This document shows positions 1 through 64,000 of a DNA stretch of 64,000 nucleotides, piece by piece; position 1 is the stretch's first letter; each line of letters begins with the position of its first letter. The translations under genes and the position numbers were made by a program. The notes under the pieces were generated by a model that saw nothing but the letters and a program-made list of their open reading frames with translations, made no database searches and was not told the DNA's origin. Origin of the DNA: an uncultured virus (IMG/VR IMGVR_UViG_3300010885_047555) (taxonomy: Duplodnaviria > Heunggongvirae > Uroviricota > Caudoviricetes); IMG/VR virus record IMGVR_UViG_3300010885_047555. The stretch is one strand, 5' to 3'.

Positions 1-1
1 G

Positions 2-508
2 CAGCGTTACTACCCTGTACAAAACTGGGGTGCTCTTGCAGGTTCAACTCAGGCTCTTGCCGCTGACCGAATGGTCGCTGTTCCGTTCTTGACAGGAAAC
101 GCATCACTAAGCATTGACAGAATGAGTTTGGAAGTAACGACTGCTGTTGCTTCCACGCTCATCAAGTTGATTGTTTATTCTGACAACACTGGTTACCCGA
201 ACGCTGTTGTTTACAATGCGGGAACAATTGACTCATCAACAACTGGAATAAAAGAAATCACTGTCAGCCCCACACAGGCTTTGAGTGCGAACACTTTGTA
301 TTGGCTTGTTGCTGTTTCTAATGGAGCACCTACGGTTCGGGGTTCTAATGGAAGCACCATTGGTGTTGCTGCGTATGCGTATGTTGGTTCTGGAAACGTT
401 GGCTCGTTTTACAAAGATGGCGCAGGAAACTACACAACACCACCATCCTACGGAACACCAACAGGCAATTTGACTGTCGCACCGCGTCTACAAGTGAGGG
501 TCGTATGA
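2..508 (+). CDS. C-terminal part of a virion fibre/decoration protein (runs off the left edge)
   Basis: Frame is open from base 2 (QRYYPVQNWGALAGSTQALAADRM...). Thr/Gly/Ser-rich beta-type sequence; probably continues the fibre block at the right end of the window. Confidence 0.6.
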   Translation, partial: QRYYPVQNWGALAGSTQALAADRMVAVPFLTGNASLSIDRMSLEVTTAVASTLIKLIVYSDNTGYPNAVVYNAGTIDSSTTGIKEITVSPTQALSANTLYWLVAVSNGAPTVRGSNGSTIGVAAYAYVGSGNVGSFYKDGAGNYTTPPSYGTPTGNLTVAPRLQVRVV

Positions 509-711
509 TTCAAACAGTTTATGGCGCTGGCGGTTTTTGCGAAAACTGCGACACCACACACGACCATCCTTTGCACAACATTATTGAGATTATTGAGACT
601 CAAGACGAACCTGCAAGCCAAATGGATGTAGCGCGCAAGTCTGCCATCGACAAACTTATTAAATTAGGTTTATCAATGGAAGAAATTGCTGCTATTAGCG
701 GAAACATTTAG
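505..711 (+). CDS. small fibre-associated protein (chaperone-like)
   Basis: ATGA overlap with the upstream gene; CxxC..H..H motif and C-terminal RKSAIDKLIKLGLSMEEI, a pattern common downstream of fibre genes. Confidence 0.5.
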   Translation: MIQTVYGAGGFCENCDTTHDHPLHNIIEIIETQDEPASQMDVARKSAIDKLIKLGLSMEEIAAISGNI

Positions 712-727
712 CGAAAAGTAGATAGAT

Positions 728-2986
728 ATGCCTGAACAGTTATTCGCACAGCCAGAAGATATTCTTAAGACTCCAGCAGTAACTTACCTTACTGTGGGAA
801 AAATTAATTATGTTTCGTATACGCCACCACAGCAGCCGTCCCATAATTATCTACAAGCTGCGGCCGGCATAGCAGCGGCCTTCTTGGCCTTTCGTTGGAT
901 GATGACGGTTGGGCTAAATGAAGAAAATGTTAGAAAACGCGAAGATATTGATAAATCCTTACAAAAGCTCCAAGATATTGTTCTTCCTGAATTCACCGTA
1001 TTAGCCGAACCTCATATTCACCTTGCAGCTTCTTTGGTCAATAATAAAATTGAAGATAATTATGCCAAGGTGTATTCAGACGAATTGGGAAAATATATCT
1101 CTGACACTTCGTCACAAGCTGTTTTAGATGGATATATGGCTGCCGTAAACGCAGGAATTGAGCGCATGCGCGCGTGGGAAATTGCTGCAAGCGGATACGG
1201 TTTAGATCAAACTCAAATGCGTCAATATGTAACTGCAAGTATTTCAGAACACAATGCAATCAAACCTGGGTATGACACCCGCAATAAAACTAAACCATCC
1301 GAAATTCTTTTACAGAAACTCATTGATAGCCGGGCAGAAAAAATTGGCTCTAATGAGTCGTTTGCTGCAGCGCAGATGTCTACTATTGTTTCTTTTCAAT
1401 CTTCACAGTATCGCGGTGAACTTCAAAATGGCATTAGACGCTGGGAAACTGCTCAAGATGAGCGCGTGTGTCCCACCTGTGGACCACTAGACGGCGTTGA
1501 AGCGGACATGTTTGAACCATTCTCAGTCAATGGTAAACAAATTTGGGCTCCAGGTATTCATCCGAATTGTCGGTGTTCTGTGTCGATTATGTATCCAGCA
1601 CAAGTTATTTCCAAGGCTGGATGGACGTACAACGAGGCAACGGCGGAAGAAGATCCGTTTGATAGAGATAGCAACGGACGATTTAGCAGAGTAGAGTCTC
1701 GTACCAAAAAGGCCACCGTTCTTGACAGAAAAGCGGCTCAAAAGGTAATAGAAGAACTCAAGCAAGTAAAGTCCCCTTTCGCCCCAGTAGAGACGTCTCC
1801 TTTTGTTTCAGGACAAATAAAACAGACTACAGCCTCTGCGTTTTCTCCAGCTAAAACGGCATTTGCCCCAACGGCAACCGAAACCTCCGTATTTGCGCCA
1901 GCGCAACAATCCGTATTCGTGCCTACAGAGACCTCTGCGTTTGTTGGAACTTCTGCGTTCACACCAATAAAACAAGAACTAGCAATAGTCGTAATTAATG
2001 GCATTAAAATGAAAAGAATGGCAAAAACTGAACCGGTAAAGGTTGATACTGATTACGCAGACGATGGTGAACCCAACGAGCCGGATACTGATCCATATTA
2101 CATTGGTGACCCGCTATACATGTTCGGCACGCACATCGAAAACGAATATGAAAAACAAGAAGGTGACGGTTTAAGAGTTGGTTCTATTGTTGACTTTGAT
2201 CAATTAAATCCATTAGACCAAGACCCTGATACTGGTGAGCGTATGCACGTTGGTTTCACATATACTGGAAATGGAATGATTAATCCTCGCGCTTTAGCTT
2301 TTAGCGCAGGCTCAGCTCAAGAGTTTATGAGCTATCAAAAAGAGGTTGGGGAATCTCCTGATATGGCTGGATTTAATTCTAGTATGACTGAAACTGCGTA
2401 TGAATATATCGACAACGAAGTTGAATACTCGGACGTTTCCGACTTGGTTGACGCTTACGCCACCAATAACAATCAGTGTATTCACATTTATCAAAACTAC
2501 TTAAAAGAACTAAAAGGTAGTTCTATGGATACGCTTACTTACGAACAATTCAGCCGCTTGTCCTTGCACGAAAAACAAGAAGCATTAATAGACACTTCAC
2601 TTAAGAGTTACGAAGATGATTATGCGATTAAAATGGCGTTTTCTTACCTTGTTGCTGGAAATACTCCTGAAGTTTTAAGATCAGAAATGGGCATGTACAA
2701 AGAGGGTAGTTCAATGTCAGGCAAAAACTTAGACGTTTTGTTCAAGTTTGATGGTGGATACGAAGGTTACAGGCTTGAAACAGATATGGGACTTGACGCC
2801 GGACAGGTAACTGGGCAATACGAAGTCACAAATATTGAACTTGAGAACGATTTGCCTGAGACTGATATTGAAGACGCTACGCTATATATGAACGGAAACC
2901 AGCATTTAATTCCAAATGAATGGCGTTTAATTACCCTTAGACCAATTATAAATTACAATTTTTCTGGCTATCCAGAGGCTGAGTAG
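728..2986 (+). CDS. MuF-like minor capsid (head morphogenesis) protein with long C-terminal extension
   Basis: WETAQDERVCPTCGPLDG...PGIHPNCRC is the MuF/SPP1 gp7 signature; followed by S-x-F repeats and an acidic domain of unknown function. Confidence 0.85.
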   Translation: MPEQLFAQPEDILKTPAVTYLTVGKINYVSYTPPQQPSHNYLQAAAGIAAAFLAFRWMMTVGLNEENVRKREDIDKSLQKLQDIVLPEFTVLAEPHIHLAASLVNNKIEDNYAKVYSDELGKYISDTSSQAVLDGYMAAVNAGIERMRAWEIAASGYGLDQTQMRQYVTASISEHNAIKPGYDTRNKTKPSEILLQKLIDSRAEKIGSNESFAAAQMSTIVSFQSSQYRGELQNGIRRWETAQDERVCPTCGPLDGVEADMFEPFSVNGKQIWAPGIHPNCRCSVSIMYPAQVISKAGWTYNEATAEEDPFDRDSNGRFSRVESRTKKATVLDRKAAQKVIEELKQVKSPFAPVETSPFVSGQIKQTTASAFSPAKTAFAPTATETSVFAPAQQSVFVPTETSAFVGTSAFTPIKQELAIVVINGIKMKRMAKTEPVKVDTDYADDGEPNEPDTDPYYIGDPLYMFGTHIENEYEKQEGDGLRVGSIVDFDQLNPLDQDPDTGERMHVGFTYTGNGMINPRALAFSAGSAQEFMSYQKEVGESPDMAGFNSSMTETAYEYIDNEVEYSDVSDLVDAYATNNNQCIHIYQNYLKELKGSSMDTLTYEQFSRLSLHEKQEALIDTSLKSYEDDYAIKMAFSYLVAGNTPEVLRSEMGMYKEGSSMSGKNLDVLFKFDGGYEGYRLETDMGLDAGQVTGQYEVTNIELENDLPETDIEDATLYMNGNQHLIPNEWRLITLRPIINYNFSGYPEAE

Positions 2987-2993
2987 ATAATGT

Positions 2994-4229
2994 ATGGAGA
3001 ATAGTAATATGACTAATCCCATTTTTAGTGAACTTGTGTCCGCTATCTACGGTAATGCCGTAGACGAACGCGAGATTTGGGATGTTATTTCTAAATCCGG
3101 AAACATGCCAAAAGATGCTTCTCTTAAGGAAACACGCACTGGTCAGGCATTAAACGTGGTGGCTGGCACTGGCGGAGGTTTAGCCTTGTACCACGCTACA
3201 AAGCGCATGAATTTGGCTAGAAAAGGCATTGATGTCGAAGGCTCTAGAAAATCCTCAAAACTAATTTCTGGAATGAAAAGAGTTCCGGGTCTAAAAGTAA
3301 TAGCAGAGCATCCAAAGGGTGCTGCTGTGACCGCAGCTGGCGCCGCCATGACGCTTCACGGAGCAGAACTTGCTGGAGACGCTATCGCAGCAAGATCATT
3401 GCACCGTTCAGCGCAAAGAGCTAAATACAACAAATCGCAAATCAAAAAGTCTATTGGCGATGTGATTGAAGCGCGTAAATCTGGAAGAATTACTACCGAG
3501 CAAGCAATATCTCTCGCAGATGACGTAATTCAAAAAGGTTTGATTTCTGAAGTTGCAAGAGGAGCTTGGAAAGGCCTCAAGGGAACAAAGGGCTTACCAA
3601 GTGGTGTAAGACAGGCTCCGGGCGCTTTTAGAAGACTCGTGGGAAACGCTGGAAAAAAAGTTCATCTACCGGTACAGCCGCTTAATAATAAACAACTTGC
3701 TAGAGGTTCGGCCGCTGTTGGTGCCGTAGCTGGCGCTGGAGGAACTCTTGCCTACCAGAATAGACAACGTAAATCTGCCATACCACCTAATCCAACCGTT
3801 GCTAAATCTGATTCAGGAATGACTTGGAAAGGCGAAATTTCTAAGGTTGATACTGATAAGCGTCAGGTATTTGGCTGGTGCAGTCTCACCTCCATGAATG
3901 GTCAGCCTGTTATTGACCTTCAGGGCGATTATGTCCCCTTAGAAGAAATTGAAAAAGCCGCTTACGAGTATGTAATTCATTCCCGTAAGGGCGGAGACAT
4001 GCACGCGAGAGACGGAGAAGGCCCTAAACATACCGCTGATCTTATTGAGTCTTTCCTTGTTACTCCAGAGAAACTTAAACAAATGGGTCTTTCTGACAAC
4101 GCTCTGCCGCACGGATGGTGGATTGGCATGAAAGTTAATGACGATGAACAATGGAACCTAGTTAAAAGCGGTGGCCGCACTGGTTTTTCCATTCACGGTA
4201 AAGGTTCACGCATCGAGAAAATGCTCTGA
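2994..4229 (+). CDS. XkdF-like prohead serine protease (domain about 3819-4229) with N-terminal basic Gly/Ala-rich modules
   Basis: KRQVFGW..DLQGD..IEKAAYEY..GDMH..IESF..GWWIGMKV.DDEQW.LVKSG..TGFSIHG; alternative start ATG 3009. Confidence 0.85.
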   Translation: MENSNMTNPIFSELVSAIYGNAVDEREIWDVISKSGNMPKDASLKETRTGQALNVVAGTGGGLALYHATKRMNLARKGIDVEGSRKSSKLISGMKRVPGLKVIAEHPKGAAVTAAGAAMTLHGAELAGDAIAARSLHRSAQRAKYNKSQIKKSIGDVIEARKSGRITTEQAISLADDVIQKGLISEVARGAWKGLKGTKGLPSGVRQAPGAFRRLVGNAGKKVHLPVQPLNNKQLARGSAAVGAVAGAGGTLAYQNRQRKSAIPPNPTVAKSDSGMTWKGEISKVDTDKRQVFGWCSLTSMNGQPVIDLQGDYVPLEEIEKAAYEYVIHSRKGGDMHARDGEGPKHTADLIESFLVTPEKLKQMGLSDNALPHGWWIGMKVNDDEQWNLVKSGGRTGFSIHGKGSRIEKML

Positions 4230-4246
4230 GAGCAGAAGGAACAAAA

Positions 4247-4681
4247 ATGACACTTGCTGAAGCCCTAGGCGTGGTCCTGGCGAATACCTTCCAAATGTAT
4301 ATGAAAGCTCATAAACATCACTTTAACGTGGTTGGAGAGGGATTTCCCTACTACCACAAATTCTTTAATAAAATATATGAAGATGTTTATGGGGCAATTG
4401 ACCCAACTTCCGAGAACATTAGAAAACTCGGAGAAAAAGTTCAATTTGAAGCTGAGTGGATGCTCGTACATTCCACAATTCAAAATGAAATTACTATTAA
4501 TGCTCAAGCTATGTGCCAAGATTTATACATAGCTAACAACATTATTTTAGACAGTTTAATGCTGGCTTTCAAGATAGCGGATAATAGTAACGAACAAGGT
4601 ATCTGCAACTTCCTTGCGGATAGAATCGATTCTCACGAGAAGCATCGTTGGATGCTAAAATCTTCAATGAAGGAGCAATAA
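4247..4681 (+). CDS. dps: Dps/ferritin-like protein
   Basis: YMKAHKHHFNVVGEGF..YHKFF..IYE....IDPTSENIRKLG ... HEKHRWML matches the Dps four-helix pattern. Confidence 0.85.
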   Translation: MTLAEALGVVLANTFQMYMKAHKHHFNVVGEGFPYYHKFFNKIYEDVYGAIDPTSENIRKLGEKVQFEAEWMLVHSTIQNEITINAQAMCQDLYIANNIILDSLMLAFKIADNSNEQGICNFLADRIDSHEKHRWMLKSSMKEQ

Positions 4682-5533
4682 ATGTGCGCTAGTTGCGGCT
4701 GTGGATGCAAAAAAGGTAGTCCGGAAAAGGGTTGTAAATGCGATTGCAAAACCTGTGCTAATGCCAGAGAAGGTGCTAAGCATGAGTCTTCTGAAAGCAA
4801 ATCTTATGAAGGCAAAGAAAAAGAAGTAGAAAAAGCTTTTAAAGACGCTTCAGATATTCTTAAAGCTTATACTAATTCTCAATTAAAGCGCAAGCGCAAT
4901 ATTGGTCTTGGTGCTGCTGGGGTAGGAGCCTTAGGCGTTGCCGCCGGACGACCAATGGTGGACATGGTGCGTGCGCGCACACTACAGTCGGTGATGACTC
5001 CAGATGCAGCTAAACAAGCAAAATATATTAAATCCGCCGTTAGATATGCACATGGTGCTACTGGTCTCGGACTAGGCGGGGCTGCAATCGTTGCTGGTGG
5101 ACTTGCTCAGGCTGGTAAATCTCAAATACGCTTATCTCATAGAAATAGAAAAATGGACGTCACTAAGGCTGCCTTTTTTGCAGAAGATGTGGAAAAAGGT
5201 ATGCCGAATATCGCCGCAATGGGCGGACAATTAAAAGCTCTTGGTGGCGCCCTAAAAACTGGAGCAAAGGCTTTTGTGAGTGGTGCAAAAACTGGTGAAA
5301 AATTTGGTTCCGCTGGTGTTAAAAATGCCGTATCTCCATATGGCGTTGCTAACGCAGCTCAAAAGGTAAAGACTGCTGGTTTTAAAACTGGAAATGCTTA
5401 TGGCGCTGGTAAGAAATACGCCATGGCAAATCCTGGCAAGACTGCCGCAATGGGAGCCGGAGCCGGAGTAGTTGGTTACGGAGCAACAAAAATTAATAAG
5501 TCTGCAGTATCAGCGTTTGGCGTAGAACACTAA
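4682..5533 (+). CDS. putative internal head protein: Cys-rich N-terminus, basic Gly/Ala modules, C-terminal SAFGVEH
   Basis: 8 Cys in the first 25 aa; hydrophobic Gly-rich stretches flanked by K/R; located in the head module. Confidence 0.6.
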   Translation: MCASCGCGCKKGSPEKGCKCDCKTCANAREGAKHESSESKSYEGKEKEVEKAFKDASDILKAYTNSQLKRKRNIGLGAAGVGALGVAAGRPMVDMVRARTLQSVMTPDAAKQAKYIKSAVRYAHGATGLGLGGAAIVAGGLAQAGKSQIRLSHRNRKMDVTKAAFFAEDVEKGMPNIAAMGGQLKALGGALKTGAKAFVSGAKTGEKFGSAGVKNAVSPYGVANAAQKVKTAGFKTGNAYGAGKKYAMANPGKTAAMGAGAGVVGYGATKINKSAVSAFGVEH

Positions 5534-5535
5534 AA

Positions 5536-6282
5536 ATGTCAAAACAAATGACGCCTGAAGAACTTGCTAGACGCAAAAGAATTCAGGCACACCTTTCTGT
5601 CGCCGGAGGCACCCTTGGCTTAACCGCCCTGGGCGCTAAAGGCGCTGGATTGGCATTAGGACGCGCCGGTAAGGCCGTTCATGCTGTAAAGGCAGACAAA
5701 ACAGCTATTGGAATATTGACCGGCGGAGCTGGTCTTGGCGGTGTTGGAGCTTTTAATTTCGCCGCCACACAAAAAGCAGAGGCAGCCGGAGTGAAACCTA
5801 AAATGGTACTAGTCAAAAAAGCATACAATCCTGAACGAAATCGGGAGCGTAGAGCCAACGTTTATACGGGTGCGGCAATAGCGGGTACGGGTGCTGGAGT
5901 ATTAAGATCAGCCAAAGCATTTAATAGCGCAGGCGGCGTGGGACATCTGAAACTAGCAGGAGCTAGAAGAAAACAAGCTTCTGATTTTATTTCCAGGTCA
6001 AAGACAAGAACTGGCAAGACCGCCGCTGCAAATATTGCAAATGACACGAAAAAAGCTTCTGCTTTTAAAAACCTATCACGCTCGCATGTCGTTTCAGCCG
6101 GTAAAATTGTAAGGACAAGAGGAGTTCTAGTTCCTTTGGGGGCTTCTGCGGCTCTTGCCGGAACCGCCGGGGCTATTCAGCGTCAGAAAAAGAACAGCGG
6201 TCGCCCCTATAGCGGCTGGTACGACGGTAAGCAAAAACCAAAGTTTTCTCGTGTGGATAACACAACTGCAACAAGTAATTAA
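5536..6282 (+). CDS. basic Gly/Ala-rich protein with several hydrophobic segments (putative internal head/ejection protein)
   Basis: Composition, and position between protease and scaffold genes. Confidence 0.55.
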   Translation: MSKQMTPEELARRKRIQAHLSVAGGTLGLTALGAKGAGLALGRAGKAVHAVKADKTAIGILTGGAGLGGVGAFNFAATQKAEAAGVKPKMVLVKKAYNPERNRERRANVYTGAAIAGTGAGVLRSAKAFNSAGGVGHLKLAGARRKQASDFISRSKTRTGKTAAANIANDTKKASAFKNLSRSHVVSAGKIVRTRGVLVPLGASAALAGTAGAIQRQKKNSGRPYSGWYDGKQKPKFSRVDNTTATSN

Positions 6283-6352
6283 TTTCACTAAAAAACCTTA
6301 GCGTAATGTGAATTGCGTTATAGACAATAATATGTAATACAGGAGGCGAAAA

Positions 6353-7129
6353 GTGTCTAGGCGAGTAAAAGAACTAAGCAACATTGAAATTGATGAAATT
6401 TCTCTTGTTGACAAACCCGCAAACCAGCATGCCAAGGTGGCTATCGCCAAAAGGGCTCCCGAGGAGGAAACAGTGCCCGAAGAAATCTATGATGAGAACG
6501 GCAACTTTGTCGATATCGCATCTCTTCAAGAGGGTGACATCATTGTTGACGAAGAAGGTAACGAATACGTTTGGACATTCGAAGCTGACGACGAAGACGA
6601 AGAATCTCTCACTGAAGAATTAGAAGCAGTTGGCAAATCATTTGCTAACGACATCAGAGAAGAGCTATCAAAGGCTCTTACCGATATTGACCGCGATGAT
6701 GTAATCGCTAAATATGTTGGTGAAATTAGCAAGGCAGAAGCTCGTGCATACGAAGCAGAAAGCATCGCTAAAGCAGAGCGTACTTTGCGTCTTGAAAGAG
6801 AATACATCTCTAAGGCTGCAGAATACAATGTGCCAATCGCACCAGAAGATCTCGGTCCAGTTCTCATGCGCATGGCTGAAACCATGTCGTACGACGATTG
6901 CGCAGTTATCCACAAGGCTCTCACCGCTTCAGGTGAAATCCTTTGGGAAGAAGTTGGCTATCAGGGTCTCTCTGATAACTCAGACGTTTTCTCTCAGGTA
7001 GACGCTCTTGCCGGTGAATTTATCAGCAAAGCAAACAGTGGTATCAGCAAGCACGCAGCTGTTGCAGATCTGTTTTCGCATAATCCACGTGCATACGACG
7101 AGTACCTCGCTGAAAAGCGCGGATACTAA
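6353..7129 (+). CDS. capsid scaffolding protein with protease-like N-terminal strand
   Basis: AGGAGG RBS and GTG start; acidic helical protein upstream of decoration and major capsid genes; N-terminal IDEISLVDKPAN. Confidence 0.8.
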   Translation: MSRRVKELSNIEIDEISLVDKPANQHAKVAIAKRAPEEETVPEEIYDENGNFVDIASLQEGDIIVDEEGNEYVWTFEADDEDEESLTEELEAVGKSFANDIREELSKALTDIDRDDVIAKYVGEISKAEARAYEAESIAKAERTLRLEREYISKAAEYNVPIAPEDLGPVLMRMAETMSYDDCAVIHKALTASGEILWEEVGYQGLSDNSDVFSQVDALAGEFISKANSGISKHAAVADLFSHNPRAYDEYLAEKRGY

Positions 7130-7146
7130 GAAAGGATGTAAGTTAA

Positions 7147-7779
7147 ATGGCTTACGATGAGGGTCTACGGACTATCTCCCTGAATGCTGATGCTACATTA
7201 GCAGCCAGAACTGGATCGCCAACTGTCGTTGCGCTTACCGTCACCAACAAAGCACTTACTTCTAACGTTGCAACCTTGACTGTTAACGCAGCTCACGGTT
7301 TCTCTGTTGGTCAGCAAGTGGTTGTTGCGGGCGTTGACGCGACTTTCAATGGCATTCAGGTTGTCACCGCAGTTGGTTCTGCAGTGACTTTCACATACGC
7401 AAAAACGGCTACTAACGTTACTTCTGCTGCCGCGACTGGAACCGTAACTGGTACCGCTCCAAGCATCAAGGGTAATCAGTACCGCTTTGTCAAGGTTACC
7501 GGAGCTCATACTGTCGGTCTCGCTACTGACTCTGACAATGGTGCTTTAATCATTGGTGTTTTGCAGAATAAACCGCAGGTTACCGGTACTGCTGCTTCCG
7601 TTGCAATTGACGGTGTCAGCCTTATTGAAGCAGGCGCAACAATTGCCGCAGGTAATGCAGTAAAGGCTGACTCTCTTGGTCGCGCCGTTGCGGCAACCGT
7701 CGGTACCGACGTAGTAAGTGGTTTTGCATTGGCAGCAGCCTCTGTTGGACAACTTTTTCCCGTTAAACTACGGGTCTGA
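7147..7779 (+). CDS. head decoration / capsid cement protein with an inserted beta domain
   Basis: QYRFVKVTG..IIGVLQNKP..GVSLIEAGATIAAG.AVKADSLGRAV pattern; directly upstream of the major capsid gene. Confidence 0.7.
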   Translation: MAYDEGLRTISLNADATLAARTGSPTVVALTVTNKALTSNVATLTVNAAHGFSVGQQVVVAGVDATFNGIQVVTAVGSAVTFTYAKTATNVTSAAATGTVTGTAPSIKGNQYRFVKVTGAHTVGLATDSDNGALIIGVLQNKPQVTGTAASVAIDGVSLIEAGATIAAGNAVKADSLGRAVAATVGTDVVSGFALAAASVGQLFPVKLRV

Positions 7780-7802
7780 AGAAAGGTAAAGGAAAAGCTT
7801 AA

Positions 7803-8804
7803 ATGCCAACTCCATCACAATCCGATTTACATATTAATGCTCCCCTTACGAGCGTTTCGGTTGCTTACCTTCAGGATTCCGATGTCTTTATTGCGGACAA
7901 AGTTTTCCCAAAGGTTCCAGTTCAAAAGCAATCTGACCTCTACTGGAAGTATTCAAAGTCCGACTGGCGTCGTACTGACGTCCAGCGTCGCGCTCCATCT
8001 ACCGAGTCACCTGGTGTCGGTTGGAACGTAACTACGGATCAGTACTTTGCACACGTCTACGCTGTCCATAAGGATATCGACGATCAACTACGTGCAAACG
8101 CTGACTCTAACTTCAATCTCGATTCAGACTCAACCAAGTTCATCACAAATCAGCTTTTGCTGAAGCGTGACCTTGATTTTGCTGCAACCTACCTGCAAAC
8201 AGGTGTTTGGGCAACTGAATATACTGGTGTTTCTGCAAGCCCAACCGGCTCACAGTTCCTCCAGTGGAACAACGCTTCATCTGACCCAATCATGGCTATC
8301 AATAGCTGGATTGTAAGTTTCCGTCAGTTGACAGGTTTTGCTCCGAATATTCTTGTTCTCGGTGCTCTTACTTTCCAGACGTTGCGTCAGCATCCTCTGA
8401 TTGTTGATCGCATCAAGTACACCCAGCGCGGTATTGTTACTGAAGAATTGCTTGCAGCGTTGTTTGGTGTTCCAAAGATTGTCGTTTCATACGCAACCAA
8501 GGAAACATCTAGCGCACAGTATGGTGATTCAATCGTTCAGGACGCAAACGCATCATATGCATTCATCACCGACAGCAAGTCTGCAGCGTTGTTCTACGCT
8601 CCTCCTGCTGCTTCCCTGATGACTCCATCTGCAGGTTACATCTTTACCTGGAATGGTTACGCAGCTGGTAACGGCGAAGGCATCCGTGTCAAGAGTTTCC
8701 GTATGGAACATCTTGCATCAGATCGCATTGAAGCTGAAATGACTTACGACATGAAGGCAGTTGCTACCGACATGGGCGTATTCATTAACAGCGCAGTCGC
8801 ATAA
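7803..8804 (+). CDS. major capsid protein
   Basis: 333 aa; DLHINAPLTSVSVAY..FIADKVFPKVPVQKQSD.Y; strongly biased codon use; followed by a long hairpin. Confidence 0.9.
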   Translation: MPTPSQSDLHINAPLTSVSVAYLQDSDVFIADKVFPKVPVQKQSDLYWKYSKSDWRRTDVQRRAPSTESPGVGWNVTTDQYFAHVYAVHKDIDDQLRANADSNFNLDSDSTKFITNQLLLKRDLDFAATYLQTGVWATEYTGVSASPTGSQFLQWNNASSDPIMAINSWIVSFRQLTGFAPNILVLGALTFQTLRQHPLIVDRIKYTQRGIVTEELLAALFGVPKIVVSYATKETSSAQYGDSIVQDANASYAFITDSKSAALFYAPPAASLMTPSAGYIFTWNGYAAGNGEGIRVKSFRMEHLASDRIEAEMTYDMKAVATDMGVFINSAVA

Positions 8805-8817
8805 CGAACAAATAAGT

Positions 8818-8854
8818 CTAAGAGGTCGCTGTCACTTTTGGCGGCGACCTCTTA
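8818..8854 (+). terminator. hairpin after major capsid gene (terminator or mRNA stabiliser)
   Basis: ctaagaggtcgc...gcgacctcttag inverted repeat; U-tract is weak. Confidence 0.6.
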
Positions 8855-8871
8855 GTTTACATAGGAGAGAA

Positions 8872-9069
8872 ATGTATATTGCCCGCAGACCTATGCAAAT
8901 TGATGGAGAATGGCGCCAAATTGGAGAGCCAGTTCCAGAAGCCAATGAATGGCTACGTGTTGAGTCTTATGTTAATACAGGTTTTATCGTATGGGTTGAA
9001 GACCCAATCGAAGAAGTAATTATAGATACTCCGATTCCTGTTAAAAAAGTTGCTAAAAAATCCAAATAG
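8872..9069 (+). CDS. small virion-associated protein
   Basis: AGGAGA RBS before ATG 8872 (in frame with track ORF 8761); MYIARRPMQIDGEWRQIGEPVPEA. Confidence 0.65.
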   Translation: MYIARRPMQIDGEWRQIGEPVPEANEWLRVESYVNTGFIVWVEDPIEEVIIDTPIPVKKVAKKSK

Positions 9070-9098
9070 CGGAATGACCAGCGTTGGATAATGGAGTT

Positions 9099-10478
9099 AT
9101 GCCATTTAAATCCGAGCAGCAGAGACGTTATATGTTCTCGCAGCACCCAAATATCGCTAGTCGTTGGGTGAAAGAAGAAAAGGCTAAAGCCAAAAAGGAA
9201 AAGCGTGTGCCTAACTATGTAGTCGCCAAATCAGCGTTTGGTATCGAACACGCTGGCGAAGAAATTAACAAGGCTGGTTTTGGTAGTCTTTTGCGTCTCG
9301 GAGCTTCAGGAGAAAAAGGCGCTAATGCCGCTTTAAAGGGAACTCGCGAAGTAAAAGCTGTTCACGACATGCCAAATGTCGCAGCAAAGCCTAAAGATAT
9401 TTTAAGTAGCGTTAGAACCGCTCAAGCGCGTGCTAAATCAGTTCACCCGCCAATTGCTCTTGGTACGGGCAAAGAACTTGTTCCCTTTAAACCAGCTCCA
9501 TTTGTTGCAAAGCCACGTCCTGTAGGAATTAAGGGAACTGGGAATCCAGTTAAACCAAAAATTTCCTTACCATCAGCACCAAAACCAAAAGTTCCAGGTC
9601 GTGCATCTAGCGGTTTTACTGGTTTTAAATCTGGCATTAAAACTGGGGCAGTTCCAAATCCAACAAGAGCCGGAGTATCCAGTGGAAGACTCGCCCCACT
9701 CACGTCTAGTCAAAAGGCTACGCAATCTGGCGCAAAAGTTGGCGCTAAAGTTAGAAACGCACCAGCAGCAGCCAAAGGAAGACTTGTTGCTACCGGCAGA
9801 AACGTTTCCGCCAAGACAAAAGCTGTCGCAGGCAATGCTAAGGGCAAGCTTGTCTCCACTGGAAACAAGGCCAAGAATGGTGCTAAAGCGACAGCCGGAA
9901 AACTCGTTACGACTGGAAGAAACGCGAAACAGACTGCTAGCGCTAATATTAATGCCGTTAAAAGAGGCTACAACACGGCCGCGGCAGGCAAAGAGGGTGG
10001 ACTTCATGGCGCACTTCGAACTGGAGAAGCTTCTTCTTACCGTGCAGGATCGGCAGCAGGAAAAGCCAAGGGCAAAATGGTTTCAACTGGTTCGAAAGCT
10101 AAAGCAGGCGCGAAAGCCGCTCCAGGAAGATTAATGACTTCTGGTAGAAATGTTAAAACTACAGTTGGGGATAACGCACATGCCCTTAAAAGCGGCTACA
10201 GGATGGGTAGAACGGGTCAAGAAGGCGGTTTGCATGGAGCACTTAGGTCTGGCGTAAAGACGTCTGAAAAGGCCGGTAGAGGCGCTGGAAAGGCCGTTGC
10301 TACGCGTTCAGCTAATAAAGCCTCTAAAGTAAGAATTAAAGCAGTTCAAAATGGTCCAAAGTCTCAGGTTGCAAACAAAGATATTAATCCAGCCACTGCG
10401 GCACTCGCAGGCGGCGCTCTCGTTGGCGCTGGTGCGGGCGGAGCAGCATTAGTTAGTCGCCGACGCAAGGAACAATAA
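9099..10478 (+). CDS. very basic repetitive putative internal head protein with SAFGIEH motif and C-terminal hydrophobic segment
   Basis: Starts MPFKSEQQRRYMFSQHP; K/R/G/A-rich internal repeats; ends AALAGGALVGAGAGGAALVSRRRK. Confidence 0.65.
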   Translation: MPFKSEQQRRYMFSQHPNIASRWVKEEKAKAKKEKRVPNYVVAKSAFGIEHAGEEINKAGFGSLLRLGASGEKGANAALKGTREVKAVHDMPNVAAKPKDILSSVRTAQARAKSVHPPIALGTGKELVPFKPAPFVAKPRPVGIKGTGNPVKPKISLPSAPKPKVPGRASSGFTGFKSGIKTGAVPNPTRAGVSSGRLAPLTSSQKATQSGAKVGAKVRNAPAAAKGRLVATGRNVSAKTKAVAGNAKGKLVSTGNKAKNGAKATAGKLVTTGRNAKQTASANINAVKRGYNTAAAGKEGGLHGALRTGEASSYRAGSAAGKAKGKMVSTGSKAKAGAKAAPGRLMTSGRNVKTTVGDNAHALKSGYRMGRTGQEGGLHGALRSGVKTSEKAGRGAGKAVATRSANKASKVRIKAVQNGPKSQVANKDINPATAALAGGALVGAGAGGAALVSRRRKEQ

Positions 10479-10963
10479 TGCTATCTGCATTTGGAATTAA
10501 TCACGGTTTAATATCAAAAATGGATCCAGGTTCTACCGATATGCACGTAAATAGACCAATTGGTACCGCTAATAAATACGTTCAAACCATAAATACCGGA
10601 AATAAAAAGGTTCCTAAAAAAGCATACCCATTTCTTCATGCTTCCGTAGTTAGAGCTTACGATGATACTCGGGCACATAAAGTTAGGGCTGCTACAAAAC
10701 AAGCAGGAGCCGCCTCAATAGGTGGTGCCGCTGGAAGTTTAGCGGGTTTAACTGCAGTTTCACTGGCTGGTAAAAGAGTGCCAGCACTTAGAAATTCTTC
10801 CAAAATTCTAGGAAGAACGCTCACATCTGAAAGAAAAATTGGTCTAGCGGCAGGTGTTGGCGCTGGAGCCGTTGGTGGAACAGGTGGCGCAGCAGCAAAC
10901 TACTACGCGCTTGAAAACACCAAGAAAAATAAAAAATACAAATTTAGGAGTCATAATGGATAG
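10478..10963 (+). CDS. putative internal head protein with N-terminal SAFGINH motif and two Gly-zipper segments
   Basis: TAATG coupling to the upstream gene; MLSAFGINHGLISK. Confidence 0.6.
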   Translation: MLSAFGINHGLISKMDPGSTDMHVNRPIGTANKYVQTINTGNKKVPKKAYPFLHASVVRAYDDTRAHKVRAATKQAGAASIGGAAGSLAGLTAVSLAGKRVPALRNSSKILGRTLTSERKIGLAAGVGAGAVGGTGGAAANYYALENTKKNKKYKFRSHNG

Positions 10964-11168
10964 TCTTAATGTAAATGCTCTTAAGGATTACGCTTCATCT
11001 TTTGCGGCAATTCTTCTTACCTTCTTTGTCGCAAGCGGCGCAGATATTACAAAAATTCACGCAAACGATATTAAAGTGTGGATTGCGGCTGGTCTAGGAG
11101 CTGTTTTACCTCCAATTATTGCAGCTCTTGACAAGAAAAATCTACGTTACGGTCGCAAAGGCGCGTAA
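10956..11168 (+). CDS. small two-TM membrane protein, holin-like
   Basis: AGGAG RBS; two hydrophobic helices and basic tail (LDKKNLRYGRK). Confidence 0.5.
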   Translation: MDSLNVNALKDYASSFAAILLTFFVASGADITKIHANDIKVWIAAGLGAVLPPIIAALDKKNLRYGRKGA

Positions 11169-11647
11169 TGACGTTTACGTATTCTGGAAACCCATCCAAC
11201 TCCCCGTTGGACGAGGTTCGCTTTTACATCCAGGATACCAATACTAGCGATCAGTTACTATCCGATGAGGAAGTCAACTATCTAATTGGCAAATGGTATC
11301 CAATATATGTTTCTTTTATTCTGGTTGCCGCTAACGCCTGCGATATTATTTCATCGAAGTTTGCTAGAGAAGTCACTTACAGCGCAGATGGTGTTTCTGT
11401 TGGAGCCAATGAACTCCAGCAGAAATACACTCAATTGGCAAAATCTTTGCGTGATCAGTACAAACTGGAAAAAGAAGTAGGTGGCGCTCCAGATGTTGGA
11501 GGTATCATCTATGGAGAAGAATTTGACCCAACGATTGCTCCATTGAGCTGGTCAAAGGGCATGCACGACAACTACCGAGGCGGCCAGCAAGATTATGGCG
11601 GCGCCTGGAGAAGCCCAGAACCCGAGACCGGAAGTACGTACCCATAA
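11168..11647 (+). CDS. head-to-tail adaptor
   Basis: MTFTYSGNPS.SPLDEVRFYIQDT...LLSDEEV.YLI motif and synteny. Confidence 0.75.
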   Translation: MTFTYSGNPSNSPLDEVRFYIQDTNTSDQLLSDEEVNYLIGKWYPIYVSFILVAANACDIISSKFAREVTYSADGVSVGANELQQKYTQLAKSLRDQYKLEKEVGGAPDVGGIIYGEEFDPTIAPLSWSKGMHDNYRGGQQDYGGAWRSPEPETGSTYP

Positions 11648-12084
11648 TGCCTAGGACCATATCTGCAATGGCGGTTAAATACGTCAGAGTTCACGCTGAA
11701 GCACAGATGGAAGATACGGTCCGTATTTACAGAAACAAACCTTCTGCTCTAAATACAGACAACGGACTAATTGAAGCTGGCCAAGGTTATATAGTCTATG
11801 AAGGAAAAGCCAGAATTCAGAATGTTAATGGACCCGCTCCAATTGTTATTTCCGAGGGAGATTTAACATTTTCTGACACCTTTGGTTCAATCCCCGTTGA
11901 TATTGACGGACCAATTCCGATAACTGACGATACTCTTATTGTGCTTACGCATAAAACGGATCCAGATTTAGTCGGAAAGTCTTTTCGCATTACTGGCGTA
12001 CATGGCGGCGGGTATCTTATGGCTGTAAGAACTATGCACCTCAGAACCATGGCAGACAACAGAACTTGGCACGAACATGACTGA
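11647..12084 (+). CDS. head-to-tail stopper (DUF6093-like)
   Basis: MEDTVRIYR...VYEGKARIQ motif and synteny. Confidence 0.7.
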   Translation: MPRTISAMAVKYVRVHAEAQMEDTVRIYRNKPSALNTDNGLIEAGQGYIVYEGKARIQNVNGPAPIVISEGDLTFSDTFGSIPVDIDGPIPITDDTLIVLTHKTDPDLVGKSFRITGVHGGGYLMAVRTMHLRTMADNRTWHEHD

Positions 12085-12562
12085 TGTTGCTGCCGCTACG
12101 GCAGATTTAACATCATTGATTGGTAATCTGCAAAATGCCCCCAAACTTGTTGAAAAACTGACCAAAGAACTAATTCACGACACTGCTGATAAAATTGCTC
12201 AAATTGCTAGATCCAAGGCTCCGATTAGGACTGGCGCTTTACGTGAAAGTATCAACATTCAATATGATGGAGATTTTTCAGCAACCATCGGTCCGCACGT
12301 TGATTACGGTGTTTACCAAGAATTTGGTACGGCGTCCAGGGGAGAGTTTGGTGGACAGCCATACACAATTGTTCCCAAAAAGGGAAAATATTTGGTATTC
12401 ACAATTAATGGCAGAAAGATATTTGCTAAAAAAGTAACGCATCCTGGAATTAAACCAAAATACTACATGCGTGGAGCGTTAGAAGCAGTTTTGCAACCTT
12501 TTATTGATGAACTTACAGAAATTGGTGCTTTGGTTATCGTAAAGGGAAAAAATGCTAAATAG
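12077..12562 (+). CDS. HK97 gp10-like tail completion protein
   Basis: APIRTGALRESI...YGVYQEFGT...HPGIKPKYYM. Confidence 0.8.
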   Translation: MTDVAAATADLTSLIGNLQNAPKLVEKLTKELIHDTADKIAQIARSKAPIRTGALRESINIQYDGDFSATIGPHVDYGVYQEFGTASRGEFGGQPYTIVPKKGKYLVFTINGRKIFAKKVTHPGIKPKYYMRGALEAVLQPFIDELTEIGALVIVKGKNAK

Positions 12563-13010
12563 ACGTATTCTTACTAAAACAATAATTGATAAGGTCAAAT
12601 TAACTGGTAAACCTGTTGGAGACGGCGTAACCCCTAAGGGGGCAGGCTGGACGGGCGGACAACCAAACGCGGAAGGGACAAACTTTGTTCCGTTCTGTGT
12701 TGTCGGTATTGGCACTTCTTCAAGCAGTTCGGGGCCAATTAGTGATTTTCAAGCAGACTGGCAGACAACATACACAGTCAGTTCGTTTGGTGTTTCAAGA
12801 GAACAAACTGAGTGGACGGCCGATTTAGCGCGAACCAATCTTGCGTTGCTAAAGGGCACTACACTTAATCTAGGAGACGCTAACTATAAAGTAATTTCAG
12901 TTAGAGTTGACGCAATTGGTGGTATCCAAAGGGTGGATGCTACTGAACCACAATATTGGGGCCAAACAGATGCGTATACCGTCTGGGTCACAAAAACAGC
13001 TACTGCATAA
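12552..13010 (+). CDS. tail terminator
   Basis: Position just before the major tail gene; size. Confidence 0.65.
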   Translation: MLNRRILTKTIIDKVKLTGKPVGDGVTPKGAGWTGGQPNAEGTNFVPFCVVGIGTSSSSSGPISDFQADWQTTYTVSSFGVSREQTEWTADLARTNLALLKGTTLNLGDANYKVISVRVDAIGGIQRVDATEPQYWGQTDAYTVWVTKTATA

Positions 13011-13037
13011 TGCAGTACCTTTCGCGGAGGTAAAAAT

Positions 13038-13817
13038 ATGGCCCGTTTAATTCCAAACGGCAACACGAAAATTTACTACCTGGACACTGCAACTCTTGGC
13101 GTTCCAGCTTCTGTCAGCGCTACAGACTTAGCGAGCACTGGTATTGATGTAACTCCTTATGTTATGTCACTTCAGGCTTCTGTTGCTGCGCAGGCACTTC
13201 CTATCCCGGCAATGGATTCGCGTTTTGAACCCGCTATTCGTGGTGTGGAACAAGGCACTTTCCAGATTGATCTCTATAGAGACGATTTGACCGAAGGCGG
13301 ATCAGACACTGCATGGAACACTCTTTCTCGTGGAAACACTGGAATTTTTGTAATTTCACGCACAACAAATACTATTTCAAATGGCGATTATGTTGAAGTG
13401 TGGCCAGTATTGGTTCTTTCACGCTCAATGGCAAATATGTCAAGCAATGGTCTATTGACATTCACGGTGCAGGCAGCTTTGACAGGCGCACCTAATGAAC
13501 ACTTCCAACTAACAGCAACCGCAGTTCCATCAGCACCAATTAACGTTGTTGCAACCCTTGGAGCTTCTACCGGACTTGTTACTCTCGATTGGGATCTCCC
13601 AACACAGGGCGGAACAATTACTGGCTACAAGGTCTACAAGGATTCTACTGCGGGCGGAACATTTGCCACACAGATTTCCACCAACATTGTTATCACTGGA
13701 ACGACAGCCGCGCTTACTTCACAGGCGACTAGTCTTACGTTCTACAAAATCGTTGCTACAAACGCAACTGGCGATAGCGCCAAGTCGTCTGTATCTAACG
13801 GTGTAACCGTAGTCTAA
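13038..13817 (+). CDS. major tail tube protein with C-terminal fibronectin type III domain
   Basis: GGAGG RBS; VEVWPV motif; VPSAPINVVA..VTLDW..P..GG.ITGYKVY...YKIVATNATGDS FN3 pattern. Confidence 0.85.
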   Translation: MARLIPNGNTKIYYLDTATLGVPASVSATDLASTGIDVTPYVMSLQASVAAQALPIPAMDSRFEPAIRGVEQGTFQIDLYRDDLTEGGSDTAWNTLSRGNTGIFVISRTTNTISNGDYVEVWPVLVLSRSMANMSSNGLLTFTVQAALTGAPNEHFQLTATAVPSAPINVVATLGASTGLVTLDWDLPTQGGTITGYKVYKDSTAGGTFATQISTNIVITGTTAALTSQATSLTFYKIVATNATGDSAKSSVSNGVTVV

Positions 13818-13835
13818 TAATAGGAGAAACTGCAG

Positions 13836-14267
13836 ATGCCCACTAAAGCAGAAGGTGTAACAGCACGTCAAAAGCAAAGCGACGCTTCAAAAAGAGTCAC
13901 TTTTGAAATGCTAAAAACAAAGCCTCGTGCGGAACAAGAAATTACGTTTCTTATGAACACCGAAGGTGGAAAAAAAGAAGAAGTAACATTCTTGTTCCGC
14001 TCGATCGGCTCTGTTGATTATGACCGCCTTTTAACTAAAAATCCTCCAACAACTGAACAAAGAGCAGAAGGCGCTTCGTATAATATTAATACGTTTGCTC
14101 CAGCAATTCTTTCGTCTGTGTGCGCAGAGCCTGAAATGAGCCCTACGCAATGGTCGGAAATCTGGAATTCTCCAGACTGGAACCGAGGCGAAATTATGCA
14201 GTTGTTTGTATCAGCAGTTGAACTTTGCAATCAGGGGATGGATATCCCTTTTTTCGACAGAGGCTGA
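13836..14267 (+). CDS. tail assembly chaperone (G)
   Basis: Between major tail and tape measure genes; ends at slippery CCCTTTT. Confidence 0.85.
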   Translation: MPTKAEGVTARQKQSDASKRVTFEMLKTKPRAEQEITFLMNTEGGKKEEVTFLFRSIGSVDYDRLLTKNPPTTEQRAEGASYNINTFAPAILSSVCAEPEMSPTQWSEIWNSPDWNRGEIMQLFVSAVELCNQGMDIPFFDRG

Positions 14268-14623
14268 GATATGACAATCAGTTCTACTCAGAACTTCAGC
14301 TATGCAATGAATACGGAATTCCACATTCAGAATTTCTAACCTGGTCCTATGAGGACAGAGCTAAGTCGTTGGCCTTTCTCATAGAAAAGGGACTTAGATG
14401 CCAATTGTGCGGAACTGCGCAATGGGAGTGGGAAGAAAGTAAATATGCATACGAACCAGTGTCTCAATTCTGTCAGGGTTGTTACACAAAGCACGTCACA
14501 GAAGACGACAACGCGCTTCCTGGGACAACCGTAACCTTGCTGCCCACCTCTGGGCAGGCGGCTGCGAAACGTCGCGTGAAAGAGAAGCGTATAGCCGAAA
14601 GGACGTCGTCAGATAATGGCTGA
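14246..14623 (+). CDS. tail assembly chaperone, -1 frameshift extension (GT)
   Basis: Track ORF 14225-14623 is in the -1 frame; heptamer C CCT TTT at 14246-14252. Confidence 0.8.
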   Translation, partial: PFFRQRLRYDNQFYSELQLCNEYGIPHSEFLTWSYEDRAKSLAFLIEKGLRCQLCGTAQWEWEESKYAYEPVSQFCQGCYTKHVTEDDNALPGTTVTLLPTSGQAAAKRRVKEKRIAERTSSDNG

Positions 14624-17600
14624 ACAAACAGCTAATGTAGTTTTAACCGCCGACACTTCCCAATACAATTCTGAAATAGACGCTTCCGTACAAAGAACAG
14701 AGAAGCTAAAACAATCTGTCAATGGCCTTGTTACTACCATGGACAAGATTGGTAAAGGTGTACGGAAGGGTCTATTCGGCTTTGCCGCAGCAGACGCTGT
14801 ACTCCTTACTGGCCTTACTCTTTCGGCCTCAAAATTTGAAAAAGAGCTTGGTACCTTAAAGGCTACTTTAACTTTAAGCCAAAAAAACACCGATGCGGCT
14901 AGCGCCTCTTTGTCATCGTACCGAAAAGAAATTCAAACTCTTTCTGCCACGATTCCCGCTTCTCGCCAAGAAGTGACTGGTCTTATGACCATGATGGCAA
15001 AATTGGGCGCTAGTTCCGATTCCGCCACAAAAGCAACAAAATCTGTACTTGAACTGGGTCACGCTACTGGCGAATCTGCTACGGCAATTGCTAACAATTT
15101 AGTTCAATTAAACACCCAAATGGGAACATCCATGGGAACAGTATCTAAGTTCTCTGACCAATTGGCAGTACTATCAGTAAAAGCTAACTCTTCTGTTGAA
15201 TCCATTACTTCTTTTGCGTCCTCCTTAGCTCCAATTGCTCGTACCGCTGGGATGACGCAGCAGCAATTACTTGCCGTTTCGGCTGCCTTTAATAAAGCTG
15301 GCGCTGAAGGTTTTGCTGCAGCTAACGCGTATAACACTATTCTTTCGGATATTACAAATTCTATTCAAACCGGTTCTCCTGCAATTTCTAAATATTCGAA
15401 TCTTCTTGGTGTTACTGTAGAACAATTCAAAAAAATGGGTGCCGCGGAATACACCTCTAAGCTTTTTAATGAAATTTCACGTGGTGGCCCTGGAGCAATT
15501 AATCTTTTAAATCAGCTTGGAATTGAAGGAATTAGGGCTCAAAGGGCCATTCAAGCCGTTGCATCTTCTGGCGGTATTGAGGCAATGCTTGGCGCCTCTC
15601 AAAATTCTGGTGGTGCGGCCGAAAAGGGAAGTGGAGCGGCAACACAAAATCTATTTGATGAACTGCAAAAGAATAAAAATAGAATTGAAAATTTTACTAC
15701 GGAAGTTGGCAAACCTTTAGCTGACATGGCAACTAAATTTTTGTCCGTATTTAATACGGTTGCAGAAAAAATTGATGAAATTACAAAGCCATTTCAAGGT
15801 TTTCTTGGTGTTGTCTTAGCGGTTTCTGGGGCTATCGCAACCCTGGTTGCCGGAATGCTTTCTTTGACCAAAATTATGGCAATTCCAGCGATGCTTTCTT
15901 TTCTAGGTAAATCAACACTAGTAGGGTCTTTTAGAGCAGGAGCTGGATCCTCATCATCTTTAGTTCAGTCATATAATGATAAGCAAGGATATTATCAAAG
16001 TTTAAGAAATCAAGGGCTTTCTCACGCCGAAGCAAATAATGAAATGCGTAGTCCTTCTGGAGCGTATGGGCCAATGGCTCCTATGAAACCGATGGGATTG
16101 GTAGAAAAAGGTTCTTATCAGTTTGGGCAAATGGCACGTCAAGCTGGTTTTACTGAAGGTGGCGGCGGCAATGCTCTATTCAAGGGCATAGGCGCTGGTC
16201 TACAAGGTTTTGCTGCCTACAACAGATGGTCTGCTGGGTTTATGGACGATGCCCGCAAAGATGGCTGGGCTAGAGGTAGTGTGCCCGGAACAACCCCTGG
16301 TGGTTCTGGCATGGGATTTGGTGCCGGAATGAAAGATATCGGAGCCAGTTTTAAAGGATTATTTGATGGAACGAAAACTCTTGGCGAAGGATTTAAAGAT
16401 TTAGGAAAGTCAACTTTAACACTTGGCCCAGCATTTCAAAATCTTGGGAAAAAAATTGGTGAAAGTGCCATTCTCAATTCCACCGTATCTAGGGGAGTTG
16501 CGGCTTTAGTGGGATCTTTTGCCCAGTTGAGTTTTGCCTCCTTGCGTCTTGCTGCCAGTTTTGTTGGCGCCATTGGAAAATTCATGATGCAGCAAATTGG
16601 CGGCAGCCTTTTGGGTATGGCCACAAACCCAATCATGCTGCTAATGGGTGGCATGATGCTAAAAAACAAATATGATGAAGATTTAGCAGCGTTGAAAAAA
16701 CCCTTTGATGAAGCATCTATGGCTATTAGAAAATATGATGATGCACTTGGAATTTCAACAAAGAAAATTTTGTCGTTTTCAGATGCAGTAGACCAGGCAC
16801 GAGGAAATACTACAAACAATGCCGTGAATGTATCTACCGCTTCTACCGTAAATTCTAGCGACACCGCCATAGCTGCATCAAAACCATATACAAACGACGC
16901 TGTAAAAAATCTTACTAAAGACGAAGCTCCGTCTTGGGTTAGGCGTCTTGGAATTACAGATCCAAAAGAAATGGAAGCTGTAAAGTTTGATTTAATTAAA
17001 AGGTTTGGATCCGTTGATGCACAAAAAATAATAGATAGCGCAGTGGGGTCTACAAACACCGCAAAAGATATCAGAGTTCAAGACTTAGAAAAATCAGTAT
17101 CGTTTGGAACTACCGTTACACAGTCCGCTAGAGGTAAATATAATACGCCAACAACAGACTGGAGAAGCGAAATGACTCCAGAGGCTATAAGCAAATTTAA
17201 AGAGAATTCTTTTGGAGCAGTTGGAACTTTTTCAGCACAGCAGACGCAAAAATACGGAGTTAAAGCTGGAGAACAAGCTGGCTACGTAGGATTTCTTAGA
17301 CTTTTAAAGGGAATTAAAGATATAGATCCTACTTATCGAACAAAATATATAGAAATGCTGCAAGACCAATATCTTGGCGGAAAAAGTATCGGATACGACA
17401 GCACGGATACCGAAAAAACAATTCTTAAAAAAATTGGAAACGAGACAATAAAGAAGCAGTTTGGAGATGACGTTTCTGCCACTGGGATTAAAGAGGCTGA
17501 AGCTACTCTAAAAAGAATGCAAACAACTGGTAGAAATACAATTACAGACAGAATTCAAAATTCTGGAGCAATTGGAATTTTTGCTACCGACAGAAATATT

Positions 17601-19397
17601 CAACAAATTGGAGTAGCCGATCAGGGTGGCCTATATGGTGCGCAGATGGCACTGTCGGAACAAGCAAAATCTTACGCAAATACTTTTGGAAAAGGGCTTA
17701 CCGGAGCATATGATGAACTTCAAAAATTTAAAACAGCCGTTGGCAATACTGAAGACAAACTTTACAAGCTTGCACAAGCCGCTCAAGATGTTATTCTTTA
17801 CGAACAGCAAAGAAAGCAGCCATTTCAAACAAGAAATCAAAATTTCACTGACGTAACGGATAGATTCACAAATGCTGCCGAAGCTTACAAAAAGAACCCA
17901 AATGACAAATCTGTTCTTGACGAGTTTACTGCGTCTAAAACTGAATACGAAAAAAAGTCTGACGAATATCAATCTTTTGTTCAAGGTATTGTACAGACAA
18001 CAATAAGTTTTCAAAAGCAGATGACAAGATCCGATAGAGATTATAAAATTTCTATGAATCATTCTGAAAGAGATCATAATAAACAAATTCAAAGAATGAT
18101 TGAAGATGGAGCCAAGTCTTTATACGATCCATATTCAAGAATGACACCGCAAAGACGCAGTAGTGCGAATAGCCTTATTGGCAATATGGCTTCACAAACT
18201 CAAGCCCTTACTCAACAACGTCACAATTTGGACATTCTTAAAAAGGCAGGACTTTCAATAAAAGTTATTGACGCTTTAGGTCTTGGCACTCCAGATAAAG
18301 CTGGGCAAGCCGCTAGCCTTGTTGCTGAAATAAATTCTGACCCAGAGCTTATCGGTCAGTTGAATAGAGCTGTTCAGGGACAAATTAGCGCCGCCGGAAG
18401 TCTCCTTAAAAGTCAGTACAATAGATCTTATCGGCTTGGTGAAGAAGATAGAGCAACACAAATTAAAGACACCGCTGCGCAAAGAAAACAAGCTTTAGCA
18501 GATGCTACAACAGACTTAGCGGATTCATTCAAACAGATAACCGGTTCTATGAATGATATGGCCGCTACTGCTTTAACAAACCTTACAAAAATTCTTGGTA
18601 AGCAGGGCGGAGCAATCGGTAGGGAAATAAAAACTGCTGTTAAGTCTTATAAAAATGCTCAATTAGAGATGAGTCAAACAAGCGCTAGTGCAATTTATGC
18701 AACAGCTGGAAACATTGCAACTGGCGCGGCAACAAGTTTGTGGGGAAGAGGTCTTGAGCAGGGAGACGGCGGGCCTAAAATTGTTAAGCATAAAGGCGAT
18801 GATACCGGATTGTATTCGGTTGCTTACACTCTTGCCGCAATGGATAAAATTGACGCTGTCGATATTAAAAAAGCTTACGCATTCATCGCTGACCAATCTA
18901 AGTTGATTGGGATGCCGGCTGCGGGTCACGCTGTAGGAACTTACACAGACTCTAGCGGGAAAAATCCGCTTTATACTATTTTTCTTGGAGATGGGCAGGT
19001 CTCGTTTAACGGTGCTGCAATGTCCGAATCTGATTTCCGCAAACAGCACAAGGGTTACGTTTCAAAGGGTTGGAAAGCGTTTGCTGACGGCGGTATTGTA
19101 ACTGGCCCTACGGCTTCTGTTATTGGTGAGGCGGGACATCCCGAAGCGGTTATTCCGCTTAATTCCAGAGGATTTGGATTTATGGCTAACTACACCAATC
19201 AGGTGGCTAGAGAAGTCATGCAACTAAGCTACAAGTCTCCATTAAACCGCCCTACTGAATCTATGGGCAACACTTCAATTAACCGCTCTACGAACTTCTC
19301 TGGAGACGTTACCGTGGTTGCTAGCGACCCTAATGCTATGGCAAGACAACTTGAGCAAAAGGCAAGAATGAGCGCCTTGACGGGAGGCAGAAGATGA
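14616..19397 (+). CDS. tape measure protein
   Basis: 1593 aa, Ala/Gly-rich helical; TP901-like N-terminal core; C-terminal FADGGIVTGPT..IGEAG.PEAVIPL. Confidence 0.92.
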   Translation: MAEQTANVVLTADTSQYNSEIDASVQRTEKLKQSVNGLVTTMDKIGKGVRKGLFGFAAADAVLLTGLTLSASKFEKELGTLKATLTLSQKNTDAASASLSSYRKEIQTLSATIPASRQEVTGLMTMMAKLGASSDSATKATKSVLELGHATGESATAIANNLVQLNTQMGTSMGTVSKFSDQLAVLSVKANSSVESITSFASSLAPIARTAGMTQQQLLAVSAAFNKAGAEGFAAANAYNTILSDITNSIQTGSPAISKYSNLLGVTVEQFKKMGAAEYTSKLFNEISRGGPGAINLLNQLGIEGIRAQRAIQAVASSGGIEAMLGASQNSGGAAEKGSGAATQNLFDELQKNKNRIENFTTEVGKPLADMATKFLSVFNTVAEKIDEITKPFQGFLGVVLAVSGAIATLVAGMLSLTKIMAIPAMLSFLGKSTLVGSFRAGAGSSSSLVQSYNDKQGYYQSLRNQGLSHAEANNEMRSPSGAYGPMAPMKPMGLVEKGSYQFGQMARQAGFTEGGGGNALFKGIGAGLQGFAAYNRWSAGFMDDARKDGWARGSVPGTTPGGSGMGFGAGMKDIGASFKGLFDGTKTLGEGFKDLGKSTLTLGPAFQNLGKKIGESAILNSTVSRGVAALVGSFAQLSFASLRLAASFVGAIGKFMMQQIGGSLLGMATNPIMLLMGGMMLKNKYDEDLAALKKPFDEASMAIRKYDDALGISTKKILSFSDAVDQARGNTTNNAVNVSTASTVNSSDTAIAASKPYTNDAVKNLTKDEAPSWVRRLGITDPKEMEAVKFDLIKRFGSVDAQKIIDSAVGSTNTAKDIRVQDLEKSVSFGTTVTQSARGKYNTPTTDWRSEMTPEAISKFKENSFGAVGTFSAQQTQKYGVKAGEQAGYVGFLRLLKGIKDIDPTYRTKYIEMLQDQYLGGKSIGYDSTDTEKTILKKIGNETIKKQFGDDVSATGIKEAEATLKRMQTTGRNTITDRIQNSGAIGIFATDRNIQQIGVADQGGLYGAQMALSEQAKSYANTFGKGLTGAYDELQKFKTAVGNTEDKLYKLAQAAQDVILYEQQRKQPFQTRNQNFTDVTDRFTNAAEAYKKNPNDKSVLDEFTASKTEYEKKSDEYQSFVQGIVQTTISFQKQMTRSDRDYKISMNHSERDHNKQIQRMIEDGAKSLYDPYSRMTPQRRSSANSLIGNMASQTQALTQQRHNLDILKKAGLSIKVIDALGLGTPDKAGQAASLVAEINSDPELIGQLNRAVQGQISAAGSLLKSQYNRSYRLGEEDRATQIKDTAAQRKQALADATTDLADSFKQITGSMNDMAATALTNLTKILGKQGGAIGREIKTAVKSYKNAQLEMSQTSASAIYATAGNIATGAATSLWGRGLEQGDGGPKIVKHKGDDTGLYSVAYTLAAMDKIDAVDIKKAYAFIADQSKLIGMPAAGHAVGTYTDSSGKNPLYTIFLGDGQVSFNGAAMSESDFRKQHKGYVSKGWKAFADGGIVTGPTASVIGEAGHPEAVIPLNSRGFGFMANYTNQVAREVMQLSYKSPLNRPTESMGNTSINRSTNFSGDVTVVASDPNAMARQLEQKARMSALTGGRR

Positions 19398-19858
19398 CAG
19401 ATATTCCCACGCGTCCAATCGCTGATTCCGCGTTTGCAATGTCTATTTATACATCTGCTGGAACCTGGCTAAATTTAAACGATAAATCGAATTATGTTGT
19501 AGCTGGAGATTCCTTGGGAAACGTTGCTACCTCGTGGAGAAAGACTGAAGTTCAAAACCCTTACGTTGAAGGAAAATTTCTCGTTCACGCTGTCAAAGAA
19601 ATGGTTACTGAGGACATTAAAGTTTGGGTTTCAGGATCAAGTCAATCTTTATTACGAGACAATATAGACGCTATTGTTGATCAATTTAGTCAACTTAGTT
19701 ACCAAGTTAAATTTAATTTTGGAAACTCTCAAATTACTTGGAATTGCCAAACTGCCGATTATTCAATTGAAATGACAAGAGAGTACATGCACGCAATGTA
19801 CGTACCTGTAAAATTTAGTGTACCAAGATTTCCAACCGTTATCAGGAGTACGATTTAA
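19394..19858 (+). CDS. minor tail protein (distal-tail position)
   Basis: Immediately after the tape measure gene, ATGA overlap. Confidence 0.65.
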   Translation: MTDIPTRPIADSAFAMSIYTSAGTWLNLNDKSNYVVAGDSLGNVATSWRKTEVQNPYVEGKFLVHAVKEMVTEDIKVWVSGSSQSLLRDNIDAIVDQFSQLSYQVKFNFGNSQITWNCQTADYSIEMTREYMHAMYVPVKFSVPRFPTVIRSTI

Positions 19859-21889
19859 ATGGCTCAATTGTCCACGTACGGAGCTAAATACTTTATAAAT
19901 TGTCTATTTGGTAAATCTCAAACTCCATATAGCACGTTTTATTTGGGCCTTTCGACGGCACCAATTTACGAATATAATAACGGTTCTGGTATTTCTGAGC
20001 CGAGCGCTGCCAATGGATATGCTAGACAATCGTATGTAAACTCTTATTCCGGTGCCCTAGCAACCATTATTGCCAAGAAAATTGAATCAAGCGTTGCAAC
20101 TGTAATCACGCAGGCTTCGCATGGATATGTCGCTGGGCAAAGAATTAGCGTATCGGTCAATGACCCCCAATTTGATAAAACTGGTAAGTCAACTTCGTAC
20201 TGGACTACTGATGCAACCGAAGTTGTAGCGGCTCCTACGACCACTTCTTTCACTTACGCGTGCGTAGCCGCAAACGTTGGCGGGGCAATTACTTCTTTAA
20301 CTAGATCCTCCAATGTAGTTACGGTCGTAACAAGCGCAGCCCATAACCTATCTATAGGTCAAACTATATACATAACAAACACAACTAGCGGAACTTTTAA
20401 TGGAATTTATAAAATTCAAAGTTCATCAAGTGCTAGTAATTTTACCTATAGTCAAGTTGGAGCAAATGAAACCGAATCATCTTCTCCAGGATTTGTTTAC
20501 GTATCGACTTCTGGTTCCGCTAAGCCCTTCGTCAACATAGTTGGTGCGCGACAAGTTTCTTCAGCATCAGCGTTTCTTTTTACAGATACAAGTTCTTTAC
20601 TTTCAGCTGGCGATTATGTTTCTATTTCAAGTGGAAGCAATTCAAGCGTAGATACTTTTAGAACTACACAATTACCCAATCTGGCAATAGGAAACGACTA
20701 CATTGACGATTCTAGACAAGTTCTTTCCGCGAATAACTCTTTAAACATTGTTTCCTACGCCAATAGTACATTTGAAGGAACACACGGATGGACCGCCACT
20801 GGTGGAACCACATCGACTGTTTCAAAATCTGTTGCAGGAGAGACTAACTATTTTCAAGCAGTAAGAGCTTCTGGCACAACAAACTTAGTATTTACCTCTG
20901 ATTACGTTATTGGAATTACCGCTGGATCAAGATACGCAATTGGTTTAGATTACCAAGCGTCTTTGGCTGGCGCCACTGGAACTGTATTAACCGTAAGTTG
21001 GTATCCATCATCTGGATCTACACCTATAACCGGCTCCCCGGTAACGGTAAAGGCGCAAACTGGAACAACGACTGGCTGGTCTACACTTTACGAAACTTTA
21101 GTTGCTCCAGCACTTGCTACTAGGGCAAAAATAACGTTTACTCACGTTAGTGCCACTGGCGCGAATACTGTAAAAATTAGAAAGCCAATCATTGCCCTTA
21201 CTCCAGAGGCGCCAACAATTACTCAATCTGGTGGAACAATCCCTACACATTTTAGAATTAGCGCGATAACTCCGAGCGGAGAAACTCCTCCAGGTGCTTT
21301 TGTTCAAGCTAGTATTTTAACCACTGGAACCGTCAGTTATACGATTCCAACCGTTTATTCTGGAGCAACTGCATACAGGATTTATGCGTATGTTGGAAAC
21401 ATTGAAAACTCTGTTATTAACAATGCATATTTAAAACCGCAACTAGTTACTACCGTTACAGCCACGAGCGGAACTTTTGCAGCCTCACTAGTGCCCTCCA
21501 CGGGTTTTTCTAAAACTTGGTCAGCTTTTTGGTATCCAGGAGGATACACAGCTGGCATAACTAGTGTAGTTTCAGATTCAATTAGAGATGGTGTCTATTC
21601 GGATACTAGATTTTCTCCAGCAAGCAATGGCGCTTTTGGGTATGCATCAAAACTTGCGAATTGGATTACCGAATCAGATGGACATGTCTTTAACGGGTCT
21701 AATATTTTATTTGGTCCATGTACTACTTCTGATTGGGGAACTTTAGTTAGTTGGTTTATTAGCGACAGCCAATATGGCGGAAATGTAATTGCGTATGGAA
21801 CCCTATACGATAAAATTAACATTTCAGTTGGAGACACTTTTTCTTTTGGTTACGGATCTATTTCTTTCAAGCTTTTCTCTGGATATTAA
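19859..21889 (+). CDS. minor tail protein with large multi-domain insertion (repeated beta domains and a CBM-like domain)
   Basis: N-terminus FYLGLST..EPS..GYARQ and C-terminus DWGTL..WFISDS..GGNVIAYGTL bracket about 530 aa of Ser/Thr-rich domains. Confidence 0.7.
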   Translation: MAQLSTYGAKYFINCLFGKSQTPYSTFYLGLSTAPIYEYNNGSGISEPSAANGYARQSYVNSYSGALATIIAKKIESSVATVITQASHGYVAGQRISVSVNDPQFDKTGKSTSYWTTDATEVVAAPTTTSFTYACVAANVGGAITSLTRSSNVVTVVTSAAHNLSIGQTIYITNTTSGTFNGIYKIQSSSSASNFTYSQVGANETESSSPGFVYVSTSGSAKPFVNIVGARQVSSASAFLFTDTSSLLSAGDYVSISSGSNSSVDTFRTTQLPNLAIGNDYIDDSRQVLSANNSLNIVSYANSTFEGTHGWTATGGTTSTVSKSVAGETNYFQAVRASGTTNLVFTSDYVIGITAGSRYAIGLDYQASLAGATGTVLTVSWYPSSGSTPITGSPVTVKAQTGTTTGWSTLYETLVAPALATRAKITFTHVSATGANTVKIRKPIIALTPEAPTITQSGGTIPTHFRISAITPSGETPPGAFVQASILTTGTVSYTIPTVYSGATAYRIYAYVGNIENSVINNAYLKPQLVTTVTATSGTFAASLVPSTGFSKTWSAFWYPGGYTAGITSVVSDSIRDGVYSDTRFSPASNGAFGYASKLANWITESDGHVFNGSNILFGPCTTSDWGTLVSWFISDSQYGGNVIAYGTLYDKINISVGDTFSFGYGSISFKLFSGY

Positions 21890-24472
21890 ATGACAGATTA
21901 CATTAGTCAGGGAGTCGGAGAAATTCTTGTTTCTTTTGAGGGAAAAGCAAAAGGAAAAAATAGTCAATATTCCGTTTCAGCAAATAGTTCTTTGGCAAAA
22001 ATTGTTCCTTTGAGAAAAGCTTACATTAAGCTCGACGATTATGTAATTGTCGACGGCGTTCCTAGAAAGAAATTTGATGCTGGTGCTAGATATTCCGTAA
22101 CCTCTACTGCTTCGGCAACAAAAACTTTTTACGAAAAATCAAGTAATCCAAAATCTGTAGATTTGGGACAAACTTTAAGATTTGCTCTTGGAGAATCTTC
22201 CGATAGCGTTGGAAGATGGCGTGGAGACGGCAACGACAAATATGCGGTTACTTATACTGGCGGCGTAGCAACAAACGGATATTATCACCCGGCAATCATT
22301 GGACCAGCTGGATACGCAGCAAATTTTAAAATTGGTGATTTTGTTACCCTTGAATCAAATGGCAGCGGATCTGGAAATTACGTTATTTACGACATAGCGT
22401 CTGACAATAGTTTTGTAAATCTATTATCTTCTATAGATATTGGAACTAGTAGCGACGGTACTGCGCGTTTGTATCTTAAAAAACAAATTTCTCCATATTC
22501 ATCAGGAACAATCAGAGATTCTGTTTTATTTAATTTGTACTCTCCAACTAAATATTCTGGAAAAGTTTCTCTTGGTTCCACCTATACAGTTGATACTGAC
22601 CTTGGAGATTATTCAGTTTTAAATATAACAACGAGCAATACCCATTGGTTTTATTCTGGTTTAGAAATTATTATTCCAGCATCTGCCTGGAGTGGTTCCA
22701 CTACTTGGACTGGAAAAAATGGTACTGAAGTCTATGTGGTAGATGGAGTTTCTGGTGATAAAAGTTTTACAATTTTAGCTAGAAAAAATTGGACTCCAGC
22801 AACCCCTACATACACATTTAACTCTGGGTATTACGCGTATCCAAATATAACTCCAGAATACGGAAACCACTCATACATTCAAGAAGAAAAATTATATTCA
22901 TATAACTCTTTAGATTTTTATAATACAAATTTAAGTCATCTATACACATCTCCGAAGCGTTTGGGGGCGGTTGACGAATTTAGCATGTGCATAGTTGCGG
23001 CTCCAAAACAAAATGACAGTCTTATGTCAATTCTTAGTGGCGTGGATACAACAATTTATGAATCAAATAATTATGCATTCAATGATAGAAACGCATCTGC
23101 ATCTTGCAGAATTTTGTCAATTTCAAGAGCCGCCGGCATAACCACTGTAAACTTGGCTACTCCTGGATTTCAATTTTCAGTAGCAGATTCTTTTACCATT
23201 AAAAACATTTTTGATAATAGTTTTAATGGAACTTACACAGTATTAACAGCTCCCAGCGCAGTTCAGTTTACATATAAAAATCCCGGACAAGATGTTACCT
23301 ATACAACGGTTCCAGATGGTTCTGTTTTTATTTATACAACCACAGAAGACGATAAGTACAGAACGGGATCTCCGTTTATTTGGCAAAGAGGCGATACTGT
23401 ATTTTTTGGTGATGACCAAACTAATTTAGATTTTGTAAAAACTAGCTCTAATGCGTCTAAAGAGTCTCCAAACTATTATCTTATTTCTTGTGCAAAAGAC
23501 AGTATTAGTCTTTATGTTTCAAATAAATACGGAGTAGTTAATAAAACCGTTTCAAGAAAACTACAAAAGAATAGAAAAAATTTAATTACAAATCCAGATT
23601 TTGCAGCCGGCTCCTCTGGTTGGACTGGCGGTACAAGAACTCTTTCTGCCAATAATGCATTTTACGGAAGTGATTATGTACTTGCGTTGGGAACAGAAAC
23701 ATCAGCAACTGCTCCTTTTTCTGCGTATGCTAGAGACACCTCTGGAAACGTTACACTGACAGTAGCAAATGCTTTTACGGCTGGAGAGTTCTTTTACATT
23801 CCGCAGATGTCAGATGCAAACTGGGTTTCAAATTTTCCTACTGCTTTGTACGGAGTAATTCAAAGCAGGACTTCTACGACAATTGTTTTTAATCAGGGAA
23901 ATACAAATTACCCACTTTCTTCGTATACAGCACTATCGGTCTCAGGATTGTCACTATCTCAACTTCCGCGACAAAGCGCTAAAACATATACAACCGCCTT
24001 TGTAGACCAAAAAGATAATATTGGTTTTAGTTTTGCCGCAATGGGATCTGCAGGATCTGTGTGGGCAGCTTTTTATAATGGTGCAACGTTACTTGAAACC
24101 AGATTCATTTCCGCCTTTAGTGATGCTTCTCCACTTTCTGGAACGTGGTCAGATTATTTAATTATTAATAGAGCTTCTTCACTTGTTAAAAACTCTCCCG
24201 CTACTACTACCGCAATTAGATTTTATATTGCAGGGAACACGACTAAAATTAGCGGCGTAGTAGCTGAGCCAAATCCTCAAAATTATAATTATTTTGTAGG
24301 AGATGGTCCAAAATATGACCTTGATTTTTCCGTAGGTAGAATGACCGGAACATTTTCACCAGAAACCATATTTAACGGAGCCTTGTTAGAAGTGGATTAT
24401 TGGAATTCAGCGCTAGACTATTCCGCAGTTAACGAAGTGTTTGCCAAACTTAGAACGGTTTATGGTGGTTAA
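21890..24472 (+). CDS. minor tail protein / receptor-binding candidate
   Basis: Tail module; NLITNPDF..G.SGW carbohydrate-binding-like start; LamG-like C-terminus. Confidence 0.65.
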   Translation: MTDYISQGVGEILVSFEGKAKGKNSQYSVSANSSLAKIVPLRKAYIKLDDYVIVDGVPRKKFDAGARYSVTSTASATKTFYEKSSNPKSVDLGQTLRFALGESSDSVGRWRGDGNDKYAVTYTGGVATNGYYHPAIIGPAGYAANFKIGDFVTLESNGSGSGNYVIYDIASDNSFVNLLSSIDIGTSSDGTARLYLKKQISPYSSGTIRDSVLFNLYSPTKYSGKVSLGSTYTVDTDLGDYSVLNITTSNTHWFYSGLEIIIPASAWSGSTTWTGKNGTEVYVVDGVSGDKSFTILARKNWTPATPTYTFNSGYYAYPNITPEYGNHSYIQEEKLYSYNSLDFYNTNLSHLYTSPKRLGAVDEFSMCIVAAPKQNDSLMSILSGVDTTIYESNNYAFNDRNASASCRILSISRAAGITTVNLATPGFQFSVADSFTIKNIFDNSFNGTYTVLTAPSAVQFTYKNPGQDVTYTTVPDGSVFIYTTTEDDKYRTGSPFIWQRGDTVFFGDDQTNLDFVKTSSNASKESPNYYLISCAKDSISLYVSNKYGVVNKTVSRKLQKNRKNLITNPDFAAGSSGWTGGTRTLSANNAFYGSDYVLALGTETSATAPFSAYARDTSGNVTLTVANAFTAGEFFYIPQMSDANWVSNFPTALYGVIQSRTSTTIVFNQGNTNYPLSSYTALSVSGLSLSQLPRQSAKTYTTAFVDQKDNIGFSFAAMGSAGSVWAAFYNGATLLETRFISAFSDASPLSGTWSDYLIINRASSLVKNSPATTTAIRFYIAGNTTKISGVVAEPNPQNYNYFVGDGPKYDLDFSVGRMTGTFSPETIFNGALLEVDYWNSALDYSAVNEVFAKLRTVYGG

Positions 24473-27403
24473 ATGAACGGTACAACTGCTTACATGTACG
24501 ACAATTCAGCGCTTGGATATTACAGAGTTTTTGCCAAGCCAAACGGCAGCGATGTTAAATATGAAATTACGTTTTTCAGGGATTCTCCGATAAATATCGG
24601 CAATATCTCTCATGCGGATCCGTTTGGCGATAAATCGCTTTCTTTTACAGTCAATAGCGCTACCGTATACGACACTCCTGGTACCGGTGATTTATCTTGG
24701 CTATCTCCTTGGTCTCAAATTGAAGTTGTGTGGCAGGTAGACGAAAATGCAGATGCAGTTACTTCAAGACTTCTAAGTAACTGGAAGTGGGAAGGCGTAA
24801 TTGCATCATGGAGCTTTTCTCAAAATGAGACTACTGGAAATATATCTGTTGAATGTGTGGGGGCTTTGTATATTCTTGACAATATGCTTGCTATTCCATT
24901 TTATCCAACGCGACCAATACCAAAAGAAATACTCATTAGAAAGATTATGGATAGGGCTCACGACTACCATTACGGCCTTGGAGAATTTAGCGGCATATCT
25001 TCTGATACAAGTCCAACAGAATTAGAAATTTACAGATCTAGCGATTATCAATATACTATTAAAAATCCAGCTTATCTAAATGACGGAGACCTTTGGTCTG
25101 GATCCGCTACGCGAGATACTGGACAACGCGATAAAGCTCTTACGGGTTTTATAAATCAATTGCTTTCTGATATGTATTCAAAAACTGGCAAACAGTGGAC
25201 CTTAATGAATCTTAAGGATAGAAAATCTGTTTTAAAAGTTAGAAAATATTATGATGAAATATATGCAGATAACAACAAAACTAACGAAGAAATTTTGTAT
25301 ATCGATGCCCTTACGCCTGGCGTCACAATTAATTTAACTCAAGATTTTTCTCAAACTGCAAATGTTGTCTATGGCACTGGCTCTTCAAGCGAAGGAAAAA
25401 AGTTTACTTCTCCCAATGGAGATTACATCTTTAGTCCGCAGGGTCAAAACTCAAGTTCATATTTTTATACTGAACAAATAGCTCAACCTTTTTCTTTTGA
25501 AAAAACTGTTCACCCAATATCGAATAATCCAGAGTTAAATACTAACTTTTTAAGAAAAGAAGCAAATGTAGATTTTACTACATCTTTAGATGCTCTTCAG
25601 GCTAAAGCGGTTGCTGATAGGCAACTTGCGATTATGAAAGATGCTGGTTATACGGGAACAATAAACATTAAAGTAGATCCGCACCTTGGCAATGATTTTG
25701 CTTTTCCTCGTTATTTAATTCAGGCCGGACAATCAATAATTGTTTATTTTGGCAACACTGGTAAAAGAGTTATCTTTAATATTGCCGAATGCAGTTTAAA
25801 CATTGAATCTGGAGAAGTATCTCTTACTGTTGACTCAAAAAGGCGCGATTTAATTACTTTACAAGAGGTTCACGCTAGAGCTTACGATGCCTTAAATATG
25901 AAGCGCGCTCTTTCCATCGCTGGAATTTCAAACGATATTCCACAACAAGATATTTTACTCCCTTGGAATCCAAGTACTTCTGGAATATTTCCTCAAGGAA
26001 AAATTGGAAAAATTGTGTCTAAAAAAGTGTGGAGCAGGGATCTTCGCAAATTAATTACAAAAAAAGTTATGGAATACACCACCTACAACGGCGCTAATCT
26101 TTTTAAAATTATTGATAACGCAAATGAAGTATTTCCGTGGACAAATGTAACCGAAGCGCACCCACCAACTGGTGCGTATGCAAATAGTTACATTAAAAAG
26201 GGCGTAGCTAGTGCAAGCAATCCGAACAAAAACTGGGTTGGACCAATACCAATTCTTTTGTCATCTCAGGGAAACATCGGTTTAACGCAAATTGCTGCCT
26301 ATTATGCGGATGGAACTATTGCTCCAGTTGAATTTCACGTTTCTTTGTATTATGAGCCAAGCGTTAGCGCATCAGCAATGCCTCAAATTTTTACCAGAAT
26401 TCAATCATATTTAAAACCCATTAAAAGCAGTAAATACTCAAGTGGATATGTTTTTTACACTTTTAAAGAAAAGCACGGAGTTCCTCTAACTGCAACCGAT
26501 TGGTTAGTTGCAGCTTCTAGCCTTACTCATCCAGATACAACTCCTGCTGCCGATTGGTCTACTACTGCGGTAGCCCTCATCCCCGTTGATGAATACACGG
26601 TCAAATGGGCTAAAGCCACTTCTCCAACTGGAATTGCTCCCAATTCTGGAAGCGCCACATTAAGCAAAACAACAAAACCAAAACAGAGAACAACAACAGG
26701 AGCGTCTATAAATTGCAGTGAATACACGATTAGTTTCAACGCAACAAAACAGGTTTACTTGGTAATGATGAAAATTCAAGGCAGTGGTCCCAAGGCATGG
26801 CAAGATTTTGTTTCTTACGCTGGAGCTCCCATAGTAACAACGGGATTTACTAACGCGGTTCTTAATGGCTCTTTTACAACGGTAAATTCTGGAATATCTG
26901 GTTATATTGCTTATCAAGTAGACGCAACCGCTGGAGCGGTTCAAGTAGGAAATTTTCCTAATTCGCAGTATCCAGAAACAATTAAAATTAGTTCTGGGAC
27001 TACTGGATATCAGAATGGAGCGTATCCATTTTTTGAATATGCTTTTGAAACAAGATTCGAAGACGGAACTACAATCGATTCCGATATTAGTAATGCCCAA
27101 TATGCATTTCCAACCGTTGCACTAGTAGTGGGCTGGGGAAATTATTGGCAACCAGCTGGCTATGGAAATGGCCTATATACAACTGGGGCACAAAAAACTG
27201 GAACTTTAATAGACCAAGATTCTTGGAGTTATAACACAGAAACCTACGCTTCTGGAGTAAACGCGGTAAACTACCAACAGCCTGCGGCAAACGCTGGCGA
27301 ACAACAATTTGGCATTGTATACGCGATGATTTATTGTGATGATAACGCAGAAACGCCCGTTTACTTTCTCGGTAGAATGTGGCCAGATACGAGGAGCATG
27401 TAA
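24473..27403 (+). CDS. large minor tail protein (hub/tip)
   Basis: 976 aa in the tail module; ADPFGD, WEGVIAS and ANVVYG.G motifs. Confidence 0.7.
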   Translation: MNGTTAYMYDNSALGYYRVFAKPNGSDVKYEITFFRDSPINIGNISHADPFGDKSLSFTVNSATVYDTPGTGDLSWLSPWSQIEVVWQVDENADAVTSRLLSNWKWEGVIASWSFSQNETTGNISVECVGALYILDNMLAIPFYPTRPIPKEILIRKIMDRAHDYHYGLGEFSGISSDTSPTELEIYRSSDYQYTIKNPAYLNDGDLWSGSATRDTGQRDKALTGFINQLLSDMYSKTGKQWTLMNLKDRKSVLKVRKYYDEIYADNNKTNEEILYIDALTPGVTINLTQDFSQTANVVYGTGSSSEGKKFTSPNGDYIFSPQGQNSSSYFYTEQIAQPFSFEKTVHPISNNPELNTNFLRKEANVDFTTSLDALQAKAVADRQLAIMKDAGYTGTINIKVDPHLGNDFAFPRYLIQAGQSIIVYFGNTGKRVIFNIAECSLNIESGEVSLTVDSKRRDLITLQEVHARAYDALNMKRALSIAGISNDIPQQDILLPWNPSTSGIFPQGKIGKIVSKKVWSRDLRKLITKKVMEYTTYNGANLFKIIDNANEVFPWTNVTEAHPPTGAYANSYIKKGVASASNPNKNWVGPIPILLSSQGNIGLTQIAAYYADGTIAPVEFHVSLYYEPSVSASAMPQIFTRIQSYLKPIKSSKYSSGYVFYTFKEKHGVPLTATDWLVAASSLTHPDTTPAADWSTTAVALIPVDEYTVKWAKATSPTGIAPNSGSATLSKTTKPKQRTTTGASINCSEYTISFNATKQVYLVMMKIQGSGPKAWQDFVSYAGAPIVTTGFTNAVLNGSFTTVNSGISGYIAYQVDATAGAVQVGNFPNSQYPETIKISSGTTGYQNGAYPFFEYAFETRFEDGTTIDSDISNAQYAFPTVALVVGWGNYWQPAGYGNGLYTTGAQKTGTLIDQDSWSYNTETYASGVNAVNYQQPAANAGEQQFGIVYAMIYCDDNAETPVYFLGRMWPDTRSM

Positions 27404-27777
27404 TGGCAATTTTAGGAGATGCAACAATTAATGGGTGGTTAACCTATTTGTCTGGTTTCACTTACCAAGTCTCCCTTCATACGTCCAATCCGGCTGACAA
27501 TCCAGTAAATCCAGCGGCCAGTGAAATTTCTGGTGGCACCTACACACGCAAGACTACTGGCTTCACTGCGGACCTAACCAATAACAAGTTCTCCAATAGC
27601 GCCATAGTGGCTTTTGACGGGCTTCCAGCGGCCTACATAACTCACGTGGGTATCTGGTATACCTCAGGGGCTTCTAGCGGCTCTATGGCCTTTGCATTGC
27701 CTTTGAGTAGCCCATTTACCAGTACAAACGGATCAACTTGGAGCATTGCCGCTGGAGAAAGTTCACTTCTTCTGTAA
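27403..27777 (+). CDS. small minor tail protein
   Basis: AGGAG RBS and TAATG coupling; VSLHT.NP...EISGGTYTRK...ITHVGIW. Confidence 0.7.
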   Translation: MAILGDATINGWLTYLSGFTYQVSLHTSNPADNPVNPAASEISGGTYTRKTTGFTADLTNNKFSNSAIVAFDGLPAAYITHVGIWYTSGASSGSMAFALPLSSPFTSTNGSTWSIAAGESSLLL

Positions 27778-27785
27778 AATGGCAC

Positions 27786-27837
27786 AAAAAAAGGACCGCC
27801 CACCGCCCCCGAAGGGGCGGCAGACGGTCTCTTTTTA
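27786..27837. terminator. bidirectional intrinsic terminator between convergent transcription units
   Basis: A7-ggaccg..ccgcccc-cgaa-ggggcgg..cggtct-cT5. Confidence 0.85.
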
Positions 27838-28137
27838 TAGGCAACAATCAGCTGCTTCTTCTGCAGTGTAGTACTTGTACTCACATCTACCACACTGCCA
27901 TAGTTCGCTTATAGTGTCTGGTTCCTCTTCTAAATCGCAACTATCTTGACATCGCCAACGATTTTCGTGATGCCAAGATTCGGAAAAGTAGTTGCCATTA
28001 TTGTCTCTTGAGGCGTCGTCATTATTAATGACTATGACTTCAATTTCATATAACGTATCAGCGTCGTAGTAGCAATCGCAACCAGGACACCGATAAACGG
28101 TGTCACTCTTCAGTTTTTTCGCGTGCATCTTTATCAT
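27835..28137 (-). CDS. Cys-rich zinc-ribbon-like hypothetical protein
   Basis: Several CxxC motifs; last gene of the leftward block. Confidence 0.6.
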   Translation of the reverse strand: MIKMHAKKLKSDTVYRCPGCDCYYDADTLYEIEVIVINNDDASRDNNGNYFSESWHHENRWRCQDSCDLEEEPDTISELWQCGRCEYKYYTAEEAADCCL

Positions 28138-28555
28138 CAGATTTTGAAGGACTAAGCTTTAAAAGAATTTGTTTAAAATCTTCTGCTAATAAAGCTCTTT
28201 CTTCTGCTTTAACTTCTTGAGAATGCATTCCAAGATAGAACATGTGAAGTCCAACGTTCACAATTCCCGCGATCCATGCCTCTTCATTTCTTGGATACAG
28301 TTCCTTAGCGTCCTGAAAATCGCTCAGTAAATCAGTATGTTTAACGATTACTGACATAATCTGAGGTCCGACATCATTGATGAAATCAATAACAATTTCA
28401 GGATTCATCATGGACTCTAATTCTTTAAATGCCAAAATTGTATCTGGGTCAGTCATTGGCAGTGGTGACTCGTCTTTGGAAGTTCCAAAAGACCTAATCG
28501 CCGAACTAGCTTGTTGTCTCATATTTGCTATCATAATTACTTCTTGGTCTTTCAT
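28103..28555 (-). CDS. hypothetical protein
   Basis: GGGAG RBS; overlapping neighbours. Confidence 0.65.
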   Translation of the reverse strand: MKDQEVIMIANMRQQASSAIRSFGTSKDESPLPMTDPDTILAFKELESMMNPEIVIDFINDVGPQIMSVIVKHTDLLSDFQDAKELYPRNEEAWIAGIVNVGLHMFYLGMHSQEVKAEERALLAEDFKQILLKLSPSKSDDKDAREKTEE

Positions 28556-28815
28556 GCTGACTCCCAAATCGCTAGCGCAGCTTTAAAGACTTTGGAGATA
28601 ATATCTTTCGAAATCTCATCAGTCCAAACCACACCAAGAATTAAAGCACCGGCTGCAAACAAAGCAGCAATGGCAAGTTTAATGTATCGGTGAGCTACGG
28701 CTTTGTCTTCGTGAATGTAAACTGCCAATTTGTCAATAGCCTTGCCGATTGCAACCTTAAAATCACCAACGATTGCTTCGGGAACGGCTATACCTTCCAC
28801 TTGCTCCATAATCAT
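28552..28815 (-). CDS. hypothetical membrane protein
   Basis: One TM segment; ATGA overlaps. Confidence 0.6.
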   Translation of the reverse strand: MIMEQVEGIAVPEAIVGDFKVAIGKAIDKLAVYIHEDKAVAHRYIKLAIAALFAAGALILGVVWTDEISKDIISKVFKAALAIWESA

Positions 28816-29225
28816 TCACCATCCTGTAGGGAGATAGACACCCAAGTCTGAACGACCTGAGCAATCTGTTCCTTTGTAAGATTGAGGTTATAGCCTGAAG
28901 GAGAAGTTTGGGCTGAAGCAACCCAAGCACCCATCATGAATGACAAGAAAACAACAGAAGTGATGTTTTCAATAGACTCTTCGGAGTCCTCAGCAAAAGA
29001 ATCTTCAATCTTTTGTTGTAGAACCTCAAAGGCTGACTCAGTATCAATAACTCCTGGAACAAATGGATAAGCCTGAAGAATTCGGCCATCTTCCGTTACA
29101 AGATTTTCAACATAGTCAAAAGCGGCTGCGTAGAGGTTATTAGACCAATCCTCAACCTTAGGTGCTGCATCCCAGAAGGGAGTAGTAATAACCTCTTCCG
29201 GCTGAGTTACTTCTTCTTCGTTCAT
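28812..29225 (-). CDS. hypothetical protein
   Basis: Coupled ORF in the leftward operon. Confidence 0.65.
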   Translation of the reverse strand: MNEEEVTQPEEVITTPFWDAAPKVEDWSNNLYAAAFDYVENLVTEDGRILQAYPFVPGVIDTESAFEVLQQKIEDSFAEDSEESIENITSVVFLSFMMGAWVASAQTSPSGYNLNLTKEQIAQVVQTWVSISLQDGE

Positions 29226-29416
29226 GATTGTTCCACCTTTTCCTTAGTGTTTTTCATTTCTTCTGGGAATACAGCAAGAGCCATTGCAATAAGCAAATTT
29301 GACGCCTCAAGCTGGTGGTTATCTTTAAGGAAGTTAGCACAAAGCAAAACTCCATTAAGTTGACTTTTTCTACTAAGATCTTTAACCCGATTCGACAGGT
29401 TGGAATCTTCAATCAT
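29222..29416 (-). CDS. hypothetical protein
   Basis: AGGAGCAA RBS. Confidence 0.6.
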   Translation of the reverse strand: MIEDSNLSNRVKDLSRKSQLNGVLLCANFLKDNHQLEASNLLIAMALAVFPEEMKNTKEKVEQS

Positions 29417-29627
29417 TATTGCTCCTTAGTATTAGTTTCTGACCTAGACCTAGACCCAAGCCAATTCCTAGTTCTTGAAAATGGGGACAACAGAAAAATG
29501 CCCAGGTAGTGCTACCTCTTAAACAGGCATCATATTCGGCGGGACTGTCACAGAAATCACATGTTGGCATAACGTCTATATACGCCCAATGAGAATCCTT
29601 GGTAGACAAACCTTGGTAGATACTCAT
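29409..29627 (-). CDS. small Zn-finger-like protein
   Basis: CDFC...AEYDA...WAFFCCPHF...GLGLGLGQ; AGGAG RBS. Confidence 0.65.
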   Translation of the reverse strand: MSIYQGLSTKDSHWAYIDVMPTCDFCDSPAEYDACLRGSTTWAFFCCPHFQELGIGLGLGLGQKLILRSNND

Positions 29628-29648
29628 AATGGTCTCCTAAAAAGGTAG

Positions 29649-29691
29649 AGGGGCATAGAGACGGCTATCACTAGACCTGTCTCTATGCCCC
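29649..29691 (-). terminator. long hairpin after the AAA ATPase gene
   Basis: aggggcatagagac...gtctctatgcccct inverted repeat. Confidence 0.6.
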
Positions 29692-29703
29692 TAAGCCTTT
29701 TAC

Positions 29704-31218
29704 CTAGACGCCAACCTCAACCGATTCACCATTTACATAGGTGCGGTTAAGGATCTCGGTAATCTTTTCAGCAACAATGGAGGCCACTGCTGTATCGATT
29801 GCCGGAGCTGGGCGGTGTTCGCCAGCGTCATTGTACTGTTCCCATTGGAACTTGAGAGACTCGCTCGACCACACAAAGTCTTCTGTGGTAAGAGTTACGT
29901 CCTCTTTATCCAAGTTGAACAGATCTGCCCGCTTGATAGCTTCCGCCACAAACGCTGGTTCATAAGACTCAAGAGCCTTACCGACCACATGAAGGTCGAT
30001 ACCAGCATCCGTGTGCTCAGGTCCAAAGTCAGGGACTTCGGTACTGAACTCGCCACGTAGGCTTTCAAGGTCGCCCGCAAGACGTTTGCCTGACATGGCC
30101 AAAACCATGCGTGCACAACCGTCAGCATCCAAACCGTCAATTTTGACGATTCCGTCCATACGTCCGGGACGGAGCATTCCCTTATGGATTTCTTGCAGGT
30201 GGTTCGTGGTCATGACGACCTGAATCTCAGTGCCCTTTGAGGTAATACCGTCAAAGACGTCCAAGAGCGACTGGATAGCCGTCTTTTCAGTTGCACTTGC
30301 GAGAACGTCGATATCTTCATAGAAGACAACAGCGGGCTGATAAAGCTTTGCCCGTTGCATAACGACGTCTAGGTCGTCCTTACCTGGACGGCACAAGATG
30401 TAAGTCCAGCCATTATTGGTCGCCTCTTGAGCGGTCAACATACCTGTCAATGACTTACCAGTGCCATACGGACCTGCGAGGAGGACGCAACGCTTAAGGC
30501 TGATTCCACGCTCACGGGCTCTTTGAGTGAAGCGAATTGGGTTCCACAAAAGACCAGTCAATTGGTGTTCGACTGGGCGAGTGTAGATGACCTTATCGCG
30601 ACTGACAGAGAATGGATCAATGAACTCAGGCATTTCAGAACCAGTGATGGCCTTGCCCTTGTAGATTGAAGCAGTTTGTAGCGTCTGTTCAATGGCGTTG
30701 AACAAGCCCTTAATAGCTTTTTCCATTTTCTTTGGAGCAGTGACAGACAGGTTAAAGATCTGACCGTACTCCTTGTCACGGTAACCACCAAGGCTCAAAG
30801 TAGCCTTGAGGTCTGGAACTTCGAGTTCGCCCCATGGGACTTCAATAGTCTCATTAGGACCGACGTTAATGCTGATTTGTTGCGGTGGGTTGGAACCGAA
30901 CATTGACATTGACGCTTTGCCAAATCCTGGATATCCAAACAAATCGGATAGGGTTTTGGCGGTTGCATAAGCACCGTCCCATGGGAGGTACTTAAAGGAA
31001 CGAGAAAGCTGAACCGTTTGCTTTTCTTCGTTTGCTGCTGCAACAGCAATTTCAGCCATCTGAGCGTATGAACGACTTTCAGGCTTTACGTAGTAGGTAT
31101 CTTCGTGATCGCGGATACCTGATGATACTGTCTCTAAACCGGCAGTGGCTTCGGAGAGAGCTTCTAGTGCTTCGTGAACCTTTTTAACCTGGTCCTTATT
31201 AGTTGATAGATACGACAT
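29704..31218 (-). CDS. classical AAA+ ATPase (FtsH/proteasomal-like core)
   Basis: Walker A GPYGTGKS, Walker B VVFYEDID, SRH TTNH....MLRPGRMD. Confidence 0.9.
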   Translation of the reverse strand: MSYLSTNKDQVKKVHEALEALSEATAGLETVSSGIRDHEDTYYVKPESRSYAQMAEIAVAAANEEKQTVQLSRSFKYLPWDGAYATAKTLSDLFGYPGFGKASMSMFGSNPPQQISINVGPNETIEVPWGELEVPDLKATLSLGGYRDKEYGQIFNLSVTAPKKMEKAIKGLFNAIEQTLQTASIYKGKAITGSEMPEFIDPFSVSRDKVIYTRPVEHQLTGLLWNPIRFTQRARERGISLKRCVLLAGPYGTGKSLTGMLTAQEATNNGWTYILCRPGKDDLDVVMQRAKLYQPAVVFYEDIDVLASATEKTAIQSLLDVFDGITSKGTEIQVVMTTNHLQEIHKGMLRPGRMDGIVKIDGLDADGCARMVLAMSGKRLAGDLESLRGEFSTEVPDFGPEHTDAGIDLHVVGKALESYEPAFVAEAIKRADLFNLDKEDVTLTTEDFVWSSESLKFQWEQYNDAGEHRPAPAIDTAVASIVAEKITEILNRTYVNGESVEVGV

Positions 31219-31227
31219 TTTTGCTCC

Positions 31228-31452
31228 TTAGTTGATTTCGTCGTTGGATAATTCGGAACACGCTTCACAAGAGTAACGTGTTGAACTTGCGTGGATATGT
31301 GCTGTCGATTCGACTGCTTCGTCTCCATCAAGTTTTTGTTCGGTAATAACTGCGTAAGCGTACTTATGCAAGTCATTTTGAATTTTTTCTATTTCTAACG
31401 CGTCTAGTTCGCTTTTGGCGCGAATGTCAACAACGATTCTTACAACTGCCAT
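31228..31452 (-). CDS. hypothetical protein
   Basis: AGGAGG RBS. Confidence 0.6.
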   Translation of the reverse strand: MAVVRIVVDIRAKSELDALEIEKIQNDLHKYAYAVITEQKLDGDEAVESTAHIHASSTRYSCEACSELSNDEIN

Positions 31453-31486
31453 ATTGGCCTCCTATGGTCATGGCATTATGGATAAT

Positions 31487-31529
31487 AAAAAACCCCAGTA
31501 AACAGCGAGAGAGTTGCCGTCTACTGGGG
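31487..31529 (-). terminator. intrinsic terminator
   Basis: Minus strand ccccagtagac..gtttactgggg followed by T6. Confidence 0.75.
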
Positions 31530-31560
31530 CTCGATGGGCATCAGGGGAGTAGCCCATCTC

Positions 31561-31806
31561 CTAGCGCTGGAAGAACGCTGGGATGATTTTTGATTTTCTT
31601 TCCGATTCTCCAAAGATAATCGGGTCTAATAGGTCGTCCTCGTCATAAACAACTAAGTCGTCATCAAGAAAACTAAAGATATTTTCAAGTTTTTTTGACA
31701 GTGTTTTAATTCCGAAGGTTGCCAGCCCTATTAAGGAGAAAACTCCAATGCTAATTGCAATTAAAGTTTTCTTATTGGTTGAGGTAGTCATATACCTGAC
31801 TTTCAT
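31561..31806 (-). CDS. small membrane protein
   Basis: One TM segment and acidic tail; start may be ATG 31791. Confidence 0.55.
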   Translation of the reverse strand: MKVRYMTTSTNKKTLIAISIGVFSLIGLATFGIKTLSKKLENIFSFLDDDLVVYDEDDLLDPIIFGESERKSKIIPAFFQR

Positions 31807-32194
31807 ACTCTGAGCACAGTGCGGTGGCAGCTGCGCCTATAACTAACCCTGCGTACCGATATTCTTCATCCGTGGTTAAGTTTCCGTTTGTCGCCATGTA
31901 TTCCACGACCATAGAAACTGTGTAACCCTGATCTAAAACATCACATACGTTGTGTCCTAAATTTATTAAATCTTTATTGCTAGTACCAGCGATAATAGAG
32001 TTATCAACCGAACGAACTCGGGTGATGTAATCGTCTTCTTCGGTAGATTGAGCGCTAAAAGGCGTTTCCATAATTGTTTCTACAGGAGCGCTTTTTGGTG
32101 CACTTGTCTTGCTACTACCACAACCCGTAAGGATTGTTGTGGCAGCAATTATTCCAAGCGTAAGCATCGCAATACGCTTTTTTGTTTTTTTCAT
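31772..32194 (-). CDS. DUF732-like lipoprotein
   Basis: Basic N-terminus, hydrophobic core and ILTG-C lipobox; LINLGHNVCDVLDQG...AATALC. Confidence 0.75.
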   Translation of the reverse strand: MKKTKKRIAMLTLGIIAATTILTGCGSSKTSAPKSAPVETIMETPFSAQSTEEDDYITRVRSVDNSIIAGTSNKDLINLGHNVCDVLDQGYTVSMVVEYMATNGNLTTDEEYRYAGLVIGAAATALCSEYESQVYDYLNQ

Positions 32195-32260
32195 GTGCTT
32201 TCCTTTCGTATATAGCGTTAAAGGCACCACCTGGATAGATGATGCCCTTAACGCGCTCCT

Positions 32261-32803
32261 TTAACTTGTTTGACTCTCGCAAAAATTGCAAGGGCAATTG
32301 TCGAATAATGTTGCCTCATATCTAGCGTCTGGATCAGGCGATTTGATTTCGAGACATTCGATGCAGTTGCATCCACTAACAAATTGGTCTGTATCCTCGT
32401 ACGGATCATAACTATCTGCACGGCTATTTGCATTTGCAACCATTGTGGGCCACCAAGCTCGCTCGATAGCCCACACTAAAACATCTTCTGGTTCCGCGTT
32501 TTTCACCCAGTTGTCGAGTGATTGTCCGAAGAATTCCTTGAGACGCTCTTTGCTGTATTCGTTGATAATTTCTGACGCCAAAAAACCAATCGCATAGTGA
32601 TCGGTACTTTGAAGATCGCCAGAACGTTGTCCCCAACCGTCTATGGACTCCGCGATTGCTTCGCAAAGACCTAAGAAAAAATTGGAACGAGTGTGAATCT
32701 TGTTTGAATAAAGTTCCTCTGCGGTGTCTACTACAGCTTTTACTGAAACAAGAGTTTTAACCTTTTTTGCAACTTTGGTTTTGGTCATAGTTGCTGTTGT
32801 CAT
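32261..32803 (-). CDS. hypothetical protein with Cys-rich C-terminus
   Basis: AGGAGG RBS before ATG 32803; two CxCxxC motifs. Confidence 0.65.
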   Translation of the reverse strand: MTTATMTKTKVAKKVKTLVSVKAVVDTAEELYSNKIHTRSNFFLGLCEAIAESIDGWGQRSGDLQSTDHYAIGFLASEIINEYSKERLKEFFGQSLDNWVKNAEPEDVLVWAIERAWWPTMVANANSRADSYDPYEDTDQFVSGCNCIECLEIKSPDPDARYEATLFDNCPCNFCESQTS

Positions 32804-32870
32804 ATTGCCTCCTATATACGACAAAACGACCTATTTTCTGATAGCAGAAAACAGATCGCTTTGTGTGATA

Positions 32871-32899
32871 AGTATAGCACAATTTATGTGTTTGTGCTA
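32871..32899 (-). promoter_or_regulatory. extended -10 promoter (TGTGC-TATACT) overlapped by an 8-bp inverted repeat
   Basis: TATACT at 32876-32871; tagcacaa/ttgtgcta repeat. Confidence 0.55.
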
Positions 32900-32900
32900 A

Positions 32901-33278
32901 TTAATCTTGCATAAACTTTTTAATATTTTCTTCAACAAATTTTGCTATAAAAGTAATTGTTCTAGTAGCAAAATCCGATACTGACTCGCTTTCGCCAGAG
33001 GATTGATTGTATCCAATGACGATGACATCTCCGCAGATAATATCATCGTTAGAAAGTCTGCTCCGACAAATTAAAGTAGCTACCATGTTTAGTGATAGCG
33101 CATTTCCTTCTGGTCCAGAAAACTTAGCTTCGTCATTTCCGAAGAAGCTTGTCGTTTCAAAAGGTTGAGGAATAGATTCAATTAGGCCGCCTACTGCTTC
33201 CTGTAAATCGTCTAGATTCCACTCTTTGTCGATTATTTCAATAGTTCCATCAGTTTTTATTAAAAGCGCTTTTTTCAT
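32901..33278 (-). CDS. DUF3846-like protein
   Basis: LDDLQEAVGGLIE...NDEAK....LNMVAT...DIICGDVIVIG. Confidence 0.75.
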   Translation of the reverse strand: MKKALLIKTDGTIEIIDKEWNLDDLQEAVGGLIESIPQPFETTSFFGNDEAKFSGPEGNALSLNMVATLICRSRLSNDDIICGDVIVIGYNQSSGESESVSDFATRTITFIAKFVEENIKKFMQD

Positions 33279-33763
33279 TTTATTACCGCCTTCGCATATT
33301 TTATGATTGCGTCGTGAACAGCGCCGCTGACTTCGGACTCATCTGTGTTTTTTCCAAAGAACAAAACACGTCCGTTGCGAGTTCTTGTGTAGTTATACAC
33401 TTCGAACTCTTTCGTTACCAATGCTATGTTACGAAGTTCCTCTCTGTTTGGGTGAACAGATGGAGGAATTATGCTCCACAACAATTGAATTTCCTTTTCT
33501 GTAAGATTTGGTCCACCATCGCCAAAAATGTCTTCGGGATATGTCCAACCTTCTGTGCTTAGGAAAACTGCATCTGCACCTTTTGTGTCATACATTCCAT
33601 TTTCGTGAAGTTTAGTCAAATAATCAATTGTTACGACTGGGTGGTCAGTAAAACTTGATATCTGAATAAATTCTCCATTCCTAATGATGTATAAAAGGTG
33701 CGGTTGATCCCACCCGTTTAAATTGAGAACTTCATCGATTTGTTGTGCTAATTTCTCGTCCAC
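33275..33763 (-). CDS. hypothetical protein
   Basis: AGGAG RBS, GTG start; STEGW and HPNREE.R motifs. Confidence 0.65.
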   Translation of the reverse strand: MDEKLAQQIDEVLNLNGWDQPHLLYIIRNGEFIQISSFTDHPVVTIDYLTKLHENGMYDTKGADAVFLSTEGWTYPEDIFGDGGPNLTEKEIQLLWSIIPPSVHPNREELRNIALVTKEFEVYNYTRTRNGRVLFFGKNTDESEVSGAVHDAIIKYAKAVIK

Positions 33764-34238
33764 TGTGCTCCTTAATATAGTAATAAGTTGATTTTCCTTC
33801 TGAGTAACTCCCTACAAGTCTGTAGCCAGGAGGAGTTATCTCAAACATTGCGTCAGTAAGGAGTCTCAAAAAAGCGTCTTCGTCTTTTGATGCTTCAGAA
33901 TCTTCATTACTGCTTGTCATTACATAGTCCCTTGCTTTTTCTCTTATCGAAATCGGCAAGAGACTATTGTGGGAAACTCTAACGAGAAAACCAAGAAACT
34001 TAGTCGAAAGTTCTTCGTCAGACATGGCCTCAATCTTTTCTTCATACCAATCAACTTGTGGCCAACTGGTTTTTTCTGGTTTTAGCGATTCATAAAACAT
34101 TTCCATAGCTTCACTAACGCCGCACTCAGAACATATTTCAGTTTTGTCGTCTGTCCTTGAAAGAGCTCCTGGATACATTCCGGGAGTTTCATTGTTCGGT
34201 ATGTAATTAAGACACCTCGGACATATTGGCTTCTTCAC
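33732..34238 (-). CDS. hypothetical protein with N-terminal zinc finger
   Basis: CPRC...PGALSRTD.KTEICSECG. Confidence 0.7.
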   Translation of the reverse strand: MKKPICPRCLNYIPNNETPGMYPGALSRTDDKTEICSECGVSEAMEMFYESLKPEKTSWPQVDWYEEKIEAMSDEELSTKFLGFLVRVSHNSLLPISIREKARDYVMTSSNEDSEASKDEDAFLRLLTDAMFEITPPGYRLVGSYSEGKSTYYYIKEHSGREISTTNR

Positions 34239-34755
34239 TTGGTTGTTCTCCTATCGTTATTTTTTTTATAGATTCTTGCATTTTTTTATAAGTAAGAATT
34301 GCGTCGTATGGTGCTGGAGTATCGAATACAAGTTTTGCTTGCTGTCGATGCATAACGCCGTTAATGACAACATCTCTCCATACTTCTCCACTTTCACCGC
34401 GCCATTCTAGGTGGTTGTATGTTTCCACATAAGGGGCAACGGCTTGAAGAAAAATATCTTCTTGCCCTGTTTTGTTGTCGTACCCAATAAGTTTTACAGT
34501 TCCCCATGGCTTATCGGTGGAGATAATTTCGTTTGTCTCCACTTCAAATCCCAAAAGTTCAAATACTTCTTTGACGCTTGTAACCGTAACGTCATAATTT
34601 TCTGGCATCCACGAGAACCAAAACTGCCGTTTTTCACCAAAGGAACCGCCCCTCTTGATGTCATCTTGCGAGTTAATGCTCTTTAGAGCCTCAAGTACTG
34701 CTTGAGTTTCTGGAATTTCAAAATTAGAACTAACTAGATTTATGTAGTAACCCAT
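34207..34755 (-). CDS. hypothetical phage protein
   Basis: AGGAG RBS; MGYY start, FSWM and EWRGESGEVW motifs. Confidence 0.7.
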   Translation of the reverse strand: MGYYINLVSSNFEIPETQAVLEALKSINSQDDIKRGGSFGEKRQFWFSWMPENYDVTVTSVKEVFELLGFEVETNEIISTDKPWGTVKLIGYDNKTGQEDIFLQAVAPYVETYNHLEWRGESGEVWRDVVINGVMHRQQAKLVFDTPAPYDAILTYKKMQESIKKITIGEQPSEEANMSEVS

Positions 34756-35080
34756 GATGTACTCCTTCTACTGCTTTTGCTTTTTCGGTTAAACCACGAA
34801 TGCGAAGGAAATCACCGATGATTCCTCGCTCCATGGAACTGATAACTGACGCAATGGCATCCCAAGCGTCATCTGGCAGCTCACAGAGATTCTTTTCTGT
34901 GCGCATGAGCTGGATTGAAAAATTTTCAGCAACCCAAGCATCAGTTTGATCTACAGGTATGTAACAAATTTCATTTTTTGTATAGCATTTGAGACACACC
35001 GCTTTTTCTTCGTGCGACTCTCTATCAATGAAAGTTTTGTTAGTTTCTTTAGCTTCACAAACATCGCAAATCGATTTCAT
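34730..35080 (-). CDS. hypothetical protein (two CxxC)
   Basis: Coupled ORF. Confidence 0.6.
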   Translation of the reverse strand: MKSICDVCEAKETNKTFIDRESHEEKAVCLKCYTKNEICYIPVDQTDAWVAENFSIQLMRTEKNLCELPDDAWDAIASVISSMERGIIGDFLRIRGLTEKAKAVEGVHHGLLHKSS

Positions 35081-35328
35081 TATTTTTCCTCTGGTAGGGG
35101 TAATCCAAAAATGAATCCAGCGCCATTACCCTCTGGGTCACTAGAAATTTCCAAAGTGCATTTGGTTCCGTCTGCTAGAACTACATCGAACGTAGGAAAT
35201 GACTCAAACCAACCATCTGTATCTTCGCCTGGTTCCGGTTCTGACATTCTGCAATTGACAATAGTTGCTCCAGTAAGTACTGAGTAATATTCTGACAGGT
35301 ATTTATTTTCTTCAGTTGCTTTAGACAT
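35080..35328 (-). CDS. hypothetical phage protein
   Basis: AAGGAG RBS; ISSDPEGNGAGF motif. Confidence 0.7.
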   Translation of the reverse strand: MSKATEENKYLSEYYSVLTGATIVNCRMSEPEPGEDTDGWFESFPTFDVVLADGTKCTLEISSDPEGNGAGFIFGLPLPEEK

Positions 35329-35341
35329 TTCTCTCCTTACA

Positions 35342-35371
35342 GAAAAAGCACACACCGATTAAAGTGTGTGC
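35342..35371 (-). terminator. terminator downstream of tRNA
   Basis: gcacacac/gtgtgtgc stem followed by T5 on the minus strand. Confidence 0.65.
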
Positions 35372-35388
35372 CTGTGACATTTGCCACG

Positions 35389-35461
35389 TCTCCTCGGTTG
35401 GAATCGAACCAACGACGCACGGATTAGAAGTCCGACGCTCTATCCCCTGAGCTACGAGGAG
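35389..35461 (-). tRNA. tRNA-Arg(UCU), CCA not encoded
   Basis: CTCCTCG-TA-GCTC AGGGGATA GAGC-G-TCGGA CTTCTAA TCCGT-GCGTC-GTTGG TTCGATT CCAAC-CGAGGAG-A cloverleaf. Confidence 0.95.
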
Positions 35462-35465
35462 GGGT

Positions 35466-35555
35466 GTCCAGTCGCCCTACTAGATGGGCAGTAGCGCTTA
35501 CAAGGCCTGCTTGACGACGGGGGATGCGTCAGAGCACAGACACGTAGGACTGGAC
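35466..35555 (-). ncRNA. candidate structured RNA immediately upstream of the tRNA
   Basis: 8-bp closing stem gtccagtc/gactggac enclosing 2-3 hairpins in a GC-rich non-coding gap. Confidence 0.4.
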
Positions 35556-35592
35556 GTGGAGATTAGTTTAACCACATAATCTAGGTGGCTTC

Positions 35593-35958
35593 TTAATTGG
35601 ATCTTAGAATTTTAACAATTTCTTTAACCTCTACTGATCCCACTTTTTCCATGAACGAGGAAAGAGCGTCTAATACTATTTTAAGCATTCTTTTATCTGT
35701 TCCTTGACCAGCATAAATAGCCCCTTCAATGATTGACTTTTCTTCATCATTGAAATAAAGAAGAATTCCCTGTGTTCTAGTTTTTTCCTCAGAGTCAAGT
35801 ATTTCTTGTATAAACGGCCCAAGGGTTGCAAGGGTTGTCTGTTTGCAGATTTTTTCAAGTGCGTGAATTGGGACATTTCTACTTTCAAATGTTTCAGGGT
35901 CTACTTCCATCGTCATGTAGATGGGGAAGGTTACCTTAGTTAGTGGTCGTGATTTCAT
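35593..35958 (-). CDS. hypothetical protein
   Basis: ORF in the leftward operon, overlaps the upstream gene. Confidence 0.6.
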   Translation of the reverse strand: MKSRPLTKVTFPIYMTMEVDPETFESRNVPIHALEKICKQTTLATLGPFIQEILDSEEKTRTQGILLYFNDEEKSIIEGAIYAGQGTDKRMLKIVLDALSSFMEKVGSVEVKEIVKILRSN

Positions 35959-36136
35959 GCCAGCCTTCTCCAGTTATTTCCTCAACTCTTGTTACTTGAG
36001 TTGGAGGACTCCAAGATCGCCAATTTGGATCCCTAAAGGCAATAGTCGCTTCTCCAGATTCCCAAATTGTGACCAGTGCTTCTCCTCTGTTTTCTAGTTC
36101 AAACACATAGTTTTTGTGGTTGATATTTTCTGACAT
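35936..36136 (-). CDS. hypothetical protein
   Basis: TAATG-coupled to the 47-aa ORF. Confidence 0.6.
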   Translation of the reverse strand: MSENINHKNYVFELENRGEALVTIWESGEATIAFRDPNWRSWSPPTQVTRVEEITGEGWHEITTTN

Positions 36137-36279
36137 TAGATACCCGCTTTAGTCTTAATTGGCGCGAGTACTTTCTTAACTGCTGGCACAGCAACGTACT
36201 TGTCAAAAACAATTCCGGCGGCAACTGTGGCTGCGACTTCAACAACACCAATTGCTATTTTTGCTATTACTACTGACAT
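36136..36279 (-). CDS. 47-aa membrane peptide (not in the ORF track)
   Basis: AGGAGCAAAAAA-ATG; MSVVIAKIAIGVVEVAATVAAGIVFDKYVAVPAVKKVLAPIKTKAGI. Confidence 0.75.
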   Translation of the reverse strand: MSVVIAKIAIGVVEVAATVAAGIVFDKYVAVPAVKKVLAPIKTKAGI

Positions 36280-36368
36280 TTTTTTGCTCCTATTCTGTTA
36301 GACGTTCGCCTAACAAGAAACCTTGCGTGAGTCAGGGTAGTACTCACGCAAGGCAACTTGATGGGCGA

Positions 36369-36509
36369 CTATGCTGCAATTGTTGTTTCGACAGTTGCTG
36401 TTTTGCGGTCGCTCAATTTCTTTTCGATTTTGTTCACCGCAATATGGCCCACGAATGCACCAGCGATGATTGAACCGTATTTGACGGCGGTGTTAACAAC
36501 CTTGTTCAT
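36369..36509 (-). CDS. 46-aa membrane peptide (not in the ORF track)
   Basis: AGGAGCAAAC-ATG; MNKVVNTAVKYGSIIAGAFVGHIAVNKIEKKLSDRKTATVETTIAA. Confidence 0.75.
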   Translation of the reverse strand: MNKVVNTAVKYGSIIAGAFVGHIAVNKIEKKLSDRKTATVETTIAA

Positions 36510-36585
36510 GTTTGCTCCTAGAACATACTGTTATGCAATCTGCATAACAAGAAAGCCCACCACGAATGATGGGCCAACTTGCTAT

Positions 36586-36948
36586 TCAGCGATATTTAAG
36601 CCATTCCGCATGGCATGAATCGCACCAATAACTATCTACTCTGTTTGTGCCAGGTTTCAGTTGGCACTCACAGCAAAGTTCTAGTTTCTTTTTGTTCAGT
36701 TCTTTAACTGCTTTGAACTGAGCTTTTGTTTGTAATTCGCTTCTGTCAAAAAAGCCACTTTGTGGGTAACGTTTTTCTACCTGAATCATGATGGTAGAAG
36801 ACGCAAAGAAAGCCAAAAAAAATAAAGCTGTTGTTCCAGGCATGTACCAATCGCTTGGTGTTGACCAAACTATGGCAGCAGCTAGCGCAAGTGCAGTCGC
36901 GTGTCCAATAATGCGACCACTTTTTGTTAGAACAGTTATTGCGTTCAT
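36586..36948 (-). CDS. two-TM protein with C-terminal Cys cluster
   Basis: AGGAGCAAAT-ATG at 36948, in frame with track ORF 36586-37059. Confidence 0.65.
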   Translation of the reverse strand: MNAITVLTKSGRIIGHATALALAAAIVWSTPSDWYMPGTTALFFLAFFASSTIMIQVEKRYPQSGFFDRSELQTKAQFKAVKELNKKKLELCCECQLKPGTNRVDSYWCDSCHAEWLKYR

Positions 36949-37040
36949 ATTTGCTCCTTGTCTAGAAACGCAAAAACCCCACAAACAATGTGTCTGCGGG
37001 GGTATTTCGGGCAGCCATACGGGTACGACTGTTCGATGGC

Positions 37041-37223
37041 TTAAGTATGACATAACCAACTGGTTTTGTCAACTACCGCCTTAATGTCTTCAAACTTGCG
37101 CTCAATAAGCCTATTCGCATCAGGTTTTGTCATTCCATAGATGCCTATGGAGTATGTCATAACCGTCTGTAATTGGCATATTGCGCAAGTTTTCGTGTGC
37201 TCTACGACAGCCTCACTCTTCAT
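37041..37223 (-). CDS. hypothetical protein
   Basis: 60-aa ORF overlapping the upstream gene; H...CxxC. Confidence 0.45.
   Translation of the reverse strand: MKSEAVVEHTKTCAICQLQTVMTYSIGIYGMTKPDANRLIERKFEDIKAVVDKTSWLCHT
37044..37072 (-). promoter_or_regulatory. sigma-70/SigA-type early promoter
   Basis: TTGACA-17 nt-CATACT with TG extended -10. Confidence 0.85.
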
Positions 37224-37443
37224 TTTGAATGAGTCCAGCTCTTAGATCCTCTGCGTGTAGAAGTCGTTCTCTCCAGAGTTTGATGTCTTCTAACAGTTCT
37301 GAAAAATCAGGTGCGTTATGTTCTAGGTTCGCCTGTCTTACGGCTTTTAGGATGTCAAGTGTGTCGTGTGCAACGGCTACTAACATGTCCAAAGACGCTT
37401 CTAATTCTTTGTCCAACCTAACGGATTGTGCTTCTTCAGCCAT
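37213..37443 (-). CDS. hypothetical early protein
   Basis: AGGAGCAAAA-ATG at 37443. Confidence 0.65.
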   Translation of the reverse strand: MAEEAQSVRLDKELEASLDMLVAVAHDTLDILKAVRQANLEHNAPDFSELLEDIKLWRERLLHAEDLRAGLIQNEE

Positions 37444-37615
37444 TTTTGCTCCTATTTTCGGCATGAAAAAATCCGACCAGATGAATTCTGACCGGATATC
37501 TATTGGCTTGTCTCTAAGTGTTTCTCACCGTGTGAGCCTTCTGAAAGAGATTTTTATAGCCATTGAGCTACTCGTACACGTGCGTAAGTACATGCACGAG
37601 TGGCTCAATGACTTA

Positions 37616-37644
37616 AGTATGACATATGTACTACGTGTTGTCAA
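37616..37644 (-). promoter_or_regulatory. sigma-70/SigA-type early promoter
   Basis: TTGACA-17 nt-CATACT; shares cttaagtatgacata with the 37044 promoter. Confidence 0.85.
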
Positions 37645-37671
37645 GTCCAATATGTCATATTTTGATACTTT

Positions 37672-38112
37672 TTAGTACCAGTGATGTTCTTGCCAAAAAG
37701 CCCAAGCTTTGCAGGGTGTTCCGTATCTCTCCGAAATGTACTGGAGTCCACGGTCAATCTGTTGTTGCGTAGTAAGTTTTTTTGACAGGTGTAACATCTG
37801 GGGAATTCCATAGGCGCTGGAGTTTGGATTATCCGCTTTGTGACGCCAATTCGATTCCCGAGTCCATATCTTATTGAGGCAATTAAATTGACCCTTTAGC
37901 ATAAGTGTGGATGCGTATGAACGTGCGCGAGAGGGTGACATAATTCTAGGCATTTTAGATCTAACATGAATAGCCTTTTCTTTGACTATTACAGTCGGAA
38001 TTTTCTTAGATACGTAAGTATTAGACCGGGTAGCCGTAATACTTGCAATCGTCATCGTGGCTATCAAAGTGACTACAACCACAGCCAAAAATCTTTTCGC
38101 GTTCTTCATCAT
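37672..38112 (-). CDS. secreted/anchored lytic transglycosylase (SLT-like)
   Basis: Signal/TM segment; CLNKIWTRESNW..A.NP.SSAYGIPQ...QIDRGLQYISERYGTPCKAWAFW..HHWY. Confidence 0.9.
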   Translation of the reverse strand: MMKNAKRFLAVVVVTLIATMTIASITATRSNTYVSKKIPTVIVKEKAIHVRSKMPRIMSPSRARSYASTLMLKGQFNCLNKIWTRESNWRHKADNPNSSAYGIPQMLHLSKKLTTQQQIDRGLQYISERYGTPCKAWAFWQEHHWY

Positions 38113-38288
38113 AACTAACTTCTTTCTTGGGCATTTGGGTATTCAATTTCTGAATACGTTTATAACCAAAGATTTCTTTGATTAATGCAAATAGCTTTTT
38201 AATTGATTAGCTTCCTTTCTTTGTACTAAAAGAAAATCCCCTTATTTGATGTGTTTTTAGGTACACCAAAGGGGACTTTCTAGGATTA

Positions 38289-38317
38289 AGTATACCATAC
38301 ATATTCTTGGTTTTCAA
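38289..38317 (-). promoter_or_regulatory. leftward SigA-type promoter
   Basis: TTGAAA-17 nt-TATACT with TG extended -10. Confidence 0.75.
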
Positions 38318-38460
38318 TAAAAACAAAGGTTTTTCACACATTATTATTACTAGTTACTAGTAAGAGTAACTAACTTGTAAGTATTAATTTCTATAAATAT
38401 TTAATACTCTTTTAGTATTTTTCTATAGAAATAGATACATTTATTAAGTTTTAGGTAATA
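38318..38460. other. very AT-rich divergent intergenic region, candidate replication origin
   Basis: Nearly G/C-free stretch with short palindromes, at the strand switch upstream of the helicase. Confidence 0.45.
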
Positions 38461-38502
38461 CTCGCCCTATACCCAATTTTCATCGGGGTTTCCATAATCA
38501 CC

Positions 38503-38757
38503 TTGGTAATTACTTCCACGGGGGCAACAATTGACGAACTTAAGTTATGTTCGCTGTTTGGGTACAAATCCAAACAAGAGCGGGCAGATACTGAATCCCT
38601 TGGTATTATTCGTACCGGCTCTCCGTTTAGCACGAAAAGATTCAGCTCGCGGATTAAAGTGGCGCTGCACTTGCAGAAACTGTATCACACCGATTATGGT
38701 GCCGCCAGTGGCTGCGAATCCCACTATACCACCCCTGGTCCACGAGTCAGCGCTTAA
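38503..38757 (+). CDS. hypothetical protein upstream of the helicase (start uncertain; frame open from 38455)
   Basis: Fills the gap before the helicase; TTG start without an RBS. Confidence 0.4.
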   Translation: MVITSTGATIDELKLCSLFGYKSKQERADTESLGIIRTGSPFSTKRFSSRIKVALHLQKLYHTDYGAASGCESHYTTPGPRVSA

Positions 38758-38837
38758 GGATCAGGGGTGTGTCTTTCGAGAATATCGCGACACGCCGATA
38801 CTTGACACTAATTAGAAAACTATGTAAAGGTACGCAC

Positions 38838-40073
38838 ATGATTCGCCCAACTGCAGAGACCCTGCTCATATCAGCAATAATCAACACCGGTGATGTATCT
38901 ACCGTGTCGTTGTACAACGTAACCCCAGAGATGTTTATTGGATTTCCAAATGAATATCGCTGGGTTTTGTCATATCCAAAGGCATATGGCAGTTCTCCAA
39001 CTAAGGAGACATTCCTAACTAAATTTCCAACGTTCCCTTTTGCCGATACCTGTGACGTAGCTTTTGCTGCAGATGAGGTCAAATACGCATACACCAAGAG
39101 AGGGCTTGTAAGGGCCATTCAGGACTCCACAAGAGCCTTGACAGAAGGAGACCTAGAAGAAGCCATTATGGCCGTCTCCGGCTTTGCTATGCCGTCCTCA
39201 GTGGTTCCTTTAAAGAACACCCTAGATGATGTTTCATTTTTGGATACTTACGAACTAGCAGAGGATATTTTAAGAATTGGATGGCCTACCCTTTTGAAAT
39301 CAACAGCTGGGATTAGGCCTGGAGACTTGTGGTATTTGGCCGCCAGACTAGGCCAGGGAAAGTCTTGGTTGCTTGGATCGCTTGCAGCAGATGCCCTTAT
39401 TGCTGGAAAAAGAGTTATTTTTTATTCACTGGAGATGAGTCAACGACAAGTCCAAACCAGAATGCACACCATTTTGGCAAAAAGACTTGGGATTAATATT
39501 CAACATTCACAACTTCACGGAAGAACGTATGACGCGCTTGCTTATCGAAGACTTGTAGGAAGAATCTCTGATGAAATCAGAGGAGAATTATTTGTAGTCG
39601 ATACCTCCCTCGGTCGAGTATCTCCAGCCACAATCCAAGCCCAGTCGAACCAAGCAGATCTTGTTGTGGTTGATTATGCGGGACTACTTTCAACGCCAAT
39701 GGGAAACAGAGCCATTGATGATTGGCGCTCCATGGCTTCAATTTCAAACCAACTTAAAGAAGTTTCAGTGGCGACTGGAGTGCCAATTATCTCGGCAGCT
39801 CAAATTAATCGCGATGGAGATGGAGCTGGCTGGAAGCCGCCGAAGGTAAAAAACTTAGCTCAATCAGACGCTCTGGGACAAGACGCAGACGTGGTAATCA
39901 CACACAAGCGATATAGCAAATCTTCTATGGTCGCATCCATTGAAAAAAACAGACACGGAACGTCTGGAGATTATTTTTGGACTAATTTTTCTCCCGAAGA
40001 AGGAAAGTTTGATGAAATAACCAGAGATCAAGCAGATACTATTAAAGACAATGAAAGCGACGGAGACGACTAA
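38838..40073 (+). CDS. dnaB: DnaB-like replicative helicase
   Basis: AARLGQGKS Walker A, YSLEM, VVVDY, AAQINR, LAQSDALGQDADVVI, IEKNRHG; likely start ATG 38838. Confidence 0.92.
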   Translation: MIRPTAETLLISAIINTGDVSTVSLYNVTPEMFIGFPNEYRWVLSYPKAYGSSPTKETFLTKFPTFPFADTCDVAFAADEVKYAYTKRGLVRAIQDSTRALTEGDLEEAIMAVSGFAMPSSVVPLKNTLDDVSFLDTYELAEDILRIGWPTLLKSTAGIRPGDLWYLAARLGQGKSWLLGSLAADALIAGKRVIFYSLEMSQRQVQTRMHTILAKRLGINIQHSQLHGRTYDALAYRRLVGRISDEIRGELFVVDTSLGRVSPATIQAQSNQADLVVVDYAGLLSTPMGNRAIDDWRSMASISNQLKEVSVATGVPIISAAQINRDGDGAGWKPPKVKNLAQSDALGQDADVVITHKRYSKSSMVASIEKNRHGTSGDYFWTNFSPEEGKFDEITRDQADTIKDNESDGDD

Positions 40074-40261
40074 TGCCAGTTTATGAATTTGAATGCGAAA
40101 AGCTCCACAAGTGGCAAGCTGGGTTAAAAATAGACGAAAGAGACACGGAGCAAACCTGTGTTGCTTGTGGCGCAACGGGAAAGAGAATATTTTCTCCACC
40201 GGGAATCGAATTTAAATCAAAAGGATTTTATACAACCGACAACAGAAAGATAGGAAAGTGA
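40073..40261 (+). CDS. FmdB-family zinc ribbon protein
   Basis: MPVYEFEC...CVACG...RIFSPPGIEFKSKGFYTTD. Confidence 0.85.
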   Translation: MPVYEFECEKLHKWQAGLKIDERDTEQTCVACGATGKRIFSPPGIEFKSKGFYTTDNRKIGK

Positions 40262-40313
40262 CATATTTAATGTTATTTTATCTTGCAATGATTATGCTTT
40301 TAAGTCTTTCGCG

Positions 40314-41120
40314 ATGAGTTACAAAACTTTGGCTGATGCCATGTCAAGGGGAAAAGGAAACGAAAGAAGCTTTTGCTGTCCAGTACACGGAGACAACACT
40401 GCGTCAGCAAGCGTAAACGTAGCTAAAGCGGTTTGGTATTGCTATGCGTGCGGGGCAAAGGGAAAACTAGATGGGACATATGAGATAGATCCGTTTAATC
40501 TATTAGAAGAAATTAACGAAATATCGAAGGAGCAAAAGCTATATCCAGAGGGATGGCTTGATGTGTATGACGAACCAAATGATAAATATTGGAACGAAAG
40601 ATTTACAAAAGAAGCGATTGTGCAATTTCGACTCGGTCGTGACAGGTCAAAGGACGTGCCCACCTATCCCTTGCGGGACCCCTTTGGGCGCGTGCTGGGC
40701 GTGGTCGCAAGAAACATTGAAGGACCAAAATACAAATATCCGCGAGGGGTAAAAACTTCGAATCTTTTGTTTAACTACGAAATGGACAAATATGAGCCTT
40801 ACCCAATTTTGGTAGAAGGCGCCATGGACGTAGTAGCGGTGTGGGAGGCTGGGTACACGGCCTACGGATGCTTCTCAGCGGCACTCTACGACGGTCAACT
40901 AGACCTCTTGGCAAAGCAGAACCCAGCAATTGTTTTTCTTGCTTATGACATGGATAGGGCCGGGAAAGCTGCGCGAATAGAAGCCGCTAGCAAATTAGGA
41001 AAAATGGGAATTTTGACTCGTTCAATCGAATGGGATGATACATACAAAGATTTAGGCGAAATGCCGATAGACTTGCGAAAAGAATTGCTAGCGTCTATGG
41101 TACCTTCACTTACTAAATAA
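40314..41120 (+). CDS. DNA primase (CHC2 zinc finger and Toprim)
   Basis: CPVH.D..AS...WYCYACG; LVEGAMD; YDMDRAG; KDLGE. Confidence 0.9.
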   Translation: MSYKTLADAMSRGKGNERSFCCPVHGDNTASASVNVAKAVWYCYACGAKGKLDGTYEIDPFNLLEEINEISKEQKLYPEGWLDVYDEPNDKYWNERFTKEAIVQFRLGRDRSKDVPTYPLRDPFGRVLGVVARNIEGPKYKYPRGVKTSNLLFNYEMDKYEPYPILVEGAMDVVAVWEAGYTAYGCFSAALYDGQLDLLAKQNPAIVFLAYDMDRAGKAARIEAASKLGKMGILTRSIEWDDTYKDLGEMPIDLRKELLASMVPSLTK

Positions 41121-41130
41121 GGAGATAAAA

Positions 41131-41622
41131 ATGGCAATGACACACGAAAACTGGAAAAACCCTTGGGGAGATTCAGAAAATAAAAAAATTAGCAAAAGGA
41201 ATAACGACTTATCAGATAAAGAAACTCCAGAGGGCATAGCAAAAGAAATGTCAGAAATAAAAGATAAAATTTCAGAGTTGGAACTTAAATATCAACTTAA
41301 AAATAAAGAATTGATTTACGCTACCAAACACGATGAATATAAAGTTGTTGTATTTTTTAAACACGGAAAGCGCTTTACTGCAAAACTTGTAGAAGGAACT
41401 AGAACGGTTGTAAATGAGGACGCACTCAAAAAATTAATTCCAGCATCTATTTGGGAAACTGTTTTAGTTAGCAAGGTTGATCAAACTAAGCTAAGTAGAG
41501 CAATTACCTCTGGTGAGATTGACGCAGAAATTGTTGCAGAAGCTGTCGCAGTTGTTCCATCCGCTCCGTATTGGAGATTTACAGACAAGGGCGAGAACGA
41601 CAATGTTAAACCAATCTCCTAG
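41131..41622 (+). CDS. hypothetical protein
   Basis: AAGGAG RBS; coiled-coil N-terminus. Confidence 0.7.
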   Translation: MAMTHENWKNPWGDSENKKISKRNNDLSDKETPEGIAKEMSEIKDKISELELKYQLKNKELIYATKHDEYKVVVFFKHGKRFTAKLVEGTRTVVNEDALKKLIPASIWETVLVSKVDQTKLSRAITSGEIDAEIVAEAVAVVPSAPYWRFTDKGENDNVKPIS

Positions 41623-42064
41623 GGACTCATCTACAAAATTTGTTAGAAGTCTTCCAGGAAACTATTTGATGCTAAGAGAAGCTGCTGAATCTCTAAACGT
41701 TTCGCACGTAACTCTTAGAAAATTTATTAGAGACGACAATGAAAATCTCGGTCCAAGCAAATGTGTCTTTTTTGGTAAATCTAAAATTTACTTGTATACA
41801 TTGGATGACGTAACAAAAATTGCCAAATATCTTGAAGAAAGAAAAACCGTCTTAGACAATGACGGAACCCATAAACTCTCCGCAAGGGGACGTCCAGCAA
41901 TTTGGACAAAAGAAGAAAGAAAAGAACGCCAACGCAAATTTGCGAGGGCCTCTTACTACAAAAGAAAAGCTCAAAATGCTTTGGCGATTGGAACTACAGA
42001 AGAATACCTAGAAGCAACTAAAAAAGCAGAAGAAATTATAAAACAGTTGAAAGAGGAAAAATGA
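41603..42064 (+). CDS. HTH DNA-binding protein (MerR/excisionase-like)
   Basis: LREAAESLNVSHVTLRKF...IYLYTLDDV. Confidence 0.7.
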   Translation: MLNQSPRDSSTKFVRSLPGNYLMLREAAESLNVSHVTLRKFIRDDNENLGPSKCVFFGKSKIYLYTLDDVTKIAKYLEERKTVLDNDGTHKLSARGRPAIWTKEERKERQRKFARASYYKRKAQNALAIGTTEEYLEATKKAEEIIKQLKEEK

Positions 42065-42279
42065 GTTTATCAGCCGGAGATAGAATAGAACTCTCCATTA
42101 CTCACCAAATTGTGATTAACGGAGATAACTCTTGGGTAAAACTTGGGGTTGACAGCCAAGTCTTAAAAGACGAGAATAGCGATACCGCAATTGAACGGGT
42201 TACAAATCTGGTCAATGAAAAAATTATCAAAATAATTGAAAAAACAGTCGAAACAGTAAACAGTTATGAGGGAAAATAA
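42061..42279 (+). CDS. hypothetical protein
   Basis: GAGGA RBS; ATGA overlap. Confidence 0.7.
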   Translation: MSLSAGDRIELSITHQIVINGDNSWVKLGVDSQVLKDENSDTAIERVTNLVNEKIIKIIEKTVETVNSYEGK

Positions 42280-42280
42280 A

Positions 42281-43036
42281 ATGAAATTTGGAACAGTAAA
42301 GAAAAATGAAGTAGAAATGGTTCGCTCGGGAGACTACCTGAGGAACTTCAAAGAAGGTCAGACTAAGATTCGCTTTTTAAATGAAACAGATGAGTTTATT
42401 ATGTTTCGAGAGCACTACACCTTAGAGGGTAAATCATTTCCCTGCCTTCAAGACAGTGCAAATTGCCCAGGTTGCACGAGTGAAATTGAGTCAGTCCGAA
42501 AGTCAAGCAGAAAATATGCAGTAAACGTATTGATGGTAGACAGTGGATACGTTAACGCTGTAAAGATGCCAGTGACGCTTGTAAACAGAATTGTTACTAG
42601 ATCTGAACGCAACGGCGGAACAATTACAAATCGTGATTATGTTATTTACCGTACCGGTAAAGGGCTAGAAACTGAATATGATGTCGAGCAGGACGAAAAG
42701 TACCCAGTAGAGCTTGCCCAATACGAACCAAGCCTAAAAGATATTAACGTAATCTTGGAAACTTCATTTGAAGAAATTTGCGGACCAGTTTCTCAATTTG
42801 AGGGTTCTGTAAAGCCAAAGGCTAAAGCCGTAATTAAAGAAGAAAAAACAGAGGATTTCCCTTCTAAATCAGCAATCAATAGCGGACATGCTGATGATGA
42901 AGAAATTGACGAGTCCGCAGTCAGAGCTATGAAAATTAACGAACTGGTTGTCTTAGCGAGTCGTGCAAATTTAGACGTATCTAAAGCAGAGACACGCGAA
43001 GAAATGGTAGAACTTCTAATTGCAGAATTGGGTTAG
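42281..43036 (+). CDS. single-stranded DNA-binding protein (gp32-like)
   Basis: G.TKIRFL..EHY..FPC....CPGC...RDY.I.R.GKGLETEYDV; acidic tail; lies upstream of the polymerase. Confidence 0.7.
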   Translation: MKFGTVKKNEVEMVRSGDYLRNFKEGQTKIRFLNETDEFIMFREHYTLEGKSFPCLQDSANCPGCTSEIESVRKSSRKYAVNVLMVDSGYVNAVKMPVTLVNRIVTRSERNGGTITNRDYVIYRTGKGLETEYDVEQDEKYPVELAQYEPSLKDINVILETSFEEICGPVSQFEGSVKPKAKAVIKEEKTEDFPSKSAINSGHADDEEIDESAVRAMKINELVVLASRANLDVSKAETREEMVELLIAELG

Positions 43037-43040
43037 AATA

Positions 43041-43106
43041 TCCCTGCCCACAGGGACCCCGCTCTGGAATTTTGACCAGACGGAAGGTTTGAGACCTTCG
43101 CGGGGA
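43041..43106 (+). ncRNA. compact tRNA-like structured element directly before the dnaE start
   Basis: CCCCGC[TCTGG-8-CCAGA]CG[GAAGG-TTTGAGA-CCTTC]GCGGGG preceded by a tccctg/caggga hairpin. Confidence 0.5.
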
Positions 43107-43107
43107 C

Positions 43108-45753
43108 GTGATTAAAATAAAAAGAAAATTACCAGTTTGGAACTTACACACTCATTCTAGATATTCTGCGAATGATGCGCTTCCAACTCCTAGAGATATT
43201 GTCAACGCCGTTGCAGATATGGGACAACCAGCAATTGGCCTTACTGACCACGGAAATATGGCTGGGTCAATCCAGCTGTACAACGCCGCGCAATCACGCG
43301 GAATAAAGCCGTTTCCTGGAACTGAACTTTACATTGTTGACGATAGGGAAAACACGAAAGCAAAACGTCATCACATGGGAATCGTTGCCTACACAACTGA
43401 AGGCTATAAAAATTTAGTTAAAATAAGTACCCTTAGCCATAAAAACTTCCACAACAAACCTTTATTGGACTTTTCAGATTTAGCAGGATTAAGCGAAGCT
43501 GGTCTAACGAAAGGGATTGCCGCTACTTCAGGTTGTTATTTCGGCTTTGTTTCTCAAGCTGTAGTCAAAGAAGATGAATCTGCTCTCAAAAGTTACTTGC
43601 ACAGTTTTAATAACTGGTTTGATAAATTTTATGTAGAACTACAAAATCACAACATTGAACAAAATGGTTGGACCGACGAAATGGTTTCTACCTACCTATG
43701 GGATGTCGCCAGAGAAATGGGACTTCCATGCATTCTGACACAAGATAGCCACTATATAAAGAAAGAAGATAGAAATGTCCATGAATCACTTAAACGAATG
43801 GTCGCATACGGATCAGACGCAGAAGATGCAGTCTTTCCAGGAGACGGATACCACCTTGCCGACGAACAATGGTTTCGAGACCACCATAAACCAGCCTTAT
43901 TCAATTCAGGGATCGAAGGACTCCGCGACCTCTTGGGTGCGCACGACCTTGAAATTCCAGAGCTAGATAACTATAAATATAGAATCCCGTTTACTACGGC
44001 AGACCCAGATACAGAACTGCGTACCACTTGTATTAAAAAGTTAGAATCGCTGGGTCTGCTCAAGGGAGAATATAAAGAAAGACTAGAAAGTGAATTTGAC
44101 ATTATTCTTGACACTGGAATGGCTGGATATTTACTTTTAGTAAAAGAAGTAACCGATTGGTGCAAAGATAATAAAATTTTTTATCAAGCAAGAGGGTCCG
44201 CATCGGGTTCAATTGTTTGTTGGATGCTGGGAATTACTCAAGTTGATCCCGTCAAGTGGAAGCTGCGTTTTGAGCGCTTTATTTCTAGAGACCGAACAAA
44301 GCCTCCAGATATTGATTTGGACGTTGAGCACCTTCGCAGACAAGAACTAATCGAATGGCTTGAAACTAGATTTTCGGTTAATCAAATTGGTACATGGCTA
44401 GAACATTCAATTACTGGAGACGATGAAGAATCTAAAGGGAGCCTCAGGGTTAGATACTACGCACGTCAAAAGATGAACGGTGTCACAAATCCAGTCCCGT
44501 GGAACAAAATTCCACAAGAAGATAGAGACATGCTAAAGCAAATCTCTCAGTTCTCTCCATACAACGCATATGGAACGCACGCTGCTGGTTTGGTTGTCAC
44601 TACAACTTCTGATGAATTTAACTCACTAGTACCACTAATGATGGTCGCATCTTCCAAAACCCTGGTTTCTCAATATGACATGGGAGACGTAGAAAAACTT
44701 GGCTTAGTCAAACTTGACGTACTTGGGCTTAAAACTCTTTCTATATTAAACAAAGCAATGATAAATTTGGATAAAGATCCGCTCGATGGTCTTGATTGGA
44801 TACCTTTAGACGATTCAAAAACCTTTACTGCAATATCTAAGGGAAGAACGGAAGGCGTGTTTCAGCTGGAAGGGATATCGGCCAAGTACGGTTGTATGGA
44901 ATTAAAGCCCAATAAAATTACCGATATTGTTGCAGCTATGGCTTTGTTCAGACCGGCAACTATGGATTCTGGTGCAACAAAAACTTATATTAAGCGCAAG
45001 CATAAAGAAGAAAGTATTCCTGAGATGCATCAAATCATTTCAAAAAATACAAAAGCCACTTATGGAATTATGCTTTTTCAAGAACAAGTCATATCTATTC
45101 TTAGAGACCTCGGAATGGACGCAGATAATTTAACGTCTTTTCTCAAGGCGGTAAAATCCTCTAATTCAGACATTGGGGATGCCGGCGGAGTAATTGCTGG
45201 ATACAAATCTCGCGTACAAGAAATGTCAGTTGAAAAAGGTATGAACGAAAACGATTTTGCGTGGTTATGGGAAGCAATCGAAGGTTTTGCGGCATACGGA
45301 TTTAATCAAGCACATTCGGTTGCGTATGGACTTACTGCTTATAGATGCGCATATCTAGCGCAAAACCATCCAATTGAGTTTTTTGCCGCGGTTTTATCCG
45401 TGGCCGCCGGAACCGATAAAGAGCAAAACTACATTGCCGCTGCTAGAAAGTATGGAGTAAGAATTTTATCCTCTGACGTTCAATATTCTGGCGTCACATA
45501 CACAGTGGACAAAAAAAGAAAATCAATCAGAAAAGGTTTATTATCAATTAAAGGAGTAGGCGAAAAGGCAGCGATAGAAATTATTAATGCCAGGCCAGAT
45601 GGTGGATGGAAAAATAAAGAAGATTTCGCCAGTACTGTTAGCCACAGAAAAGTTACTGGAATTAAAGCCTTAAAAGAAGGAGATTCAACAGTGGGAACAA
45701 TTGGCAAACTGCACGAATCTGGAGCGTTAGAGAGTTTGTATGAAGCCGTTTGA
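43108..45753 (+). CDS. dnaE: DNA polymerase III alpha subunit
   Basis: PHP motifs HTHS, TDHG, GTE and DSHY; RGSASGS; FERF; PDIDLD; KLDVLGLKTL; FQEQ; YGFNQAHS; HhH IKGVG. Confidence 0.97.
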   Translation: MIKIKRKLPVWNLHTHSRYSANDALPTPRDIVNAVADMGQPAIGLTDHGNMAGSIQLYNAAQSRGIKPFPGTELYIVDDRENTKAKRHHMGIVAYTTEGYKNLVKISTLSHKNFHNKPLLDFSDLAGLSEAGLTKGIAATSGCYFGFVSQAVVKEDESALKSYLHSFNNWFDKFYVELQNHNIEQNGWTDEMVSTYLWDVAREMGLPCILTQDSHYIKKEDRNVHESLKRMVAYGSDAEDAVFPGDGYHLADEQWFRDHHKPALFNSGIEGLRDLLGAHDLEIPELDNYKYRIPFTTADPDTELRTTCIKKLESLGLLKGEYKERLESEFDIILDTGMAGYLLLVKEVTDWCKDNKIFYQARGSASGSIVCWMLGITQVDPVKWKLRFERFISRDRTKPPDIDLDVEHLRRQELIEWLETRFSVNQIGTWLEHSITGDDEESKGSLRVRYYARQKMNGVTNPVPWNKIPQEDRDMLKQISQFSPYNAYGTHAAGLVVTTTSDEFNSLVPLMMVASSKTLVSQYDMGDVEKLGLVKLDVLGLKTLSILNKAMINLDKDPLDGLDWIPLDDSKTFTAISKGRTEGVFQLEGISAKYGCMELKPNKITDIVAAMALFRPATMDSGATKTYIKRKHKEESIPEMHQIISKNTKATYGIMLFQEQVISILRDLGMDADNLTSFLKAVKSSNSDIGDAGGVIAGYKSRVQEMSVEKGMNENDFAWLWEAIEGFAAYGFNQAHSVAYGLTAYRCAYLAQNHPIEFFAAVLSVAAGTDKEQNYIAAARKYGVRILSSDVQYSGVTYTVDKKRKSIRKGLLSIKGVGEKAAIEIINARPDGGWKNKEDFASTVSHRKVTGIKALKEGDSTVGTIGKLHESGALESLYEAV

Positions 45754-46093
45754 CAGGGTAAAACTACGTTCTGAGGGCAAGTGCGAAGCCATGGTGTTCA
45801 TTGAAGTAACTGGTGTTTGGACTAGATGCTGGAAGCAACCAGTTGAAGTTCACCACATGCTTACCAGGGGGCGTGGGGGAGCCGTGTTGGATAAAGCTGG
45901 GGAAATATACCATTTAATTGCTTTATGTCCGCGGTGTCACGCTGCAAGCGATGGGGGAGAGGCATATGAGGGGGACTTACTTATAGATGGATATGTAATA
46001 ACAAATGAACTAGAAGAGCCAAAATATTTAGGATCAGACAAATATCTAAGAAGAAAGTATGGAGATGACAAACCCACTAAAAAAGATAATTAA
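45740..46093 (+). CDS. HNH endonuclease-like protein
   Basis: RSEGKCE...C...EVHH...RGRGG...LIALCPRCH. Confidence 0.75.
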   Translation: MKPFDRVKLRSEGKCEAMVFIEVTGVWTRCWKQPVEVHHMLTRGRGGAVLDKAGEIYHLIALCPRCHAASDGGEAYEGDLLIDGYVITNELEEPKYLGSDKYLRRKYGDDKPTKKDN

Positions 46094-46829
46094 TGCCGCT
46101 AGCCTTCCGGTTACCGTTAGACATTCTCGTTGGTTAGAACTAAACAGCAACACCAAATACAACGAAAAGGCACTTAAGTTTGCCGCCGATGCACTTGCTC
46201 AAGATGTTGGTGGAAATAGAAAGCGCGCAAAGCGTTTATTTAGGTCTTCCGCCATGGGGCAGTGTGATAGAAAGCGCGTCATGGCCTACGTTGGCGCTCC
46301 TGAACAAATTGTAGAAAACGCAGATCTTGCTAATATTTTTCATACGGGAAACTTCTTGCACCTGAAATGGCAAATGGCTGGTTTAACCGAAGGGTGGTTA
46401 GCTGAAGCAGAAGTTCCGGCAGAAAGCCCAACCATGTTACTAGGCGGAACTATGGACGGAATTCTTTACAACGGACACGGCCTAGAATTCAAAACTATTA
46501 ACTCAAATGGGTTTAGATATGTCATGGATAGGGGTCCAGATAAAAAGCACATACTTCAAGTACATTCATACATGGCAATGACGGATATAGAACAATTTTC
46601 TATTATTTACGAAAACAAAGATACTGGCGTATGGAGAGAATTTGGAGTAAAAAAAGATGATAACATTATTAGCGAAGTTGTTAATAAAATTGATGAACTC
46701 ACACAAGCTCTCGAAAGAGAGGAATTACCACCGATGCTCCCCCTCTGTCAAACCAAAGAAGGAACAGAATTCAGATACTGTCAATTTAGCGATATCTGTG
46801 GGACATCCAAGTACTCAGACTTTAAGTGA
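46065..46829 (+). CDS. Cas4-like PD-(D/E)xK exonuclease
   Basis: SSAMGQCDR, GNFLH, GTMDG, LEFKT, QVHSYM, YENK, C-terminal C...YCQF..IC. Confidence 0.85.
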   Translation: MTNPLKKIINAASLPVTVRHSRWLELNSNTKYNEKALKFAADALAQDVGGNRKRAKRLFRSSAMGQCDRKRVMAYVGAPEQIVENADLANIFHTGNFLHLKWQMAGLTEGWLAEAEVPAESPTMLLGGTMDGILYNGHGLEFKTINSNGFRYVMDRGPDKKHILQVHSYMAMTDIEQFSIIYENKDTGVWREFGVKKDDNIISEVVNKIDELTQALEREELPPMLPLCQTKEGTEFRYCQFSDICGTSKYSDFK

Positions 46830-46837
46830 GAATTTAG

Positions 46838-47065
46838 ATGATATTGAGTATCCCGAAAGATATATACAGGAAGATGGAGAAATTGTCTGTCACCATTGCG
46901 GAAAAATCTGGAAAATTGAAGAGCTCAGAGTCCATTGTGGATCACCATCCTGCGATTGGTTTAAGTGTGACTGTAAAAACTTCTTCAGAATATGAAGCGA
47001 CGCCGGCTCAACCTATCCTAAAGGAAGGGAGCCGACGCCGCGCCGCCCGCATTTCAGATAACTAA
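46838..47065 (+). CDS. hypothetical protein
   Basis: ORF after the nuclease; an overlapping Cys-rich frame ending at 46995 competes with it. Confidence 0.35.
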   Translation: MILSIPKDIYRKMEKLSVTIAEKSGKLKSSESIVDHHPAIGLSVTVKTSSEYEATPAQPILKEGSRRRAARISDN

Positions 47066-47131
47066 TCGCTGGACGGCACCTAAAAGTGCTATCTATAAAA
47101 TAACATACTTTTCAAACCACTAGGACTATAT

Positions 47132-47530
47132 ATGGCTGTAAAAATTAAAAAGGGAGAAGAAAAACACATCCAGCTGTCCAGCAGACTCATGGATGTTCCA
47201 CTCAGTCTTGGATTGCCATCGGTAGAAGATTTATGGATAGAAATATCTACTTATGTCGACATTTTATTGGGCAGAGAAGAATCTCCCATAGACTCGCCGT
47301 ACTTAGCCTTGGCAGAATGCGCTACGGCATACTATTCTCGCGCACAAGAAATAGATATGTTAATACATTCAGCGGAGCGAGAAGGAGCGGTTATGAGAGG
47401 ATCTAGTTACTATAAATTCAGAACTGGTGAACTGCGTTCGTTTATTGAATTGGCAAAGAAATGTGCTGAACTTGGCTCCAGAAGATTAACCCAAGAACAG
47501 CTTCTGCAACAACAAAGATTTGAGGAATAA
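47132..47530 (+). CDS. hypothetical phage protein
   Basis: AGGA RBS; helical; YYSRAQEI and KFRTGELRSF motifs. Confidence 0.7.
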   Translation: MAVKIKKGEEKHIQLSSRLMDVPLSLGLPSVEDLWIEISTYVDILLGREESPIDSPYLALAECATAYYSRAQEIDMLIHSAEREGAVMRGSSYYKFRTGELRSFIELAKKCAELGSRRLTQEQLLQQQRFEE

Positions 47531-47715
47531 TGAAAACTGTTTATTTTTGTGTAGCGATTTCAATAGGATTAGTTATTGTTGCTATAACTCAAACAATGCC
47601 GACTAAATCAGTTCCTTCTGTAACGCAAACACCAACTGTATCTTCTACGCAGACACTTAACATCCCAACACCTGGTCCAAAACCGGCTGGCGACGATGGT
47701 GAAAGCAATGGCTAA
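47530..47715 (+). CDS. small membrane/secreted protein
   Basis: N-terminal TM, Pro/Thr-rich tail; TAATG coupling. Confidence 0.55.
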   Translation: MKTVYFCVAISIGLVIVAITQTMPTKSVPSVTQTPTVSSTQTLNIPTPGPKPAGDDGESNG

Positions 47716-48073
47716 AGGGACAATGGACGCTACAATAATTTCAGCAATTTCAGTAACATGTTTTATTTTTGGTTTTTCTTTAAGTGCCTATATGTCGTAT
47801 TTATCTAAAAAAATAGAAAATAAAACTAGTGAAGAATTTGAAGTTGGAATAAGAAAAAAAGCCGCCATGGAGTTATCAATGCACGCATATTTTCAGCTTG
47901 GAGAAGTTGTAGATAAAGAACTTCTGCAAGAAATGTCATCAGAATTAATTGGCTTTAACTTAGGCTTGCACACAGCAGGTTTAATTATCAACAGCGAGCC
48001 AGGCTCACGACTATTGATAGTAGAAAAAGTAAGCGATGATGGAGAAATTGTCTACGACGTGGAGAAAACGTGA
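47696..48073 (+). CDS. membrane-anchored hypothetical protein
   Basis: N-terminal TM; start may be 47708. Confidence 0.55.
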   Translation: MVKAMAKGTMDATIISAISVTCFIFGFSLSAYMSYLSKKIENKTSEEFEVGIRKKAAMELSMHAYFQLGEVVDKELLQEMSSELIGFNLGLHTAGLIINSEPGSRLLIVEKVSDDGEIVYDVEKT

Positions 48074-48648
48074 CTACAATAATTGCAGTACAAGGCACTG
48101 GCTGGGCAAGCATGGGATACGATTCAGCCGTGACAGAAGCTCATAAAAAATCAATAGTAAAAAATTCTAAATATTTTAAGCGCGGTGAGTTTCACGTTGT
48201 ATTTGCTGGAGACTTAAGAGCGGGACAGATTATTTCAAATGAACTAATTTTACCGTCATCTAAAAGTATTGTCACCTACGAAGAATTTGATAAATATATT
48301 TATTCTGATTTCATTGGTTCATTAATCAATGTATTAAAGGATAATGATGTAGAACTGACAGAAGAAAAAGGGTGGCCAATTGAAATGCTTGTCATGTGGA
48401 ATGGAATTGTATGTGAAGTAAGTTCCGATCTATCTTTTGGTAGAGAAGACAGAGGAATGTACGCTCTAGGAACGGGCCAGGGATATGGCTTGGGAGCGTT
48501 ATCCGCGTTGTACAGCGGAGGAACACAAAAAAGCGCTAATGAAGCAATTAAACAAGCGCTTACAATCGCATCTGAATATGATGCTTATACAGGGCTACCA
48601 GCCAATGTAATATCAACAAAATTAAAATCCAATTGGAAGGATATATAA
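48070..48648 (+). CDS. Ntn-hydrolase threonine protease (HslV/proteasome beta-like)
   Basis: N-terminal (M)TTIIAV, DS, K, FAGD, YALGTG..YGLGAL, AS.YD.YTG. Confidence 0.8.
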   Translation: MTTIIAVQGTGWASMGYDSAVTEAHKKSIVKNSKYFKRGEFHVVFAGDLRAGQIISNELILPSSKSIVTYEEFDKYIYSDFIGSLINVLKDNDVELTEEKGWPIEMLVMWNGIVCEVSSDLSFGREDRGMYALGTGQGYGLGALSALYSGGTQKSANEAIKQALTIASEYDAYTGLPANVISTKLKSNWKDI

Positions 48649-48649
48649 A

Positions 48650-49171
48650 ATGGCACTACCAATTAAAAACGGAAAGATAACTAATCCGTACGGAATTAAA
48701 GGTAACCTTTGGTCTTCGGGTCGTCACCAAGGAGCAGATTTTGCTACTCCCACCGGCACTCCACTTCTATCTGTTTCTGACGGAACAGTTGTCGGTGTTG
48801 GCCAATGCTGGGGCCCAGCTTTTGGAAATCATCAAGTAATCGTTCATTATGTAGTTAACAAGCTTAACTACTGGGCCATTTATGCGCATTGTTCGGCAGA
48901 TTTTGTAAAAGTTGGTCAAAAAGTGAAGATGGGCGACAAGATTGCTCTTAGTGGGGCAGAAGGAAACGTAACTGGTCCTCACCTGCATTTTGAAGTTCAC
49001 ACTGTTGACCGGTGGGACAAGAAAACAGACATCAACCCACAGTTTTTGTTTGACTTAAAATCAGCTTCAAAAGAAGTCGCATTGAAGAAGGCGGCAACCG
49101 CTAAAAAGGTCACACCCACGGTAAGAGAAATAACTTCTGCTTTAAAGTCTAAAAATATTAAAAGTGAATAG
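48650..49171 (+). CDS. M23 peptidase, probable endolysin
   Basis: H.G.D (HQGAD), YAH, G.VTGPHLHFEV. Confidence 0.9.
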   Translation: MALPIKNGKITNPYGIKGNLWSSGRHQGADFATPTGTPLLSVSDGTVVGVGQCWGPAFGNHQVIVHYVVNKLNYWAIYAHCSADFVKVGQKVKMGDKIALSGAEGNVTGPHLHFEVHTVDRWDKKTDINPQFLFDLKSASKEVALKKAATAKKVTPTVREITSALKSKNIKSE

Positions 49172-49228
49172 GAAGGTTTAGTAATCTTTATGTAGCCAAG
49201 CTCACAAAACTACGTAGAGAGAGCACTA

Positions 49229-49525
49229 ATGCAATTCACACTCGACCAGATTCTTGGTTTTTTTGGAGTTCTTCTAGCTTTCTTTTATGGAATGTATAAT
49301 CGCCGTGTGAGAAAGCTAGAAGATTCCATTGAAGAAATTAAAGACATTACAATCGAAATTAGACTGGAAACTAAAAATAATCACGGTAGCTCACTGCGTG
49401 ATCAAACTGACAGAATTGAAGAAAGTCAAGAAAAAACAAATGAGAGACTTAACGGAATCTCAATAGTTTTGGCGAAACTTCAAGGCAGATTTGAACAGCA
49501 CATGGAGCATACCGAGAAGGGATAA
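49229..49525 (+). CDS. membrane protein after the endolysin (holin-associated, DUF2746-like)
   Basis: One TM, NHGSSLRD..DRIE and coiled coil. Confidence 0.65.
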   Translation: MQFTLDQILGFFGVLLAFFYGMYNRRVRKLEDSIEEIKDITIEIRLETKNNHGSSLRDQTDRIEESQEKTNERLNGISIVLAKLQGRFEQHMEHTEKG

Positions 49526-49527
49526 CC

Positions 49528-49776
49528 ATGAGTATTGCCGAGAGACTCTCTGAAGTAAGAGAGGACGGTCCGCCTTGGCAAACATGTTCCGTCCACTGGG
49601 TAAAAGAAAAACTGGCAAAAGAAGAGCAAACGGCGCTTGAAACGTTAATTTTTGAAAGAACAGTATCTTTTCATGCAGTAGCTAAAATCATAAAAGAAGA
49701 AGTCGGAGTAAGCGTCAGCCCCAACGCAATTTCTAGACACTGTCGCTCCCTATGCAAATGCGAGGTGTCAAAATGA
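49528..49776 (+). CDS. small HTH/Zn-binding protein
   Basis: C.V...ISRHCR..CKC; typically precedes phage phosphoesterases. Confidence 0.65.
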   Translation: MSIAERLSEVREDGPPWQTCSVHWVKEKLAKEEQTALETLIFERTVSFHAVAKIIKEEVGVSVSPNAISRHCRSLCKCEVSK

Positions 49777-50963
49777 GTTTTGCCGAAAAATTGAACGATT
49801 TACGTTCTCCAGGCAACCAGCCAGATCCTAAAAAGAGCGCTCCATCTGGCTGGGAACCTGGAATTAAATACGAACCAAATGGCGAATGGACCGTCACCAC
49901 AACTCCACAGCCATCTCTAAGCGATCCAGAATCATGGAAAGCGGCCGTTGAATCGCTTGGTATTGAGGTACCAGAGGGTTGGTCTGTAAGGCTTGTAGAA
50001 GCCAGATACGATCCAGCAGCGTGGCATAGAGACGAACCAGGTGAAGATGCTTACACAAAAGCAATTTGGCGTTACAAGTTCTCAGTTCATCCATCGGTAA
50101 ATATTGCCAATGTTGATGAGCTTTTGTTGTTTTTGGACAAAAGAAAAGACATAAAGCCTTTAGTGCAAACCAAAGACGATACCTATGTAGTCACCATCTC
50201 AGACATGCAATGGGGAAAGGTTGATGGGGGCGGTTCACAAGAGATTTTAGAGAATTTAATGACTTCACACGTAAAGTCACTAGAGAGATTTAAAAAACTC
50301 CGCAAAGACGAGAAAATCGACAAAGTGCTGATTCTTTTACCTGGTGACTGCATCGAGGGAACACAAAGCGGCGGCGGTATGAGGCTCTCACGTTTAGATT
50401 TGACTCTTACTGAAATGCTAAGGCTATATCGCAGAACCACGCTCGCAATCGTGCAGGATTATTGCAACACCGCGTCATCGGTCACTGTTGTAGTGGTACC
50501 GGGAAACCATGACGAAGCAATTAGAACCGGCAACAGCCTTAACACGACATATGACGATAGCCATGCGGTAGAGGGAGCTTCAATCGTAGCCGATACGCTT
50601 GACGCCGCTGGATATAAAAATGTGCATTTCATATTCCCACAAAAAGACGAGCTTACTTGTGTGGTGGAAACATCTGGGGTAACCGTGGGACTCGTTCACG
50701 GACACCAAACACGAGGAAAAATGCAAAACTATCTTGCTAACCAAGCGCTTGGTAGACAATCCATTGGAACTGCAGACATTGTTGTGTCTGGGCACTATCA
50801 CCATTTCCACGCTCAACAACTTGGACCAACATGTTGGTTACAGGCCCCTGCACTTGATGGCGGTAGTACGTGGTTTAGGCATTCAAACGGAGTAGAAGCA
50901 CCAAAAGGCATGCTTACATTTGTAGTTGGCGGCGGATACTGGCGAGGTTTGGAAATTTTGTGA
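49773..50963 (+). CDS. calcineurin-like metallophosphoesterase (Mre11-like nuclease)
   Basis: SDMQWGK, GDCIEG, PGNHD, HGH, GHYHH. Confidence 0.88.
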   Translation: MSFAEKLNDLRSPGNQPDPKKSAPSGWEPGIKYEPNGEWTVTTTPQPSLSDPESWKAAVESLGIEVPEGWSVRLVEARYDPAAWHRDEPGEDAYTKAIWRYKFSVHPSVNIANVDELLLFLDKRKDIKPLVQTKDDTYVVTISDMQWGKVDGGGSQEILENLMTSHVKSLERFKKLRKDEKIDKVLILLPGDCIEGTQSGGGMRLSRLDLTLTEMLRLYRRTTLAIVQDYCNTASSVTVVVVPGNHDEAIRTGNSLNTTYDDSHAVEGASIVADTLDAAGYKNVHFIFPQKDELTCVVETSGVTVGLVHGHQTRGKMQNYLANQALGRQSIGTADIVVSGHYHHFHAQQLGPTCWLQAPALDGGSTWFRHSNGVEAPKGMLTFVVGGGYWRGLEIL

Positions 50964-51421
50964 TTGTCTGGGGAGCAGATTTGGGAGTCAGATCAGTTTA
51001 CCTGTGTAAATGGGAAGACGGAAAGGTCGACCACACCTTTTACAATATCAAAAAACCAAAAGATAGATGGAAAGAACTTCAAGAAATTACTCTAATGATT
51101 AAAAATACAATCAAAGGAGATTTATTATTTGTTGAAGAACCTGTGGTCGCTGGAGTAAGAAACTTAAGAACTTCACTAAAAATTGCGCAAAACGCTGGCG
51201 CGGTGTTTGCTGGAAGCGGTATTCCTGCTACATTTGTCCCAGTTTCCTCTTGGAAAAAAGAAATAGTCGGAAAAGGTAACGCTAAAAAAGAAGAAATAGC
51301 AGAGTTCTTAAAAATAAAACATAATGAAATGTGGGCAAATTGCAATGAAGACCAAAATCTTATCGACGCCACTTGCGTTGCCTTATACGGAGTCAGTGAA
51401 TGCCAGAAAAAAGATGGGTAA
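50960..51421 (+). CDS. ruvC: RuvC-like Holliday junction resolvase
   Basis: GADLG, VEE, WKK..VGKGNAKKE, D.N..DA. Confidence 0.85.
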   Translation: MIVWGADLGVRSVYLCKWEDGKVDHTFYNIKKPKDRWKELQEITLMIKNTIKGDLLFVEEPVVAGVRNLRTSLKIAQNAGAVFAGSGIPATFVPVSSWKKEIVGKGNAKKEEIAEFLKIKHNEMWANCNEDQNLIDATCVALYGVSECQKKDG

Positions 51422-51891
51422 ACGCAGAGGAGTTTCTGCGCAATACCAGCGATGACGATTCTGACTTTTTTGAGCCAGAAGACACGGTTGACCGAGAAGA
51501 ACTCAAAGATGTCTTAACGCGATATTTAGAGCTTTTAACTCCGGAATGGCACAAAAAAGCCGCATGCGTTGGAATGGACGACAGCATATTTTTTGGCAAT
51601 AAAGACATCGAAGTAAGACCAGCGCTTACTGTTTCAGAAATTAGATACGCAAAATCAATTTGCCTTAGTTGCGAAGCAATTTCTGATTGCTTTAATCACG
51701 CTATCACGTCTCGAGAGCGTTATGGTATTTGGGCTGGAATATCCGGTAGAACGAGAGCTAGAATTTTTGCGCTAATTGATTCGGGACAAATTACTGAAAA
51801 AGAAATCCTTAAAGAATTTAAAGATGGAAAAATAGATAAATACGAAAAGGTAAAAACTTCAATAGTGGACATATATGACGAAGAAGAATAA
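51400..51891 (+). CDS. whiB: WhiB-family Fe-S transcription factor with acidic N-terminal extension
   Basis: W...AAC......FF...AKSICLSC....DC...A.....RYGIWAG. Confidence 0.9.
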   Translation: MPEKRWVNAEEFLRNTSDDDSDFFEPEDTVDREELKDVLTRYLELLTPEWHKKAACVGMDDSIFFGNKDIEVRPALTVSEIRYAKSICLSCEAISDCFNHAITSRERYGIWAGISGRTRARIFALIDSGQITEKEILKEFKDGKIDKYEKVKTSIVDIYDEEE

Positions 51892-52333
51892 TGACGCTGA
51901 AATGGTTCCAATGTCAGAGGAGCCTACCGATCTTGAACGATCATTAGTCGCTCATAAACTACGGCTTTCTGGAATGACCTGGCAAGAAGTAGCCGATAAA
52001 GCTGGATATCCTAGCGATGCAGCAGCAAGGGTAGATGTTAGAGCATTCCTGCAAAAAGCTTCCATGGAAATGGAACGTTCAAGCAGAATTGAGGCTTTAC
52101 AATATGAAGTTGACAGACTAGATCAACTTCAAAGCGCAATTTGGGGCGCCGCAATAACTGGAGACTTGAAGACAATAGAAACTATATTAAAAATTATTTC
52201 TCTTAGATCTAAACTGATGGGACTTGATACTGCATTCGACGACCATTCTGGCAAAACAACCACTATCGTTGTTCCAATGGATGCAGCATCATACGTAAAG
52301 ACGTTAAAAAGTATCTCGGGCTATCCTGAATAG
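51875..52333 (+). CDS. HTH protein, probable terminase small subunit
   Basis: LRLSGMTWQEVADKAGY...RLD.L..AIW.A..GDLK.IE..LKI...R.KLMGLD. Confidence 0.7.
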   Translation: MTKKNNDAEMVPMSEEPTDLERSLVAHKLRLSGMTWQEVADKAGYPSDAAARVDVRAFLQKASMEMERSSRIEALQYEVDRLDQLQSAIWGAAITGDLKTIETILKIISLRSKLMGLDTAFDDHSGKTTTIVVPMDAASYVKTLKSISGYPE

Positions 52334-52409
52334 TCACATAAAGAATAATAGAGTTGGTTAGGTCTGGCTCTTGTGGGCAAAGTCAGGCCTAACCCTTTTA
52401 GGAGTATAA

Positions 52410-53102
52410 ATGCCGAGCAATAGTACGCCTCGTATCGGCCAGCGCCCAAGCACTTCAGGCATTAGCCTTCCTGCCGGCGTTATCACATTCGTAGATGCAA
52501 CAAATAATACTATTAATTTTATTACGCAAAATGGGCAATATATTTCTGGTGTAAAAGTCCTAGGAAGCAATGTCCCATATGTTATTGGACAACACATTGT
52601 CTATGCGAACGATACTGCTGGAAATACCGTTGTGCTTGGAACGTGGGACTCACAACAAAAAATAAATACTCAGTTATACGCATCCGTCTATAGAGGCACT
52701 GGAGCTACAGCACAAAACACCACTACTTCGGGTTCTGGTACTACAGTTAACTTCAATCTAGTTACCTCTGACGCATATTCCATGTGGAGCACAGCAAATA
52801 ATGAATTTACCGTTCCAGTAACTGGTATTTATAATTTAAATTGTTGCGTAGCCTTCGATAGTGCTGTTAACTCAACTGGATATAGAGCGGTATATATCAA
52901 TGTATCTGGAAGCAATCAGGCGCTCAATAGAGTTGCAACTGCGCCAGCGGTTGATACATATATGAATTTATCTACAACATGCAAAATGTTGGCTGGGGAA
53001 AAAGCGCATGTGTCGGCCGTAAGTTCAACGGCAGTGGTAATTCCTATCCCAACAGGCGGAAACTTAGTAAACTTCACTATCAGTTACATCGGGCCCGCAT
53101 AA
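52410..53102 (+). CDS. virion protein with C1q/TNF-like C-terminal domain
   Basis: VNFN.V.SD...MWST..NEFTVPVTGIYNL...V.F pattern. Confidence 0.6.
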   Translation: MPSNSTPRIGQRPSTSGISLPAGVITFVDATNNTINFITQNGQYISGVKVLGSNVPYVIGQHIVYANDTAGNTVVLGTWDSQQKINTQLYASVYRGTGATAQNTTTSGSGTTVNFNLVTSDAYSMWSTANNEFTVPVTGIYNLNCCVAFDSAVNSTGYRAVYINVSGSNQALNRVATAPAVDTYMNLSTTCKMLAGEKAHVSAVSSTAVVIPIPTGGNLVNFTISYIGPA

Positions 53103-54613
53103 TGGCTAAGTTCGTTCTCTCGCGCCTACCAGAGACGGACGACGAGCTTTGGCACGTTGTTCACGCAATGTGGGGTGTCACAATCCCGAGACATAAGGTT
53201 TGTCCAGATCATGTAGCTCCCTTTGATGCCTTTGCGGATGCTTACTTCGGCAGGGACGGAACCATTAGCTTGTGGCACGGCAGCCGAGGACTATCCGGAA
53301 AATCATTTACTCTATCAATTCTTGGACTAACAAAAGCCTTTTTATTGGGAGCTGACTGTAACCTACTGGGAGGGTCATTAGCTCAATCTGCCAACATTCA
53401 CAACGCCATGCGTGATGCGCTTGACTCAGAAAATGCCCCTAGAGACATGCTTACAATGGAATCTAAAACTGAGGTTAAGGTTACCAACGGGGCAAAGATT
53501 AGACCGCTAACTGCTTCACAAAAGACAGTGCGTGGCCCTCACCCTCCATTTCTGCTTCTAGATGAAATAGACGAAATGGATATTTCAATCCTCGATGCCG
53601 CTTTGGGCCAGCCAATGCCTCAAAAGAACTATCTCGGGGAAATCATTCAACCGTACACCGTTCTATGTTCAACTTGGCAGAATCCTGTAGGAACGTTCAC
53701 AGAGATAAAGAGACGCTTTGAAGAGCGTGGATTACCTGCCAAAACGTGGTGCTGGCGGGAATCAGCTAATCCCATTGATGGATGGCTCTCAATGGAAACA
53801 GTAGAACAAAAACGTCGGGAAATCCCTGCAGAAATGTGGAGAGTTGAATACGAATTAGGTGAACCATCTATTGGTAACCGTGCATTTGATTCTGACGCCA
53901 TCGAAAAGACATTCTGTTTGCCACTTGAGCCTATTTACGAAAAAACAGCCAAAGACTTCGAGGAGTACACCTTCGAAGGGCCAATGCCAGGTGGTGAGTA
54001 TGTTGCAGGTGCTGACTGGGCAAAAGAGCGAGACTATACAGTCATTGCTGTCATGCGTATAGATGTTCAACCATATCGTCTTGTTTACTATATGCGAGTA
54101 AACCGAAGACCGTATCCAATGATGGTGGGGTGGTTCAATACAGCCATTCAGATTTATAATGCTGACGCTATCCATGATGGCACTGGTCTTGGAAACGTAG
54201 TAAACGACTATCTAGATTTAAGAGCCAGATCATTCCTGATGACAGGTAAAAATAGAGATGACATGCTGTCCGAGTATGTTTCAGCAATTGAGCGTGGCGA
54301 GTTTGAGCTACCAAAGGTTCTTACCCTGTACACTGCACACAAATACGCTCAGGTTGGAGATCTTTATCGTGGAGGACAATCATTCCATTTACCAGACGAA
54401 GTGTGTGCTCTAGCATTATGTAACAGATTGATAACTAAAAGAATTCCGGCAGTTACAATTCTTGGTGTTCCTAAAAATGGAGAGCCGAGTAAGTATGCAA
54501 AAGATTTAGATCCACCAAAAAATAATCAAAGTGATGGAATTATTAGCATGGGTGAAGGTGAAGTTCGAGTTAAAACAGATAGAGACGGAAACAGTTTCAC
54601 CCTAATGGTATGA
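53102..54613 (+). CDS. terminase large subunit
   Basis: GSRGLSGKS Walker A variant, LLLDEIDE, GADWAK..DYTV, DGTGLG, HLPDEV; likely start ATG 53102 (TAATG). Confidence 0.92.
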   Translation: MAKFVLSRLPETDDELWHVVHAMWGVTIPRHKVCPDHVAPFDAFADAYFGRDGTISLWHGSRGLSGKSFTLSILGLTKAFLLGADCNLLGGSLAQSANIHNAMRDALDSENAPRDMLTMESKTEVKVTNGAKIRPLTASQKTVRGPHPPFLLLDEIDEMDISILDAALGQPMPQKNYLGEIIQPYTVLCSTWQNPVGTFTEIKRRFEERGLPAKTWCWRESANPIDGWLSMETVEQKRREIPAEMWRVEYELGEPSIGNRAFDSDAIEKTFCLPLEPIYEKTAKDFEEYTFEGPMPGGEYVAGADWAKERDYTVIAVMRIDVQPYRLVYYMRVNRRPYPMMVGWFNTAIQIYNADAIHDGTGLGNVVNDYLDLRARSFLMTGKNRDDMLSEYVSAIERGEFELPKVLTLYTAHKYAQVGDLYRGGQSFHLPDEVCALALCNRLITKRIPAVTILGVPKNGEPSKYAKDLDPPKNNQSDGIISMGEGEVRVKTDRDGNSFTLMV

Positions 54614-54662
54614 CACATCGTGGATAATAAGTATGAGAATGCTATGCCTATAGGAGTATTAA

Positions 54663-56297
54663 ATGTCCGTTAGCGGAGAATTTCTTGCCAATATCACGGA
54701 CACAGCTCTGCCTGGAGACGGTATCCCACAGAACGTCAATCCAATGGCCGAACTCGGTATCACGGGTCTTAGACGCTTTTCCGGTTATGTTGATGAAGAA
54801 TTCCTACCACAACTGCGTGGTCGTAAAGCCGTACAGGTTTACAAAGAAATGGCAGACAACGACCCAATCGTGGGAGCGTTGTTATTTGCTATTGATCGCC
54901 TTGTACGTCAAGTAGAGTGGCGCGTAGAGCCGGCATCTGGCTCCGTGGAGGCTAAAGCAGCAGCCAAGTTCGTTGAAGAGTGCATGGAAGATATGTCTCA
55001 TACTTGGGACGACTTTATTGCCGAAGTAGCTACCATGAACATTTATGGTTGGTCATGGCACGAAATCGTATATAAGCGCCGTGTAGGTATGTGGGAAACA
55101 GACCCCAAGAAGCGTTCAAGATTCTCAGATAACAAAATTGGCTGGCGCAAGATGCCTATCCGCGCACAAGAAACGTGGCTGCGCTGGGTATTTGATGAAT
55201 CTGGTGGCGTAAAAGCGTTAGTACAGCTTGCCCCACCGCACTACAAATTGGTAGTTATCCCAATCGAGAAGTCTCTTTTGTTCCGTACTACGGTAACAAA
55301 GAACAACCCAGAGGGCAGATCCCTACTGCGTAACGCTTACCGCCCGTGGTACATGAAGAAACGCCTTGAGGAAATTGAAGGTATTGGTGTAGAACGTGAC
55401 CTTGCCGGTCTTCCAGTAGCAAAGGTTCCTGCCGCGTATTTGAATGCCAAACCAGGTTCTGACCAAGCAAAGATGGTTGATGCATTTCGGAAGATGGTTC
55501 GCTCTGTACGTAGAGATGAACAAGAAGGCATCATCCTCCCACAAGCATTTGACCAAGACACCAACCAGCCGTTATTTGGATTTGAGCTCCTGACCTCGGG
55601 TGGCGGGCGCTCATTTAATACTAACGAGATTATCCAAAGATATGAGCAAAGAATGCTTATGTCTGTATTGGCCGACTTCATCATGGTAGGCCATTCGGGC
55701 ACTGGTTCATATGCCCTCCATACGGACAAGACAGGCCTTTTCAGGGCCTCAATGAACTCCATCACCCGTTCTATTGCCAACACCCTAAATAGACACGCTA
55801 TACCACGTCTATTCGCCATTAACGGGTGGAAGACTGACGAGCTACCTAAGTTTGTACCTGGAGACATCGATCCACCAGATTTGGGTCAATTGTCGCAGTT
55901 TATGACCTCTATGACTTCAGCCGGAGCGAACTGGTTCCCAGATGAGCAACTAGAGAAGTTCTTGCGCAATGCTGCACGCCTACCAGAGATGGGCTCGGAC
56001 GAAGAAAAGGTCAAGGAAGAGATGACCCGACAGAGTCTCATTATTCAGCAGGCAAAGCAGCAGCTTGAAGCCCTACAACTACAGCAACAAGCACAACAGG
56101 GAATCATGTCTACCCAGACACAAGAACTCGGTCTGCAACAACAACAGCAGGCAGCCGCACAAACACCAGAACAACGGGCAAATCAAGCGGCAAAAGATGA
56201 CGAAAACCATTCTTTGCAGTCACAAAAGCAGCAACTAGATATTGAAGCACAGAAGAAGGAAATGTCTAAGACCGCCCCTAGCGACAAGAAGAAGTAA
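54663..56297 (+). CDS. portal protein (Mu gp29/DUF935-like) with Gln-rich tail
   Basis: YKEM..NDP.VG, YGWSWHEIVYK, NPEGRSLLRNAYRPW..K, GVERDLAGLP. Confidence 0.92.
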   Translation: MSVSGEFLANITDTALPGDGIPQNVNPMAELGITGLRRFSGYVDEEFLPQLRGRKAVQVYKEMADNDPIVGALLFAIDRLVRQVEWRVEPASGSVEAKAAAKFVEECMEDMSHTWDDFIAEVATMNIYGWSWHEIVYKRRVGMWETDPKKRSRFSDNKIGWRKMPIRAQETWLRWVFDESGGVKALVQLAPPHYKLVVIPIEKSLLFRTTVTKNNPEGRSLLRNAYRPWYMKKRLEEIEGIGVERDLAGLPVAKVPAAYLNAKPGSDQAKMVDAFRKMVRSVRRDEQEGIILPQAFDQDTNQPLFGFELLTSGGGRSFNTNEIIQRYEQRMLMSVLADFIMVGHSGTGSYALHTDKTGLFRASMNSITRSIANTLNRHAIPRLFAINGWKTDELPKFVPGDIDPPDLGQLSQFMTSMTSAGANWFPDEQLEKFLRNAARLPEMGSDEEKVKEEMTRQSLIIQQAKQQLEALQLQQQAQQGIMSTQTQELGLQQQQQAAAQTPEQRANQAAKDDENHSLQSQKQQLDIEAQKKEMSKTAPSDKKK

Positions 56298-57512
56298 ATG
56301 ATTAGTGCCTTTGGGATAGAACATGGCGTAGCAATTGTAAAGGCTGAGCGTTATGACCCTAAAAAACATAAAGTACTGAAGCCTGGTTATCATTTAATGG
56401 TCGAAGATCATGGGGCCAACAAAGGGGCTAGACGCACTAAAACTGTTTTAGCGGATAATGAATTACGCAATTACAACTTAAACAGGGCCGTTAGCACTTA
56501 TGAGCAAAAAATACAGCGTAAGGTTACTAAGCCTGAATTTGAAATGCTAAGACGCGAACAAATAAAGGGAATTTGGCGCCCAAATCATCATACCTCTAGG
56601 AACAGTTCTTCTACAGGTATAGACAGAGAAAACGTAAACGGAATTAATGACACTAGCAGCAATTACGACACTAAACGTTTTTGGACCGACAAAGAAAGAA
56701 TTGATAGGGATCAAAAGCTAAGAGCGGCACTTAAAACACGTCGTAAAAAGATTGTAAAGTCGTTTTTATCTGTAAACGGTCCAGACATGGGAACTTCTAA
56801 GCCAATTACGTCAATGTCTACAAACGAGCGCGCTAACTTGCGTTCGAGCCTTATAAGACAAACGGATGCACGTAAACAGAAGAAAATCTTTACCGGTCCG
56901 TTGAAAAGGCCATTTGACGCGTCTAAACGACCTAATGAAGTATCTGAACAATTTAAAAATCGTTCGCGGGTAAAACGTACAGAGGCAAGAGAACTGCATT
57001 TGTCACAAAAACCAGCAGAAGCCGTAGAGGTTCTACAAAGAGCTAAGTTTGCACCATCAAAAAGTCAAATGCTTAAAATTGGTTTGAGTTCTGCTATTGC
57101 TAGCGGAGCGGCAAGAGAACTAAAAAGGCGTCACAGCGTTTCTAAGGCTATGAACAAGAATAGAAGAGTAGACGCTGGTATCGGAGCTGCTGGAGGCGCA
57201 AGCGCCATGGTGGCGGCAAATGAAGTAGGCGGATGGGCAGCAAAACGCTCAATTGAGTCCTATAGACATAAGAACTGGGACAACAAGGTACATAATCCAA
57301 TCTGGTCAGAACACAGAAAGAAATACGGTGTTGAACAGGCAAAAAGTGGAAAAGTTCCGCTGGAGTTTTTTGAGAAGTATCCAAAGGCATTGCCTGGCAG
57401 TAAGGCAACGAGAATTCTAGCAATTAAAAACAGACCGAGCGTAGCCACTGCAAGTATCACAAGCGCTGCAGCACTAGGAGCAGCGTTAGCTTCGAGGAGA
57501 AAAACCAAATGA
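56298..57512 (+). CDS. basic modular putative internal head protein, N-terminal SAFGIEH
   Basis: MISAFGIEHGVAIVK; modules end in a hydrophobic segment plus basic residues. Confidence 0.6.
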   Translation: MISAFGIEHGVAIVKAERYDPKKHKVLKPGYHLMVEDHGANKGARRTKTVLADNELRNYNLNRAVSTYEQKIQRKVTKPEFEMLRREQIKGIWRPNHHTSRNSSSTGIDRENVNGINDTSSNYDTKRFWTDKERIDRDQKLRAALKTRRKKIVKSFLSVNGPDMGTSKPITSMSTNERANLRSSLIRQTDARKQKKIFTGPLKRPFDASKRPNEVSEQFKNRSRVKRTEARELHLSQKPAEAVEVLQRAKFAPSKSQMLKIGLSSAIASGAARELKRRHSVSKAMNKNRRVDAGIGAAGGASAMVAANEVGGWAAKRSIESYRHKNWDNKVHNPIWSEHRKKYGVEQAKSGKVPLEFFEKYPKALPGSKATRILAIKNRPSVATASITSAAALGAALASRRKTK

Positions 57513-58105
57513 TTAGTCCGTTTGGGGTAGAACACGGTGGAATATATAAAGCCAAAGATCCATGCTGGGACGGTTACAAACAAGAAGGCATGAAGAATAA
57601 GGGCGGAAGATTAGTCCCCAATTGCATTCCAAAAACAAAGAAGGTTTCTAAATCCTGGCAAACTAAGGATGGCAAGAACCCAAAAGGTGGTCTCAACGAA
57701 AAGGGTCGCAAGTCGTACGAGCGAGAGAACCCGGGTTCAAACCTAAAGCCACCAGTAAAGGCCGGAAACAATCCTAGAAGGTCCTCATTCCTTGCCCGTA
57801 TGGGTAACATGCCGGGACCAGAACATAAACCTAATGGTGAGCCTACGAGACTCCTATTATCGTTGCAGGCATGGGGAGCTTCGTCTAAAGCAGATGCAAA
57901 AAGAAAAGCAGCAGCAATATCCAAAGGTTTTATTCCACCAGAACCAATAAGAAAATTACCTACGCACGCAATTGTCAATGGACGTAAATTCAGAGTTTCT
58001 CACATAGAAAACGATTGGGTGTATGTACATGACGAAAATGGAGTAATGGGGCATCATAGAAGCCGCGTTATATTTCCTAAAACAAGAAAGCCAAAACAGC
58101 CTTAA
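57509..58105 (+). CDS. modular putative internal head protein: SPFGVEH, CWDGY..PNC module and DUF6321-like module
   Basis: PCWDGYKQEGMKNKGGRLVPNCIP; GKNPKGGLNEKGR...RRSSFLARM...TRLLLSLQAWG. Confidence 0.7.
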   Translation: MISPFGVEHGGIYKAKDPCWDGYKQEGMKNKGGRLVPNCIPKTKKVSKSWQTKDGKNPKGGLNEKGRKSYERENPGSNLKPPVKAGNNPRRSSFLARMGNMPGPEHKPNGEPTRLLLSLQAWGASSKADAKRKAAAISKGFIPPEPIRKLPTHAIVNGRKFRVSHIENDWVYVHDENGVMGHHRSRVIFPKTRKPKQP

Positions 58106-58158
58106 CCTGGCTAGTATTATTTGAGACAATTAGACAATAGTTGCCCATAGGAGCAGAT

Positions 58159-61100
58159 GTGACATTCAATCCAATTTCAAGAGCTAAACTCGGCGTAGCT
58201 GCAGACGACCCATTTTTTGATGATGATGCAGCGGCAAAGATGTACCACGAGATTAGCAAAATGGATCAAGATGAAGCCACTGTTTTGCTGCAGATGGCTG
58301 CTTTTCACGTTGCAGCAAGAGACCTTACCCGCTACGGCGAAGTCATTGAGGCTGGATACAACAAAGAGATTGCCAAGCGCGCAGAACGCGTAAAAGGCAC
58401 ACTTACTCGCAATCTAATTTCAAAGGGAAAAGACCCCGCACCATATCTTGCCTATTTAGACGAAATCTCCAAAGCCGTTGATCCAATCACTGATTGGGAT
58501 ATATCTAATAGAGTAAAGCGACAGTTGCGCGATCCAGGTGGACGTTTCCGCGTCATGACTCACAAAATTGAGCCAAATATTCTTGATAAACCCATCAGAG
58601 CGGGAGAAGCGCAAAAACTTGGTATCCCAAAGCCATCTAGGGCTGGAGGAACTGATAAAGGTGTGCGTCTAGACGATGCTGCCAATAAGAAGTTTCAAGG
58701 CGATTACTATCAAGTATCTAATCTTTTAAAAACCATCCAAAATGATCCAATTACAGCTAAGGGCGCAGTCGTAACCCTTAATTACACGGATGGTACGACT
58801 GATCAATTCCTGACTACTGAGGGACAAGACAAATTAAAAGATAAGTTTGCGGGAGAGAAATACGCAACCGGCAATCGTGTAGCCTCTGTAGACTTAAGTT
58901 TCTTGCGAGAAGATAACCCTCAAATCGACCTCATGTCAGCAATGGGAGTTCCCGGTGGCGGTATGAGAAATCAAGCTATTAATTACATGTCAAACGTCAA
59001 CGGTCAAGATAAAGCTTTGGTTGATTACGGCACTAGCATGAATTCATATAGAGACACAGACGTATTAAACCCAGCAGACCGTGCCTACAGAAGACTTGGT
59101 GCGACGGCAAATCTTCTTTCTAACATACTTCCGGACTCTGCAATTAAGACTCAACTTGCTCTTAACGCTGCCAAATGGGCAGGATTTAACGCCACTGAGG
59201 TTGAACGTGTTATAGGACCGGGAGCACGTAAAGTGGCTTACCGATACCGAGGCATCGAAAAAGCTCCTAATCCTGGGCTACAAAAAACTATTGACGCCTA
59301 TATTGCTGGAACCAAGGGTAATAAGGACAAGGCTAGAGATATTCTCATTAACGGTTCCAATGTTGAAATGGCCACAAACAATGGAGTTCGTCAAGAATTC
59401 AAGGAAAGCCCAATCATTCAGTACTTGGTTAAAGATCTTCCAAAGAAAGAATTGGTAAACCTTCAGACTAAATCGGGAGCGATGCCACCCTCACGTGGAT
59501 ATATTATTGATCGCAACGGAAAGATTATTACTGAAGCTGCCGGCTACGGAGATGACCATTATCTTCCGTTTAACCTAAAAAACATCTCAAAGCTAAAAGG
59601 CGGAGAATACGTACGTACGCGTACGCTAGGTGGACCTACTACAGAAGACATCTACGCAGGCCTCATTTCTGGTGCTCGTAGCGTCACCGTTGTATCGCGC
59701 TCAGGTATCTACACCGTAGAGTTTGATGAAGCTTTCCGTGGATCGCGTCGCTATAACGATAAGGCCGCTCGTATGGTTGGCCGTTATGGAATGATTCTTG
59801 ATGCCGTTAAGAGCGGAGATGTAACTCTCGAAACGGTACCTGGCGACAGAATCGAAGAACTCAAATCTGAGGCATTCCGACTATACCCAGACGAAACCAG
59901 CGAAGGCTATGCGAGAGAACTTAATAGATTAAAGAAAGTTGAAGAATCTAATCCTCGCATGTCGCAGACGCGTTTGGACGAGACCGCCAGAGAATTCCTT
60001 CGCACAGTAGCTTCGCGCCAGAAGACCAGAGATGGCTCTGAAATGACCTATGACGAAATGGTTGCAGGTCTTATCAATAGAGACGTAGCAACACAGGTCG
60101 CGGAAGACACAGCATGGCTGGGTGGCATTCAAGGGGCACCTACTGGAACCATTGAAGCTAACGCTAGAGAAATGATTGCTACCAAATACAAGAACCCAGA
60201 AGCAATTATTAATACCATTGGTCTAGACGACGAATATAACAAATTCTTTGAAACCCAGATGAAAACCTATAAGGCTTCGCAAGCACCATTGCGCCTAGAC
60301 GGTCCGGGATATGCTTTTGCACTTGACGCAATGAAAGAACAATTCCCTTATTACATTAAGAGCATCAAATATCGCCAGCTTAATCAGTCGGACGCTGATA
60401 CTCGCAGGGACGTTGGTTATGTTAAACCTAATTTCACGCGTCCAGAAGGTGTTCAGGCTGGATACTACGATGCTTCAATTAATGGATCAAAGAAGATTAG
60501 CGCTGACCGTCTTAACTATCAAAACCTAAGAGTGGTGGGAACTTACGATAGATCTGGCGGACAACAGCCCGTAGATTACAATCCCCCTGCAAATCGTAGA
60601 GCAGAAACGAACAACGGTAATGAGGACAAAAACGTTGGATTTGGGGATACCAGAACACCAAACAGTAATCCGGAAACAAAAAAGAATTCAGCAAAAGACG
60701 TAAGAGAAATGTTCCAAAAACGTACTGCTACCGACAGAAACTATAATTCTCCTAAATTTGGCGTGGTTGCTAGCGGGTCAGAACTCGATGTGCACTTCAA
60801 AGCAGCTTTTCCATTTACCTTTGGCATGACTCCTACAGAATTTGATGAAGCTTGGGACGACAATCCAGACATGGTTGAAGCTTCAATGAAAAGAGAAATT
60901 GCTCAGTTGAGAGAGTTCTTCACTCTAGGAAACAGCGAATCTGCCAAGTTATTTGCCTTTAACAATGGTGGAAATGTGCCAATCATGAAATATGACAGAC
61001 TAAACCCACCGTTGTCTGAAATTCTAAAAGGATCAAAATTTGACTTTGGCGACCCTCTGTTTATGCCTGGAATTGAATCCGACAGAATTAAAGCAAAACT

Positions 61101-61557
61101 TGAAACTGATCCAAATCTAGCTGGCGCCAAGGCTAAAATTGTAGGAGCACTAGAAGCGGCTAAAATGCCTAAAGAGATGCTTACCGAGCCAACACCAGAA
61201 TTGGTAAGGGCGATTAAAGAAATAGTGAACCAACAGGTAAAAAATGTTCAAGCAATCAAAACAGACCAGGAGAGCACTGGTATGAAAGTTTACGGCCCAG
61301 AACGTTTAACGCAAGAAGCAAATTCCTTGGCCGATTTAACCAAAGTATGGCAACTTACGGACAATTATGTCCAGTCTGTAATAACAGAGGCCAAAACTGC
61401 TCGTGAGCGTCAAATGATTGAGTCTGGGGCGGGTTCCGGTCCGCGGGTTATTGGCTTGAATGTAAATGACGAAGATGCTATGAATAAAATTATTGAAGCC
61501 TTTGGACTTCCTAAGAATAAGGTTATTGACGAAAACGGAAACTACGTAGATGTCTGA
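58159..61557 (+). CDS. large head-associated protein with a degenerate JAB-like domain
   Basis: AGGAG RBS before GTG 58159; lies downstream of the portal; RDPGGRF motif. Confidence 0.65.
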   Translation: MTFNPISRAKLGVAADDPFFDDDAAAKMYHEISKMDQDEATVLLQMAAFHVAARDLTRYGEVIEAGYNKEIAKRAERVKGTLTRNLISKGKDPAPYLAYLDEISKAVDPITDWDISNRVKRQLRDPGGRFRVMTHKIEPNILDKPIRAGEAQKLGIPKPSRAGGTDKGVRLDDAANKKFQGDYYQVSNLLKTIQNDPITAKGAVVTLNYTDGTTDQFLTTEGQDKLKDKFAGEKYATGNRVASVDLSFLREDNPQIDLMSAMGVPGGGMRNQAINYMSNVNGQDKALVDYGTSMNSYRDTDVLNPADRAYRRLGATANLLSNILPDSAIKTQLALNAAKWAGFNATEVERVIGPGARKVAYRYRGIEKAPNPGLQKTIDAYIAGTKGNKDKARDILINGSNVEMATNNGVRQEFKESPIIQYLVKDLPKKELVNLQTKSGAMPPSRGYIIDRNGKIITEAAGYGDDHYLPFNLKNISKLKGGEYVRTRTLGGPTTEDIYAGLISGARSVTVVSRSGIYTVEFDEAFRGSRRYNDKAARMVGRYGMILDAVKSGDVTLETVPGDRIEELKSEAFRLYPDETSEGYARELNRLKKVEESNPRMSQTRLDETAREFLRTVASRQKTRDGSEMTYDEMVAGLINRDVATQVAEDTAWLGGIQGAPTGTIEANAREMIATKYKNPEAIINTIGLDDEYNKFFETQMKTYKASQAPLRLDGPGYAFALDAMKEQFPYYIKSIKYRQLNQSDADTRRDVGYVKPNFTRPEGVQAGYYDASINGSKKISADRLNYQNLRVVGTYDRSGGQQPVDYNPPANRRAETNNGNEDKNVGFGDTRTPNSNPETKKNSAKDVREMFQKRTATDRNYNSPKFGVVASGSELDVHFKAAFPFTFGMTPTEFDEAWDDNPDMVEASMKREIAQLREFFTLGNSESAKLFAFNNGGNVPIMKYDRLNPPLSEILKGSKFDFGDPLFMPGIESDRIKAKLETDPNLAGAKAKIVGALEAAKMPKEMLTEPTPELVRAIKEIVNQQVKNVQAIKTDQESTGMKVYGPERLTQEANSLADLTKVWQLTDNYVQSVITEAKTARERQMIESGAGSGPRVIGLNVNDEDAMNKIIEAFGLPKNKVIDENGNYVDV

Positions 61558-61909
61558 TATTAAGGTATATAACGTTAGATTCGCTAAAGGTGCTACTTGG
61601 AAGCTTGCCTTTACATGGTATGACAAAAACGCAACAACTGGGGTAAAGACGGCAAAGAACCTAACTGGATACACTGCAAAACTGCAAATTAGACGTTCTG
61701 GTACAGCCATTTTAACGACCAGTACAGCGCTTAACACTATTACCCTAGGTGGAACTGCTGGAACGGTAGTTTCAATCGCTTCAGCAACCCTTACAGGGGC
61801 TTGTGACGCAGGTTCTGCGGAGTGGGCTATTGAACTAACCTCCAGCGGAGGTGAAGTTACAGAGGTGCTTCGTGGTCAAGCAATGATTGAACCGGAGATT
61901 GTAGTTTGA
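61550..61909 (+). CDS. small virion protein (fibre base/adaptor)
   Basis: KGATW...NLTGYTAKLQIR...LRGQ..IEPEIV; precedes the fibre gene. Confidence 0.65.
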   Translation: MSDIKVYNVRFAKGATWKLAFTWYDKNATTGVKTAKNLTGYTAKLQIRRSGTAILTTSTALNTITLGGTAGTVVSIASATLTGACDAGSAEWAIELTSSGGEVTEVLRGQAMIEPEIVV

Positions 61910-63828
61910 TTGAAGTAATCGAGATTGAGGTAAACCCTACTGTCGTAGAGGTAATAGGAACAAATTCTTCTGTAGAGATTACAGAAGAGATGTTTGTAAT
62001 CGAGACCTCTGGTGTTGGCATTCAGGGTATTGATGGACCACAGGGTGCAACGGGTTCGTCAGGTCCTGCTAACACTTTATCTGTTGGTACCGTCACTGTG
62101 GGTGCGGCGGCGGCAAGTATTACTGGCACTGCTCCGACACAAACTTTAAATCTTGTTTTGCAGACTGGTCCGCAAGGAACTAATGGTTCTCAGGGTGCAC
62201 AAGGCGCACAGGGCGCACAAGGTGCACAGGGCGCAACAGGTTCAACAGGTGCAACAGGTGTTGGATATTCTGGGGTTGTTTCAACTAGCGCAATCACCAT
62301 TGGAACGGGAATCAAAACTTTCAGCTTGACGGGTGGAAATGCTGGCGCGTTCATTACTGGCCAACGAATCCGCGCGATTCATAGTGAGACACCAACTTAT
62401 TGGATGGAAGGTTACGCCAATTACATTGGTGGTGGAACTTTAATTCTGACAGTTGATGTGATTGCAGGTAGTGGTTCACACAACAACTGGAACTTTGGCA
62501 TCGCTGGCCAGGTTGGTTCACAAGGTGCAACTGGGCCACAAGGTGCACAAGGTGCACAGGGTAGTCAGGGTGCGGCTTCTACTGTTGCAGGTCCACAGGG
62601 TGCACAGGGTTCCGCTGGCGCACAAGGTGCTGCTGGAACGAACGGCACTAATGGTTCTCAAGGTGCACAAGGTGCACAGGGCTCTGCGGGCACTAACGGA
62701 ACTAACGGTTCTCAAGGTTTCCAAGGTGCTCAAGGGTCTCAAGGTAATCAAGGCGCACAAGGCGCACAAGGTGCTACTCCTGCTCTAGGTTCCGCTACAC
62801 CATTGGCTGTCAGCACAGCCGCCGTTGGTACTGCAACAAATGCTTCGCATGAAGACCACATTCACCCAACAACTAACTTGGCGCTACTTAACGCGGCTAA
62901 TGCGTTCACTGTTGGCGGTCATGTAATCCCTGCGGAAAATACTTCAACAGTGAACTTGATTTTGAAACTCAACGGCGCAGTTGGCAGTGGCATTGACCCG
63001 CTTCGGATTCAAACTAGCGGTGGAACAACACTTGGTTACATCAACAACTATGGTGGTTTTTACGGAGCAGCATTTGGACCCGCTAATCAAACTGGCGGAT
63101 TCATTACAACTGCCAACTCGTCAACCGTTTCCATAGCAACAAATGTGACAACCACTGTTCCGCTTACCGTCAAGGGTGCAGCGTCTCAGACAGCCAATTT
63201 GCAATCTTGGACAAACTCCGCGGGAACAGTTCTTGCCTACATTGACTCGGCTGGCAACACAAACTTCAGCGGCTCAGGTTCATGGGTTCAATCATCCACA
63301 GGTAAAGCCGCTTTTATTGTAAACTCTGCCACAGCAATTCCTCTCACCGCCAAAGGTGCGTCTGGTCAATCCGCCAACTTGCAAGAATGGCAAAATAGTG
63401 CTGGAACAGTGCTGGCTTATATTGACTCGGCTGGTGTTCAATATGTTCAATCAGGTTTGTATGTTGGTTTGTATCCCGCTGGAACCCGCGCCGCTATCAC
63501 TACTGGTTCGGCAGCAACCATCGGACTCATAGTTCGTGGTGTTGTGTCCCAGACGGCTAACTTGCAAGAATGGCAAAACTCTAGCGGAACTGTGCTTACC
63601 TCTGTAAATGCTTACGGTTCCGTAGGTATTGTTGGAACCGCGTTTACATCTAGCGCACAGTTATTTATTCGTACTGGAGCAGCGTCATATGTTGGTGCTG
63701 CTATTAGAGGTGAAGTCTCTCAAACAGGCGACTTGCAACAATGGCAAAATAGTGGTGGAACTGTGTTGGCAAAGGTAGACTCTGCGGGTGCTTTTCAAGC
63801 AGTAACCATTGACGGCGGAAGCGCCTAA
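61906..63828 (+). CDS. collagen-like fibre protein
   Basis: (G-X-Q)n tracts and four ANLQxWQNSxGTVL repeats; ends IDGGSA. Confidence 0.85.
   Translation: MIEVIEIEVNPTVVEVIGTNSSVEITEEMFVIETSGVGIQGIDGPQGATGSSGPANTLSVGTVTVGAAAASITGTAPTQTLNLVLQTGPQGTNGSQGAQGAQGAQGAQGATGSTGATGVGYSGVVSTSAITIGTGIKTFSLTGGNAGAFITGQRIRAIHSETPTYWMEGYANYIGGGTLILTVDVIAGSGSHNNWNFGIAGQVGSQGATGPQGAQGAQGSQGAASTVAGPQGAQGSAGAQGAAGTNGTNGSQGAQGAQGSAGTNGTNGSQGFQGAQGSQGNQGAQGAQGATPALGSATPLAVSTAAVGTATNASHEDHIHPTTNLALLNAANAFTVGGHVIPAENTSTVNLILKLNGAVGSGIDPLRIQTSGGTTLGYINNYGGFYGAAFGPANQTGGFITTANSSTVSIATNVTTTVPLTVKGAASQTANLQSWTNSAGTVLAYIDSAGNTNFSGSGSWVQSSTGKAAFIVNSATAIPLTAKGASGQSANLQEWQNSAGTVLAYIDSAGVQYVQSGLYVGLYPAGTRAAITTGSAATIGLIVRGVVSQTANLQEWQNSSGTVLTSVNAYGSVGIVGTAFTSSAQLFIRTGAASYVGAAIRGEVSQTGDLQQWQNSGGTVLAKVDSAGAFQAVTIDGGSA
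62167..62776 (+). repeat. 9-bp-period collagen-coding repeats in two tracts
   Basis: ggtgcacaa/ggcgcacag units. Confidence 0.85.
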
Positions 63829-63846
63829 TAACCTTAAGGAAAAATA

Positions 63847-64000
63847 ATGGCAATTGATTTCTCAACCCTATTAACAACTGAGCAAAAGCGTTCCGTACTT
63901 ACTGCCCGTGTAGAGCAGTTTGCTAATGAAGGCTACCAGCACACCCTCAACAAACAAATCTCTGAATCTGTTGGAGATGCCGAAGGTGTGGCTGCTTCTG
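63847..64000 (+). CDS. fibre-associated protein, truncated by the window end
   Basis: AAGGA RBS; MAIDFSTLLTTEQKRSVL... open to the edge. Confidence 0.6.
   Translation, partial: MAIDFSTLLTTEQKRSVLTARVEQFANEGYQHTLNKQISESVGDAEGVAAS

Follow-up and report, generated by a model that had tools for sequence, protein, structure and literature searches.

Why do five proteins encoded in the head module of a single tailed phage, with no evident homology to one another, carry the same seven-residue peptide? The question is raised by the window, the whole stretch of 64,000 nucleotides (nt) that was analyzed, in which the peptide S[AP]FG[IV].H (here called the tag) had been picked out in a preliminary description as a candidate capsid-targeting signal. 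To our knowledge, how tailed phages choose extra capsid proteins is largely unknown outside T4 and the giant phages, and the open-access literature found on such labels consisted of T4 and giant-phage work only. For the tag itself, no description in siphoviruses of this type had been known to the preliminary reader, with which open-access full-text searches agree: none of its four 7-mers was found, and the ten matches to 5-mers were unrelated. No open-access full text was found on DUF6321, a domain present in one of the tagged proteins.

Five copies of one peptide in a phage head module

The contigs on which proteins of the window recur reach 65,125 nt, which makes the window an almost complete siphovirus-like genome of ~65 kb; terminase, portal, tail tube protein, and tape measure protein are all encoded. 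The phages that carry the tag belong to a large, uncultured lineage of siphophages, probably actinobacterial. The head features of the window that bear on the tag are as follows.

1760..2002, + strand: eight degenerate tag-like S/T-[APV]-F repeats, ~8-10 residues apart, in the MuF minor head protein (ORF 728-2986; MuF domain PF04233)
2994..4229, + strand: head maturation protease, with a basic Gly/Ala-rich stretch of 280 N-terminal residues followed by an XkdF-type domain
3798..3851, + strand: protease junction VAKSDSGMTWKGEISKVD, tag-like by eye
6353..7129, + strand: acidic scaffold (pI 4.3), in which 11 of 14 Lys lie within hydrophobic-x-Lys, mostly I-S/A-K-A
7803..8804, + strand: major capsid protein (MCP; phrog_1005, E 1.4e-85), a candidate receptor
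54663..56297, + strand: Mu-type portal (PF06074, E 2.1e-34), with tagged genes immediately 3'

The protease domain (PF14550, Peptidase_S78_2; residues 281-408) scored 68.3 bits against a curated cut-off of 24, and the scaffold and MCP genes lie downstream of the protease gene, which is the arrangement of an XkdF-type prohead protease system. A ferritin-like gene is also located within the head module.

When the window was scanned for FG[IV].H in all six frames, exactly five matches came up, all on the + strand and all within long ORFs, and these are the five copies reported beforehand. The number of copies expected by chance was 0.0011, given the amino-acid composition of the long ORFs (18,877 residues), and 200 shuffles gave a mean of 0 matches. 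The copies, their neighboring hydrophobic-x-Lys sites, and their carriers are listed below.

4682..5533, + strand: carrier c283, with a Cys-rich N-terminal module (MCASCGCGCK...), a Gly/Ala-rich basic body (pI 9.9), and a C-terminal tag
5492..5500, + strand: INK, upstream (cargo side) of tag 1, with a putative protease cut after K
5510..5530, + strand: tag 1, SAFGVEH, the last seven residues of c283 (extreme C terminus)
9099..10478, + strand: carrier c464, with a 44-residue N-terminal module (MPFKSEQQRRYMF...), the tag, and a body of ~400 residues
9222..9230, + strand: VAK, immediately upstream of tag 2
9231..9251, + strand: tag 2, SAFGIEH, internal, at residue 45 counted from the ATG at 9099
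9264..9272, + strand: INK, downstream of tag 2, which is thus fenced on both sides
10478..10963, + strand: carrier c161, made up of tag, basic linker, Gly-rich hydrophobic segment, and basic tail
10484..10504, + strand: tag 3, SAFGINH, at residue 3 of c161
10511..10519, + strand: ISK, past tag 3
56298..57512, + strand: carrier c404, basic (pI 10.7), its gene immediately 3' of the portal gene
56304..56324, + strand: tag 4, SAFGIEH, at residue 3 of c404
56334..56342, + strand: IVK, past tag 4
57509..58105, + strand: carrier c198, with a DUF6321 domain (PF19846, E 7.8e-25)
57515..57535, + strand: tag 5, SPFGVEH, at residue 3 of c198
57542..57550, + strand: IYK, past tag 5

Three copies had been said to begin at residue 3, which is true of c161, c404, and c198. 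The position of tag 2 was corrected: its ORF spans 9084/9099-10478, and the start used by relatives for c464 is the ATG at 9099, which makes the tag internal, with its first residue at position 45 of the protein. The window therefore holds three N-terminal copies, one C-terminal copy, and one internal copy; four of the five stand at gene junctions. With the tag masked, blastp between all pairs of the five carriers gave no pair with E < 0.47, which bears out the statement that they share no other evident homology. Neither c283 nor c404 matched a Pfam or PHROG family. The body of c464 is very basic (pI 11.4) and rich in Gly, Ala, and Lys, with a hydrophobic, Gly-rich segment at its end. The placement of the carriers in two head gene clusters was right as to the head location, whereas the two clusters proved to be one module split by the ends of the window. 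The six-frame scan found no tag in the cargo-like protein p248 (5536-6282), the N-terminal domain of the protease, or the ferritin-like protein.

Spread of the tag and its carriers

Related loci were gathered via the MCP. The window and 79 such loci contained 70 tag matches, all in ORFs on the head-gene strand; in the first, regex-ascertained set, the tag was N-terminal in 39 copies, C-terminal in 16, and internal in 15. Of the 79 related loci, 23 keep the tag, and others have variants in which W replaces F. A search of phages for the pattern had been proposed as a check; a DNA scan of viral contigs yielded at least 162 stretches with the tag, whereas the DNA pattern of the N-terminal tag in 185,579 prokaryote species genomes (596 Gb) gave 11 single matches, which is chance level, and none of the 11 had a Lys site or head-gene homologues. 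Among relatives, no tag was found in the whole record of fecal phage MT835491.1 or in the initial 32.6 kb of Arthrobacter phage Shrooms, both among the closest portal relatives, or in 41 kb around the head genes of Rhizobium phage RHph_Y52, the closest cultured MCP relative (46% identity).

The carriers are far more diverse than the peptide. Once the tag was masked, 210 complete carriers fell into 104 sequence families, and 203 of the 208 carriers scanned had no Pfam family (57/60 in one set and 146/148 in another). One family carries the tag at the N terminus (20), the C terminus (18), or internally (12); c161 has the same build as carrier family 1 of the relatives (20 members). Tagged genes occupy only three slots in the head module: one past the portal gene, one between the protease and scaffold genes, and one past the MCP gene. 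The carriers have in common a low-complexity, very basic, Gly/Ala-rich composition; in many, the terminal segment is Gly-rich and hydrophobic and gives weak Gly-zipper matches.

Residues M1, S3, F5, G6, H9, and the Lys never vary among 60 N-terminal tags that each come from another family. Position 6 of the tag (D/E) does vary, and N-terminal tags start strictly at residue 3. In 234 distinct DNA contexts, all six Ser, four Ala, and four Gly codons are present (AGY 132 and TCN 102 for the tag Ser). Synonymous codons thus vary freely, which means that selection acts on the peptide, as had been proposed from the five copies. The claim of a portable peptide on unrelated head-module proteins of XkdF-protease phages likewise extends to the 104 carrier families, and these comparisons support the view of the tag as a portable module selected at the protein level.

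The tag may not be needed by every protein of this kind. A sister clade of 17 loci and three more loci encode similar cargo-like proteins without it, so some other route of entry exists besides the tag. Tag and MuF occur together in 48 loci, both are missing from 17, MuF alone is present in 3, and the tag alone is present in 0. Use of this phylogenetic profile to single out a receptor was rejected, because the 17 loci without both form one clade of the MCP tree and count as a single event.

The Lys site and the head protease

The preliminary description had noted I-x-K near the tags; such sites were confirmed at all five copies, and they are the most informative part of the observation. In the larger set, 166/167 N-type and 21/22 C-type tags have a hydrophobic-x-Lys no more than 10 residues away on the side that faces the cargo, against 74/873 and 80/873 random positions in the same proteins (a background of ~9%). 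The consensus of the site is (G/E)-E-[I/V]-S-K with A, G, or S as the next residue, and a loop of 0-8 residues separates it from the core. N-terminal tags have the site downstream, C-terminal tags have it upstream, and internal tags are flanked by it on either side.

The same site is unevenly distributed among head proteins. The scaffold of the window contains 11 hydrophobic-x-Lys against 4.1 expected, including GEISKA and an invariant VGK|S (6629-6640), and 40 scaffold homologues, which are not independent of one another, contain 257 instances of [IVL][SA]K where 18.7 would be expected. Cargo bodies (one per family) are depleted, with 165 against 245.7 expected (z -6.1); in c464, the site is found at only 3 of 57 Lys against 10.4 expected. 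The sites that fence the tags look like the cutting site of the head protease, and their abundance in scaffold and scarcity in cargo form the pattern expected if the protease degrades the former and spares the latter. The enrichment of I-S/A-K-A in the scaffold could instead reflect amphipathic helices. The presumed enzyme for cutting at hydrophobic-x-Lys is the XkdF-type protease.

The core occurs on either side of the Lys site and at a variable distance from it, so it is not part of one active-site recognition and must be a separate docking element. We think it probable, on balance, that the tag is a position-independent loading label, like the T4 capsid targeting sequence (CTS), that is cut off by the XkdF protease. 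In this mechanism, the core S-A-F-G-[V/I]-[D/E]-H would serve as the docking element and draw unrelated, mostly small, very basic proteins into the assembling procapsid; the maturation protease would then cut at the Lys site between core and cargo, freeing the cargo from its label, and would degrade the scaffold at like sites. The motif, its portability, its conservation as a peptide, and the placement and uneven occurrence of the Lys site are observed; packaging, cutting, and the part of the protease as cutter we infer. Five copies against 0.001 expected on unrelated carriers were counted in favor of this reading, as were the degenerate copies on two proteins of the head interior, MuF and the scaffold (VGKSAF or VGKSAFF in relatives). 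Counted against it were the variation at position 6, the strict start of N-terminal tags at residue 3, the untagged cargo-like proteins of the window and of tagless loci, and the possible helical origin of the scaffold sites.

The capsid shell, the protease, the scaffold, and the portal are candidate receptors of the core. When the 40 N-terminal residues of the tag were combined with the protease domain, the MCP, and the N terminus of the scaffold, complex prediction gave 0.00, 0.52, and 0.00 in runs made without controls, which speaks neither for nor against any receptor. Derivation of the tag from the protease junction is kept as a lead only: the likeness is seen by eye, and a tag HMM placed no protease junction among the 45 best non-tag matches. 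Residues 276-286 of the junction form one strand in a model of low confidence (mean pLDDT 54).

A bolder version of the loading label is offered tentatively, as possible but doubtful. It sees one general-purpose, position-independent, excisable signal, the seven-residue peptide plus its Lys cut site, through which a fast-evolving arsenal of more than 100 families would be loaded and co-injected with the DNA. The arsenal would include GNAT acetyltransferases, HExxH metalloprotease-like proteins, Cys-rich metal-binding peptides, and Gly-zipper proteins; the label would possibly have been copied from the N-terminal junction of the protease, and the protease or scaffold would act as the loading adaptor.

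Alternative roles and known systems

The constant neighborhood of core and Lys site would also be expected of a processing signal only, in which the whole motif makes its carriers substrates of the head protease (e.g., for propeptide removal or enzyme activation) and loading proceeds via charge or the Gly-rich segments. The protease's own junction is tag-like by eye, and the untagged cargo-like proteins of the window and of tagless clades suggest that loading may not need the tag. This role is nevertheless unlikely: a tag recognized merely for its own removal explains nothing, a core on either side of the cut at variable distance is unlike a single extended cleavage motif, and the many ISKA sites of the scaffold lack the core, so the protease would not need it.

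It is quite unlikely that the aromatic core (SAF, SAFG, or S.WG) is a cohesive sticker, making weak multivalent contacts by which cargo, MuF, and scaffold co-condense with no dedicated receptor. The eight degenerate S/T-x-F repeats in MuF, VGKSAFF in the scaffolds of relatives, and the meeting of low-complexity, very basic, Gly/Ala-rich carriers with an acidic scaffold would fit such contacts, but S, F, G, H, and their spacing are invariant in the seven-residue core, which is stricter than a generic sticker, and most carriers have a single copy.

A role after assembly, as an ejection or translocation signal via portal and tail or as a host-directed signal (e.g., for membrane insertion of the Gly-zipper proteins once inside an infected cell), is very improbable. 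A tag removed at maturation cannot act later, and its presence in the scaffold and its genomic placement indicate assembly, even if the Gly-rich hydrophobic ends of many carriers and their weak Gly-zipper matches are what membrane-active ejection proteins might have. Least credible of all is that the peptide has no function, being either a linker at gene boundaries that serves recombination of the DNA or what is conserved at the end of a single, diverged family of paralogues, which four of five copies at gene junctions and the like composition of carriers might suggest but which is already contradicted by the freely varying synonymous sites, the 104 tag-masked families, the lack of blastp similarity among the five window carriers, and the N-terminal, C-terminal, and internal positions.

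If the loading-label reading is true, the repertoire of injected proteins could be read straight from sequence, for phages that metagenomes alone have revealed, and the Lys site would be the first cleavage motif for XkdF-type head proteases. The tag would also offer a very small means, usable at either end, of packaging foreign proteins into HK97-fold capsids, and selection of cargo via shell, scaffold, or protease would become testable.

The T4 CTS is not known to occur other than at the N terminus and was reportedly the subject of work by Mullaney and Black in 1996. As with the CTS, a short conserved peptide beside a (here putative) head-protease site is the sole thing common to diverse head-module proteins, and one peptide is shared by otherwise unrelated phage proteins (210 carriers in 104 families). 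Unlike the CTS, the window tag is found at the N terminus, the C terminus, or internally rather than at the extreme N terminus; the putative cut falls after Lys here and after Glu in T4; and the protease is of the XkdF type (PF14550) rather than the gp21 type, in an actinophage lineage that is siphovirus-like. Judged by type of protease and phage, the two have no apparent relation in sequence. The analogy first drawn with T4 holds for the architecture, a peptide fenced by a Lys site, and not for the N-terminal-only position. The T4 internal proteins IPI-III and Alt are small basic cargo, as the carriers here mostly are, and include enzymes; their CTS is removed by the prohead protease gp21 (PMC3012670).

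Giant phages provide a second parallel. Head and ejection proteins of SPN3US and phiKZ have N-terminal propeptides cut by gp245 and gp175 at A-X-E, and it has been suggested that these propeptides direct proteins to the interior of the prohead (PMC10052503). As here, where cleavage is putative, many proteins have terminal segments cut at a three-residue motif; there, the propeptides are 20-254 residues long with no one shared peptide, the motif ends in Glu, and the phages are myoviruses with T4-like proteases, unlike the siphovirus-like phage of the window.

Encapsulin cargo-loading peptides are short and terminal, occur on unrelated cargo including ferritin-like proteins, bind the interior of an HK97-fold shell, and are not known to be cleaved off. 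The tag resembles them as a short peptide on unrelated proteins, and the head module has a ferritin-like gene, yet that ORF is untagged; an encapsulin shell has no portal, terminase, or tail, whereas all three are encoded here. In MuF-toxin fusions (MuF of the SPP1 gp7 type), the cargo is covalently fused to MuF. These systems and the (here putative) loading label are alike as means of getting extra proteins into the capsid, and the MuF of this lineage has tag-like repeats; unlike the fusions, the cargo here is encoded by separate genes that share a common short peptide.

The tag in the window and its genome setting

Pfam and PHROG matches identify the window as the genome of a siphovirus-like phage, with connectors, a tail tube protein, a tape measure protein of 1593 residues and a replication module of DnaB, primase and Pol III alpha in addition to the features listed below. 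Proteins of the window are also present on contigs as long as 65,125 nt, so the window is nearly a whole genome. The preliminary description had placed the tags in two head gene clusters; all five do lie in the head module, but the two clusters are therefore a single module split by the window ends.

Features of the window (Pfam/PHROG matches; carriers, the proteins bearing the tag, from the six-frame scan)
52979-54613, large terminase
54663-56297, Mu-type portal
56298-57512, + strand, carrier c404, tag from residue 3
57509-58105, + strand, carrier c198, tag from residue 3
728-2986, MuF minor head protein
2994-4229, ORF with the XkdF-type protease domain at its C-terminus
4247-4681, ferritin/Dps-like protein in the head module (PF00210, E 2.8e-17)
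4682-5533, + strand, carrier c283, tag as the final seven residues
6353-7129, acidic scaffold
7147-7779, decoration-like protein
7803-8804, major capsid protein
9099-10478, + strand, carrier c464, tag internal
10478-10963, + strand, carrier c161, tag from residue 3
31772-32230, DUF732 (Pfam)
43108-45753, Pol III alpha subunit (Pfam)
51400-51891, WhiB (Pfam, E 3e-17)

WhiB, DUF732 and the nearest portal relatives, which are Arthrobacter phages (47% identity), point to an actinobacterial host, and WhiB, DUF732, Pol III alpha and a GC content of 42.8% suggest a phage of low-GC actinobacteria. Between the portal region and MuF the head module also includes fibre-like ORFs (61906-63828 and 52410-53102), one of them with collagen repeats (PF01391, E 2.7e-17), and these may be head fibres. 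A 1138-residue head-module protein (58141-61557) is conserved across the group at 28-67% identity and has no Pfam family, no PHROG family and no tag.

Scanning all six frames for FG[IV].H returned exactly five matches, all on the + strand and within long ORFs, reproducing the five positions previously reported, including the three copies that begin at residue 3 and the one at the extreme C-terminus. The fifth copy, in c464, is at residue 45 counted from the ATG at 9099, since relatives begin the protein there with a conserved MPFKS... module. No match arose in 200 trials on shuffled sequence, and the count expected from amino acid composition is 0.0011 (18,877 residues of long ORFs). The carriers had been called otherwise unrelated, and with the tag masked the lowest blastp E value among the five is 0.47; every flanking I-x-K site that had been named was found. 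The five tags are thus real, and chance comes nowhere near explaining them.

Distribution and portability of the tag

Relatives were gathered with the major capsid protein (211 related IMG/VR stretches, of which 80 were kept; L005, the same phage, was removed). The window and the other 79 loci contain 70 matches to x[AP]FG[IV].H, all on the head-gene strand and within ORFs, and 23 of the 79 have at least one. Eight further loci carry a variant with W for F, S.WG[VI][DE]HG, whose copies the tag HMM ranks top among non-strict matches; KSAFGVE[LF] occurs in L045 and DAFGVDR in L050 and L057. Viral contigs searched with a degenerate DNA pattern encoding M-x-S-A-F-G-[IV]-[DE]-H-G gave at least 162 matching stretches, with two to five copies on many contigs among the matches listed. 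The preliminary description had proposed a pattern search of phage proteomes to test head-module enrichment; a homologue of a window head protein is also encoded in 73 of the 75 fetched tag loci of at least 4 kb, and the remaining two come from a contig whose head module lies elsewhere, far from them. The same pattern gave 11 single matches in 596 Gb of prokaryote genomes, approximately the number expected by chance and none with a Lys site or head-gene homologues, and no prophage copy was found through the tag pattern in 185,579 species genomes. Across 234 distinct DNA contexts the tag Ser has an AGY codon in 132 cases and a TCN codon in 102, and all four codons occur for Ala and likewise for Gly; the tag is therefore conserved at the peptide level, as had been proposed.

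The 262 distinct carrier ORFs include 210 complete ones, which fall into 104 families with the tag masked (single linkage, blastp E < 1e-4). Within the largest family the tag is N-terminal in 20 members, C-terminal in 18 and internal in 12; because loci from the pattern scan were chosen by an N-terminal tag, ascertainment explains part of the surplus of N-type carriers overall. Carriers are mostly small, very basic and Gly/Ala-rich, many with a Gly-rich hydrophobic segment near the end followed by a basic tail; Gly-zipper matches in such carriers are weak. Pfam families were assigned to just 5 of the 208 scanned: DUF6321 (twice, once with a match under the curated cut-off), GNAT, HNH_3 and MuF. 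Three more tagged proteins, GNAT-like, came from a profile search; the small GNAT acetyltransferase-like carriers are P0014, P0027, P0043 and the one at L151:2375-2728. An HExxH motif was seen by eye in the seven members of carrier family 2 (L107:4903-5664, L126, L129, L135, L082, L086 and L087), which have no Pfam match. Family 2 and the GNAT-like proteins thus look like enzymes.

Other modules recur in the head genes. A Cys-rich N-terminal module, MCASCGCGCKKG...CKCDCKTC (window 4682-4780), begins otherwise different head-module proteins in L015, L017, L018, L019, L032, L034 and L007, in the last upstream of an internal tag. It could represent another portable module, possibly one that binds metal. 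The N-terminal module of c464, MPFKSEQQRRYMF... (window 9099-9230), shares 56-70% identity over ~23 residues with N-termini in L016, L062, L072, L082, L089 and L099 and has no Pfam family. The ferritin-like gene and c283 are in the same frame with a single TAA between them (4679-4684), and in the protein encoded at L007:5236-6153 a V-S-K site joins a ferritin domain to a Gly/Ala-rich module resembling p248, an untagged cargo-like ORF of the window (5536-6282).

The Lys site and the maturation protease

Across 60 aligned N-terminal tags, each from a different family, M1, S3, F5, G6, H9 and a single Lys never vary; the loop from the His to the Lys site is variable. This site, hydrophobic-x-Lys, always lies between core and cargo, whichever side the cargo is on, and its logo (one carrier per family) reads G/E - E - I/V - S - K, then A, G or S.

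Hydrophobic-x-Lys within 10 residues of the tag; random positions drawn from the same proteins
N-terminal tags, downstream: 166/167
C-terminal tags, upstream: 21/22
Internal matches, some of them chance, downstream: 14/24
Internal matches, some of them chance, upstream: 17/24
Random positions, downstream: 74/873
Random positions, upstream: 80/873

The tag's portability and its fenced architecture are both solid. Lying between core and cargo, the Lys site has the placement expected of a release site; the core flanks it on either side at variable distance and so does not belong with it to one extended motif read by the protease.

In the window scaffold, 11 of 14 Lys residues are in hydrophobic-x-Lys (4.1 expected; z 4.3), mainly as I-S/A-K-A, GEISKA among them, and 40 scaffold homologues, which are not independent, contain 257 [IVL][SA]K against 18.7 expected. 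The scaffold ISKA might alternatively merely reflect amphipathic helices. The site is depleted in cargo bodies (165 observed and 245.7 expected, one per family; z -6.1). MuF homologues have 266 (326 expected), and the very Lys-rich c464 has 3 against 10.4 expected, two of which fence its tag. Every protease ORF has hydrophobic-x-Lys-(S/D/N) ~12 residues ahead of the XkdF domain, and the first strand of that domain has the sequence E-[IF]-[SA]-K-x-D. We read hydrophobic-x-Lys as the motif at which the maturation protease would cut. The protease junction resembles the tag by eye only (VAKSDSGMTWKGEISKVD versus VAKSAFGIEHAGEEINKAG), the tag HMM giving no support for it as tag-like, and is a single strand (residues 276-286) in a low-confidence AF2 model (mean pLDDT 54). 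The scaffold begins IEIDEISLVDKPANQHA (window 6353-6451) and matches the middle of the protease-scaffold PHROG phrog_3270, and cargo genes are placed between protease and scaffold in every relative; an ancestral gene for both protease and scaffold appears to have been split where these genes now lie (window 2994-4229 and 6353-6451).

Degenerate copies of the tag occur in head components known to be internal: in the MuF proteins of the window (eight S/T-[APV]-F repeats, 1760-2002), L038 (KSAFG and KSAFS repeats) and L014 (AKSAFGVVHK), and in the scaffolds of several relatives, which have VGKSAFF at the invariant Lys. The proposed docking element therefore seems common to proteins that have to end up within the procapsid.

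Tag-less relatives and comparison with known systems

A sister clade of 17 loci (L010, L011, L015-L019, L023, L025, L032, L033, L037, L040, L041, L047, L051 and L055), with major capsid proteins 63-70% identical to that of the window, lacks both SAFG tags and MuF. A protein of 760-1000 residues beginning ..RWW.. takes the place of MuF, and cargo-like proteins end in ...N-Q/K/D-P-W-x; the endings ...RNQPWT, ...NKPAW and ...KRDPWS are possibly a different terminal label; Pfam returned nothing for three proteins of this clade. Three more loci have MuF and no tags, and a single event on the tree accounts for the association of tag with MuF. If the tag provides a route in at all, it is therefore not the sole one.

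Loading and release is the best-supported account of these sequences and, in our judgment, a fairly probable one: the maturation protease would cut the scaffold to pieces, spare the cargo and clip the tags off. The preliminary description knew of no account of such a tag in siphoviruses of this type, and a search of open-access full text found no published description. One report on giant phages describes N-terminal propeptides removed at A-X-E (PMC10052503). The present tag would share the logic of known phage systems, these propeptides among them, and has no apparent relation to them in sequence; unlike them, it appears to work from either protein end or from inside, is coupled to a Lys site and is found in XkdF-protease siphophages.
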